DNA of 64,000 nt from Lingula anatina (taxonomy: Eukaryota > Animalia > Brachiopoda). The translations under genes were made by a program, and so were the position numbers. The notes under the pieces were generated by a model, which was not told where the DNA came from, did not search any database, and saw only the letters and a list, made by a program, of their open reading frames with translations. Below, in pieces: positions 1 to 64,000 of the stretch. Each line of letters opens with the position of its first letter. The first letter of the stretch is position 1. The stretch is from NCBI GenBank assembly GCA_051362555.1, contig CM120643.1, positions 1 to 64,000 of the forward strand. The letters are read 5' to 3'.

Positions 1-3000
1 CCCTAACCCTAACCCTAACCCTAACCCTAACCCTAACCCTAACCCTAACCCTAACCCTAACCCTAACCCTAACCCTAACCCTAACCCTAACCCTAACCCT
101 AACCCTAACCCTAACCCTAACCCTAACCCTAACCCTAACCCTAACCCTAACCCTAACCCTAACCCTAACCCTAACCCTAACCCTAACCCTAACCCTAACC
201 CTAACCCTAACCCTAACCCTAACCCTAACCCTAACCCTAACCCTAACCCTAACCCTAACCCTAACCCTAACCCTAACCCTAACCCTAACCCTAACCCTAA
301 CCCTAACCCTAACCCTAACCCTAACCCTAACCCTAACCCTAACCCTAACCCTAACCCTAACCCTAACCCTAACCCTAACCCTAACCCTAACCCTAACCCT
401 AACCCTAACCCTAACCCTAACCCTAACCCTAACCCTAACCCTAACCCTAACCCTAACCCTAACCCTAACCCTAACCCTAACCCTAACCCTAACCCTAACC
501 CTAACCCTAACCCTAACCCTAACCCTAACCCTAACCCTAACCCTAACCCTAACCCTAACCCTAACCCTAACCCTAACCCTAACCCTAACCCTAACCCTAA
601 CCCTAACCCTAACCCTAACCCTAACCCTAACCCTAACCCTAACCCTAACCCTAACCCTAACCCTAACCCTAACCCTAACCCTAACCCTAACCCTAACCCT
701 AACCCTAACCCTAACCCTAACCCTAACCCTAACCCTAACCCTAACCCTAACCCTAACCCTAACCCTAACCCTAACCCTAACCCTAACCCTAACCCTAACC
801 CTAACCCTAACCCTAACCCTAACCCTAACCCTAACCCTAACCCTAACCCTAACCCTAACCCTAACCCTAACCCTAACCCTAACCCTAACCCTAACCCTAA
901 CCCTAACCCTAACCCTAACCCTAACCCTAACCCTAACCCTAACCCTAACCCTAACCCTAACCCTAACCCTAACCCTAACCCTAACCCTAACCCTAACCCT
1001 AACCCTAACCCTAACCCTAACCCTAACCCTAACCCTAACCCTAACCCTAACCCTAACCCTAACCCTAACCCTAACCCTAACCCTAACCCTAACCCTAACC
1101 CTAACCCTAACCCTAACCCTAACCCTAACCCTAACCCTAACCCTAACCCTAACCCTAACCCTAACCCTAACCCTAACCCTAACCCTAACCCTAACCCTAA
1201 CCCTAACCCTAACCCTAACCCTAACCCTAACCCTAACCCTAACCCTAACCCTAACCCTAACCCTAACCCTAACCCTAACCCTAACCCTAACCCTAACCCT
1301 AACCCTAACCCTAACCCTAACCCTAACCCTAACCCTAACCCTAACCCTAACCCTAACCCTAACCCTAACCCTAACCCTAACCCTAACCCTAACCCTAACC
1401 CTAACCCTAACCCTAACCCTAACCCTAACCCTAACCCTAACCCTAACCCTAACCCTAACCCTAACCCTAACCCTAACCCTAACCCTAACCCTAACCCTAA
1501 CCCTAACCCTAACCCTAACCCTAACCCTAACCCTAACCCTAACCCTAACCCTAACCCTAACCCTAACCCTAACCCTAACCCTAACCCTAACCCTAACCCT
1601 AACCCTAACCCTAACCCTAACCCTAACCCTAACCCTAACCCTAACCCTAACCCTAACCCTAACCCTAACCCTAACCCTAACCCTAACCCTAACCCTAACC
1701 CTAACCCTAACCCTAACCCTAACCCTAACCCTAACCCTAACCCTAACCCTAACCCTAACCCTAACCCTAACCCTAACCCTAACCCTAACCCTAACCCTAA
1801 CCCTAACCCTAACCCTAACCCTAACCCTAACCCTAACCCTAACCCTAACCCTAACCCTAACCCTAACCCTAACCCTAACCCTAACCCTAACCCTAACCCT
1901 AACCCTAACCCTAACCCTAACCCTAACCCTAACCCTAACCCTAACCCTAACCCTAACCCTAACCCTAACCCTAACCCTAACCCTAACCCTAACCCTAACC
2001 CTAACCCTAACCCTAACCCTAACCCTAACCCTAACCCTAACCCTAACCCTAACCCTAACCCTAACCCTAACCCTAACCCTAACCCTAACCCTAACCCTAA
2101 CCCTAACCCTAACCCTAACCCTAACCCTAACCCTAACCCTAACCCTAACCCTAACCCTAACCCTAACCCTAACCCTAACCCTAACCCTAACCCTAACCCT
2201 AACCCTAACCCTAACCCTAACCCTAACCCTAACCCTAACCCTAACCCTAACCCTAACCCTAACCCTAACCCTAACCCTAACCCTAACCCTAACCCTAACC
2301 CTAACCCTAACCCTAACCCTAACCCTAACCCTAACCCTAACCCTAACCCTAACCCTAACCCTAACCCTAACCCTAACCCTAACCCTAACCCTAACCCTAA
2401 CCCTAACCCTAACCCTAACCCTAACCCTAACCCTAACCCTAACCCTAACCCTAACCCTAACCCTAACCCTAACCCTAACCCTAACCCTAACCCTAACCCT
2501 AACCCTAACCCTAACCCTAACCCTAACCCTAACCCTAACCCTAACCCTAACCCTAACCCTAACCCTAACCCTAACCCTAACCCTAACCCTAACCCTAACC
2601 CTAACCCTAACCCTAACCCTAACCCTAACCCTAACCCTAACCCTAACCCTAACCCTAACCCTAACCCTAACCCTAACCCTAACCCTAACCCTAACCCTAA
2701 CCCTAACCCTAACCCTAACCCTAACCCTAACCCTAACCCTAACCCTAACCCTAACCCTAACCCTAACCCTAACCCTAACCCTAACCCTAACCCTAACCCT
2801 AACCCTAACCCTAACCCTAACCCTAACCCTAACCCTAACCCTAACCCTAACCCTAACCCTAACCCTAACCCTAACCCTAACCCTAACCCTAACCCTAACC
2901 CTAACCCTAACCCTAACCCTAACCCTAACCCTAACCCTAACCCTAACCCTAACCCTAACCCTAACCCTAACCCTAACCCTAACCCTAACCCTAACCCTAA

Positions 3001-6000
3001 CCCTAACCCTAACCCTAACCCTAACCCTAACCCTAACCCTAACCCTAACCCTAACCCTAACCCTAACCCTAACCCTAACCCTAACCCTAACCCTAACCCT
3101 AACCCTAACCCTAACCCTAACCCTAACCCTAACCCTAACCCTAACCCTAACCCTAACCCTAACCCTAACCCTAACCCTAACCCTAACCCTAACCCTAACC
3201 CTAACCCTAACCCTAACCCTAACCCTAACCCTAACCCTAACCCTAACCCTAACCCTAACCCTAACCCTAACCCTAACCCTAACCCTAACCCTAACCCTAA
3301 CCCTAACCCTAACCCTAACCCTAACCCTAACCCTAACCCTAACCCTAACCCTAACCCTAACCCTAACCCTAACCCTAACCCTAACCCTAACCCTAACCCT
3401 AACCCTAACCCTAACCCTAACCCTAACCCTAACCCTAACCCTAACCCTAACCCTAACCCTAACCCTAACCCTAACCCTAACCCTAACCCTAACCCTAACC
3501 CTAACCCTAACCCTAACCCTAACCCTAACCCTAACCCTAACCCTAACCCTAACCCTAACCCTAACCCTAACCCTAACCCTAACCCTAACCCTAACCCTAA
3601 CCCTAACCCTAACCCTAACCCTAACCCTAACCCTAACCCTAACCCTAACCCTAACCCTAACCCTAACCCTAACCCTAACCCTAACCCTAACCCTAACCCT
3701 AACCCTAACCCTAACCCTAACCCTAACCCTAACCCTAACCCTAACCCTAACCCTAACCCTAACCCTAACCCTAACCCTAACCCTAACCCTAACCCTAACC
3801 CTAACCCTAACCCTAACCCTAACCCTAACCCTAACCCTAACCCTAACCCTAACCCTAACCCTAACCCTAACCCTAACCCTAACCCTAACCCTAACCCTAA
3901 CCCTAACCCTAACCCTAACCCTAACCCTAACCCTAACCCTAACCCTAACCCTAACCCTAACCCTAACCCTAACCCTAACCCTAACCCTAACCCTAACCCT
4001 AACCCTAACCCTAACCCTAACCCTAACCCTAACCCTAACCCTAACCCTAACCCTAACCCTAACCCTAACCCTAACCCTAACCCTAACCCTAACCCTAACC
4101 CTAACCCTAACCCTAACCCTAACCCTAACCCTAACCCTAACCCTAACCCTAACCCTAACCCTAACCCTAACCCTAACCCTAACCCTAACCCTAACCCTAA
4201 CCCTAACCCTAACCCTAACCCTAACCCTAACCCTAACCCTAACCCTAACCCTAACCCTAACCCTAACCCTAACCCTAACCCTAACCCTAACCCTAACCCT
4301 AACCCTAACCCTAACCCTAACCCTAACCCTAACCCTAACCCTAACCCTAACCCTAACCCTAACCCTAACCCTAACCCTAACCCTAACCCTAACCCTAACC
4401 CTAACCCTAACCCTAACCCTAACCCTAACCCTAACCCTAACCCTAACCCTAACCCTAACCCTAACCCTAACCCTAACCCTAACCCTAACCCTAACCCTAA
4501 CCCTAACCCTAACCCTAACCCTAACCCTAACCCTAACCCTAACCCTAACCCTAACCCTAACCCTAACCCTAACCCTAACCCTAACCCTAACCCTAACCCT
4601 AACCCTAACCCTAACCCTAACCCTAACCCTAACCCTAACCCTAACCCTAACCCTAACCCTAACCCTAACCCTAACCCTAACCCTAACCCTAACCCTAACC
4701 CTAACCCTAACCCTAACCCTAACCCTAACCCTAACCCTAACCCTAACCCTAACCCTAACCCTAACCCTAACCCTAACCCTAACCCTAACCCTAACCCTAA
4801 CCCTAACCCTAACCCTAACCCTAACCCTAACCCTAACCCTAACCCTAACCCTAACCCTAACCCTAACCCTAACCCTAACCCTAACCCTAACCCTAACCCT
4901 AACCCTAACCCTAACCCTAACCCTAACCCTAACCCTAACCCTAACCCTAACCCTAACCCTAACCCTAACCCTAACCCTAACCCTAACCCTAACCCTAACC
5001 CTAACCCTAACCCTAACCCTAACCCTAACCCTAACCCTAACCCTAACCCTAACCCTAACCCTAACCCTAACCCTAACCCTAACCCTAACCCTAACCCTAA
5101 CCCTAACCCTAACCCTAACCCTAACCCTAACCCTAACCCTAACCCTAACCCTAACCCTAACCCTAACCCTAACCCTAACCCTAACCCTAACCCTAACCCT
5201 AACCCTAACCCTAACCCTAACCCTAACCCTAACCCTAACCCTAACCCTAACCCTAACCCTAACCCTAACCCTAACCCTAACCCTAACCCTAACCCTAACC
5301 CTAACCCTAACCCTAACCCTAACCCTAACCCTAACCCTAACCCTAACCCTAACCCTAACCCTAACCCTAACCCTAACCCTAACCCTAACCCTAACCCTAA
5401 CCCTAACCCTAACCCTAACCCTAACCCTAACCCTAACCCTAACCCTAACCCTAACCCTAACCCTAACCCTAACCCTAACCCTAACCCTAACCCTAACCCT
5501 AACCCTAACCCTAACCCTAACCCTAACCCTAACCCTAACCCTAACCCTAACCCTAACCCTAACCCTAACCCTAACCCTAACCCTAACCCTAACCCTAACC
5601 CTAACCCTAACCCTAACCCTAACCCTAACCCTAACCCTAACCCTAACCCTAACCCTAACCCTAACCCTAACCCTAACCCTAACCCTAACCCTAACCCTAA
5701 CCCTAACCCTAACCCTAACCCTAACCCTAACCCTAACCCTAACCCTAACCCTAACCCTAACCCTAACCCTAACCCTAACCCTAACCCTAACCCTAACCCT
5801 AACCCTAACCCTAACCCTAACCCTAACCCTAACCCTAACCCTAACCCTAACCCTAACCCTAACCCTAACCCTAACCCTAACCCTAACCCTAACCCTAACC
5901 CTAACCCTAACCCTAACCCTAACCCTAACCCTAACCCTAACCCTAACCCTAACCCTAACCCTAACCCTAACCCTAACCCTAACCCTAACCCTAACCCTAA

Positions 6001-9000
6001 CCCTAACCCTAACCCTAACCCTAACCCTAACCCTAACCCTAACCCTAACCCTAACCCTAACCCTAACCCTAACCCTAACCCTAACCCTAACCCTAACCCT
6101 AACCCTAACCCTAACCCTAACCCTAACCCTAACCCTAACCCTAACCCTAACCCTAACCCTAACCCTAACCCTAACCCTAACCCTAACCCTAACCCTAACC
6201 CTAACCCTAACCCTAACCCTAACCCTAACCCTAACCCTAACCCTAACCCTAACCCTAACCCTAACCCTAACCCTAACCCTAACCCTAACCCTAACCCTAA
6301 CCCTAACCCTAACCCTAACCCTAACCCTAACCCTAACCCTAACCCTAACCCTAACCCTAACCCTAACCCTAACCCTAACCCTAACCCTAACCCTAACCCT
6401 AACCCTAACCCTAACCCTAACCCTAACCCTAACCCTAACCCTAACCCTAACCCTAACCCTAACCCTAACCCTAACCCTAACCCTAACCCTAACCCTAACC
6501 CTAACCCTAACCCTAACCCTAACCCTAACCCTAACCCTAACCCTAACCCTAACCCTAACCCTAACCCTAACCCTAACCCTAACCCTAACCCTAACCCTAA
6601 CCCTAACCCTAACCCTAACCCTAACCCTAACCCTAACCCTAACCCTAACCCTAACCCTAACCCTAACCCTAACCCTAACCCTAACCCTAACCCTAACCCT
6701 AACCCTAACCCTAACCCTAACCCTAACCCTAACCCTAACCCTAACCCTAACCCTAACCCTAACCCTAACCCTAACCCTAACCCTAACCCTAACCCTAACC
6801 CTAACCCTAACCCTAACCCTAACCCTAACCCTAACCCTAACCCTAACCCTAACCCTAACCCTAACCCTAACCCTAACCCTAACCCTAACCCTAACCCTAA
6901 CCCTAACCCTAACCCTAACCCTAACCCTAACCCTAACCCTAACCCTAACCCTAACCCTAACCCTAACCCTAACCCTAACCCTAACCCTAACCCTAACCCT
7001 AACCCTAACCCTAACCCTAACCCTAACCCTAACCCTAACCCTAACCCTAACCCTAACCCTAACCCTAACCCTAACCCTAACCCTAACCCTAACCCTAACC
7101 CTAACCCTAACCCTAACCCTAACCCTAACCCTAACCCTAACCCTAACCCTAACCCTAACCCTAACCCTAACCCTAACCCTAACCCTAACCCTAACCCTAA
7201 CCCTAACCCTAACCCTAACCCTAACCCTAACCCTAACCCTAACCCTAACCCTAACCCTAACCCTAACCCTAACCCTAACCCTAACCCTAACCCTAACCCT
7301 AACCCTAACCCTAACCCTAACCCTAACCCTAACCCTAACCCTAACCCTAACCCTAACCCTAACCCTAACCCTAACCCTAACCCTAACCCTAACCCTAACC
7401 CTAACCCTAACCCTAACCCTAACCCTAACCCTAACCCTAACCCTAACCCTAACCCTAACCCTAACCCTAACCCTAACCCTAACCCTAACCCTAACCCTAA
7501 CCCTAACCCTAACCCTAACCCTAACCCTAACCCTAACCCTAACCCTAACCCTAACCCTAACCCTAACCCTAACCCTAACCCTAACCCTAACCCTAACCCT
7601 AACCCTAACCCTAACCCTAACCCTAACCCTAACCCTAACCCTAACCCTAACCCTAACCCTAACCCTAACCCTAACCCTAACCCTAACCCTAACCCTAACC
7701 CTAACCCTAACCCTAACCCTAACCCTAACCCTAACCCTAACCCTAACCCTAACCCTAACCCTAACCCTAACCCTAACCCTAACCCTAACCCTAACCCTAA
7801 CCCTAACCCTAACCCTAACCCTAACCCTAACCCTAACCCTAACCCTAACCCTAACCCTAACCCTAACCCTAACCCTAACCCTAACCCTAACCCTAACCCT
7901 AACCCTAACCCTAACCCTAACCCTAACCCTAACCCTAACCCTAACCCTAACCCTAACCCTAACCCTAACCCTAACCCTAACCCTAACCCTAACCCTAACC
8001 CTAACCCTAACCCTAACCCTAACCCTAACCCTAACCCTAACCCTAACCCTAACCCTAACCCTAACCCTAACCCTAACCCTAACCCTAACCCTAACCCTAA
8101 CCCTAACCCTAACCCTAACCCTAACCCTAACCCTAACCCTAACCCTAACCCTAACCCTAACCCTAACCCTAACCCTAACCCTAACCCTAACCCTAACCCT
8201 AACCCTAACCCTAACCCTAACCCTAACCCTAACCCTAACCCTAACCCTAACCCTAACCCTAACCCTAACCCTAACCCTAACCCTAACCCTAACCCTAACC
8301 CTAACCCTAACCCTAACCCTAACCCTAACCCTAACCCTAACCCTAACCCTAACCCTAACCCTAACCCTAACCCTAACCCTAACCCTAACCCTAACCCTAA
8401 CCCTAACCCTAACCCTAACCCTAACCCTAACCCTAACCCTAACCCTAACCCTAACCCTAACCCTAACCCTAACCCTAACCCTAACCCTAACCCTAACCCT
8501 AACCCTAACCCTAACCCTAACCCTAACCCTAACCCTAACCCTAACCCTAACCCTAACCCTAACCCTAACCCTAACCCTAACCCTAACCCTAACCCTAACC
8601 CTAACCCTAACCCTAACCCTAACCCTAACCCTAACCCTAACCCTAACCCTAACCCTAACCCTAACCCTAACCCTAACCCTAACCCTAACCCTAACCCTAA
8701 CCCTAACCCTAACCCTAACCCTAACCCTAACCCTAACCCTAACCCTAACCCTAACCCTAACCCTAACCCTAACCCTAACCCTAACCCTAACCCTAACCCT
8801 AACCCTAACCCTAACCCTAACCCTAACCCTAACCCTAACCCTAACCCTAACCCTAACCCTAACCCCTAACCCTAACCCTAACCCTAACCCTAACCCTAAC
8901 CCTAACCCTAACCCTAACCCTAACCCTAACCCTAGCCCTAACCCTAACCCTAACCCTAACCCTAGCCCTAACCCTAACCCTAACCCTAACCCTAGCCCTA

Positions 9001-9201
9001 ACCCTAACCCTAACCCTAACCCTAGCCCTAACCCTAACCCTAACCCTAACCCTAGCCCTAACCCTAACCCTAACCCTAACCCTAACCCTAACCCTAACCC
9101 TAACCCTAACCCCTAACCCTAACCCTAACCCTAACCCTAACCCCTAACCCTAACCCTAACCCTAACCCTAACCCTAACCCTAACCCTAACCCTAACCCCT
9201 A
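1..9201 (+). repeat. Telomeric (CCCTAA)n / (TTAGGG)n array, left chromosome end
   Basis: Uninterrupted CCCTAA from base 1 to ~8862, then CCCCTAA and CCCTAG variants, ending abruptly at ~9201. C-rich strand at the 5' end is the orientation of a left telomere. Confidence 0.99.
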
Positions 9202-11354
9202 TCTGGTGATGATGGTTTCTGGTTTTTTTTTTTTTTTTTTTCATCCTATTCAGGATGTATTAATTTTCTTACTACTAATGAAACATTGTATATGGATTAT
9301 TCTAGTATGTAGAAGGTTTTATATATTTCTGCTTTCCTAATTACCTCCAGTACAATATTGACATATTCCTTAAGTTAAGTTTGTAGAGAAATGTGGTGTT
9401 AAAAGTTATCTTTAATAGTTATCATATAATTAATTTTTGACGGTATGTAATTAATTTAGTGTTGCAGAGATTAATAATTTCTCTATCTCTGCGAAGTGAA
9501 TCCTCGGCGTACTTGGATAAATAAGCTAACTAATCTGATCACTGTTCACTATGCCACTCAGGTGTATCGTCTGAATATGCTCATTCAAGTAACTGGGTCA
9601 CATTCATCTCCACTCGTAACAAAGACACTCAGAGCAGATTCTGACCAGACAGAGGGTGTAGCGCAGTTTTTCCTCTAAGTCTCCACTAATATGTGAGTTT
9701 TATAATACCTTCATGCAGTTATTTTATAAGGACTATTGTTTTATTTGTAAGGAATATTGTAAGGTAATTTTGTATTTCGTAAAGAAACTATGTACTTTTT
9801 AGTAACCAGCAGTACTACAGTACAATATGGTGCAGTACAGTTAAAAAAAATGAAGACAGATTCAATTTATTCATAAAGCCTAAACCAATACAATTTTCCC
9901 CTTAGTTACTGTATATCTGACATGGCCCATATCACCGCTATTAACAATGCTTACTTGATTGTGCATTATGAGTATTGCAACTGTTAGATTAAACTGCAGG
10001 GGCTTGGGGGGTTACAAAAAAGAAGGGACGTACTCAATTATTTGAAGCAAAAAGAAAATTCAGTATATATATATATTGCCTTCAAGACACTCAACTTACA
10101 GAAGAATGCAATTGAGTTATTTTATTTTATTTTATTTATTTATTATTTTATTTATTTATTTTTTTTTTTTTGGGGGGGGGGCAAATCCTCATTAGGCCAG
10201 GAAGATCGTTCTCAAGAGGTACTGCCTTACTCTTCAATAACAACTTTTAGAATACAATTTTAAGTGATGCATGTGATACCATTGGTAATTATATGGTCGT
10301 TGAATTCATCATAGGTAAAAAATTATCGGTTATTACTGATTAATGTGTATGGAGCAAATAGAGACAGCCCCACCTTTTATGAATATCGATGATATTATTA
10401 GAAACTTCTAATGAGATTTTGTTATATTTATGGGAGATTTAATTTTAGTTCAAGACACCGAGTTGCATTTCTATACTAAGTTAAACAAACCCAAAGTTAG
10501 ACAAGAGACTTTACGACTGAAAGAGATCTTTAAATACAAGAGCCATGGAGAGTGAAACATTATTTGCATAAGTCGCGAAGAAAGCGTGGACGACGCCCTC
10601 AGTACAAATAACATTTTAGAACACGTGAACAAAAAAAAAAAAAAAAAAAAAAACATATCATTATATGCAAGGATCTTATTCACAGTCTACAGCTAGGTTT
10701 TTTAGACCATTATCCCACAAAAACTTTCACACCTTTCACACCTTGGGAAGATACCCTACGGTTTTCCAGATTTAGTCTGGGGCCCGTATTCTAGAATCTC
10801 CCTTTAGCGTTAACCCCATAGCGCCGGGAACCGCACATATGCGGTTCATTTTAAAAAATCCTCAGTGCCGGGAACCGCATATACGGGGTTTCTGTGTTTA
10901 CATGCTTGTGCTGTCCTCTGTCGTTTGTAACAATTCATGCTTCTATCACAAGAATAACTCAATGTTAGTTTTTTGTTTACTACCGGCTTTTGAAAGACGT
11001 GTAGCAAGAATTAGATAATGAAAAAGCGATTTATTTCAACCATTGTCGAGGTGCTAAGAAGTCAAAATGGCGTCGAGAAGTCCGCAGAAATTATGGTTTG
11101 AGAAATGTTCTAGTCTTGTTAGAAAATTCAGACTTCGGGGAAGTGTCCTTGATAGATTTTGATACTCCGATAACTTCAAGGTTTATACCTTTGGCTAGTA
11201 TGAGTTGTCAGAGAGCAGATTCGGACGTGGGGCTTGATTTATGAAAAACGCTGATGATACTAACGGCAGTAACCAAGCAGACGACAATAGTAATTGGAAG
11301 GGCTATATTGCTGATAAAATGACTGTAAACGTTCCGTGGCAAGTCAGGCTAAAT

Positions 11355-11600
11355 GTTGCCTTGTGTGCTGTATCAACATTGTCTTTTCCTGCTTGTGCAT
11401 AGAGACAAATGTCATATGTTACGTTGTACTGCATCAACATGTCTTTTCCTGCTTATGTATAAGTAAAAATGACATATGTTTACTTGTGTGCTGCATCTAC
11501 ATATGGCTTTTCCTGCTTGAGTATAAATACAGATGTAATATGTTTACTAGTGCGCTGTATCAACATGTCTTTTCCTGCTTGTGTATTAGTACAAATTCCA
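11355..11600. repeat. Degenerate ~57-60 bp tandem repeat
   Basis: Recurring 'tgtatcaacatgtcttttcctgcttgtg' about four times. Confidence 0.7.
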
Positions 11601-12251
11601 CGTTTGCTTGTATTTTTATGATGCAATTTTTATTCACGAAAGTGTAATATTTGCTCATGATATTGTTTGTATTCTTGTATACATGTATGATTTGAGTGCA
11701 AAACAAAATTTTATGAGTATCCTGGTTCAGTTGATTAAAAAACTATAGAAGAACTATTGAAAAAGGCACTTAATTTACAATCTATTTGTAATTATAAACG
11801 TAATTAGGTGGAAGTCTTCCAGTCAGCTAGCCCGCCCGTATATTGTGCAACTAGCTGACGTGATGAAGGTTTTTAGGTACAGCACGCATCCCAGGAAATT
11901 TATTATAACTCAAAAACTAAATAAGATATCTTTCTGAAATTTTCTGACATTATTTAAAATATATTTCGAATGTTTCTGAGAAAATTTCAACAAATTGTTT
12001 GGTAAAGTGAAAAAGAATGTGTATGCTGAAATTAAAGTTTTGTTTTTTACTTCTCTTCGAGAAAAGCAAGTCTCATATTTAAACTCCTGCTTTTTCTACC
12101 TAAGTTGATGATTCCTTAAATGTAAGGTTCGTCTGGAGTAACTTTTAGTCTTCCTTAAGCAGCCACCGTGTACAGTTCTCTTGTGAAAATCAGCTCCATG
12201 GAGGACTATGTAAACCAACATGCCTACCTAAATTCAAAATCATTAAATTCA

Positions 12252-12657
12252 AATAGAAAAGCACTCCGAGAGTGCAGAAAGCAGCAGAGTCTCCACCCAA
12301 TTTTGATTATATAATGATTTAGTTTTTTTATTTTTGATTATTTATTGATTATTGATCCAGATCATCACCAAAAACTAATCATCTGTTACTGGGCCAACTT
12401 GTAACAGTTCTTGAAAATTTCATAACAATCGGCCCGTAACTTTTTGAGTTATTTTTGATTTTTGATTATTGACCTTGGTCACCACCAAAAACTAACCACT
12501 TCTAAGTTAACCCATTTCTGACCTACCCTGAAAATTTCATCAAAATCGGCCCGTAACTTTTTGAGTTATGTTGATGACAAACAAACAAACAGACAGACAG
12601 AGAGAGAGACAGACAAACAAACAGGGGTGAAAACAAAACCTCCTTGGCGGAAGTAAT
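12252..12657 (+). mobile_element. Helentron-associated (HINE/DINE-1-like) non-autonomous element, copy 1
   Basis: Starts 'tagaaaagcactccgagag', has internal duplicated core, (ACAG/ACAA)n microsatellite and 3' 'acctccttggcggaagtaa'. Homologous to copies at 43399 and 56534. Confidence 0.7.
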
Positions 12658-13341
12658 ACATTTGATCGAGGATAGGCTTTTCTCTGTTGACTAGTTGCAT
12701 CAGTAGCTGCTTTTCGATATCAGAAAAGGGTTATGACTTTGGTTTTCTCATCCTCCAAACCATTCTTTTCTCTTCTTGGCATACTTGCTTTATTCACTAA
12801 ATTTGGCTTAGATCAAAACATCCACATACAGTGATAATGTCCATATGCGCTGTTGCATGACTGAAGTTGATCAGTTGACCTCAGTTGACCCCAATTATTC
12901 AACATTAATGAGGCGTTTTTAACAAGGAGGGTGTCACAAAGGCCTACTTTAACCAATGAGGAGCTCGTTTATGTCAGTGTCCCTTACCTAAAGGCTGACT
13001 TTCGTCAAAGTAATTCCTTTTCAAAGGAGAGGCTAAAGTGTGGTCTTAGAATACCAGTTCGTTAGGCGTTCCTTTACCAAGGAACACCTCATCAAAGGAA
13101 GCCTTTATAAAAGTAGACCTTAGGCCTATTTTAAGGAACATCTTGGAATTCGGGCCTTAGTGGTCACTTGTGATTACTCCATGAAACTGAAAACTGTTCA
13201 CTTAATCAGTACAAGCAAATGTGTTCACTCATGTGATACATGAGACCACACCTACTCACTGCTAATTATTAATGTTTTCATGGCTTGGCACAAAAGAGCT
13301 CCAATTGTGTGTTTTCTCAGTGAGGTGGTTTTTGACTCGAC

Positions 13342-13507
13342 CCGGTGTAACTGAGGGTCCGTGTAACAGAAAGTCCGCCCTCCATTTAGTTATAATGGTC
13401 AGGGTTAGCCTGACCTAAGTGGGTCAAAATCTAGGGCTAGGCTGAAGTGTAAAAATGAATGGGAAGCAGGCTCTGTATTATGGAAGACTCTTTGACATGT
13501 TACTCCG
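13342..13507. mobile_element. ~170 bp MITE with CCGGTGTAAC-type termini, copy 1
   Basis: Reverse-complement similarity to 41648-41821 and 43628-43727; ends 'ccggtgtaac'...'gttactccg'. Confidence 0.65.
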
Positions 13508-14402
13508 CCGTGATGATTAAACTCGGGACTTGCCTCGCCTGCCAGAGAACAATCACTGCTTCTCAATATATAGGTCCATTTTGAAAAAATATTCTTGAGG
13601 TTGAGGACAAAATGTATCAGTAGAAAAATTGAATCTCTTCATACCCCTTTAGCCCGGTTTAATTTTTGTTAATATTAATAACTAGCGAAAATTATCCAAA
13701 AGGGTTGTTATTTTTTAACCTTTTTTACTGAATTCGAAAACGTTCCATACAGCAAGGTGTGAATCAGAACATGTTTGCATTACAACACACTAGATTTATC
13801 TTTTCTGTCACAGTAGGTTTAGAAAACCGTTACTGGAAACTCTCCGTACTTATTAAAAGTCTAAAGTTACTCGGTAAGAAATTAAAAAAAACCGTGTGCA
13901 GGTTGGGTAAGTCAGACAATTTTTCCTGTTTTTGTTTTTTTATCTTTCTGTATAAATGGCACTCATAGAAGGGATATCGAAGACCAATGATTTTGCTACA
14001 TGTACATGTCACCACATCTAAATGGTTGTAGTCTTCTTCAGTGGCACGAAAACCTTTTAAATAATTTTGGCAATATTTGTTACAGTTTTGTATTGTACTA
14101 GTAACGTACATTAGAATATGGTGGTTTATTGAGAATAATATTTTCAGCTTTTTATCACATGTCGGTTACTTCGGAGTGGGTGGATGAAATACCCCTTGCC
14201 CCAAACCTCGAATATAGATTTCAACTGCTATATCAAACTGTTATAGGATAATTATTTATTGCTATATTTATAAAAGTGTAAAAAGAAATCAATGCACTCT
14301 GTCGAAAAAATATTAACATAAAATTTAATTAAAAAATTTGTTGCTGTTGGATAAAAATTGGTTTTGCTACATGTAGAGGTTGCTTTGAGGGAACGTATTC
14401 GG

Positions 14403-14688
14403 CAGGGGCGGATCCAGGATTATTTGAAGGGGGGGGATTACGGAACGACAGGCCTCAGATACGAAGCCAATCATCGCCCACTTGTGTTGGTGTAGGGCCT
14501 GCTCAAGGTCCCCGAACATTTTTGGTGTTCTGGAAGGTCAAACAATGCCATTTGGTACGGTTTAGAATTATAATTTTACTTGTCAAAATTCCATTTTCAA
14601 GAGGGGAATATTGGTGCGGTATATTTTTCAGAAACTGAAGGGGGAGCAGGACCCCCCCCCCCCTGACCCCCCTCTAAATCCGCCACTG
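14403..14688. mobile_element. hAT-like MITE (CAGGGGCGGATCC...ATCCGCCACTG)
   Basis: Imperfect terminal inverted repeats with G/C runs just inside. No clean 8-bp TSD visible. Confidence 0.6.
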
Positions 14689-14960
14689 GTAGGAAAGTTT
14701 TCATAACCCAGTCGAGTCTGTTTTTGTCTTCAGTTTTAGCACTAACATACCAATAGTAAATAGCGTGGAAGTACACTCTAAAACACCGCCGGGAAAAGCT
14801 GTGTATATATCATGATAAAATACAATGAAACATGGAATACATTATGTAAATGTTTTGTCGTTTGTTTTCCTTGTAGCTTGTCACAACATCAACTTTTCCT
14901 ATTAATTTAATTAAAAACGCTGTTTTCACAGTTTTGCGGATGTCCGACTGGCATGTCAAT

Positions 14961-17900
14961 TTAAGCACTGAAATCAATGTAAGACTCGGCGATATCTTCA
15001 TCGGCACCAATCTGCGCGTAGATATTTTCTTCTTGGCTCTGATTGGAATACTGCAGTTTTTGGTAATAGTGTTCCGCATTCATCTCAGAACAAGTGGTCT
15101 GATGTGGATGATCACCGCCCTCACGAGGCATGTAGTCGTCGTTTGGTTCTGAGTATATAGCGTCACGCACGCTCACTTCCCTGATGTTTTCTGTGTAACT
15201 AGGGTTGTTGAAAGCCCCCCTCTCCTTGGACTCGGACTGGGCATGTTTTCTGGAATAGAAAAACCGTTTTTAACGCTTATTGACTTATTGGTATTATGTG
15301 GATAAGAAAATAATGCCTTGAGTTTTAATTATCTACTATTACTTGAAACTGGAAATAGATATTGGTATTATGTGGATAAGAAAAAATGTCTTGAGTTTTA
15401 ATTATGGACTATTACTTGTAATTTGATTTGTTTCTTTTTGAAAATTAATTGAATTATTTTTTTGTTTTTAAAAAGTCACATCACGAAAATCCAAGGCTCA
15501 CTTAATTCATGGACTACGTGTTTGATTCTGTTAACTATTATTGTTCTCTTCATCTAACGTCTATATCATAGAGAGATATGCTTGTTGCATAGTATGTGTA
15601 ATGAAACGCTTATGTTATACATAAAGAGTTAATTGTATTAAAAGGTCATCAAACCACCAACACGAGCAGAGGAGTAATACATGTATGAACTAGATTGAAC
15701 TAGTAATACAATTAAATGTTCAAAATAATCTCTTTCTTTCCACATACATGAATCACACAAATACATGTAGCACTTAAACTGGTTCAGTTTCCCTTGAATT
15801 AAAACAATAACCTAGGAATACACAGTACCTTCTTTTGATGACCACTATCACAATGACAAGTATTGTCACAACCATCACCACTGCTGTCACGCCACCCACT
15901 ACAGCACCTAAAGTCCAATACAAATATATTGTTATGATTGTCATCAAGCATCACCACTGCTGTCACGCCACCCACTACAGCACCTAAAGTCCAATACAAA
16001 TATATTGTTATGATTGTCATCAACCACCACCACTGCTGTCACGCCACCCACTACAACACCTTAAGTCCAATACAGATACATTGTTATGATTGTCATCAAC
16101 CACCACCACTGCTGTCACGCCACCCACTACAGCACCTAAAGTCCAATACAAATATATTGTTATGATTGTCATCAACCACCACCACTGCTGTCACGCCACC
16201 CACTACAGCACCTAAAGTCCAATACAAATATATTGTTATGATTGTCATCAACCACCACCACTGCTGTCACGCCACCCACTACAGCACCTAAAGTCCAATA
16301 CAGATTCATTGTTATGATTGTCTTAAGCATGAAGTTGCTAGCGTCACTACAAATCTTCAAATATTTGCAAAGGTAAACACTCCAGAGGCTTTATGTACTG
16401 TGGTTTTTGGTTAATGTGATAGCCCAGTCCCTTTCTGGACGTGTCAGGCATGTCCATTGACGAGCGGTATGAAACTTGAACAATCTCCCAATTATAATTA
16501 AACACTTACGGAGACTTACAGAAGAACTGCATGCACTATAAATTAAACGTATCTACCTGTTGGAAGTGCCTGGCGGCTGCTCGGGTTGGACATATTGTCC
16601 GCATTACCTACAACCAAAACGAATGTAAACGTGTAATAAGGGGTACCGGAGGAGATCAACATTGGTCAGAATAAAGGGTACCGAAGAAGATCAGCATTGG
16701 TCAGAATTGTGCCGGAAGTGACGTGTAGTGGTGTAAGACGTAAAGCTGAGTGGTCATTTTTAGCTGGAGGTGAACGGGAGAGAAGACATGAACTCGGAGA
16801 AAAAAGCAGTTTTTCAAACAACATGGTAAGATGACATTTCTTCTTTACGCATTTTGGGCAGAGAATACTTGTAGAAATAATAGGCACATGATATGAAAAC
16901 GTGACACGGAACTTGAAGGTGCAAAATCGTGGTTAATTTGCAGACAACTTGTTTTGAAATACATGCTGCATCGACCGCCAGCGCGACAAAGAGCGTAAAG
17001 GGAAAGGAATTCCCGGGAGGCTATAAATCATTGTCATTTAGAATTTCGACATTTATATAATCTGATATGTCCATATCTAAGTATTTTTTGGGTGTTTTAT
17101 GGTATGTGCTGCAATTATAATGATGTTTTAGGGTCTTTGAAGGGCCTTGTGAAAACCAGGAAGTAGTTCGTAACTGACAACTGAGTCGTAGTGATCCACA
17201 ACTACTGTGCAAAGATGTATCTATTTTTAAATATTTTGACAAATTTTTTATCTTTATATGTCCATCTGACATGAAATTCCACACATATGATCACATTAAT
17301 ACACCTTTTGCACAGGGGTAGCCACAAATCAGTGACAAATGCCAAGACAAAGGTGACATTCTGACAGCCTATTATCAGGTAACATATTATATAAATGTCA
17401 AAATTCCACATGACAACGATTTATAGCCTCCCGGGAATTCCTTTCCCTTTACAATCTTTGTCTGGCGGTCGATGCAGCATATATTTCACAACAAGCTGTC
17501 TGCAAAATTAAGCACGATTTTGCACATTCAAGTCCCGTGTCACGTTTTCATATCATGTGCCTATTATTTCTACAAGTATTCTCTGCCCAAAATGCGTAAA
17601 GAAGAGATGTTATCTTACCATGTTGTTTGAAAAACTGCTTTTTTCTCCGAGTCCACGTCTTCTCTCCCGTTCACCTCCGGCTAAAAATGACCACTCAGCT
17701 TCGCGTCTTATACCACTTGACGTCACACTTAAGGCCCAATTCTGACCAATGCTGATCTCCTCCGGTACCAAAACAAAATGGAAAGCCTCAACTGAGGGCT
17801 TCGGCTTTGGAAGCATATTGGTTGAGCGGTGCGTGGAAATGATTGCCTCAGTGATCAAAATGCATAGTTAATGACTGCAAATGCACAGATATTATCAAGT

Positions 17901-18498
17901 TATTGACTTGTTGATCCAGGAAGATGATGTACCCCTTAAAATTGAAATATATTTGATAAAGATAATCTAAAAGTTCAACTAGTGAAAAGTCAGAGTGTTT
18001 TGTATGCTTACCCGTTCCTGCGTTAGATGTAGTAGATTCTGAACGAACAGTTGTAATTGATGCTGACCTAGAACTAGTTGTTGCTGGAAAACTAGAAGTT
18101 GTGATTGAAGCTGAAATAACAGTTGTACTCTTTATTGACCTGGTTTGAATAGTAGCTGCTATTGTTCGTGGTGTTATAATTGTCACTGGTATTGTTGTCG
18201 TTCTTGCTGATCCTGATCCGGATGACCAGCCCGAACCTGATCCTGATCCGGATGACGAGCCCGAACCTGATCCTGAACCTGATGACGAGCCCGAACCTGA
18301 ATCGCTCGAGCTCCCTGCAATACATTTTTTCATCAACAAATGTCAAACACATCTAAACTGCAAAAAATTACTGCTTTCGATTTAAGTAACATGATATTAA
18401 TGATATTCGTTTTAATGCAAGCTCATACTATATTAGTTGCTGTGGGTCGTGCGGCACTTGCAGGAAGCATTTTATCTTAAAAAAAAAAATTAAAAAAA

Positions 18499-18533
<35 letters not shown>

Positions 18534-21500
18534 TATCCGATAAACCTTCGGTTGGTTAATCCATTTTAACTCCGTGAATTACTTCAAATAGTCGTTACAG
18601 TGCAATGTGCAATTAACAGTACACGCACCTTCTGGGAACTGACAGACGAGGCCAACTGCCCTGCCGCTGCAGTTTACATCCTTCCAGTAGAAGCAGGGAT
18701 CCGAAGTGGTTTCTCCATAACAATGATCAGTGAAATGAAGCTGCAAGCAGCCAGTTGGAGCTGAGCTGGGAAAGGGGTACATTTCCTCGGAACGTGGGTC
18801 ATATCTAAAACCCCAGTTACTGAACATAATTGGATCACCTGTAGTAAGAGATTGTAGGCAGCAAATGAACAGCACAGAAAAACGTGACAGTAGACGAGAC
18901 CTAAGCAAACATATCGTGGCGAACAGTACGTCCTTTGTGAGGCATGACGATGGATACTTTATACATGATATCCTGTGTGAGTTAGGACGGGTACGTTATA
19001 TATGATATCCTGTGTGAGTTAGGAGGACGGTTACGTTATATATGATATTCTGTGTGAGTTAGGAGGACGGGTACGTTATATATGATATTCTGTGTGAGTT
19101 AGGAGGACGGGTACGTTATATATGATATTCTGTGTGAGTTAGGAGGACGGATACGTTATATATGATATCCTGTGTGAGTTAGGAGCATGGATACGTTATA
19201 TATGATATCCTGTGTGAGTTAGGAGGACGGATACATTATATATTATATCCTGTGAGTTAGGAGGACGGATACGTTATATATGATATCCTGTGTGAGTTAG
19301 GAGGACGGGTACGTTATATATGATATCCTGTGTGAGTTAGGAGGACGGGTACGTTATATATGATATCCTGTGTGAGTTAGGAGGACGGGTACGTTATATA
19401 TGATATCCTGTGTGAGATAGGAGGACGGATACGTTATATATGATATCCTGTGTGAGTTAGGAGGACGGATACGTTATATCATATCCTGTGTGAGTTAGGA
19501 GGACGGATACGTTATATATGATATCCTGTGTGAGTTAGGAGGACGGATACGTTATATCATATCCTGTGTGAGTTAGGAGGACGGATACGTTATATCATAT
19601 CCTGTGTGAGTTAGGAGGACGGATAGGTTATATATCATATCCTGTGTGAGTTAGGAGGACGGATATGTTATATCATATCATGTGTGAGTTAGGAGGACGG
19701 ATACGTTATATCATATCCTGTGTGAGTTAGGAGGACGGATACGTTATATATATCATATCCTGTGTGAGTTAGGAGGACGGATACGTTATATCATATCCTG
19801 TGTGAGTTAGGAGGACGGATACGTTATATATGATATCCTGTGTGAGTTAGGAGGACGGATACGTTATATCATATCCTGTGTGAGTTAGGAGGACGGATAC
19901 GTTATATCATATCCTGTGTGAGTTAGGAGGACGGGTACTGTGAGTTAGGAGGACGGGTACGTTATATAATAATAATAATATAATAATAATAATATTTATT
20001 TATAGTCTAAAATCCAAAATGTGTTCAGTAGACTTTGCAAAAATTATAAAATTCAAATTAAAAGAAAAATATTGCTTATGGTTATAAGATGAAAAAAAAA
20101 AGGAAAATGATTATCTAAAACTATGACTAAGAACAGTTTTTTTTAAGAAGTGTTTTTTCAAGAATTTAAAGATAATATTGTTTAAAAAGGTGGGTTTTTA
20201 GTTCCTTTTTAAAATGTCCAGGGTCCACAATTTGTCTAAGACTGATGGGTAAAATATTCCATTCTTTTGGTGCTGCAAATTTAAAAGCTTTATCACCGTA
20301 TGATACTAATCTTGCCTTGTAAGCCTTAAGAAGAAGGTGATCACCTGATCTGAGATTTCTTGATGGCACGTAGTGTAAAACAAGCTCATTTAAATAAGAA
20401 GGTGCAAGTTTATAAAATGCTGCATGTACAAATGTTAAAAGTTTAAATAAAATGCGTGCTCGTACAGGGAGCCAGTGCAACATCATTAAAACAGGAGTAA
20501 TGTGGTTGTCTTTTGGAGTGCGGGTCAGTAGGCGAGCAGATATATTCTGTACACGCTGTAGCCGTTTGATTTGTTCCTCTGAAGATCCATAAAGAAGGGA
20601 GTTGCAGAAATCAAGTCTTGATGTAACCAGGGCATGTATAACTGTTGCTGTAGTAGAGTCGGTTAAATGTTTTCGTAAAGAACCAACGTTTCTAATATTG
20701 AACATACATGTTTTAGATACGTTAGAAATTTGCCTGTTCATGGACAATGTACTGTCAAAATAAACTCCCAGATTTTTGGCATGAGATGAGACTTGTACCA
20801 TGCTGGCACCTATTGACATGCTAAGACTACGGGCAATGTTCTTATTGTGTGGTTGAGATATTACTAGGAATTCAGTTTTCTCGTCGTTGATCTTGAGTTT
20901 GTTTCTGATCATCCACCCCCTTATATCAGAAATACAGTTGGCTATTTTAGTAATTGATGAATCAGGGTTTCTAATATTGCAGGATGTGTAAAGCTGAGTG
21001 TCATCAGCATAAATATGATAACCAATCTCATGAAAACGAAGGATTGCACCAAGCGGTAAAGTATAAATATAAAATATGAGTGGTCCTAACACACTGCCTT
21101 GTGGAACACCAAAGACAAGTTGAGCTAATTCAGAGAGAAATCCGTCCACGCATACTTGTTGTGATCTGCCTGTGAGGTAAGAACGGAAAAGATTTAGTGC
21201 TGTATCTTTTATCCCGACAGTTTCTTCCAAAAATGACAGCAGTACCTGATGATCAACAGTGTCAAATGCGGCCGATAGGTCCAAGAGAACAAGTAACACA
21301 GCGGAGTGACTGTCCACCGCACATAGCAAATCATTTTTAATTCTAAGGAGTGCTGACTCGGTGCTATGATTCACCTTGCATGCCGACTGCATTTTCTCAA
21401 CCAAGTTATTTGCATCTAAGTGGTTGAACAATCTTGTGGCGATCACACACTCTACCACTTTAGACAGAAATGAGAAGTTAGATACAGGTCGATAATTTTG

Positions 21501-24500
21501 CAAGAGTTCTGCATTTAGGTTAGGCTTTTTCAGTAGTGGACGGATAATTGCAGACTTAAACAATTCAGGAAAATTCCCGGTTTTAAAGCAAATGTTTACA
21601 ATGTGAGTTATGAGACCAATGATTGCAGGGAGAATCTGGGAGAGCAGTGTTGTCGGCATAGGGTCAAGGAGGCATGATGTCTTCTTAGATCTAGAAATGA
21701 TTTTTGTCACCTCGTCTTCCGTTGCTTCCTCAAAGGCAGTAAGTAAGAGTGAAGGCTTCGGGAGAAGATTAGAGATCGGGGGATGTAATGGTGTTGCAAC
21801 TGTCTGTTCTAATGATTCAAGTTCGCCATATATTTTACTGATTTTTGCGATGTAGAAAGATCCCATGCTGTCAGCTAGGTCTTTCAAAGCCGTTGAGGGT
21901 GGGTGCGCTACGCGTTTGTTCTTACCCATAAGACTATTAACAGTTGTAAACAATGCTTTTTGGTCACCGTCACACGCGTCTATCATCTCTGAATAATAAG
22001 TTTCCTTAGCTGTTTTGGTAAGTTGGTTAACACGGTGACATTCCTCCTTGTGGCGCTGGTGGTGAATGGTTAATTTGCTTCTTCGCCACAGATTTTCTGC
22101 CTGTCTGCGATCCCTCTTTGCAGCAAGAATATCATCATTAATCCATGGTTGAAGGTCTCTCTGAACCATTGCTTTTGCTTTCAAAGGTGCCAACTGGTCC
22201 AATGACTGGGACAAAATTTGGTCGTAGTACATGACACATTCATTCTGATCACAGTTCAAAAGGTTCAATTCCTTAATTTTGGTAGACACTAAGTTATGGA
22301 GTTCGCTGATGTCAATGTCTTTTATTTTTCTGTATGACACTTTGTCTTTTTTCGGGTGGGGTTTGCCACATTGAAGATCAGCTTGAATGATGTGATGATC
22401 AGAAATTAGATGGCTCACTACACAGTTATTAACTAGGGCATCATCCTCCCTAGATAGGACTAAATCTAAGGTGTGGCCACGCACATGCGTGGGACCTGTG
22501 ACATGCTGGACTAATCCAAATGAGGTTAAAAGAGCTGTGAATTGCTTAGTTTCAGTGTTTTCGGCCTTTTCCCAATGTAAATTCATATCCCCAGCGATTA
22601 ACAATTTTCCCTTCAGTGGCCCCAGATATTCAAGAAGCTCACTAAATTCAGTTAAAAAGGAAGATTTGCGTATTCTGTTTGCCTTTGAAGGTGGTATTCT
22701 GTATATGATAAGGATGCGAAGTGTCTCTGAAATAGCTCTCGCCAATACTTCAATATATTCAAATGAGCTGGTTTCTACTACTTTAGGGAGCTGTTTTATT
22801 GCGAAAACATTCTTTGCCATGAGTGCCACACCCCCTCCTCGTCGATCAGTCCGTGGTATTTGGATACACTGATAACCCGTTGGAATCAAACTTGCTTCTA
22901 CTGACTGTTGAATGTCTGGAGATATCCATGTTTCGACCATGCAAACAATGTCAGTGTTATTTTCGTTGATGTAATCCCGTATAATAGCTTCCTTATTGCG
23001 CACTGATCGGCAGTTCATGAGTGCTAGCTTTACTAATGGTACAACGTTTTTGTCAAGCAAAGGCACATTTATTAAGTTTTTAGATTGTGCTCCTGTTTGG
23101 CTGTGAGTAAGACCAGTTTTTGGTATTATCTGAGATTCCTTGTTGGGTGAGTAAATTACTTTAATAGGCTTCCTACGACTGGTTCCACCTCGTTGGCCTC
23201 TAATTTTTCTGTTGATGTTCAGGTCTGTAATTAGTGTCCAGAGATGTTCAGGTAGGATATATTTCCTCTGGGCATGGATACAAAGTAGGTGATCCCTTCC
23301 ATATTTGTGCTTGATGGTATCATTAATTCTGCTTTCCCCAAGGCACATTGTCACAGGCAAGTCAGGAATGAGCAGTGTTGAGCAAATATACAGCATAAAA
23401 GTTCTCAGCATCAGAAATTGCAGCATATGTCTGACTATGTGAGGTTCAGTAGATATAAAATGTCACAAAATGTTCATCAAATCCTTGACAAGTTGAAGGC
23501 AGGCTGATACACAACAGTCCTGGAAACTTTAGAAAGCTTCAGTCCACAAAAACTAAAACATAAGCTTATTTCACACAGAGAAATTGCTGAAAAATCTAAG
23601 AGCCACAAACAGCCAGGTCAGCACAGTAAAGTGGCGCCCTCATTCATATCCTGTGTGAGTTAGGAGGACGGATACGTTATATATCATATCCTGTGTGAGT
23701 TAGGAGGACGGATACGTTATATATGATATACTGTGTGAGTTAGGAGGACGGATACGTTATATATCATATCCTGTGTGAGTTAGGAGGACGGATACGTTAT
23801 ATATCATATCCTGTGTGAGTTAGGAGGATGGATACGTTATATATGATATCCTGTGTGAGTTAGGAAGACGGATACGTTATATATCATATCCTGTGTGAGT
23901 TAGGAGGACGGGTACGTTATATATGATATCCTGTGTGAGTTAGGAGAACAGATACGTTATATATCATGTCCTGTGCGAGTTAGGAGGACGGATACGTTTT
24001 ATATGATATCCTGTGAGTTAGGAGAACGGATACGTTATATATCATGTCCTGTGCGAGTTAGGAGGACGGATACGTTTTATATGATATCCTGTGAGTTAGG
24101 AGAACGGATACCTTATATATCATATCCTGTGTGAGTTAGGAGGACGGATACGTTATATATCCTGTGTGAGGTATGATCGAGTGTGGATACCTTATATATC
24201 ATATCCTGTGTGAGTTAGGAGGACGGGTACGTTTTATATGATATCCTGTGTGAGTTAGGAGGATGGATACGTTATATATGATATTCTGTGTGAGTTAGAA
24301 GGACGGATACGTTATATATGATAACCTGTGTGAGTTAGGAGGACGGATACGTGTTATATATTATATCCTGTGTAATCGACTAGGAGTGTTTCACAAAGAA
24401 TCTAACGTCTTAGCTTGGCGTACTTACCGTAGTCGACGCGCACGAGAAACTTTTCAAGAAAAGGAGGTGTAAAATTTCTAAAGTTTCACAGGACATGACG

Positions 24501-27500
24501 TTTCATGGCCTCCTTTGGCCGAGAACGATCATTTATCAATAACAAAGATCAGTCAAAACGTAAACAAAGTTTGTTTTTGAACTTTATTGATAAGTTTAAC
24601 TTCAATGCATCTTCAAAGCAACAGTAAAATATAAGCTTGTCTTGTCGCACATCTAGCGGTCAAAAACATAAACAAACCCGCGATCGGCTGGGTGAAGGTG
24701 TATTTCATTTTTTTTTAATATTAAATAAATGTCAGTGCTATTCAAGGACATTATAACACAATATCTTGAAGGAGGTATGTTCTTTCCAAATTTTTGATGT
24801 TTATGCTCTCATTTACCGAGTTTTAGTTGAGCTCGCCGACTTAAGTCTCCTCCCGAGGAGGCTGGACATCATCGATTAGCAGCTAAGAAAAAAAACGACG
24901 TAAGCGACCTTTTAGATTCTTTGTGAAACGACTTAATTACGTAGGTAACCAAGCTCTTAGTCAGGGAAACCGACTTAAGTTTTTTTGTGAAACTGGGGCC
25001 TGTGTGAGTTAGGAGGACGGATACGTTATATATCATATCCTGTGTTACATGTAGGTATGATCGAGTGTGGATACCTTATATATCATATCCTGTGCGAGTT
25101 AGGAGGACGGATACCTTATATATCATATCCTGTGTGAGTTAGGAGGACGGATACGTTATATATCATATCCTGTGTGAGTTAGGAGGACGGATACGTTATA
25201 TATCCTGTGTGAGGTATGATCGAGTGTGGATACCTTATATATCATATCCTGTGTGAGTTAGGAGGACGGATACCTTATATATCATATCCTGTGTGAGTTA
25301 GGAGGACGGATACCTTATATATCATATCCAGTGTGAGTTAGGAGGACGAGTACGTTATATATCATATCCTGTGCGAGTTAGGAGGACGGATACGTTATAT
25401 ATCCTGTGTGAGGTATGATCGAGAGAGGATACCTTATAAATTCCGAGGAAGTAATTAAACTATACTAAAAGGGGGCACATAATAGATTTCATATGTAAGA
25501 TAACAACAAAGTACAAGTGAAAGTGTCTTCTCACCATGAGCTGACCAAGTCCAGTTTGTTCTCGTGGCTCCAATCCAGAAGTCCTCCAATCCATCCTGTT
25601 CCAGTCTCTTGGCCATTCGTATAATATTACTATGGACAGCATTGTTGTGGACAGTGGCCAGGTCACCTTGAAGGTCCAGGTGACACTCTCTTCGCGCCTC
25701 GTACCACGTCTGAGAGCTGGTGTTCAGGTGATAACAGACGCCCTCTGTAAAAAATTCGTTGGGTGCTTGGCACTCGTGCTCGTCAACTGAGGGAGAAAAG
25801 ACGTTCCTGGTTAAGTATCGTAATGTTCCGTACAATTAAAATTAAATTGAATTCTATTACCGTACAATTTTTATAGAACAGAATGGAGTGTTATTCAATT
25901 TGCTAAGTACACGGGATCAGGGAGGTCTATATTCTTTATAAAATGATTGAAAAATGGTATGGAATGGCAGTTATCTAGGAACCGTAGTCCGTTCCCCATT
26001 ACTTTGTACAGGTGACATTCGTCCCATATACTAACCCCAATGTTCCAACTAATTCTAACCTGTACTTAGCATATGGGAGCCCGGTCGTTCAGGACTACGA
26101 CTACATGTACCATTCCTGTCAGACCTGGCATGAGCACTTTCAGATATATAGCTAACATGTACTGATGCCCAAGACATTTACCTCTTTGAAAAAGCTCCCT
26201 CTGCACATTGTTTCACATGACCTATTTAAATTGTACAACATTGCCCTGTCTTAAATGTGAACAAGTACAAAAGCACTCACCAAAGCGCAGGCAGACAAAC
26301 CACAAATAGTCCGTACACTCCCGGCTCGTCCACTGGTACTGTAGGTCCGCCTGCATAGCCACACATGCCTGTCTGGTCGTCCACCGAGACTGTGACGGTG
26401 CCCATCTAGACCAGCCTGCAGGGGAGAAATCATCTTGACAAATATCATCTTATATATTTTTAATGTATTTTTGGATTACCCAAGCCAACTTGAGCATTAT
26501 AACAGATCACAATGAGGTAAATTTCACTATAGATCTTAAACTTTGATCCGATTATCTGAAGCGCGCGGTGAGAAACACTAAGGGAATTGTCCTTGCCTAA
26601 GCGTTGACTGGTTCAGAACTAACCTAAGCCACGGCTATCCCAGTGTTGACTAGCCCAGGACTTACTTAAGCCATGGCTCTCCCAGTGTTGACTGGCCCAA
26701 TACTAACATAAGCCATGGCTATCCCAGTGTTGACTGACCCAATAATAACCTAAGCCATGGCTATCCCAGTGTTGACTGGCCCAATACAAACATAAGCCAC
26801 GGCTATCCAAGTGTTGACTGACCCAATACTAACCTAAGCCACGGCTATCCCAGTGTTGACTGACCCAGTACTAACCTAAGCCATGGCTATCCCAGTGTTG
26901 ACTGGCCCAGTACCAGGAAGTTGACATGTTCTGTGTTCCTCCTAGCCATACACTGTAACTATGAAGCCATGGTGCCAAGTCCTGGTGTGTTTGTTGTAGT
27001 AGCCCCTCTAATGTCCATTCTGTTTCCCAGTCCTCCACGCTGGCTAAGTGGCCGCCCAGTCTCCGACAAGTCTTCCTGGCATCAAACCATGTAGAGTTTG
27101 GGTAGACGATGACCTGGTAGCACATGCCATTGTGACACTTGGAGGCGCCTGTTAACAACATATTTTGGCTTAATTAAAAAAAATTAAAAAATGTTAAACA
27201 TTTAAAGATGTAACAGGTGCCAAATAAAAATCTTGCAACAGTGATGTCAGGGATCAGGGACAGTGATGTCAGGCCTAAGGAACAGTGATGTCAGGGATCA
27301 GGGACAGTGATGTCAGGGATCAGGCACAGTGATGTCAGTGATCAGGCACAGTGATGTCAGGGATCAGGGACAGTCATGTCAGAGATCAGGGACAGTGATG
27401 TCAGAGATCAGGGACAGTGATGTCAGGGATCAGGGACAGTCATGTCAGGGATCAGGGACAGTGATGTCAGGGATCAGGGACAGTGGTGTCAGAGATCAGT

Positions 27501-28814
27501 GACAGTGATGTCAGAGATCAGGCACAGTGATGTCAGGGATCAGGGACAGTGATGTCAGAGATCAGGGACAGTGATGTCAGAGATCAGGCACAGTGATGTC
27601 AGAGATCAGGGACAGTGATGTCAGAGATCAGGCACAGTGATGTCAGGGATCAGGGACAGTGATGTCAGGGATCAGGGACAGTGATGTCAGAGATCAGGGA
27701 CAGTGATGTCAGGGATCAGGGACAGTGATGTCAGGGATCAGGGACAGTGGTGTCAGAGATCAGGGACAGTGATGTCAGGGATCAGGGACAGTGATGTCAG
27801 GGATCAGGGACAGTGGTGTCAGAGATCAGGGACAGTGATGTCAGGGATCAGGGACAGTGGTGTCAGAGATCAGGGACAGTGATGTCAGGGATCAGGGACA
27901 GTGATGTCAGGGATCAGGGACAGTGATGTCAGGGATCAGGGACAGTGATGTCAGAGATCAGGGACAGTGGTGTCAGAGATTAGGGACAGTGATGTCAGGC
28001 CTAAGGAACAGTGATGTTAGGCCTAAGGAACAGTGATGTCAGGGATCAGGGACAGTGATGTCAGAGATCAGGGACAGTGGTGTCAGAGATCAGGGACAGT
28101 GATGTCAGGGATCAGGGACAGTGATGTCAGGGATCAGGGACAGTGGTGTCAGAGATCAGGGACAGTGATGTCAGGGATCAGGGACAGTGATGTCAGGGAT
28201 CAGGGACAGTGGTGTCAGAGATCAGGGACAGTGATGTCAGGGATCAGGGACAGTGATTAAATGTGTTGTTTAAAATATTGCTTTCTGCTAGTTGGCCAAC
28301 CAGACTTGTTCCAGATGCCTTCCAAAAATGGAGATAGTCAATCGACTAAAGTTGTACGCAAGTTTTAGAAACTGCAATGGTTATTAAAATTAAGACATAC
28401 CCGGTGTCCATCCGGAACAGTATAAAATTTGATATCATCATGTGACAATCATGTGACAAAGAAACACAAGTCTGATTGAACATCGTTATCAGTTATGGTG
28501 AGTACAGCAAAGTTCATTTGAGGTTACAGATTACTTTGTCGTACTTTTATCGTATTCAAATTGCCAAACGTAACCTTACGCAAGACCTATACAATCTGTG
28601 AGGCTTTCGTCAAAAGACAAAGGGTGCTATAGCAAGTCTCCAGGGATTTGAAACCTGTTGTAACAATTTGGAGAAGATTACTCCAACCAAAGGGAATGCC
28701 AAAAACCATGGTATCATTTAGTATAAAGGATAAAGATATCATCAACATACCTTGACAGCCGTAGAAAAAGACTCCAAACATGAGAACTATTACAGAAATG
28801 ACCAATCTCTCCAT
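14961..28814 (-). CDS. Type I membrane C-type lectin-domain receptor (signal peptide, 2 CTLDs, Ser-Gly repeat, S/T mucin stalk, TM, Tyr-motif tail), 551 aa, 9 exons
   Basis: Exons with GT/AG and consistent phases: 28814-28751, 27148-26876, 26415-26281, 25786-25535, 18838-18629, 18314-18012, 16607-16557, 15907-15829, 15249-14961. Total 1656 nt = 551 aa + stop. CTLD motifs CY...TWFDARKTC...GGHLASV, WLGG, WIGA, W.D..C....VC. TM AVVGGVTAVVMVVTILVIVIVVI followed by KRR. Confidence 0.9.
15872..16325 (-). repeat. 76-bp minisatellite made of the TM-exon splice acceptor plus first ~35 exon nt (6 copies)
   Basis: Minus-strand AG|GTG(C/T)TGTAGTGGG at + positions 15908, 15984, 16060, 16136, 16212, 16288. 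Confidence 0.93.
16643..17769. mobile_element. Foldback/long-TIR element with ~385-bp inverted arms around a ~320-bp spacer
   Basis: 16677-17062 is the reverse complement of ~17385-17769, giving the mirror ORFs 16666-16887(-) and 17557-17745(+). Left terminus has a 36-bp tandem duplication. Confidence 0.85.
19967..23643 (-). mobile_element. L2/CR1-group non-LTR retrotransposon (LINE), ~3.7 kb, (TTA)n 3' tail
   Basis: APE+RT ORF, AT-rich 3' UTR and (AAT)n tail at 19967-19994 on the + strand. The minisatellite resumes on both sides. Confidence 0.92.
20166..23426 (-). CDS. LINE ORF2: apurinic endonuclease + reverse transcriptase (1086 aa)
   Basis: APE motifs NCRS, ETW, GGGVAL, AGDMN, PTH...TLDLV, SDH. 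RT motifs YRPVS, LDLSAAFDTVDH, GVPQGSVLGP, YADD. L2-like C-terminus FKKELKTHLF. No stops. Confidence 0.95.
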   Translation of the reverse strand: MLQFLMLRTFMLYICSTLLIPDLPVTMCLGESRINDTIKHKYGRDHLLCIHAQRKYILPEHLWTLITDLNINRKIRGQRGGTSRRKPIKVIYSPNKESQIIPKTGLTHSQTGAQSKNLINVPLLDKNVVPLVKLALMNCRSVRNKEAIIRDYINENNTDIVCMVETWISPDIQQSVEASLIPTGYQCIQIPRTDRRGGGVALMAKNVFAIKQLPKVVETSSFEYIEVLARAISETLRILIIYRIPPSKANRIRKSSFLTEFSELLEYLGPLKGKLLIAGDMNLHWEKAENTETKQFTALLTSFGLVQHVTGPTHVRGHTLDLVLSREDDALVNNCVVSHLISDHHIIQADLQCGKPHPKKDKVSYRKIKDIDISELHNLVSTKIKELNLLNCDQNECVMYYDQILSQSLDQLAPLKAKAMVQRDLQPWINDDILAAKRDRRQAENLWRRSKLTIHHQRHKEECHRVNQLTKTAKETYYSEMIDACDGDQKALFTTVNSLMGKNKRVAHPPSTALKDLADSMGSFYIAKISKIYGELESLEQTVATPLHPPISNLLPKPSLLLTAFEEATEDEVTKIISRSKKTSCLLDPMPTTLLSQILPAIIGLITHIVNICFKTGNFPELFKSAIIRPLLKKPNLNAELLQNYRPVSNFSFLSKVVECVIATRLFNHLDANNLVEKMQSACKVNHSTESALLRIKNDLLCAVDSHSAVLLVLLDLSAAFDTVDHQVLLSFLEETVGIKDTALNLFRSYLTGRSQQVCVDGFLSELAQLVFGVPQGSVLGPLIFYIYTLPLGAILRFHEIGYHIYADDTQLYTSCNIRNPDSSITKIANCISDIRGWMIRNKLKINDEKTEFLVISQPHNKNIARSLSMSIGASMVQVSSHAKNLGVYFDSTLSMNRQISNVSKTCMFNIRNVGSLRKHLTDSTTATVIHALVTSRLDFCNSLLYGSSEEQIKRLQRVQNISARLLTRTPKDNHITPVLMMLHWLPVRARILFKLLTFVHAAFYKLAPSYLNELVLHYVPSRNLRSGDHLLLKAYKARLVSYGDKAFKFAAPKEWNILPISLRQIVDPGHFKKELKTHLFKQYYL
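24382..25000. mobile_element. Non-autonomous DNA element (Harbinger-like end) inserted in the 40-bp minisatellite
   Basis: Inverted repeat gtttcacaaagaatctaa (~24388) / ttagattctttgtgaaac (~24912), right end 'ttttgtgaaactggggcc'. Minisatellite flanks both sides. Confidence 0.6.
26600..26912 (-). repeat. 42-bp minisatellite made of lectin exon-2 3' end plus splice donor (7 copies)
   Basis: Minus-strand unit ...GCCAGTCAACACTGGGATAGCCATGGCTTAG|GTTAGT at a period of 42, from the real donor (26875) down to ~26623. Confidence 0.92.
27238..28257. repeat. 22-bp minisatellite (gtgatgtcagggatcagggaca), ~46 copies
   Basis: Direct tandem array in lectin intron 1. Confidence 0.96.
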
Positions 28815-29140
28815 GTTTATAAGTCAGTTAACAATATTACCAGACACGGTATCTTCTACCTGTACAGTTATTGGATTATAACCGTTCTATAATGTCGTAG
28901 TACAGAAGTACGGACAGCCTCTCCAAGTATATTTGTCTTTTAGAATTTACCAAAACTATCGATATGGGGGTTATTGTCACAGTTAATTTTCAAAATGGCA
29001 GTAAACAAACTCCTAGCTGTGCTTTTGTCCGTTTTGTGGACTTTAAATCAAATAAATATGCACACTGTAAACCACGCTCTGTTGCACGGTAACTCTCAGT
29101 ATGTTTCCTTGTACACATCCATGTCAACCATAAGTCTCTC

Positions 29141-29572
29141 CCTATGTCAGCAGTCTATGTGCTGGTATAAACACACGAGTACATATCCCTATGTCTGCCT
29201 GTCTATGTGCTGGTATAAACACACGAGTACATATCCCTATGTCTGCCTGTCTATGTGCTGGTATAAACACACGAGTACATATCCCTATGTCAGCCTGTCT
29301 ATGTGCTGGTATAAACACACGAGTACATATCCCTATGTCAGCCTGTCTATGTGCTGGTATAAACACACGAGTACATATCCCTATGTCAGCCTGTCTATGT
29401 GCTGGTATAAACACACGAGTACATATCCCTATGTCAGCCTGTCTATGTGCTGGTAAAAACACACGCGTACATATCCCTATGTCTGCCTGTCTATATGCTG
29501 GTATAAACACACGACTACATATCCCTATGTCTGCCTGTCTATGTGCTGGTAAAAACACGAGTACATATCCCC
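29141..29572. repeat. 48-bp minisatellite, ~9 copies, between the divergent lectin and P450 genes
   Basis: Unit cctatgtc(t/a)gcctgtctatgtgctggtataaacacacgagtacatatc. Confidence 0.96.
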
Positions 29573-30838
29573 ATCAGCGGCTGGAATGATAAACTAAGGG
29601 AGTGACTCATCTCCTCCTAAACTGTCCACCTTTTATTTCCCTGCTGCCATTCTTTCATATAGCTCAGTCACCTTTCATGCATTCTTGTCCTGTAACAATA
29701 ATCATATGGATCGAATTACATAATACCCTAGACGTCAGCAGTGGACGCAGCTTACTCAAAACAGGCCAATGTCTGCCCTTTAATGACCAACGCAGCGGAA
29801 CACATTCAGTGGTGGTAAACATAATCATTGAATGTTCATATATAACAATAGGCTTACTAAAGTGGACCAATACGTTATTTGTGGAGCCCGGCAACAGAAT
29901 ATATATATATATGGGAGATTGATTTCTATTACATCTAATTACGATCTGCACTGGAGAGACATCAATTAAGTTTTTCAAAACACTTTATGCCTTTCATACT
30001 GATGAGGTCCTGTTTTTTTTTCTCCTCGTTGTAAATACGACTCTCCCAGTCTACTAGTCAACTGCAGGGTGTTGTCATCTTTCAGACGGTGTAAAATGAT
30101 CAACACAACTTATGAATAATTTAGTATGTCTATAGATTTGGTATTCCCAAAATAGTCCTCCCGTTTAGTAGCTTTAACACTTCTATTGTAACTGGCCTGA
30201 TGCCGTAATATGCGATATTAGTCACTGACAGAGGTTAAGAAATCTCTGGACGTAAAAGTACCCATTGCAAGGTTAAAAGTTGCCCTAAGAATTATACATT
30301 ACAGACTTGGTAATTCCACGGCGTTTTGATCCTCGCAAAGGTTTCAGAAATTTGGGCCCGGGAAGTAATTAATAGTAATATATAAAATAAATAGTAATAT
30401 ACAAATAAAATCCTTCCTTAGTATTTCTTCCCTTTTTCCCTACGTTCAGTTTCTCTTTGACTGATTGATAACCGTAATTCTTTGCTGGTTGTCCAATTTC
30501 GAGTACAGTTTATAGTTGTAGCAATCATGTATTATTAGCAGTTTGAAGAGAACTATCACAACCAAGTCGCTATTTTTCAATTGCGGCTCAACGTAAACTT
30601 CATAAAAGTGCATTAATACAGCTGGTCATTTACATCCATAGCACAGAAGGTGTCTTTTGCGAGGTACATGTAGTATTTACTAGTACTCAAAGGGGCGCAT
30701 GTGCAGTAAGGCGTACTGTGTCCACAGCTAAGGGTATCTCCGTGACCTACATGTACGTACAAATAGCGTATCAGAGGTAAAGGATCAGCTCACTCTGTTA
30801 GGACATTTTACATAGCGTATCAGAAGTAGAGGATCGAC

Positions 30839-33800
30839 ATGGATGACACACTTGATTTAGTTGGAGAATTGTTTTCATACCTCACTCTCCGATCTGTACT
30901 CATCTTCGTGACAGTATTCCTTGGCACTTATATTACAACCCATGGGCGCCGAGAGAAGAGGCGGAACCTGCCCCCTGGGCCATGGGGGCTGCCAGTCCTC
31001 GGGTGTCTCCCGTTCCTGGGGTCAAAGGCACACGTAGTGTTAACAAACTGGTCCAAGAAGTACGGAGATGTGTTTCTGGTCAATTTTGGCATGGTCCCAG
31101 TAGTGGTTTTAAACGGGTTTGACACAATTAGGGACGCTCTCGTGAAGCAGGGGGCAGAGTTTGCTGGCAGGCCGGATCTGTTTACCTTTCGAACGCCGCC
31201 TCACATCCCCCTTACGTACAAAGGTCAGTCAGATATACAGTGTGTGTGGTGTTAGGTCACGTACGTTATGCTTATTAATAGAGAGTTTCGGCAGGACGTT
31301 AAACGTGTACGTGTACGTATGAGTCATGTCGTTTACGTTCCCGTACAAGCAGTGCCCCACTTTTCGCTTCGGCTCTTCGTGAACGTGGTGTTTGTACTTG
31401 CAGCTGTGGTGGAGCTGTTACAGATTTTTTTAATGTACACCCTTCAACATTGGAGGAATATTTATATCAAAGAAGAAACTAAACATAATAAATATATCAT
31501 ATCTCTATTTTTTTATGTTGTGTAGTATAGGATAAAAAAAGCAAATAAAGAAGCTAACACTTGTATATGGTTGTAATTTTTTTATTTACAACTTAGAATA
31601 TTGTAACATTATTGAGCAATGACAATTTTAACAGTATTAACAAAACTGAAAAAGATTAAGAAATATGGGCCATTTTTGGAGCTTTTTGTTCAAAACAAAA
31701 ATAAGAGCATTTTTTCCGTAGCAGCTTTCGACAATAAGTAACAGTAAAGAATAATAGAACAGTGCAATATGCTATAAATTGCATATGGTTGATATTTATC
31801 TATTTACAATATGGACACGACATAAAGTTCTACATAAAGATGAAAGTAATGAACAAAAAAATATTCAATTTGAAAGCTTAGCGATATAAATAACTTGATT
31901 TAATCACAGACATTTTCATTGTAGAAAGCAAGTGCTATATGGAGTCTCGGTCATTGCATACAAGAGGAATTTTTAAAGAAAACCTGACAACGCAAAGAGC
32001 ACCTCTGTAAAAACTCTTTTTTTCCCTTCAATTAGCCATGTAACTCAAAATTATTGAGATAAAAAATATATTGAATGGTTAATCTTGCTATGATAATAAA
32101 AATGATATAAAGAAAAATGATTTTTTCTACACTTAAAGAGCAGTTAAAAACTCACGTTCTTCACTTACGCGTAAACAGGATCCTTCACGTTCAGAACGCA
32201 CGCAAGCAGAGATCGTACGTGACAAAACTGTCAAAAGTCGTAACGCAGAAGGCAACAACCTACTACGTCACACGTAAACGTACACACTTAACGTCCTGCC
32301 GAAACTCTCTTATTGTAAACACTTTACGGGAGTAGGAATTACACTGCACCAATGACCCTGGTGTGACCTTGGGTATACATGGAGTGGCGTTGTTTTTTTT
32401 TTTTTTTTTCTATTTACCAAATGTTCATATGTCCAGTTGTGATATAAGAAAGTCCAATAATTGTTGCAGACAGCAGGTGAACAATAGCATGGAGGGACGA
32501 CAACTGACTCTTTATTGCATGTTGCCCCCACCCCGTCCCCCAACCCCCCAAAAAGAGAAAATGTTAATGAAAATGAAATCGAAAAAATACAGTTTTGTAC
32601 GGGGTTGATATAACTGCACTTTAGTGTGTATAAGCTAGGGCACAACACTGTAAATGTAAGAGTTCACACTTTGATTAATATATGAGTATTTTTTTGTGTG
32701 TAACTTGTAAGGTTTGGTCTTCTAGAAATATTGTTTGATGTATCATAGCCTAAGCTTATTTGTGTACAGTATTTTAAACTGAAAACATCTTTATTTCTAG
32801 GCATCTTAATAGAAACGTACTCACAGCAACTTATAGAAAGACGCCGGTTTTCTCTGCGCGTTCTACGAGACCTTGGCGTTGGCAAAGTGAATCTCGAGAG
32901 CACAATAATCAACGCGGAGCTGAAGGAGTTGCACGAGGCCCTGGCATTGACCAATGGGACCCCCACGGATGTTTTCCCGATGTTACGCGATGCAATAGCC
33001 AACGTCACATTCGGCATAACATTTGGATCCCGCTTTCAACATAACGATCCAGAGTTTAGGGGTATTCTGGACACCGTAAACCAAAACTTTGAACTAAATC
33101 AAAAGTTGGCTTTGAACAACTTTGTACCATTTTTACAAAATTTTCCATCACCTTCCCTGAGACAGTACCAACGAAATCAAGAGTATTTGGTGGGGTTACT
33201 TTTGAAATGGAATGCAGAACAGAAACAAAAATATAACCCCAAGGAGACCAAGTCATTCGTGGATGCATACAGACATGAAGTGGTGAAACATGAGGCGAGA
33301 TCTGAGGAAACAGCGGGTGGCGGAGTGAAGATGGCCGGACCCCCTACTAACCCAGAGACCATCTTTACTGAGAACCAGATCACCTCAGTTACTATTGACT
33401 TGTTCTTTGCAGGTGGCGAGACAGTCACCACTACCCTGAGATGGGGGTTGTTGTACATGGCGCTATACCCAGATGTACAGCGGAAAGTACAGCAGGAAAT
33501 ACGCTCTGTTCTTGGCGAGGACGAACAGCCGAGCATCACCCACAAAACCTCTCTGCCCTATACGGAGGCAACCATCATGGAAATACAGCGCTTGAACTAC
33601 ATAGTACCCCTAGGGGTGCCCCACTGTACGACATCAGACGTCAGTTTCCATGGTTACTCCATTCCTCGTGACACCATGGTGATCGTTAACATGTGGTCCG
33701 TCATGATGGATCCCAGTCGCTGGCCAGAGCCTGAGATATTTGACCCTCGGAGACATATAGACCAGAATGGAAGGATTGTCAAAAAAGATGATTTCATTCC

Positions 33801-34155
33801 CTTTTCAATGGGTAATCATATTTTCCTATTATTTCATCCCTCTTTTTTATAATCATTTTCTATTATTTTTTTTGTTACTGCAAAGTAAATAAAATCCATG
33901 GCACTACTAGTACAAGTTAAATTTCTATCAATCTATTCACTGATGTAGTCATGTTTATTTTTAGGGAAGCGTACGTGTCTGGGGGAGCAGTTAGGAAAGA
34001 TGGAATTGTTCCTGTTCTTTACCTCCCTTATGCAAAGATTTAGTTTTCATCTACCAGAAAATACCCCCCCTCCAAAACTGGAGGGCAAGTTGGGGTCCAC
34101 GTACGTCCCCCCGGATTACGAGCTCTGTGTCACCCTGCTGCCCTCTACCGGGTAA
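30839..34155 (+). CDS. Cytochrome P450, clan 2 (CYP2-like), 528 aa, 3 exons
   Basis: Exons 30839-31223, 32801-33811, 33965-34155 (1587 nt, both introns phase 1). N-terminal anchor, PPGPWGLP, I-helix DLFFAGGETVTTTL, K-helix EIQR, meander PEIFDP, heme motif FSMGKRTCLG. Confidence 0.95.
31280..32310. mobile_element. ~1.03 kb non-autonomous DNA transposon in P450 intron 1
   Basis: Perfect 23-bp TIRs AGAGAGTTTCGGCAGGACGTTAA / TTAACGTCCTGCCGAAACTCTCT. Flanks AAT / TAT. Confidence 0.85.
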
Positions 34156-34335
34156 TTGTCTGCGCCTGTGGGCTCTCATGGTGTCTGCGACTGCTGCCCT
34201 CTACCGGGTAATTGTCTGCTGCTGTAGACTCTCATGGTGTCTGCAACTGCTGCCTCTAACGGGAAATTGTCTGCGCCTGTAGACTCTCATAGTGTCTGCG
34301 ACTGCTGCCATCTACCGGGAAATTATCTGTGTGCT
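34127..34335 (+). repeat. 56-bp tandem repeat of the P450 final codons, stop and start of 3' UTR (~4 copies)
   Basis: ctgctgccctctaccgggtaattgtctg at 34135 (real stop) and 34191, degenerate at ~34247 and ~34302. Confidence 0.85.
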
Positions 34336-34449
34336 CTCTTGGTATCTGTGCATCTTTCCACAATGACACATCGGTTATTTTTCTGTTATAATAAAATCCA
34401 CGACCACTTTATATATATCATTTTAACGTGTTGCGTTTTCATTAATTCC

Positions 34450-36127
34450 TGTTTTTATATCTATATTTGGCTGCGGTCACTTGTTGGCTGGGTTTAATAT
34501 CACAGTGTGACCCACAGTGTTTTATATCTATATTTGACTGCGGTCACTAGTTGGCTGGGTTTAATATCACAGTGTGACCCACAGTGTTTTATATCTATAT
34601 TTGGCTGTAGTCACTAGTTGGCTGGGTTTAATATCACAGTGTGACCCACAGTGTTTTATATCTATATTTGGCTGCAGTCACTAGTTGGCTGGGTTTAATA
34701 TCACAGTGTGACCCACAGTGTTTTATATCTATATTTGGCTGCAGTCACTAGTTGGCTGGGTGTTATATCACAGTGTGACCCACAGTGTTTTATATCTATA
34801 TTTGGCTGTGGTCACTAGTTGGCTGGGTTTAATATCACAGTGTGACCCACAGTGTTTTTATATCTATATTTGGCTGTGGTCACTAGTTGGCTGGGTTTAA
34901 TATCACAGTGTGACCCACAGTGTTTTATATCTATATTTGGCAGTGGTCACTAGTTGGCTGGGTTTAATATCACAGTGTGACCCACAGTGTTTTATATCTA
35001 TATTTGGCTGCGGTCACTTGGCTGGGTTTAATATCACAGTGTGACCCACAGTGTTTTATATCTATATTTGGCTGTAGTCACTAGTTGGCTGGGTTTAATA
35101 TCACAGTGTGACCCACAGTGTTTTTATATCTATATTTGGCTGTAGTCACTAGTTGGCTGGGTTTAATATCACAGTGTGACCCACAGTGTTTTTATATCTA
35201 TATTTGGCTGTAGTCACTAGTTGGCTGGGTTTAAAATCACAGTGTGACCCACAGTGTTTTATATCTATATTTGTCTGTAGTCACTAGTTGGCTGGGTTTA
35301 ATATAACGGTATGACCCACAGTGTTTTATATCTATATTTGGCTGCAGTCACTAGTTGGCTGGGTTTTATATCACAGTGTGACCCACAGTGTTTTATATCT
35401 ATATTTGGCTGCGTTCACTACTTGGCTGGGTTTAATATCACAGCGTGACCCACAGTGTTTTATATCTATATTTGGCTGTAGTCACTAGTTGGCTGGGTTT
35501 AATATAACGGTATGACCCACAGTGTTTTATATCTATATTTGGCTGCGGTCACTTGGCTGGGTTTAATATCACAGCGTGACCCACAGTGTTTTATATCTAT
35601 ATTTGGCTGCAGTCACTAGTTGGCTGGGTTTAATATAACGGTGTGACCCACAGTGTTTTATATCTATATTTGGCTGTAGTCACTAGTTGGCTGGGTTTTA
35701 TATCACAGCGTGACCCACAGTGTTTTATATCTATATTTGGCTGCGGTCACTAGTTGGCTGGGTTTAATATAACGGTGTGACCCACAGTGTTTTATATCTA
35801 TATTTGGCTGCGGTCACTAGTTGGCTGGGTTTAATATAACGGTGTGACCCACAGTGTTTTATATCTATATTTGGCTGCGGTCACTAGTTGGCTGGGTTTA
35901 ATATAACGGTGTGACCCACAGTGTTTTATATCTATATTTGGCTGCGGTCACTAGTTGGCTGGGTTTAATATAACGGTGTGACCCACAGTGTTTTATATCT
36001 ATATTTGGCTGCGGTCACTAGTTGGCTGGGTTTAATATCACAGCGTGACCCACAGTGTTTTATATCTATATTTGACTGCGGTCACTTGTTGGCTGGGATT
36101 TATATCACAGCGTGACCCACAGTGTTT
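34450..36127. repeat. 67-bp minisatellite, ~25 copies
   Basis: Unit cacagtgttttatatctatatttggctgcggtcactagttggctgggtttaatatcacagtgtgacc. Confidence 0.97.
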
Positions 36128-36405
36128 CATTAAACAAACACAATCCTTTGCCTCATTAATTACGGGTAAAACCAGAAGTAAGCGTTTTAAGAAAATCACC
36201 TGGCCCCAGATGACATTACTGCTGCTGGGACTCACTAACGCTAAAACGGTGGTGATAGCTATTTAGGTGGGAAGGGAGGTGTTGGAAAGTGAAATTACAC
36301 TACAAAACACAGTTGCTTCATTGTACATCATCAGCTTCCCGATGTTCAATGTGACAGCACTATCTCATAAAATGGCTGCTTATTTCCATATTATCTTGGC
36401 AGTAA

Positions 36406-36642
36406 AGCCTAGATTATATTTTCACGGGCGCCGTGCGATGGAATTGTCCGGACGATTTTTTTTTTTTTGAAATATTAAGGGGCTACGCCGCGTATGACAT
36501 TATTATATCGCCTTAAATCAGTACGATTCCGTGCGATTTCGTACGGCCACCGTCTACCTCCGCTCATACGCCGTACGAAAAGGGTAAAACGGACAGTGTA
36601 CGTGCGCCGTACGGGCATCGCATTTCAAATGTAATCTAGGCT
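36406..36642. mobile_element. MITE (Harbinger-like), ~240 bp
   Basis: TIR AGCCTAGATTATATTT / AAATGTAATCTAGGCT with TAA/TTA flanks and internal ccgtacg repeats. Confidence 0.7.
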
Positions 36643-37154
36643 TTAATGAAAAAAGTCTAACGTAACCAACCCCGTTAACACGTGCAGACGCGCGTGGGTT
36701 GTAAGTCATTAAAGCAACGAAGGGAGTTTGTGCTTTAACAAGTTTGTTCTTATTACACTAAACTTAACTTAGTATTTCGTATAAAAGAAATGAAAATAGG
36801 CTATTTTGCCAAATGTAGGCCTTTTTAAATTTCTAACGCCCTTAAGGCACCATCTGTTTTCCTTTGTGATAAAAATATATTTCTGTAAATGTCAAAATTA
36901 AGACAGGTGAACCAATTCATGGTTCAACTTGCTGATTTCCCGTCATTTCATATAGTCGGTGGTAGTTTATATTAGTATGTAGTAGTTATACTTAGTGTTT
37001 CTGCTATATCGCCCCCTAAGCATCCCAATACCGACGCTTAGTCTTATCAAACGAGTGTGGCAGTTGACATTTGAAGAATTTAAGATTTTCCTGTCATTCT
37101 TGACAACCCATATTAACGTTTGCGAAATGTTTCTGATGATTTATGGATTTAGAT

Positions 37155-38182
37155 TTATAGAGCCCTTACCGTACTTGTAGGGTGGTTTGTCAGGTAAGAC
37201 AGGTGATATTATAGAGCCCTAACCGTACTTGTAGGGTGGTTTGTCAGATAAGACAGGTGTTATTATAGAGCCCTTACCGTACTTGTAGGGTGGTTTGTCA
37301 GGTAAAACAGGTGATATTATAGAGCCCTTACCGTACTTGTAGGGTGGTTTGTCAGGTAAGACAGGTGATATTATAGAGCCCTTACCGTACTTGTAGGGAG
37401 GTTTGTCAGGTAAAACAGGTGATATTATAGAGCCCTTACCGTACTTGTAGGGTGGTTTGTCAGGTAAGACAGGTGATATTATAGAGCCCTTACCGTACTT
37501 GTAGGGTGGTTTGTCAGGTAAGACAGGTGATATTATAGAGCCCTTACCGTACTTGTAGGGTGGTTTGTCAGGTAAGACAGGTGATATTATAGAGCCCTTA
37601 CCGTACTTGTAGGGTGGTTTGTCAGGTAAAACAGGTGATATTATAGAGCCCTTACCGTACTTGTAGGGTGGTTTGTCAGGTAAGACAGGTGATATTATAG
37701 AGCCCTTACCGTACTTGTAGGGAGGTTTGTCAGGTAAGACAGGTGATATTATAGAGCCCTTACCGTACTTGTAGGGAGGTTTGTCAGGTAAGACAGGTGA
37801 TATTATAGAGCCCTTACCGTACTTGTAGGGTGGTTTGTCAGGTAAGACAGGTGATATTATAGAGCCCTTACCGTACTTGTAGGGTGGTTTGTCAGGTAAG
37901 ACAGGTGATATTATAGAGCCCTTACCGTACTTGTAGGGTGGTTTGTCAGGTAAAACAGGTGATATTATAGAGCCCTTACCGTACTTGTAGGGTGGTTTGT
38001 CAGGTAAGACAGGTGATATTATAGAGCCCTTACCGTACTTGTAGGGAGGTTTGTCAGGTAAGACAGGTGATATTATAGAGCCCTTACCGTACTTGTAGGG
38101 AGGTTTGTCAGGTAAGACAGGTGATATTATAGAGCCCTTACCGTACTTGTAGGGGGTTTTGTCAGGTAAGACAGGTGATATT
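37155..38182. repeat. 54-bp minisatellite, ~19 copies, containing donor-like GTAAG on both strands
   Basis: Unit ttatagagcccttaccgtacttgtagggtggtttgtcaggtaagacaggtgata. Confidence 0.97.
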
Positions 38183-39121
38183 AAAAGATCATCTCCGAGG
38201 AAGATGAAGTATTGATCCGCTATATAGAAATGCAATATTCCACAGTTCAACTTATCGGGAAAGAAAAGGCTGAGATTATCGCTGCTTTCTCTGACGACTA
38301 ACAAATATTTTGGATATATTCAAGAGCTCCAAGGGGCCTATATGGTACGTAGAGTCCATAATTTTTGTCTGTGTGGCTCCTGACACCCGCTGTATTGTCT
38401 ATGTCATAAAAAGTAAATCATTTAATTATGATATTGACAAGTGTTATATCAATTGAGAATATTGGTTAGAATACGCACATTGGTAGAGTTGACTACAACT
38501 GGTACTGTCTAGAACACAGGACAAATTGAAAACGCTAAGCATGTAATTCCAGAGATCAATGGAGAGTAGTAGACATGTCTTCGCGTCTTGAAGATAACGC
38601 TGCGTGTTTGAAAATATGCTATGGCAGCGTCTACGTCGTTACTAAGCCGTATTCTGTGTAGTGCTGAAATGGCGTTTCAGTAAACTACCCATGTATGTTT
38701 CTTGTCATATCTCAACTGTATAAGCTTGAACAAAAACAGCAAATCTAAGTGTACGTATATGTAAAGGATTGGGCTATGTACCGTTTATATAAAAGTCACC
38801 TTGTGCGCAGACTACCTTTTTTTCAATATGTCCATGCTGGCAGCAGACGCTTCAATATCATTTATCTATTTACTGAGATAGTGTGGAACACATTTATGTG
38901 AAAACAGTGGCGCTTGAAAAATCTTCATGATAAACCATAAGATGGGGCGCACATGTTACCATCAACGCGATCTGTTCTTTCTCTTGTAAGCTTTAAAATG
39001 GTTTCACCTTTCCAATTTTCCCTCTGTAAATGATCGTGTTTATTCTATCATGGGGGGAGATATATTAATACCTGTGAACGCACACAAGGTAACATACACA
39101 TACACGCACAAAAACACATAC

Positions 39122-39152
<31 letters not shown>

Positions 39153-39677
39153 TGAATTTGATGACATATGCCATGGCCAGTGTTGTAATGAAGATACTCG
39201 TTAACGTTGCCGTACAATGTGCTGCCGTCACAAAATCGATATTATGACAGCTCCATATCAATGGCAAGCGCGGAATCTGTCTAATAAGTCTGTCCTTGGC
39301 TGAAATGGCTCATTAAGTCTGACTTATTTCATCAGAATATCCAAAACATTTTCCCTAGCTTGTGCGTTGAACTTTATTTCAGTTCAGAATGATAGATATA
39401 CGTACAAGTAAGTGTCCAGGTATGATAGCGGATCTCAGGGACTGCACAGAGGCGGCCATGAAAACGTAGTTTAGACGTCATTAAAACACAAACTGCAGGC
39501 TCCGTTCAACCTCAGTTTTAATTTATTTCTCTCTTTTAAAAGTGTACAAAAAACTTTAGAAATATCTTCATGTGCCAACATGTCCTGCAAATCAACCAAT
39601 TATTCCCAGTTTAAACATTGAAAACGCGAAAAAGAAAAAAAAACCTACAACAAAAGCACTTGAAAGTTCTTGAAATT

Positions 39678-39985
39678 TACGGAAAGACCTATAGCGTTCT
39701 AATAGATAACTGGGCAGTCATGTAGACGTCTAGTGTACTTGTAGTACGGAAAGACATAGCGTTCTAATAGATAACTGGGCAGTCATGTAGACGTCTAGTG
39801 TACTTGTAGTACGGAAAGACATAGCGTTCTAATAGATAACTGGGCAGTCATGTAGACGTCTAGTGTACTTGTAGTACGGAAAGACATAGCGTTCTAATAG
39901 ATAACTGGGCAGTCATGTAGAGGTCTAGTTTACTTGTAGTACGGAAAGACATAGCGTTCTAATAGGTAACGGGGCAGTCATGTTG
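39678..39985. repeat. 65-bp tandem repeat, ~4.7 copies
   Basis: Unit tacggaaagacatagcgttctaatagataactgggcagtcatgtagacgtctagtgtacttgtag. Confidence 0.95.
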
Positions 39986-40153
39986 AAACTAAGTGTAGGA
40001 ACGGATCGAACAATTACGCGTGAGTTGGAGGAGATTGCTTTATCTTTGCGTAAAGAGCACATTTCAACTCCACTTCCAACACAAAGTAAAATCCCAATAA
40101 CGCATAACGTTATACATCAAATGACAAGAACTGAAAGGCCTAATATTTTGTAA

Positions 40154-40188
<35 letters not shown>

Positions 40189-40358
40189 TTTATAAAGCTG
40201 CAATATGAATTGTAATGAATTAAAAGCGCAATGTATGCAAACCATGAACGTGAAACAATACAGCCTTCTCTGTAGACTTAAGTACATACGTGTAGTAGTC
40301 AATAATAGGGTCAATTCACCAATGTTATGATCTTTTTTTTTTCAATTTCCAGAGCAAC

Positions 40359-43300
40359 ATGTCCAGAAACAGCAGGATTCATCTCCACCGCTTAGTCAAA
40401 GATCCGTCCCCTCCCGTCAACCCTGCAATTCTAGTGAGCCACCCTAACGCTACCAGTATGGGAGTGGACAACCCAGTGTTCATTTTTGACGAGGTCGACA
40501 ACCCCCGTCTGCCGTCTAAAGCCACCATGCGTAGCTCCGTGTCCGGCAGTTCCACGCTGTCTATGGCTGACGGCTTGCCCAACTTGTTCAACATGAGTGA
40601 GAGTACGATAAGTGGACACGTGTCGCCACGTCGTGGAACATCTGGAGGAGATAGCCTCTTTGTGCCCGGGTCAGGTCAGTTTGACTCTGTACACAACTAA
40701 TAATTAATAATTAAGGTATGACCGGAAATACGTTTAGAAATGAGCATGTACATGCTATTCCATTTTTGCGAGTGTAAACTATTGGGAGTGTTATGAACTC
40801 CTTATGTCCCAGAAGTAGTCACTTTTGAGGCCGTTAACTTCAAATTCTTTGCCAATCTGCCATGATTTGAACATTTTGACTGAAACTTTTTTCCTATTAA
40901 TGTGGAGAGTTGACCAGCCAATAGGAGCAGTCAAATTAATGACTACTCTCTTGTGACCTTGGCCGATACTGTCATAGGGTAGCTTGAAGAGCGTGAGTGA
41001 GTACTGGTACAACACCAAGACCCTCAAATACACCAAGGCCACAGTAGATTTATTACCGGCATTATAGGCCTTCCTATTGGTTAAAAGGTATTAATTGTTC
41101 CGAAAAGACAAAGAGTTATGCTTTTAACTGACGGCTTACTAATATCTGACACATTAAAGGGATAATAACTCTTCGTTTGGGCCAAAAAAATGAATTTTCC
41201 TGGAGTAAACAACAATTTTCCCACACTTACCAATGGTTAATGAATCCATTTTTACATTCAAAATTAGACCCTGTTTTATTTCTAAAAAAGTTTTTTTTTT
41301 TTTTTTTTTTTTTTTTGTTAAAATCTCTTAAGAGATTTTAACTGAGTATAGCCATCAATGGAGGTCACGTGGTCTAAAGACAAGCTCAGATATCAGAATA
41401 ATAGCTATAACTGCCGTTTTTGTGGTAAAACAATATATATTTCTATGAGTTATTCACAATGTTTTTATTGTGAAATATAGTTCTCATATGAAGAGTTATT
41501 ATCCCTTTAAGTTTGGTTAACGGCCATCTATATTTATTAAATTATACTTTTTTAGCAAAATCTATAAACAGAAATTACACTCGCAAAAATGGAAATGTTT
41601 ATGTTTAATGCTTTAAAACGATATCGAGAGACACCTTATATACTAAACGGTGTAATGTGACATGGAGCCCCCCATAATTGAGTCTGCTTCCCATTCATTT
41701 GTACATGTAATCCTCACCCTCGATTTGGCTCACTTAGGTCCGACTAACCCTATCCATTATACCTGTTGCTAAATGCAGGATGGACTTTCTCTTACATGGA
41801 TCTTCAGTTTCGCTACACCGGCATACTCGGACTAGAAAGACAGTTCTACACCTTTCGCAGCTAGCTGATTAGATTTTGATTTCTTATGTTGACTGGAAAA
41901 CTTGCTCATCAGTAAACAAAAGAATACTGGGGAGTAATCAGAAAACAAAAAAAGTCGCCATCTAGTCATCTAGCTGCAAAAGGCCTATCGACTTCACCAC
42001 CCGTAGCCCTTCTGGCGCCTCATAATCTAGTTTGAACGCTATTTTGTAACTCCTCAGTTGGTTTATTTCGGTCTACGTTGGCCCGAGAGTGAAATTTTAT
42101 GGCGACTGAACCCATTTGCTGAAGGCGCTGTAACACCAACTTTGCGTTCACATGAAGAACAAAATGCGGCCTTTCTCTGAGAGGTGTAATAAAAAAGACT
42201 TATTATTCAACATCAGCCTAAATTCGTTATACAACAGCGACCTAGATAAGATAACGATTTCTCCAGCCAGTAAATATACAAAATATGCAATATCAGGAAT
42301 CAATTAACCTGTAAAAGAGTCGATGTATTTAAAAGCTTTTAAAGCAGTAAGAATTAAATTATTGAAGACGTATGTAATTTGTTTTACTCGTATGTAAAAT
42401 GTACATGTAGACTGAAGACATATCTCCATGTCTAATAGGAACAGTAGTACTTGACGGTTCAAGATTTTCCCTAACATATATGTTGATTACAACTCTCAAG
42501 GGGAAAGAAGTGAAACGGAGTATGCAGGGATGTGTAGGCTTCATTATAGGACACAGTGTCTCCCATAGTTGCTGGCATACTTCGCTGCCTAAGTAAATTA
42601 CATACCTAACAGAACTGCACAACGTGGGGAGCTACAACTATGAGGCACTCTGTGCTTCATTTCTCATTACGGAGACCACATTCGCTTCGTTAGACAACAC
42701 AGTAACTTCTGTTGGTACTGTATGTTATGTTATATTTACGGAAAGCCCAGTCCGTAAAATATTTATATTGCACTGTTGGTTCAGTTATTTATAAAGCAAG
42801 TCATAGCTTGGCCCATCCATGAAAACTTATGAGGCCTCCAGAAATGTTGACATCCTACGCTCTGCCTCGGCGTCAAGTGTTTTGAAAAAACATTCATTTC
42901 ACAACCTCCTTAATTGCAGATATCAGAGAGCAGATCAACCATTCATCCAATAGGGCAATACGTAACTGAAATTAAAATGCTTGGCAATGACGGTGAATGC
43001 AGAGGGCGGGGTATTATTTTAGTTTCTTGACCACACCAAGAAGGAACATGTTCCGGACAGCGTGGCGTGTAATGGCTGGCATGGGTTTGGTGGGTTCCAG
43101 GCAACATGGCCTGTAATGGCTGGCATGAGTTAGGTGGGTTCCAGGCAGCATGTCCTGTAATGGCTGGCATGGTTTAGGTGGGTTCCAGGCAGCAAGGCGT
43201 GTAATGGCTGGCATGGGTTAGGTGGGTTCCAGGCAGCATGGAGTGTAATGGCCGGCATGGGTTAGGTGGGTTCCAGGCAGCGTGGCCTGTAATGGCTGGC

Positions 43301-43806
43301 ATGGGTTAGGTGGGTTCCAGGCAACATGGCGTGTAATGGCTGGCATAGGTAAAGAGTTCTTTAAAACACTTATTCATGGTGCTTCTTTCACTTTATAAAA
43401 CTAGAAAAGCACTCCGAGAGCGCAGACCTCCGCCAAGGCAGTAATTTTTTTATTATTATTGATTATTGATTGATTATTGATCTAGATCACCACCAAAAAC
43501 TAATCATCTGTTCCTTGGCCCACTTCTGACAGTACCTGAAAATTTCATTATAATCGGTCCATAACCTTTTGAGTTATGTTCATGACAGACATGATTATTG
43601 ATTATTGATTGATTATTGATCCAGATCGCCCTAGATTTTGACTCACTTAGTTCAGACTAATCCTAACCATTATAAATATATGGAGAGCGGACATTCTGTT
43701 ACATGGACCCTCAGTTTCGTTACACCGCCCCTAAGACGCACTTTAACACCAAATACTATTCGTCTTAGTGAGTTTTTCTCGTTATAGTTGTGTGTGTGTG
43801 ATGTGT

Positions 43807-43847
<41 letters not shown>

Positions 43848-46800
43848 TGCTAAACACCACTCCTCTTTTGTAAAAACGAATCGATTCGAGCGATCCGCAT
43901 TAAATTGGTTCTGTCCTTTGCCTTGAAGCTGCTGCTTACAGTTAAATGTCAGATCATTTGGGGAAATTAAGCTATCACAGCATACAAAATCCTTTTATCC
44001 CGAGATGTGAAGAGCGGAAACATAATGTTGTTTATATGTTAAAACCTCACAGATCGAACCACTGCTTCAAATAATGCCAGGAGCGACATTATATTATGCC
44101 TTATTTGCTAACCTGGAAATGGTGGCGTTTTCTTTAATTTGAACGATGTTTCCATAAACTGTGTAGAGTAACTTTTATCTTTCGAAACATGCGAAAAAGG
44201 ATGAGGTTATTTCCAGTTTTACGGCTCCCGTCTCTCCGCTGTATTATCTGAGCTCTCATGACCTGGAAGCGTGCAAGTCGTCATTAGTTTACAGAAACTG
44301 ACATCCTCGCTCATGCCATTCGTGAAATTTGGATTTTAATTCAAAGCATGCCGCTGCGGATATCGGTAATTGGGATTGGTACACAATTTATTTCCAAGCA
44401 GTTGGTATCGAAGTCAGAAAATTGAAAGCTGAGGAGTCCAATATAGCTTCAGTCTTCTTTCTCTGCGGAGTGTATTTGAGGCAGACGTAGTTTACCATCG
44501 CCACCTACAACGTGAACCAGTACGTCTCATTCTGTTGCTGGACAAATGACAGTTCATGTGATCGGCTCATTGGGAGACAGGAGATGAAAGGAGCCGAGTA
44601 TATTCTACTATAAATATGAAGGATGACCTGTCATCACAGCAACGTGTGCAGCTCCCACAGTGCATGCTAAGAAGGAGTTTTAAATTTTTTCACCACTGAT
44701 GTTAAATTTCTATTACACGAGCCATTTCCATTGACGTCTGTCACAGGTTGTAATCGAAAGTGGTTGTATCTGACTGTACCAGGTCCTTGGAGACTGAGAC
44801 TGAGATAGAATGTATACTCTTATAGGTATGTGATTGTATCTGACTGTACCAGGTCCTTGGAGATAGAGACTGAGATAGAATGTATACTCTTATAGGTATG
44901 TGATTGTATCTGACTGTACCAGGTCCTTGGAGATAGAGACTGAGATAGAATGTATACTCTTATAGGTATGTGATTGTATCTGACTGTACCAGGTCCTTGG
45001 AGACTGAGACTGAGATAGAATGTATACTCTTATAGGTATGTGATTGTATCTGACTGTACCAGGTCCTTGGAGATAGAGACTGAGATAGAATGTATACTCT
45101 TATAGGTATGTGATTGTATCTGACTGTACCAGGTCCTTGGAGACTGAGACTGAGATAGAATGTATACTCTTATAGGTATGTGATTGTATCTGACTGTACC
45201 AGGTCCTTGGAGATAGAGACTGAGATAGAATGTATACTCTTATAGGTATGTGATTGTATCTGACTGTACCAGGTCCTTGGAGATAGAGACTAAGATAGAA
45301 TGTATACTCTTATAGGTATGTGATTGTATCTGACTGTACCAGGTCCTTGGAGACTGAGACTGAGATAGAATGTATACTCTTATAGGTATGTGATTTAAAT
45401 GTGACTGTACCAGGTCCTTGGAGATAGAGACTGAGATAGAATGTGTACTCTTATAGGTATGTGATTGTATCTGACTGTACCAGGTCCTTGGAGATAGAGA
45501 CTGAGATAGAATGTATACTCTTATAGGTATGTGATTGTATCTGACTGTACCAGGTCCTTGGAGATAGAGACTGAGATAGAATGTATACTCTTATAGGTAT
45601 GTGATTGTATCTGACTGTACCAGGTCCTTGGAGATAGAGACTGAGATAGAATGTATACTCTTATAGGTATGTGATTGTATCTGACTGTACCAGGTCCTTG
45701 GAGATAGAGACTGAGATAGAATGTATACTCTTATAGGTATGTGATTGTATCTGACTGTACCAGGTCCTTGGAGACTGAGACTGAGATAGAATGTATACTC
45801 TTATAGGTATGTGATTTAAATGTGACTGTACCAGGTCCTTGGAGATAGAGACTGAGATAGAATGTGTACTCTTATAGGTATGTGATTGTATCTGACTGTA
45901 CCAGGTCCTTGGAGATAGAGACTGAGATAGAATGTATACTCTTATAGGTATGTGATTGTATCTGACTGTACCAGGTCCTTGGAGATTGAGACTGAGATAG
46001 AATGTATACTCTTATAGGTATGTGATTGTATCTGACTGTACCAGGTCCTTGGAGACTGAGACTGAGATAGAATGTATACTCTTATAGGTATGTGATTGTA
46101 TCTGACTGTACCAGGTCCTTGGAGATTGAGACTGAGATAGAATGTATACTCTTATAGGTATGTGATTGTATCTGACTGTACCAGGTCCTTGGAGATTGAG
46201 ACTGAGATAGAATGTATACTCTTATAGGTATGTGATTGTATCTGACTGTACCAGGTCCTTGGAGATTGAGACTGAGATAGAATGTATACTCTTATAGGTA
46301 TGTGATTGTATCTGACTGTACCAGGTCCTTGGAGATAGAGACTGAGATAGAATGTATACTCTTATAGGTATGTGATTGTATCTGACTGTACCAGGTCCTT
46401 GGAGATAGAGACTGAGATAGAATGTATACTCTTATAGGTATGTGATTGTATCTGACTGTACCAGGTCCTTGGAGATAGAGACTGAGATAGAATGTATACT
46501 CTTATAGGTATGTGATTGTATCTGACTGTACCAGGTCCTTGGAGATTGAGACTGAGATAGAATGTATACTCTTATAGGTATGTGATTGTATCTGACTGTA
46601 CCAGGTCCTTGGAGATAGAGACTGAGATAGAATGTATACTCTTATAGGTATGTGATTGTATCTGACTGTACCAGGTCCTTGGAGATTGAGACTGAGATAG
46701 AATGTATACTCTTATAGGTATGTGATTGTATCTGACTGTACCAGGTCCTTGGAGATAGAGACAGAGATAGAATGTATACTCTTATAGGTATGTGATTGTA

Positions 46801-49800
46801 TCTGACTGTACCAGGTCCTTGGAGATAGAGACAGAGATAGAATGTATACTCTTATAGGTATGTGATTGTATCTGACTGTACCAGGTCTTTGGAGACTGAG
46901 ACTGAGATAGAATGTATACTCTTATAGGTATGTGATTGTATCTGACTGTACCAGGTCCTTGGAGACTGAGACTGAGATAGAATGTATACTCTTATAGGTA
47001 TGTGATTGTATCTGACTGTACCAGGTCGTTGGAGATAGAGACTGAGATAGAATGTATACTCTTATAGGTATGTGATTGTATCTGACTGTACCAGGTCGTT
47101 GGAGATAGAGACTGAGATAGAATGTATACTCTTATAGGTATGTGATTGTATCTGACTGTACCAGGTCTTTGGAGATAGAGACTGAGATAGAATGTATACT
47201 CTTATAGGTATGTGATTGTATCTGACTGTACCAGGTCCTTGGAGATAGAGACTGAGATAGAATGTATACTCTTATAGGTATGTGATTGTATCTGACTGTA
47301 CCAGGTCCTTGGAGATAGAGACTGAGATAGAATGTATACTCTTATAGGTATGTGATTGTATCTGACTGTACCAGGTCCTTGGAGACTGAGACTGAGATAG
47401 AATGTATACTCTTATAGGTATGTGATTGTATCTGACTGTACCAGGTCCTTGGAGATAGAGACTGAGATAGAATGTATACTCTTATAGGTATGTGATTGTA
47501 TCTGACTGTACCAGGTCCTTGGAGACTGAGACTGAGATAGAATGTATACTCTTATAGGTATGTGATTGTATCTGACTGTACCAGGTCCTTGGAGATAGAG
47601 ACTGAGATAGAATGTATACTCTTATAGGTATGTGATTGTATCTGACTGTACCAGGTCCTTGGAGACTGAGACTGAGATAGAATGTATACTCTTATAGGTA
47701 TGTGATTGTATCTGACTGTACCAGGTCCTTGGAGATAGAGACTGAGATAGAATGTATACTCTTACAGGTGTGCGGGTGGCGAAGTTTTACTTTCTGACAC
47801 GTTGACTTTTATGTCCCCCCCTTTTTGTCCCACCTTCCATTCCGGTTTTTTAAGTGACTGTTTTTCTTTGTGTTTGTTCCTTAGTGATCATGATGAAATC
47901 AGAACGTGTCACCAAAGTGTCTGACGTAAAACCACAGTCCGAGCGAAGTGTTTAAAGTCTGTGTAGAAGAATACATGTTGGAGATTTTGTAGGCTGTTAA
48001 CGTGATCACTACTTGGGTACTGTAACGTCTGTTGAAGTAGACGCTTCTCCACATACTAAACATTCGTCAACAGAATTCGTGCTGTTTTCTAACATTACCG
48101 CTGTCGTATTTCTCCAGGTATGAATCCTCCGTCTCGTCAATCGAGTCTTTACTCTGCAGACAGCGTGGTGGCCCCGACCTATAACATCGACGCTCTATCC
48201 CTGCCTAAGACGCCGACCACGCTGATCAGGTCCCGTACACCGTCTCACAGCCTGCAGTCCCCGAGAGCCCGCAGTAATAGCTGGCGCAGTATGAGGTCTA
48301 ACTGGAGCGAGCTGATCCGCCTGGCCAAGGAGGGCTCTGACTCTGAGGACAGCGTATTTGAGGCTGGTGAAGAACAGTGAGTATTCTAATACAGTAGATT
48401 ATGTCCGTAGTCACATCATCAAATGAGAACGTTATAATTGATATTAATTAAGGCATGGGTACTGTAGTTAAATACTTAGCATACCCAAGATTTGTTCTGA
48501 GGAAAAAAATAAAGAGAGCGAAATCACACCTCTCGGCACGGTCAACTTAGATACATGTATAAATGCTAATTTACTGACAGTTTCACCAGACTCTTTTGTG
48601 TTGTCGGGACTCAAATTGAAAGATGGTCTAAACACCAAAACCAATAAGTGGAACCCAAATGACTCTCACATGACTGTCACATGACTGTCACATAACAAGG
48701 GCGCACGACTTGCCTGTCACATGACTAGAGCACGACTTGGTAGACGTACATGTATAACACATGACTCTCACATGACTGTCACATGACGGGAGCACGACTT
48801 GGTAGACATGTGTAACACATGACCGTCACTTGACGAGAACGACTTGGTAGACGTACATGTATAACACATGACTCTCACATGACTGTCACATGACGGGAGC
48901 ACGACTTGGTAGACGTGTAACACATGACTGTCACATGACGGGAGCACGACTTGGTAGACGTGTAACACATGACTGTCACATGACGAGAGCACGACTTGGT
49001 AGACGTGTAACACATGACTGGCACATGACGATAGCACGACTTGGTAGACGTGTAACACATGACTGTCACATGACGAGAGCACGACTTGGTAGACGTGTAA
49101 CACATGACTGTCACATGACGAGAGCACGACTTGCTAGACGTGTAACACATGACTGTCACATGACGAGAGCACGACTTGGTAGACGTGTGAAACATGATTA
49201 TCATATGACGAGAGCACGTCTTTGTAGACATGTGTAACAAATGATTATCACGTGACTGTCACATAAAAATAACACGACTTGACTATCACAGGACGACAGT
49301 ACAACTTAACACCCAAATTCAGCAATAGGCCTAAAGACCATATGCCCACAAAGAAAAAAATGATTTCTGGACTTCTCAGTATAGCGTTTGTGTGATTACG
49401 GAATGAATATACAATTCCTTACTGTTTTGTAACTAAACAATTATCCACACCACTCTCGGCTTTATTGCGAAATGTAGCGTTTAAAAACAGTGTCACGTAC
49501 TGTCCTTTATACGGATTGATACACACGTCATTTGAATAGTTTGTCTCAAAAGTACAAGCAGTTTCCACTTCAAAAACGGCAGCCAGTAAACACGTTGTAC
49601 TACACAGCATTTAAAGAGTGATTTGGTTTGTTTCGCGCTTATTTCCCATAAGCTGGTACCGAATGTATTGGCCACGTAGGTATCTTCTGGTATCTAAATC
49701 AAGGACATCTATTGATTGCAGATTAAATTATGTAGAACTTTGAAAACAGAGGATATAGTATCGTTGCTTTGTACACTGATATTTCTTTAATGTGTCTCAT

Positions 49801-52800
49801 AACACAATGAAACCTTTTCATAGGTAACACAGGTATCTTCGTGTTTTCAGACATTCATCTCATGCGAAAACATGTTGTGGAATCACACTCGATACACAGT
49901 AGAGACTATTTTTCGGGTGGATAGGTTGCTAACACCTATATAGGATATTTTGATAAGTGATTCTGATATTAATGTCGTGTTTTATTTTGAAGGGCTTATC
50001 TTTAACTTCAAGTAACGTATGCTACTTATAACTGGCGCCACATACTGTTAATTCCCTAAAAATAAATTAAGCAAACTGTCACAGTTAGATGTTTATTAGA
50101 TTTTTATTTTATATTTATGACATAGAGCTCTATAAAATAAAGGCAGCATGCATAATAACAACGTCCCGGCAATGATCTAAACCAAAAAGTCTTTGACAGG
50201 CGTCAGTAACGTATGCATGGTTTTGGAAGATCAAAATGATAATTGCTGACTGGAGAACTAAATACTGTGCATATAACCATATGTGCTATATACTCAACCA
50301 TTTTACACACACACACATATGTACAATGGTTATCGTTATGAAATTTGTATATACTTTTAAGGATTTTTGTAGAACAGAATGGACACAGTTTTGCTTCTTA
50401 TTACTGATAATGAGTGTTGGCGGACGTGAATTACGTCAGCGCACAGACTGAACCAGACAGATGCTTGCAAAGTTCAGAGGACTCTAAGAACGACATTTCG
50501 ACGCCGTTAACGATTCCCCGCAGCTTACGTATCTATCCATCTATCTATCCATGTACTATCTATCATGTGAAAGATGATGTATGTACATGTCTACGTGAAA
50601 ACTTGTATTCCCAGTGTATTCATGCAGGTATATTGAGAGAGCGAGAGAGATTCCTGTGTACATTTATCATAGATAACAAGTCAATATGATAATAACAAGT
50701 CAATAACATATGAAATAGGCTCATTTGGAAAATCGAATGATCTCGTTCACTAATTTAGATAAGGTAGATTGCTGTTCGTTTTATAGGTCTCTGCTGAACA
50801 GATAGCATCGAGTCTGTTTGTAGCAGTTTTGCTTTCATCTATTACTCAAACCAATTGACAGAAGATGGGATTGTAAATCCATATTAGCATGGCACATAAT
50901 TACCCTAGCATTGACTTCATTCGGTTCTCATCACATTGCGCGAATAATGAAACCGCAGTTATATTGATTGTGATGACACAAGCTCCCTATACCACAGCAC
51001 TTGACTTGTGTGCGAGCACGCCGTTAACGAGATAGGCTGTGAAGGAAACGCTTTATAGCCAGATTTAATGTGTGTCAAAATAATTCAATTTTTGTATGTC
51101 AAAATTCATACTTATTTTTCTAGATTTTTAATTGGGTATCTGCAGTACATTAGCTTTCAGCCAAGATGTATTTATCTCAGTGAAGATTGACATGAGGATG
51201 TGTCCTGATGGGTTTAATGTAATACTGTAAATTATTGTAACCGCCAAATTATGTCCCTTCCTCTCTGTAATGAACCTTTTCCTTCTCCTTCTCTCTCTCT
51301 GTCTCCTCTTCATTCCAGGAGAGCGTCAGTGTCTGGGTTGAGTGAGGCACTCAGTGAGCGTTTGCACGAGCTGGTGGTGGCCTTCCAGTCCAGAACAGAG
51401 CGCACCAAAGAGATGCTAGCACAGCAGGCGACACCCTCCTCTAGTCCCGGTCCATTCTCTGGTAAGTCTGAACATACCATGCTCTAGTCCCGGTCCATTC
51501 TCTGGTAAGTCTGAACACACTGTCCTCTTGTCCCGGTCCGTTCTCTGGTAAGTCTGAACACACCATGCTCTTGTCCCGGTCCATTCTCTGGTAAGTCTGA
51601 ACACACTGTCCTCTAGTCCCGGTCCAATCTCTGGTAAGTCTGATCAAACCGTCCTATAGACTGGGACACATAGCTAAAAGTACCCGGATTCAAATAGATC
51701 TGAATCTGCGCTTTGCGACACTGCATATATTCATTGCGTCTTTTCTGTTTTTTATGCTTAAACCATCATTATAGTTGTGACCTTAGATTGTTCCATAGCT
51801 CTACGATTCAAGGTCTCTGTAACTTGTGATTGGCTGACTCAGACTCTCGCTCTCCATTTTACTGGCACTTTTGGAGATATTGGTATTATTGGAAAGCTAT
51901 GTACTTTTTTGACATCAGGATTGATACTAACGAATATAAAGTTTGTTCTATTCCCCCATATGGTACATACTGTATATTACATATAGGAACTTCAACTGCC
52001 CATATCTCAAAATTGCTTAATTGGAGTTAAACGTTTTATTGGATTCGACCCGGCGTATAGCATTACTTATTCACATTTTTTATGCGTGAACCAATTGTTT
52101 TTTGACCTCATATTCATTTCATTATTGATACATAATGCCTTTCAAATATAAGCACCGCCTGTCTGTAATGTAAACTTCAATAATGCTCCATATTTAAAGT
52201 AACAAATTTCTCATTGCCAATTTAACAACACGAATCTTGGAGAGTTCCGAAGTAATCAAAGTTTTAAGATAATAACTTGGTCACTTTGATTTCAAATCTA
52301 AAATAATGCAATCTACCTTTTAGTCCCTTGTTAAGGCAGCGAAGATGTCGTTATCTAACAACTGTCAAGAAATTTAACCTGAAGATTTAGCGACGACATC
52401 CCGCAAAGAGACCCCGTTATAAGACAAGTGTCACGTGAGACGGACCCTTGGGTTATCTCATTGGCAACTGAACATACAATACAATACAACCTGGACTCTT
52501 GGGTTCTCATTGGCAACTGAACATACAATACAATACAACCCGGACTCTTGGGTTATCTCATTGGCAACTGAACATACAATACAATACAACCCGGACCCTT
52601 GGGTTATCTTATTGGCAACTGAACATACAATACAATACAATACAACCCGGACCCTTGGGTTCTCAATACAAATGATTCTGAAGAGTAATTATTATCTCAT
52701 AAAACAGTATTCATCGTGTGCTTGTTTATCTCTTCTTTATTTTACATTTTACTTTTTCTGTTGTCTGATTTTTTTAAATATGCGTGTTCCGTAGAGTGTT

Positions 52801-54394
52801 AGTGTATTGTTGGAGACCAGAGTCCAAGACCCCCAAGGAAACTCTGTCTAAAAGTATGGAGAGTAAAATGAACATGTTGTGTTTCCGTAGAGTGTTAGTG
52901 AACTGTTGGAGACCAGAGTCCAAGACCCCCAAGGAAACTTTGTCTAAAAGTATGGAGAGTAAAATGAACATTTTGTGTTTCCATAGAGTGCTCCAATGCC
53001 ATAGAGGACTATCCTCCAGTGGCTCGACGTCGTCTGGACTCGTTCATTCCTGGCTCCCGACTGAGTGGTACCAGTCACACTGAGGACGTCCACGAGGCTC
53101 ACGTGGTGTGTGGGCGGTGTCACGTGACGGTTCCCCGCTCTCTCTATTGGCTCACCACAGGAATCGATCCGCAATGTGAGTAGGGTTTAAACATGAGTGG
53201 GAAGTTTTTATGCCAAGTTTTTATGGGGCTTGAAAATTTGAAAATTGCTCTCTCCATGCTTGATTTTTTGTCCCAGGTTGTTATGCAAAGGCCTCACGGA
53301 CTTAACTTCGTCGTGTATATATTAAATTTGTGTTCCATCTTTGAAGATTTATTCAGTTTCGGACAATGCTATTTAGTAAAGAATTGGCCTTCTACATATC
53401 TGATATATTGTACATCAATGGCTCTGATTACTCTTGAAGATTTTGGTGCGGTTTAACCAAAGCTGCAACAGACTGGAACTGCTTGTACTCAGTAATGGAT
53501 ATTTCAAAACCTTTTGAAAAACATTTTCATTTAGTCCGACAATTATTGTTTGATTTCACAGGCAGTATATTTTGACGTTTACATATATTAGACTGTCGAG
53601 ATCAGCAATTTTCTATGAGTAGCACTTTATCTTATTCAATCAATTTAGAAAAAAGAAAATGATACCCATTTACCTTGGTGGGTACATTATTGTTTATTTG
53701 GAAGATAAATTGGGTGTCTTCAGTGATTTTGGTAATTGACGTCCACATCGTCAATCAACAGTGATCTTCATTTAAATTTACAGCAAAAAGTTACATTATT
53801 TGGCTGTTCCTGGTTACTCTGTGTTTCGTATATAACGTGTGGAGTATTCCTCTGCGGGCTACGTTCCCATACCAAACAGAAGAAAACCTCAGTTACTGGC
53901 TCAGCATGGACTATGCCTGTGATATCATCTACGTCATCGACATCATATGTGTGAAAACCAGGATCAAATTTCTAAGAGATGGACTTCTAGAGGTAGGTGC
54001 ACGTCTCTGACTACAGGTACGGTCAATTCTGTGTTCTAGTGTTCCTGTGCGGTTGTTATATGCCTAATTAACTGTAAATTGGAATATAGAGCTGGCATCC
54101 CTGGTCAGAAAGCAGTGTGTGTGTGTTTGTGTGTGTATGTGTGGGGGGGGGGGGGGAGAGGTTTTTCCTTATGCTTTCGTACTGCTACATATTTGTATTT
54201 ACTATATATTCAACATAGCAAGTCTTCATTGCAAAGCATTTAAATTGTATGTCTTTTCCTAATGTGGTATATGTGAAGATGTGAGTGTATGTTTAGGCAG
54301 ATCACCAGGTAACAAGTCTTACCTGTGGACATGGAGCAGGCCCCAGCCTAATCCAGGCAGATAATACATCCTTCCTGGCTCAGTATAATGCTCG

Positions 54395-54441
<47 letters not shown>

Positions 54442-56808
54442 TAATTATTCCCAATTGCACCTTGGTCTAAAAGACTTTAGAACCCATCGAATTTTTATTG
54501 GGACCGCAACATATACTATTCCTGATCCTACAATAATATGTGCTATATGTACCAGCCACGCTTTATATTAGTGTCCTTTATTAAGAAAGACTATTCCTGA
54601 TCCTACAATAATATGTGCTATATGTACCAGCCACGCTTTATATTAGTGCCCTTTATTAAGAAAGACTATTCCTGATCCTACAATAATATGTGCTATATGT
54701 ACCAGCCACGCTTTATATTAGTACCCTTTATTAAGAAAGACTATTCCTGATCCTACAATAATATGTGCTTTATGTACCAGCCACGCTTTATATTAGTGTC
54801 CTTTATTAAGAAAGACTATTCCTGATCCTACAATAATATGTGCTTTATGTACCAGCCACGCTTTATATTAGTGTCCTTTATTAAGAAAGACTATTCCTGA
54901 TCCTACAATAATATGTGCTTTATGTACCAGCCACGCTTTATATTAGTGTCCTTTATTAAGAAAGACTATTCCTGATCCTACAATAATATGTGCTTTATGT
55001 ACCAGCCACGCTTTATATTAGTGTCCTTTATTAAGAAAGACTATTCCTGATCCTACAATAATATGTGCTATATGTACCAGCCACGCTTTATATTAGTGTC
55101 CTTTATTAAGAAAGACTATTCCTGATCCTACAATAATATGTGCTATATGTACCAGCCACGCTTTATATTAGTGTCCTTTATTAAGAAAGACTATTCCTGA
55201 TCCTACAATAATATGTGCTATATGTACCAGCCACGCTTTATATTAGTGTCCTTTATTAAGAAAGACTATTCCTGATCCTACAATAATATGTGCTATATGT
55301 ACCAGCCACGCTTTATATTAGTGTCCTTTATTAAAGGGATAATAACTCTTTGTTTCGGCCAAAAAATGAATTTTCCTGGAGTAAACAACAATTTTCCCAT
55401 ACTTACCAATGGTTAATGAATCCATTTTTACATTCAAAGTTAGTCCCTGGTTTTTTTCTAAAAACTTTGGTTTTTTGTTAAAATCTCTTAAGAGAATTTA
55501 ACAGAGTATAGCCATCAATGTAGGTCATGTGATCTAAAGACAAGCTCAGATATCAGAAAAAATAGCTATAACTGCCGTTTTTGTGGTAAAACAGAATATA
55601 TTATATTTCTATGAGTTGTTCACAATGTTTTTATTGTGAAATATAGATCTCATACGAAGAGTTATTATCCCTTTAAGAAAGACTATTCCTGATCCTACAA
55701 TAATATGTGCTATATGTACCAGCCACGCTTTATATTAGTGTCCTTTATTAAGAAAGACTATTCCTGATCCTACAATAATATGTGCTATATGTACCAGCCA
55801 CGCTTTATATTAGTGTCCTTTATTAAGAAAAACTATTCCTGATCCTACAATAATATGTGCTATATGTACCAGCCACACTTTATATTAGTGTCCTTTATTA
55901 AGAAAGACTTGCTCCTTCCTTGTACTTACATCTTCTGTCATGTGTAAAAACTTTTTTAATGTTGTGCATAAAATACATGTAACCAGTATGCTACAAACAA
56001 GGCAGCAAAGCTGTCAAATGTACAGACAAAAAACAGAAAATAAAGATGCAAAATAGATCATTTTGTCAATTTTGATGCAATGATAAATAATGCTTATAAT
56101 AGCACTGTCAGTCAACACTGAATTTTAATCATGCACAACAGGTAACATGGTCAATAACAGGAGTGGACCCAGAGATATTTTCTGACAGTATTCCAAAGAA
56201 TCTATGTTGATCCATCCTCCTTTTTGATGGTCTTCCAACAGAAAAAAATAGATACCAGTCAATATAAACTTAAAAACCTGACCATCTTCCGGAAGACCCA
56301 GTAGATGGTCTCAATCCACCCCTTCAATAAGATTACAGTTTCAGGACCATGAGATTTCAAATTCACACGATGAAAGTCCCAATATTTGAAAAATTATGAC
56401 AGTGCATAAAATAATATTACATAATGTTTAATGATATAAAAACCAATACAACTGCTTATGTGGAAATACAGAAAATATAGAAAATGTGCAGATGCCAGTG
56501 TTTGAGAAAAAATTAATAAGGAAAACATAACAAAACTAGAAAAGCACTATGAGAGCGCAGACCTCTGCCAAGGCAGCAATTTTTGATTATTATTGATTAT
56601 TGATAGATTATTGATCCGAACCACCACTAAAAACTAATCATTGTCCTCCTTGACCCACTTCTGACAGTTTCTGAAATTTCATCAACATTGGTCCATAACT
56701 TTTAGAGTTATGTTCATGACAGACAAACAGGAGTGAAAACATAACCTCCTTGGCAGAGGTAAATGTAATTCCAATGAAGCTGCTATTCAAACTTTTAATC
56801 TTTGAATT

Positions 56809-56869
<61 letters not shown>

Positions 56870-59800
56870 TTATTTGCAATATTAAACAAAATTTACCTGC
56901 ATAATTATCACTGCTTCGTTATTATTAATCTAGCAGAGAGCTTAACCTTTGGGAGTTTACAGGGAAACATCAACAAGTGTGCTTTATGTAATGTCATTTA
57001 ATTGCCTATTAATTAGGCAAATGACTTTACAACTCCGAAATTAGCCTAGTGATACCCAAGGGAAATTTACAGACTGACCCTCTCAAAGGTCTTCAGGCCC
57101 ATAAGTCACACCTTAAGAAAAGCACAAAACAATAATGCACAAAATAGGAGACTACCAATTCTGATGCAATAATATGTTATGTTTAACTGCACAGTCAACA
57201 TCAAATTTTAATTATGCACAACAGGTAACACCGACGAAAGTAAAAGCATAAGGCTTCAGGCCCATCAGAGTTCAAGTTTATACTTAGCAAGTGCCAGAAT
57301 GAGAAAAATGAAAATTTCACAAAAAATGCATAAATTTAATAAAAATGATAATCTCATAGAGCTGGTTTGCTAATATGACCTGTATGTCAATCCTAAGAAT
57401 CATTCTTGTAAGACTGGTTGTAAAAATGTATAACTTCCAGAAAAAGAAGACAATTAGACTGCTTTTCCAACTAAGGCTGCATTTTGGTCCTGTATTTCTT
57501 TTTTGAAAGTTTGGCAATCATAAGTAACGTGGTTTTCCCATAATGGTCATCATAGCAGCAGCACCCAAATTTGTGTTCTTCTATTCTGATGCAATATTAC
57601 ATAATGGTTAACAGCATTATGACCGTCAATTTTTACTTATAAAATAAACGTATCATGGATTTTCAGAAAATGTGACTAGCAAAGGTCTTCAAGCCCGTGG
57701 AACTTCAAAGTCACACCTTGAAAATGCCAATATGTGAAAAATTAAATCTTCACAAAAAAAAAACTGTTTAACTGGCAGTAAGAATTACCAATCAGACTGC
57801 ATTGCCTACTGAAGCTGTAATTTAGTCCCATATTTCTTTCCTGTAAGTTTGAGAACAGTAAGTGACATGGTTTTTCTTAAATGGTCATCATGGGAGCAGT
57901 GCCCGAAATAGTTTTTTTTTTTCAAAATTTGATGCAATATTACATTATGTTTAACAGCATAATGACCGTCAATTTTAATAAAATATTAGTATCATGGATA
58001 TTCAGAAAATGTGACTAGCAATGGTCTTCAGGCCCATGGAACTTCAAAGTCACAACTTGAAAATGCCAAAATGTAAACAAGACAGCACTGTTCTGAAATG
58101 TTTTTTTCCCCATTTTTAACAATTTTTAACATAAAACAGAAATAACAGTTTACTGCCATTTTTATATGATCAACTAAGAAAATTGATGAGATGGGAAAAA
58201 TATCAATAGAGCAGTGTTAAATGTCCAATTTCTTCCATTCTGAGATTCTGAACATAGTGAATGATTGAATCTGACAAACTGCAATGATATGAGTTTATTT
58301 CCATTTTTGAAACTTTATTACACAATACACGATGACAAGTTTACCATCATTTTTACAAAATCAACTAACAATGTTGTAAAGGTGCAGGAAATGTCAAACA
58401 AACACTTTTACGTATCTTATTAATTAAATAATGAAACTGTTAACATGCCTAAGAATTGAATCTGAGGAAATGTGAAAAAACAGCATAACTTTTTAAATAA
58501 TGGCCTGATTATGCTAATTTTTTTACTCGACCTGCGTTTTAGAAGGATTGGCCACTCCTGTGAGTATAATGGCAATTGGCTTATCTGTTTTTCTTATATT
58601 GTGTTTACAGTATTACATATATGCTGAAAAGTGAAAACTAGCTGTACAATTACTAACATGATATGAATAACCCTATTGAGTTTGAGAATAATAAGGCACT
58701 GTTATTCATCTTTAGCATTAATGTAAGCGTTACACAAAATTTTCTTTTGTAAACTTATTTTCAATATTAAATAACATTTACCTGCATAATAATCATCGAT
58801 TCCTAATTATGTGACACAGTTAAGAGAGCTAAACCTATGGACTTTACAATGAAATCTCAATGTGTGTTTATGTAATCTCATTTAATGGCCACTTGAAAAT
58901 CAATTAAGCAAATTATTTTATAACCCTGAAATAACTTGAAAATCAATTAAGCAAATTACTTTATAACCCTGAATTAACTGCCTACTATCCATATACATTT
59001 ATTGCACCAAATAGCACTCTACTGCATTGCTTTCAAAACAGAAAACAATTACAATGGTTTTCCAACACAAGCTGCACTTCAGTAAGGTCTTTTCAGTAAG
59101 GTTGATTATCATAAGTAACATGGTTTTCCCTTAATCGCTATCCTGGCAGCAGTGTCCAAAGTAGGGTTTTCTTCAAGTTTCATGCAATATAACATAATAC
59201 TTAACAGCAATAAACCATCAATTTTTTATTAAAAAAATAAAAGTATCATGGATATTCAGAAAATGTGATACGGAAAGGTCTCCAAGGACATGGAAGTTCA
59301 GAGTCACACTTTCAAAATGCCAAAATGTTAACAAGAGATAACTGTACTGAAATGATTTTCTTTCCATTTTCAACACCTTTTTTACATAAAACAATAATCA
59401 ATTTACTGTCATTTTTATATGATCAACTAGGAAAATTGTTGACATAGGAAAAATATAAATTGAACAATTTATAATGTCCAATTTGCTCCATTTGGAGATT
59501 CTGAACATAGTGAATGATTGAATTTGACAAACTGCAATGATGAGTTCCTTTCCATTTTTGATACTTTATTACACGCTGCACTATAATAGGTTTACCGTCA
59601 TTTTTATAAAATCAACTAACAATATTGTTAAGAAGCAGAAAATGTTAAAACAACACTTTTACATATCCAATTAGTTCCGTAATGAGACTGTTAACATGCT
59701 TAAGAATTAAATCTGAAGAAAAACCACTTATATACAAAAAAGGCTAATAACTTCATCAAAACTTAACTGATCAAGCTTATTTTCAAACTTGATCTGTATA

Positions 59801-60048
59801 CTGGTCAGATTGATCACTCCTGTGAGTTGCAAGACAAAAGGCTGATTGGTTTTCCTTAAAATGCGTTATCAGTGTTGCATGTATGCTGAATAAAGGAAAA
59901 AACAGCATTACTTTTGTTAAAATAGTCCAATCAAGCCAATTTTCAAACTTGACCTGCGTATTATAAATATTCACCAGTTCTGTAAATTTCAATCCAAAAG
60001 GAGAAACATTTTTACACTTATCAAGTTATTGGTGTTACAAAAGTGCTG

Positions 60049-60081
<33 letters not shown>

Positions 60082-63056
60082 CAGGATAACTTTCATAAAC
60101 ATTGCCCGATCTTGCTGATTTTCAAACTTGACCTGCGTATTATGAATATTCATTAGTTCTGTAAGTTTCAAGCCAAAAGAAAAAACAGTTTTCCACTTGT
60201 GTGTTTTCAGTGCTGCATATATGCTGAAAAAAGTGAAAAAACAGCATAAATTCCCTAACAATGACCCAATCATGCTGATTTTCGAACTTGACCTGCGTAT
60301 TATGAATATTCATCAGTTCTGTAAGTTTCAAGCTAAAAGGTAAAACAGTTTTCCACTTATCGTGTTATCGGTGCTGCATATATGCTGAAAAAAGTGAAAA
60401 AAACAGCATAAATTCCCTAATAATGATCCAATCATGCTGATTTTCGAACTTGACCTGCGAAATATGAATATTCATCAGTTCTGCAAGTTTCAAGCTAAAA
60501 GGTAAAACAGTTTTCCACTTATCGTGTTATCGGTGCTGCATATATGCTGAAAAAAGTGAAAAAACAGCATAAATTCCCTAAAAGTGACCTGATCATGCTG
60601 ATTTTCGAACTTGACCTGCGTATTATGAATATTCATCAGATCTGTAAATTTGAATACAAAATGTAAAACGGTATTCCACTTATCGTGTTATCGCTGAGTG
60701 CACGGCGACGACGGCGACGACGGCGACGCCAGACGCAGATGATGGCTATATGTACAGACACATCTGTGTCTGTACATAAAAAGCCTTTTTCACTAACAAC
60801 AGAAGTCATTTTAAGTAACCATATTTTACCAGTGGTTTTCTATTGAAATGTTTTTGTTCTTTGATATATATTTCAAACGAACCTATTTCAGGGAGATCCA
60901 AAGGAAATGAGGAGGAACTATTTTAGAAAGTTGGAGTTTAAGGTATGCTTAGGTTGTTACAATCACTTCAGTATGCATACAGGTATGGTAAACACTGCAC
61001 ATATACTTGAATATACGATCTTGTTTTAATTATGTCTTTTTGAAGTTCCCATGCCCAGGGAGGTGCGGTGAAGTGTTTTATCAACTTTCTAAAATCTAGT
61101 CCTCTTTCTAGCTGGACATGCTGTCTCTGCTACCATTAGATCTCCTGTACTTTGCTGTAGGGTTCAACTCATTACTGCGGGCACCAAGGTATTTTAAGGT
61201 AAGCACAACATTGACAAAATATTTTAAGTTATTTTAATATTAAATTGACCTGGGTTTTAGATGACTTTACAAAATGACAAGTTTTAAAATGTATCCCTTG
61301 TAAGGCGTTTCCATTTTTTCTGGCATATTTTTTCAGATCAAGACATTTCTAGAGTTCTACAACCGCTTTGATCAAGCTGCCAAATCTCCCCATTTAATCC
61401 GTGTTGCCAAGACGATGACGTACATGGTGTATCTGATCCACGTAGAGACATGTGGTTACTATGCGGTGTCTGTCTATGAGGGAATAGGGAGCAATAAATG
61501 GGTGTACAATGGCGAGGGGAACGCGTGAGTTGACACTGAAGATAACTTGCTATTCATAGATTTAGCTTGAGGAGATGGCTATCACTTCAGCCCAACCCCC
61601 GATAATCAGTCAGTCTTACAAGACATCTATCTTTTCAGCCCTCCAGATAGGGCTGGGCTGAGATAATGGCTATCGTATCAACCCGCTAGACAGTCAGTCT
61701 AAAAAGACGGCTATCACTTAAGCCCTCAGGGATAAGTTAGTCAGAGGAGATTGCCAACATTTCAGCCCTCGAGACAGAGTCAGACTTAGAAGCTAGCTAT
61801 CATTTCAGCCATCCAGACAGACTCAGCCATAGCACACTGCTATCGTTTAGATTGGTGTGGGGGGTTCTGGGTTATATGGCTTGTAAAAAGTGCGATACAA
61901 GCAGGTCTTGTTATAAACTCCACCAAAACGATTACTGTAGCAGTATGTTTTTGGTTCCATTTGTCTGTCTGTCTGTCTGTCTGTTAGCAACATTATGTAA
62001 AAAGCTATGGAGGCAATTTGATGCAATTTTCAAAATAGGTTTAATAGAATTGGGCTAGATTTGGGGGATGGTCTGTCGTTTTTCAAATCATTGCTACTAA
62101 ACTAAACAAAACTAAACCGAACGGTTAAACATAATGTGTTTCCTCTTGCTTCATTTTTCATTTTATTACGAATTTGAGGGGTGGATAAGTAGGTCAATAT
62201 TGCCACCAAGCGTTTGAAAAGGTTCAGTTTGAGAAAATTTTTGCATGTGGATTTAATTGACACTAGTGGGCTTGATTTGGTCTAAAAGAGCAATTTAAGT
62301 TCACAAATAGTCCTACATGGTCTTAAACCATGAGTAAGACTATTTCTGGTCTAACAGCCAATTAAGTTGTCTCCCCTTACACATTCTCCTATTGTGAGCA
62401 GAGGTGTCCTCTATTGTGAGGGGAAGTATCCCCCATTGTGAGGGGAGGAAACTGCTTGACCACTTAAGTAGATGTTACATCATTTTTGATCTTAAAAGCA
62501 GATTCAGTCCATTTTAAGACTACTGCTGTAATATTTAAGATCGTGTAAGATCACTTGTGAACTTAAACTGCACTTTAAGAGCAAATCCAGCCCACTAGTG
62601 TGAGTTGTGTAAAAATCTGGAAGTAACAATGTGTATGCATAATAGGCAGGTCTACACGCCTTGACTCTGGATGTAATGTATCTATGACGTGTGACTACAG
62701 GATCTGTAAATAGATCGAAATTTGGTTTTGGTTTGTTTTTTAAACATGTGTTAATTAATTCTGTAAAACCTGTGGAAATGAGTAAAAGGGAATTGTAATA
62801 AACACCATGTCCTAGGGCCTTCAACATAGTCGTATCGCTTAATTAAGTATATACTGGATAGCACGTGAAATTATGGACTGTTATGAACGCTTTGTACAAT
62901 TGTGTTTGTTAAAGGTACGTGAGATGTTTCTACTTGGCCACCAAGACATCGACCTCTATTGGTAACAACCCTACACCCACCAACACTCTGGAGTACGTGT
63001 TCATGACTGTCTACTGGCTGTCAGGGGTCTTTGTCTTTGCCTTGCTGATAGGACAG
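40359..63056 (+). CDS. CNGB: Cyclic nucleotide-gated channel beta subunit (TAX-2/CNGB-like), partial: N-terminus to S6; C-linker/CNBD beyond the window
   Basis: Phase-consistent exons 40359-40674, 48118-48376, 51319-51461, 52987-53175, 53784-53992, 60892-60942, 61112-61198, 61337-61524, 62915-63056. Motifs [23 protein letters not shown] (resembles the CNGB1 N-terminal CaM site), [45 protein letters not shown], pore [14 protein letters not shown]6 [11 protein letters not shown]. The two 5'-most exons are less certain. Confidence 0.92.
41158..41506. mobile_element. Kolobok-type MITE (TTAA TSD, AGGG...CCCT termini), copy 1
   Basis: TTAA|AGGGATAATAACTCTTC...GAAGAGTTATTATCCCT|TTAA. Near-identical to 55335-55672. 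Confidence 0.88.
41648..41821. mobile_element. ~170 bp MITE, copy 2 (family of 13342-13507)
   Basis: Ends cggtgtaa...tacaccgg; reverse-complement match to copy 1. Confidence 0.65.
43060..43348. repeat. 44-bp minisatellite, ~6.5 copies
   Basis: Unit gtaatggctggcatgggttaggtgggttccaggcagcatggc(c/g)t. Confidence 0.93.
43399..43727 (+). mobile_element. Truncated HINE-like element fused to half of the CCGGTGTAAC MITE
   Basis: actagaaaagcactccgagagcgcagacctccgccaagg to ~43627, then ccctagattttgactcac...gttacaccg. Confidence 0.65.
44765..47770. repeat. 70-bp minisatellite, ~43 copies, in CNG intron 1
   Basis: Unit gtatgtgattgtatctgactgtaccaggtccttggagatagagactgagatagaatgtatactcttatag. Confidence 0.98.
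48660..49290. repeat. 45-bp minisatellite with degenerate flanks
   Basis: Unit cacatgactgtcacatgacgagagcacgacttggtagacgtgtaa. Confidence 0.93.
51437..51645 (+). repeat. 43-bp minisatellite made of CNG exon-3 3' end plus donor (5 copies)
   Basis: CTCTG|GTAAGT with GT at 51462, 51505, 51548, 51591, 51634. Confidence 0.95.
52439..52664. repeat. ~51-bp tandem repeat, ~4 copies
   Basis: Unit cccggacccttgggttatctcattggcaactgaacatacaatacaatacaa. Confidence 0.9.
52780..52990 (+). repeat. 96-bp tandem repeat containing the CNG exon-4 acceptor (3 AG|AGTG sites)
   Basis: ttcc(g/a)tag|AGTG with AG ending at 52794, 52890 and 52986. Confidence 0.9.
54516..55909. repeat. 75-bp minisatellite, ~14 copies, interrupted by a Kolobok-type MITE
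   Basis: Unit actattcctgatcctacaataatatgtgctatatgtaccagccacgctttatattagtgtcctttattaagaaag. Confidence 0.96.
55335..55672. mobile_element. Kolobok-type MITE, copy 2, inserted at the TTAA of a minisatellite unit
   Basis: ctttaTTAA|AGGGATAATAACTCTT...AAGAGTTATTATCCCT|TTAAgaaagac. The empty site is visible in neighbouring units. Confidence 0.92.
55995..60782 (+). mobile_element. Large (~4.8 kb) Helentron-type non-autonomous element with internal tandem repeats
   Basis: 5' subterminal atgtacagaca (56018). 3' hairpin tatgtacagacac-atct-gtgtctgtacata (60749-60778) preceded by (acggcg)n. ~120-bp 'aacttgacctgcg' repeats at ~59900-60700 and longer internal duplications. Confidence 0.7.
56534..56763 (+). 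mobile_element. HINE-like element, copy 3, nested in the larger element
   Basis: 5' cctctgccaagg and 3' ccttggcagagg subterminal inverted repeats; (acag)n near the 3' end. Confidence 0.72.
61570..61845. repeat. Degenerate tandem repeat (ggctatcacttcagccc...cagtcag)
   Basis: The motif recurs about six times at roughly 45-60 bp spacing. Confidence 0.55.
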
Positions 63057-64000
63057 GTGAGTGTTCAACGACTGTGTTCAGTGTGACTTTAACCTATGCA
63101 TGTGTTCATGACTGTCTACTGGCTGTCAGGAGTCTTTATCTTTGCCTTGCTGATAGGACAGGTGAGTGTTCAACGACTGTGTTCAGTGTGACTTTAACCT
63201 ATGTTTTCATGTCTGTCTACTGGCTGTCAGGAGTCTTTATCTTTGCCTTGCTGATAGGACAGGTGAGTGTTCATAGACTGTGTTCAGTGTGACTTTAACC
63301 TATGTGTTTATGACTGTCTACTGGCTGTCAGGAGTCTTTATCTTTGCCTTGCTGATAGGACAGGTGAGTGTTCATAGACTGTGTTCAGTGTGACTTTAAC
63401 CTATGCATGTGTTCATGACTGTCTACTGGCTGTCAGGAGTCTTTATCTTTGCCTTGCTGATAGGACAGGTGAGTGTTCATAGACTGTGTTCAGTGTGACT
63501 TTAACCTATGTGTTTATGACTGTCTACTAGCTGTAAGGAGTCTTTATCTTTGCCTTGCTGATAGGACAGGTGAGTGTTCAACGACTGTGCTCAGTGTGAC
63601 TTTAACCTATGCATGTGTTCATGACTGTCTACTGGCTGTCAGGAGTCTTTATCTTTGCCTTGCTGATAGGACAGGTGAGTGTTCAACGACTGTGCTCAGT
63701 GTGACTTTAACCTATGCATGTGTTCATGACTGTCTACTGGCTGTCAGGAGTCTTTATCTTTGCCTTGCTGATAGGACAGGTGAGTGTTCAACGACTGTGC
63801 TCAGTGTGACTTTAACCTATGCATGTGTTCATGACTGTCTACTGGCTGTCAGGAGTCTTTATCTTTGCCTTGCTGATAGGACAGGTGAGTGTTCAACGAC
63901 TGTGCTCAGTGTGACTTTAACCTATGCATGTGTTCATGACTGTCTACTGGCTGTCAGGAGTCTTTATCTTTGCCTTGCTGATAGGACAGGTGAGTGTTCA
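62997..64000 (+). repeat. 101/105-bp minisatellite made of the CNG S6-coding exon end plus donor (10 donors in window, continues past the end)
   Basis: GGACAG|GTGAGT with GT at 63057, 63162, 63263, 63364, 63469, 63570, 63675, 63780, 63885, 63990. Confidence 0.97.

Follow-up and report, generated by a model that had tools for sequence, protein, structure and literature searches.

The closest described systems are the 'mirages' of amphioxus, which are known in Adh3, the globins BflGb6 and BflGb9, troponin C, and PGBD5. Splicing of these genes is described as normal and the copy number of the repeats as varying between haplotypes (PMC3087553, PMC3902484). In human F7, a 37-bp VNTR in intron 7 carries five to nine identical donors. 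The most upstream donor is the only one used, even though the others are functional; as in the Lingula donor arrays, the first unit spans the exon/intron boundary and pseudo-donors follow (PMC1557585). Internal tandem repeats at exon-intron boundaries can also form new introns in human duplicated genes (PMC2812944).

We analyzed a stretch of 64,000 nucleotides of the Lingula anatina assembly GCA_051362555.1 (contig CM120643.1, positions 1 to 64,000), here called the window. Its arrays resemble the amphioxus mirages in being exon-edge repeats with normal splicing, for which RNA was available at two Lingula sites. They differ in belonging to a brachiopod, i.e. a lophotrochozoan, and in that five lie within 48 kb of a subtelomere together with a stop-codon array. 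F7 is a single donor-side example in which scanning was proved by mutation, whereas Lingula adds two acceptor-side cases seen in sequence, one of them also covered by reads. Intron gain by tandem duplication of DNA bearing splice signals has reportedly been described in one study. This route and the human duplicated genes share with Lingula the tandem copies of splice-signal DNA at exon edges. They yield new introns or alternative transcripts, whereas none were seen in the Lingula reads at 51200-54100.

The arrangement is already known from the amphioxus mirages and the F7 VNTR, and Lingula extends it to a brachiopod. An earlier, sequence-only reading of the window had the anatomy right and missed this published precedent. 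Our literature search, which had most subscription journals outside its scope, found no repeat study of Lingula, no brachiopod report of such arrays, and no study testing across a whole genome whether repeats are enriched at splice sites.

Genomic setting and gene models

Three genes were modelled from coordinates and canonical splice dinucleotides:

1..9198, no strand assigned: telomeric hexamer array of 9.2 kb, which opens the window
14961..28814, minus strand: C-type-lectin type I membrane gene, 8 modelled exons (28751-28814, 26876-27148, 26281-26415, 25535-25786, 18629-18838, 18012-18314, 15829-15907, 14961-15249; all minus strand), 534 aa without stop
30839..34155, plus strand: cytochrome P450 gene, 3 exons, 528 aa, with a Pfam P450 domain
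40353..64000, plus strand: cyclic-nucleotide-gated channel beta-type gene, 9 exons in the window (40359-40674, 48118-48376, 51319-51461, 52987-53175, 53784-53992, 60892-60942, 61112-61198, 61337-61524, 62915-63056; all plus strand), 528 aa without stop, extending past the window

The lectin gene product consists, in order, of a signal peptide, two lectin domains, a Ser/Thr-rich stalk, a transmembrane helix, and a tail. Pfam Lectin_C matched three of the four lectin exons scanned; exon 5 had no Pfam match. The lectin boundaries were derived from the open 534-aa frame and the continuity of the lectin domains across exons 2 and 3. Homologue searches restricted to longer proteins gave one weak match for lectin exon 2 and none for channel exon 4, and were of no help with the boundaries.

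The channel contains an ion-transport domain (Pfam), and its best matches in the structural database are solved beta subunits. The spliced model aligns to all 13 homologues found and is colinear with them and with the public Lingula model; one channel exon gives a 100% match to a protein record of Lingula anatina. Both public Lingula channel models (P0001, P0015) begin at the exon 6 methionine and miss 377 upstream residues. The gene is longer than these models, since RNA reads join exon 2 to exon 3 and exon 5 to exon 6. P0001 diverges exactly at the 63056 array, and its tail is not encoded in the window. Because an acceptor at 40353 lies 6 nt ahead of the ATG of the first coding exon, an upstream non-coding exon is expected, for which candidate donors were seen near 39406 and, in the first unit of a 54-nt array, near 37190.

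Tandem arrays at exon/intron boundaries

Arrays were called with Tandem Repeats Finder. The claim of the sequence-only reading that five of them straddle exon edges in two genes was borne out: each of the five positions it gave is the first or last intronic base and lies inside an array, and its copy counts (6 and 3 for the acceptors; 7, 5, and 10 before the window ends for the donors) match ours. The five arrays are located 6-55 kb from the telomeric hexamer array:

15862..16322, minus strand: 76-nt unit, 6 copies; lectin intron 6 end followed by 36-46 nt from the transmembrane exon
26603..26913, minus strand: 42-nt unit, 7.4 copies; 38 nt from the 3' end of lectin exon 2, followed by 4 nt of intron
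51431..51659, plus strand: 43-nt unit, 5.3 copies; 31 nt from the 3' end of channel exon 3, followed by 12 nt of intron
52787..52990, plus strand: 96-nt duplication, 2.1 copies; covers the end of channel intron 3 and reaches 4 nt into exon 4
62997..64000, plus strand: 105/101-nt unit, 10 or more copies; 60 nt from the 3' end of channel exon 9, followed by about 45 nt of intron

As in mirages, the unit spans a real exon/intron boundary, clearly so in four cases and by an overlap of 4 nt in the fifth. In the 76-nt array the real acceptor (15907) is preceded by five copies, and in the 42-nt array the real donor at 26876 is followed by six. In the latter, the bases adjoining the GT drift, and G is found at position -1 in four of the seven copies. 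The 43-nt array holds the real donor at 51461 and four copies, with two variants alternating, whereas the 105/101-nt array follows the real donor at 63056 and presents 10 donors before it leaves the window. At the 96-nt duplication two acceptor-like sites precede the real acceptor (52987), giving three in all. This case is marginal, as it is a single duplication between two near-identical 12-nt flanks, the real acceptor being one of them. The position of the junction within the unit varies, from 4 to 60 nt of exon. In the columns compared, identity of the copies to the real unit ranges from 86 to 98%, with patterned variants. GT or AG is invariant across the copies of all five arrays, which hence retain potential cryptic sites in the manner of mirages.

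The earlier observation that the functional copy is always exon-proximal and that the arrays grow only into the intron holds, but it is dictated by geometry. A duplicated donor unit gives exon-tail/intron-head repeats of which the first site closes the exon, so that the rest become intron; acceptor arrays are the mirror image. One-sided growth was discarded as independent evidence on these grounds. Use of a distal copy breaks the frame in five of five cases, and alleles using it would be purged.

Splice site choice

Raw RNA reads of the same species label from four runs were placed on 51200-54100, with X15 and X18 yielding no reads. All nine reads across the 51461-52987 junction (five and four in two runs) use the exon-proximal donor and acceptor, and splicing at this authentic pair is normal, as in mirages. 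No decoy joint was found at 51200-54100 at a threshold of three reads and none occurs among the nine junction reads, a number that excludes only decoy use above about 30%. Depth is zero over 51491-52460 and 52752-52945, decoy donors included, where this applies to all four runs. Four further reads span the junction of 53175 with 53784; loose read ends extend into exons 2 and 6. Neither the RNA joints at 51200-54100 nor the channel model, colinear with its homologues, revealed a new intron spliced out between duplicated signals.

Some other features of these reads were recorded. A few intronic reads of run X12 cover a 51-nt array at 52461-52751 (depth at most 1.8) and may derive from unspliced RNA or from another repeat copy. 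In channel exon 4, single-base differences at 53001, 53069, and 53132 in both covering RNA runs most likely represent alleles.

For the donor at 63056 the support is annotation rather than a read count. The public Lingula model is identical to channel exons 6-9 at 151 of 151 residues; at 63056 it carries the residues of the first copy, not those of the decoys, and then continues in register with the homologues. In total, RNA supports two of the five boundaries, the public model one, and the open reading frame alone two. It appears extremely unlikely that the arrays are assembly artefacts or that the modelled boundaries are wrong. Such a view could draw on the lectin boundaries, which were read from the open 534-aa model and domain continuity; however, divergence from the real unit reaches 14% among the copies and is patterned, unlike in false duplications, RNA confirms the boundaries at 51461 and 52987, and the public model confirms that at 63056. 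In addition, DNA runs from three studies contain 0.55-0.83 of the sampled words of 51200-54100, which speaks to the presence of the region only.

The sequence-only reading had also considered that the arrays act as tunable splicing elements. In this case, selected alternative or recursive sites or NMD-coupled poison extensions would let copy number set gene output. Every decoy does retain GT or AG and its use would disrupt the frame in five of five cases, repeat length alters splicing at some human loci (PMC10078293), and exon-intron boundary repeats can give alternative introns (PMC2812944). However, decoy joints were absent from nine of nine reads, which are too few to exclude minor or decay-sensitive use. 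The invariance of the dinucleotides is expected from within-array homogeneity alone (joint probability 0.23, with 4-28% of columns variable), and decoy GT/AG conservation was rejected as a sign of function for this reason. Moreover, the F7 pseudo-sites are functional but unused (PMC1557585) and amphioxus mirages are reported to leave splicing undisturbed (PMC3087553, PMC3902484). Taken as a whole, we regard tunable elements as very unlikely.

Reading through into a decoy leads to a stop within a few codons in four of five cases, as had been pointed out before: after 1, 8, and 9 codons at the donors and after 1 at the decoy acceptor 52891, compared to 37-60 for the 76-nt decoys. A stop within 9 codons is found at 3 of 3 array donors versus 5 of the 15 others (p 0.07); these five are among seven such donors in the channel gene. 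Early stops were rejected as a sign of design, this difference from the window's other donors not being significant.

Other arrays in the window

The window contains 27 arrays with a period of at least 20 nt, which correspond to 24 independent events once arrays interrupted by insertions are merged, and these make up 28% of its non-telomeric DNA. No splice site is touched by 19 of the 24 events. Three arrays outside splice junctions had been singled out in the sequence-only reading:

34135..34329, plus strand: 56-nt unit, 3.5 copies; last 21 P450 coding nt with the stop codon plus 3' flank
37155..38183, plus strand: 54-nt unit, 19 copies; donor-like word, at no modelled exon
44760..47769, plus strand: 70-nt unit, 43 copies; in channel intron 1, donor-like word, nearest modelled site 348 nt away

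The repeated P450 stop codon is real, the 56-nt unit including 21 coding nt, whereas none of the four P450 splice sites carries an array. Here the edge of a coding sequence suffices and a splice site is not needed. The 54- and 70-nt units do contain donor-like words, as proposed, but not in excess over unit shuffles: 2 of 38 tests gave p<0.05 (binomial p 0.57). Both came from the 54-mer, and one concerned the opposite strand. A donor-like enrichment of non-junction arrays was considered, with 6 of 38 tests at p<0.05 against intron background, and dropped in view of the 2 of 38 against unit shuffles. On the minus strand (37222-38319) the 54-nt array is stop-free in one frame over 366 codons, encoding a Lys/Tyr/Pro-rich 18-residue repeat that lacks methionine; this frame probably reflects chance.

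Further repeats were seen in the introns. A 40-nt array of about 52 copies (18931-19938, 23644-24373, 25069-25403) nearly fills lectin intron 4, where it is split by a LINE and by a 0.6-kb insert; on the gene strand its unit has a pyrimidine-rich stretch with AG at the end, but is not a copy of the real acceptor. The LINE is apparently intact, with an uninterrupted 1098-codon frame (20169-23462, minus strand) for endonuclease and reverse transcriptase domains. A 394-nt inverted repeat of 91% identity in lectin intron 6 (16677-17769) is a likely miniature transposon. Two copies of a 365-nt dispersed element share 88% identity (41153-41511 and 55330-55677), the second splitting a 75-nt array. 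Channel intron 5 contains AT-rich degenerate long repeats (57158-60696; 67-79% identity), with a 162-nt array of 3.8 copies at the end. The sole array wholly within an exon is an in-frame 30-nt coding repeat of three copies in the Ser/Gly linker of the lectin (18207-18300), and its period is divisible by three.

Overlap of arrays and splice sites

The five overlaps had been set against about 33 modelled splice sites; the five stand, but the denominator is 36, i.e. 32 in the two genes and 4 in the P450 gene. For the null, the 24 events were collapsed to seeds and placed at random on the 41-kb collapsed sequence, and frame-breaking seeds lying wholly inside exons were barred. With uniform placement and all 36 splice sites, 1.21 overlaps were expected compared to the five observed (p 0.006). 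Masking of mobile and dispersed DNA left 22 events and an expectation of 1.4 (p 0.011). Among arrays with at least three copies, 4 of 19 overlapped versus 1.0 expected (p 0.015), and inclusion of start and stop codons as edges gave 6 of 24 versus 1.35-1.56 (p 0.002-0.003). With at least 10 nt of overlap required on each side, 3 were found versus 0.95-1.08 expected (p 0.066-0.089). The 17 non-coding, non-junction arrays average 42% GC versus 36% in the background (p 0.001), exons having 50%. A GC-weighted null raised the expectation to 1.72, with p 0.024 for five overlaps and 0.087 for four, i.e. without the marginal 96-nt case.

Hence, overlap above a permuted null, which the sequence-only reading had proposed to test genome-wide, was recovered within this window as a modest excess (p 0.006-0.024), but not under stricter rules (p 0.066-0.089). 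The excess at splice sites is modest, three- to four-fold, and is not abolished, in one window that was picked because the pattern showed. It likely reflects the GC preference of the arrays, protection of an exon-anchored array from deletion, and the after-the-fact choice of the window.

A mutational process that targets exon boundaries was also proposed. For instance, co-transcriptional splicing or R-loops could entail breaks or stalled polymerases at these sites, with subtelomeric recombination amplifying the products. The overlap of 5 of 24 arrays versus 1.2-1.7 expected speaks for it, as do unrelated units in two genes on opposite strands. These come from a single window chosen post hoc, and with stricter overlap or without the marginal case p is 0.07-0.09. 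The position of the unit relative to the junction is inconstant (4 to 60 nt of exon), the sequence offers no mechanistic evidence, and the stop-codon array, which shows the edge pattern without a splice site, requires no splicing. Targeting of exon boundaries by mutation seems unlikely.

Proposed origin of the arrays

The null that the sequence-only reading itself had named, local duplication filtered by selection, fits the data best. The arrays are probably neutral, mirage-type minisatellites that stem from ordinary local duplication in a repeat-prone subtelomere and are tolerated through splice-site choice. They likely arose like their 19 neighbors; minisatellites make up 28% of the region. 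Duplication between short flanking repeats is a general model of minisatellite birth, and such flanking repeats are visible for the 76- and 96-nt units. Slippage or repair acting between short repeats on either side would duplicate a stretch of 40-100 nt, which unequal exchange would then amplify; the other 19 arrays would have the same origin.

Selection would mostly purge duplications confined to exons. Edge-spanning duplications may persist with the original exon and site intact and the spliceosome taking the exon-adjacent site; such seeds would survive because the authentic site still wins. On the donor side this would occur by first-donor scanning, as demonstrated in human F7. On the acceptor side, exon definition, an established concept, with the downstream donor seems the likely reason. 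A rare decoy product would carry a premature stop. An exon-anchored array may also outlast others, as deletions into the exon would be removed by selection. Against this neutral origin, the excess persists under every null with the 4-nt rule (p 0.006-0.024; p 0.002-0.003 with start and stop codons as edges), and early stops are found at all three array donors (p 0.07). Its read-level splicing evidence comes from the nine reads at 51461/52987, which exclude only decoy use above roughly 30%.

Implications

This window shows neither a new mechanism nor a new function. Closely spaced as they are, the Lingula arrays offer a natural set of cases in which splice-site choice can be tested, among them acceptor decoys that are transcribed before the real site. 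They also are a warning for annotation, as copied exon halves resemble extra exons and the public channel models are fragmentary. There is only a small chance that minisatellites truly arise or survive preferentially at exon edges in marine-invertebrate subtelomeres, via splicing- or transcription-coupled breaks. A genome-wide excess at exon edges, which one window cannot show, would suggest that splicing and tandem duplication are linked through mutation, and intron birth by tandem duplication would become measurable. If exon edges were such hotspots, they would continually provide cryptic splice sites from which introns could be gained.
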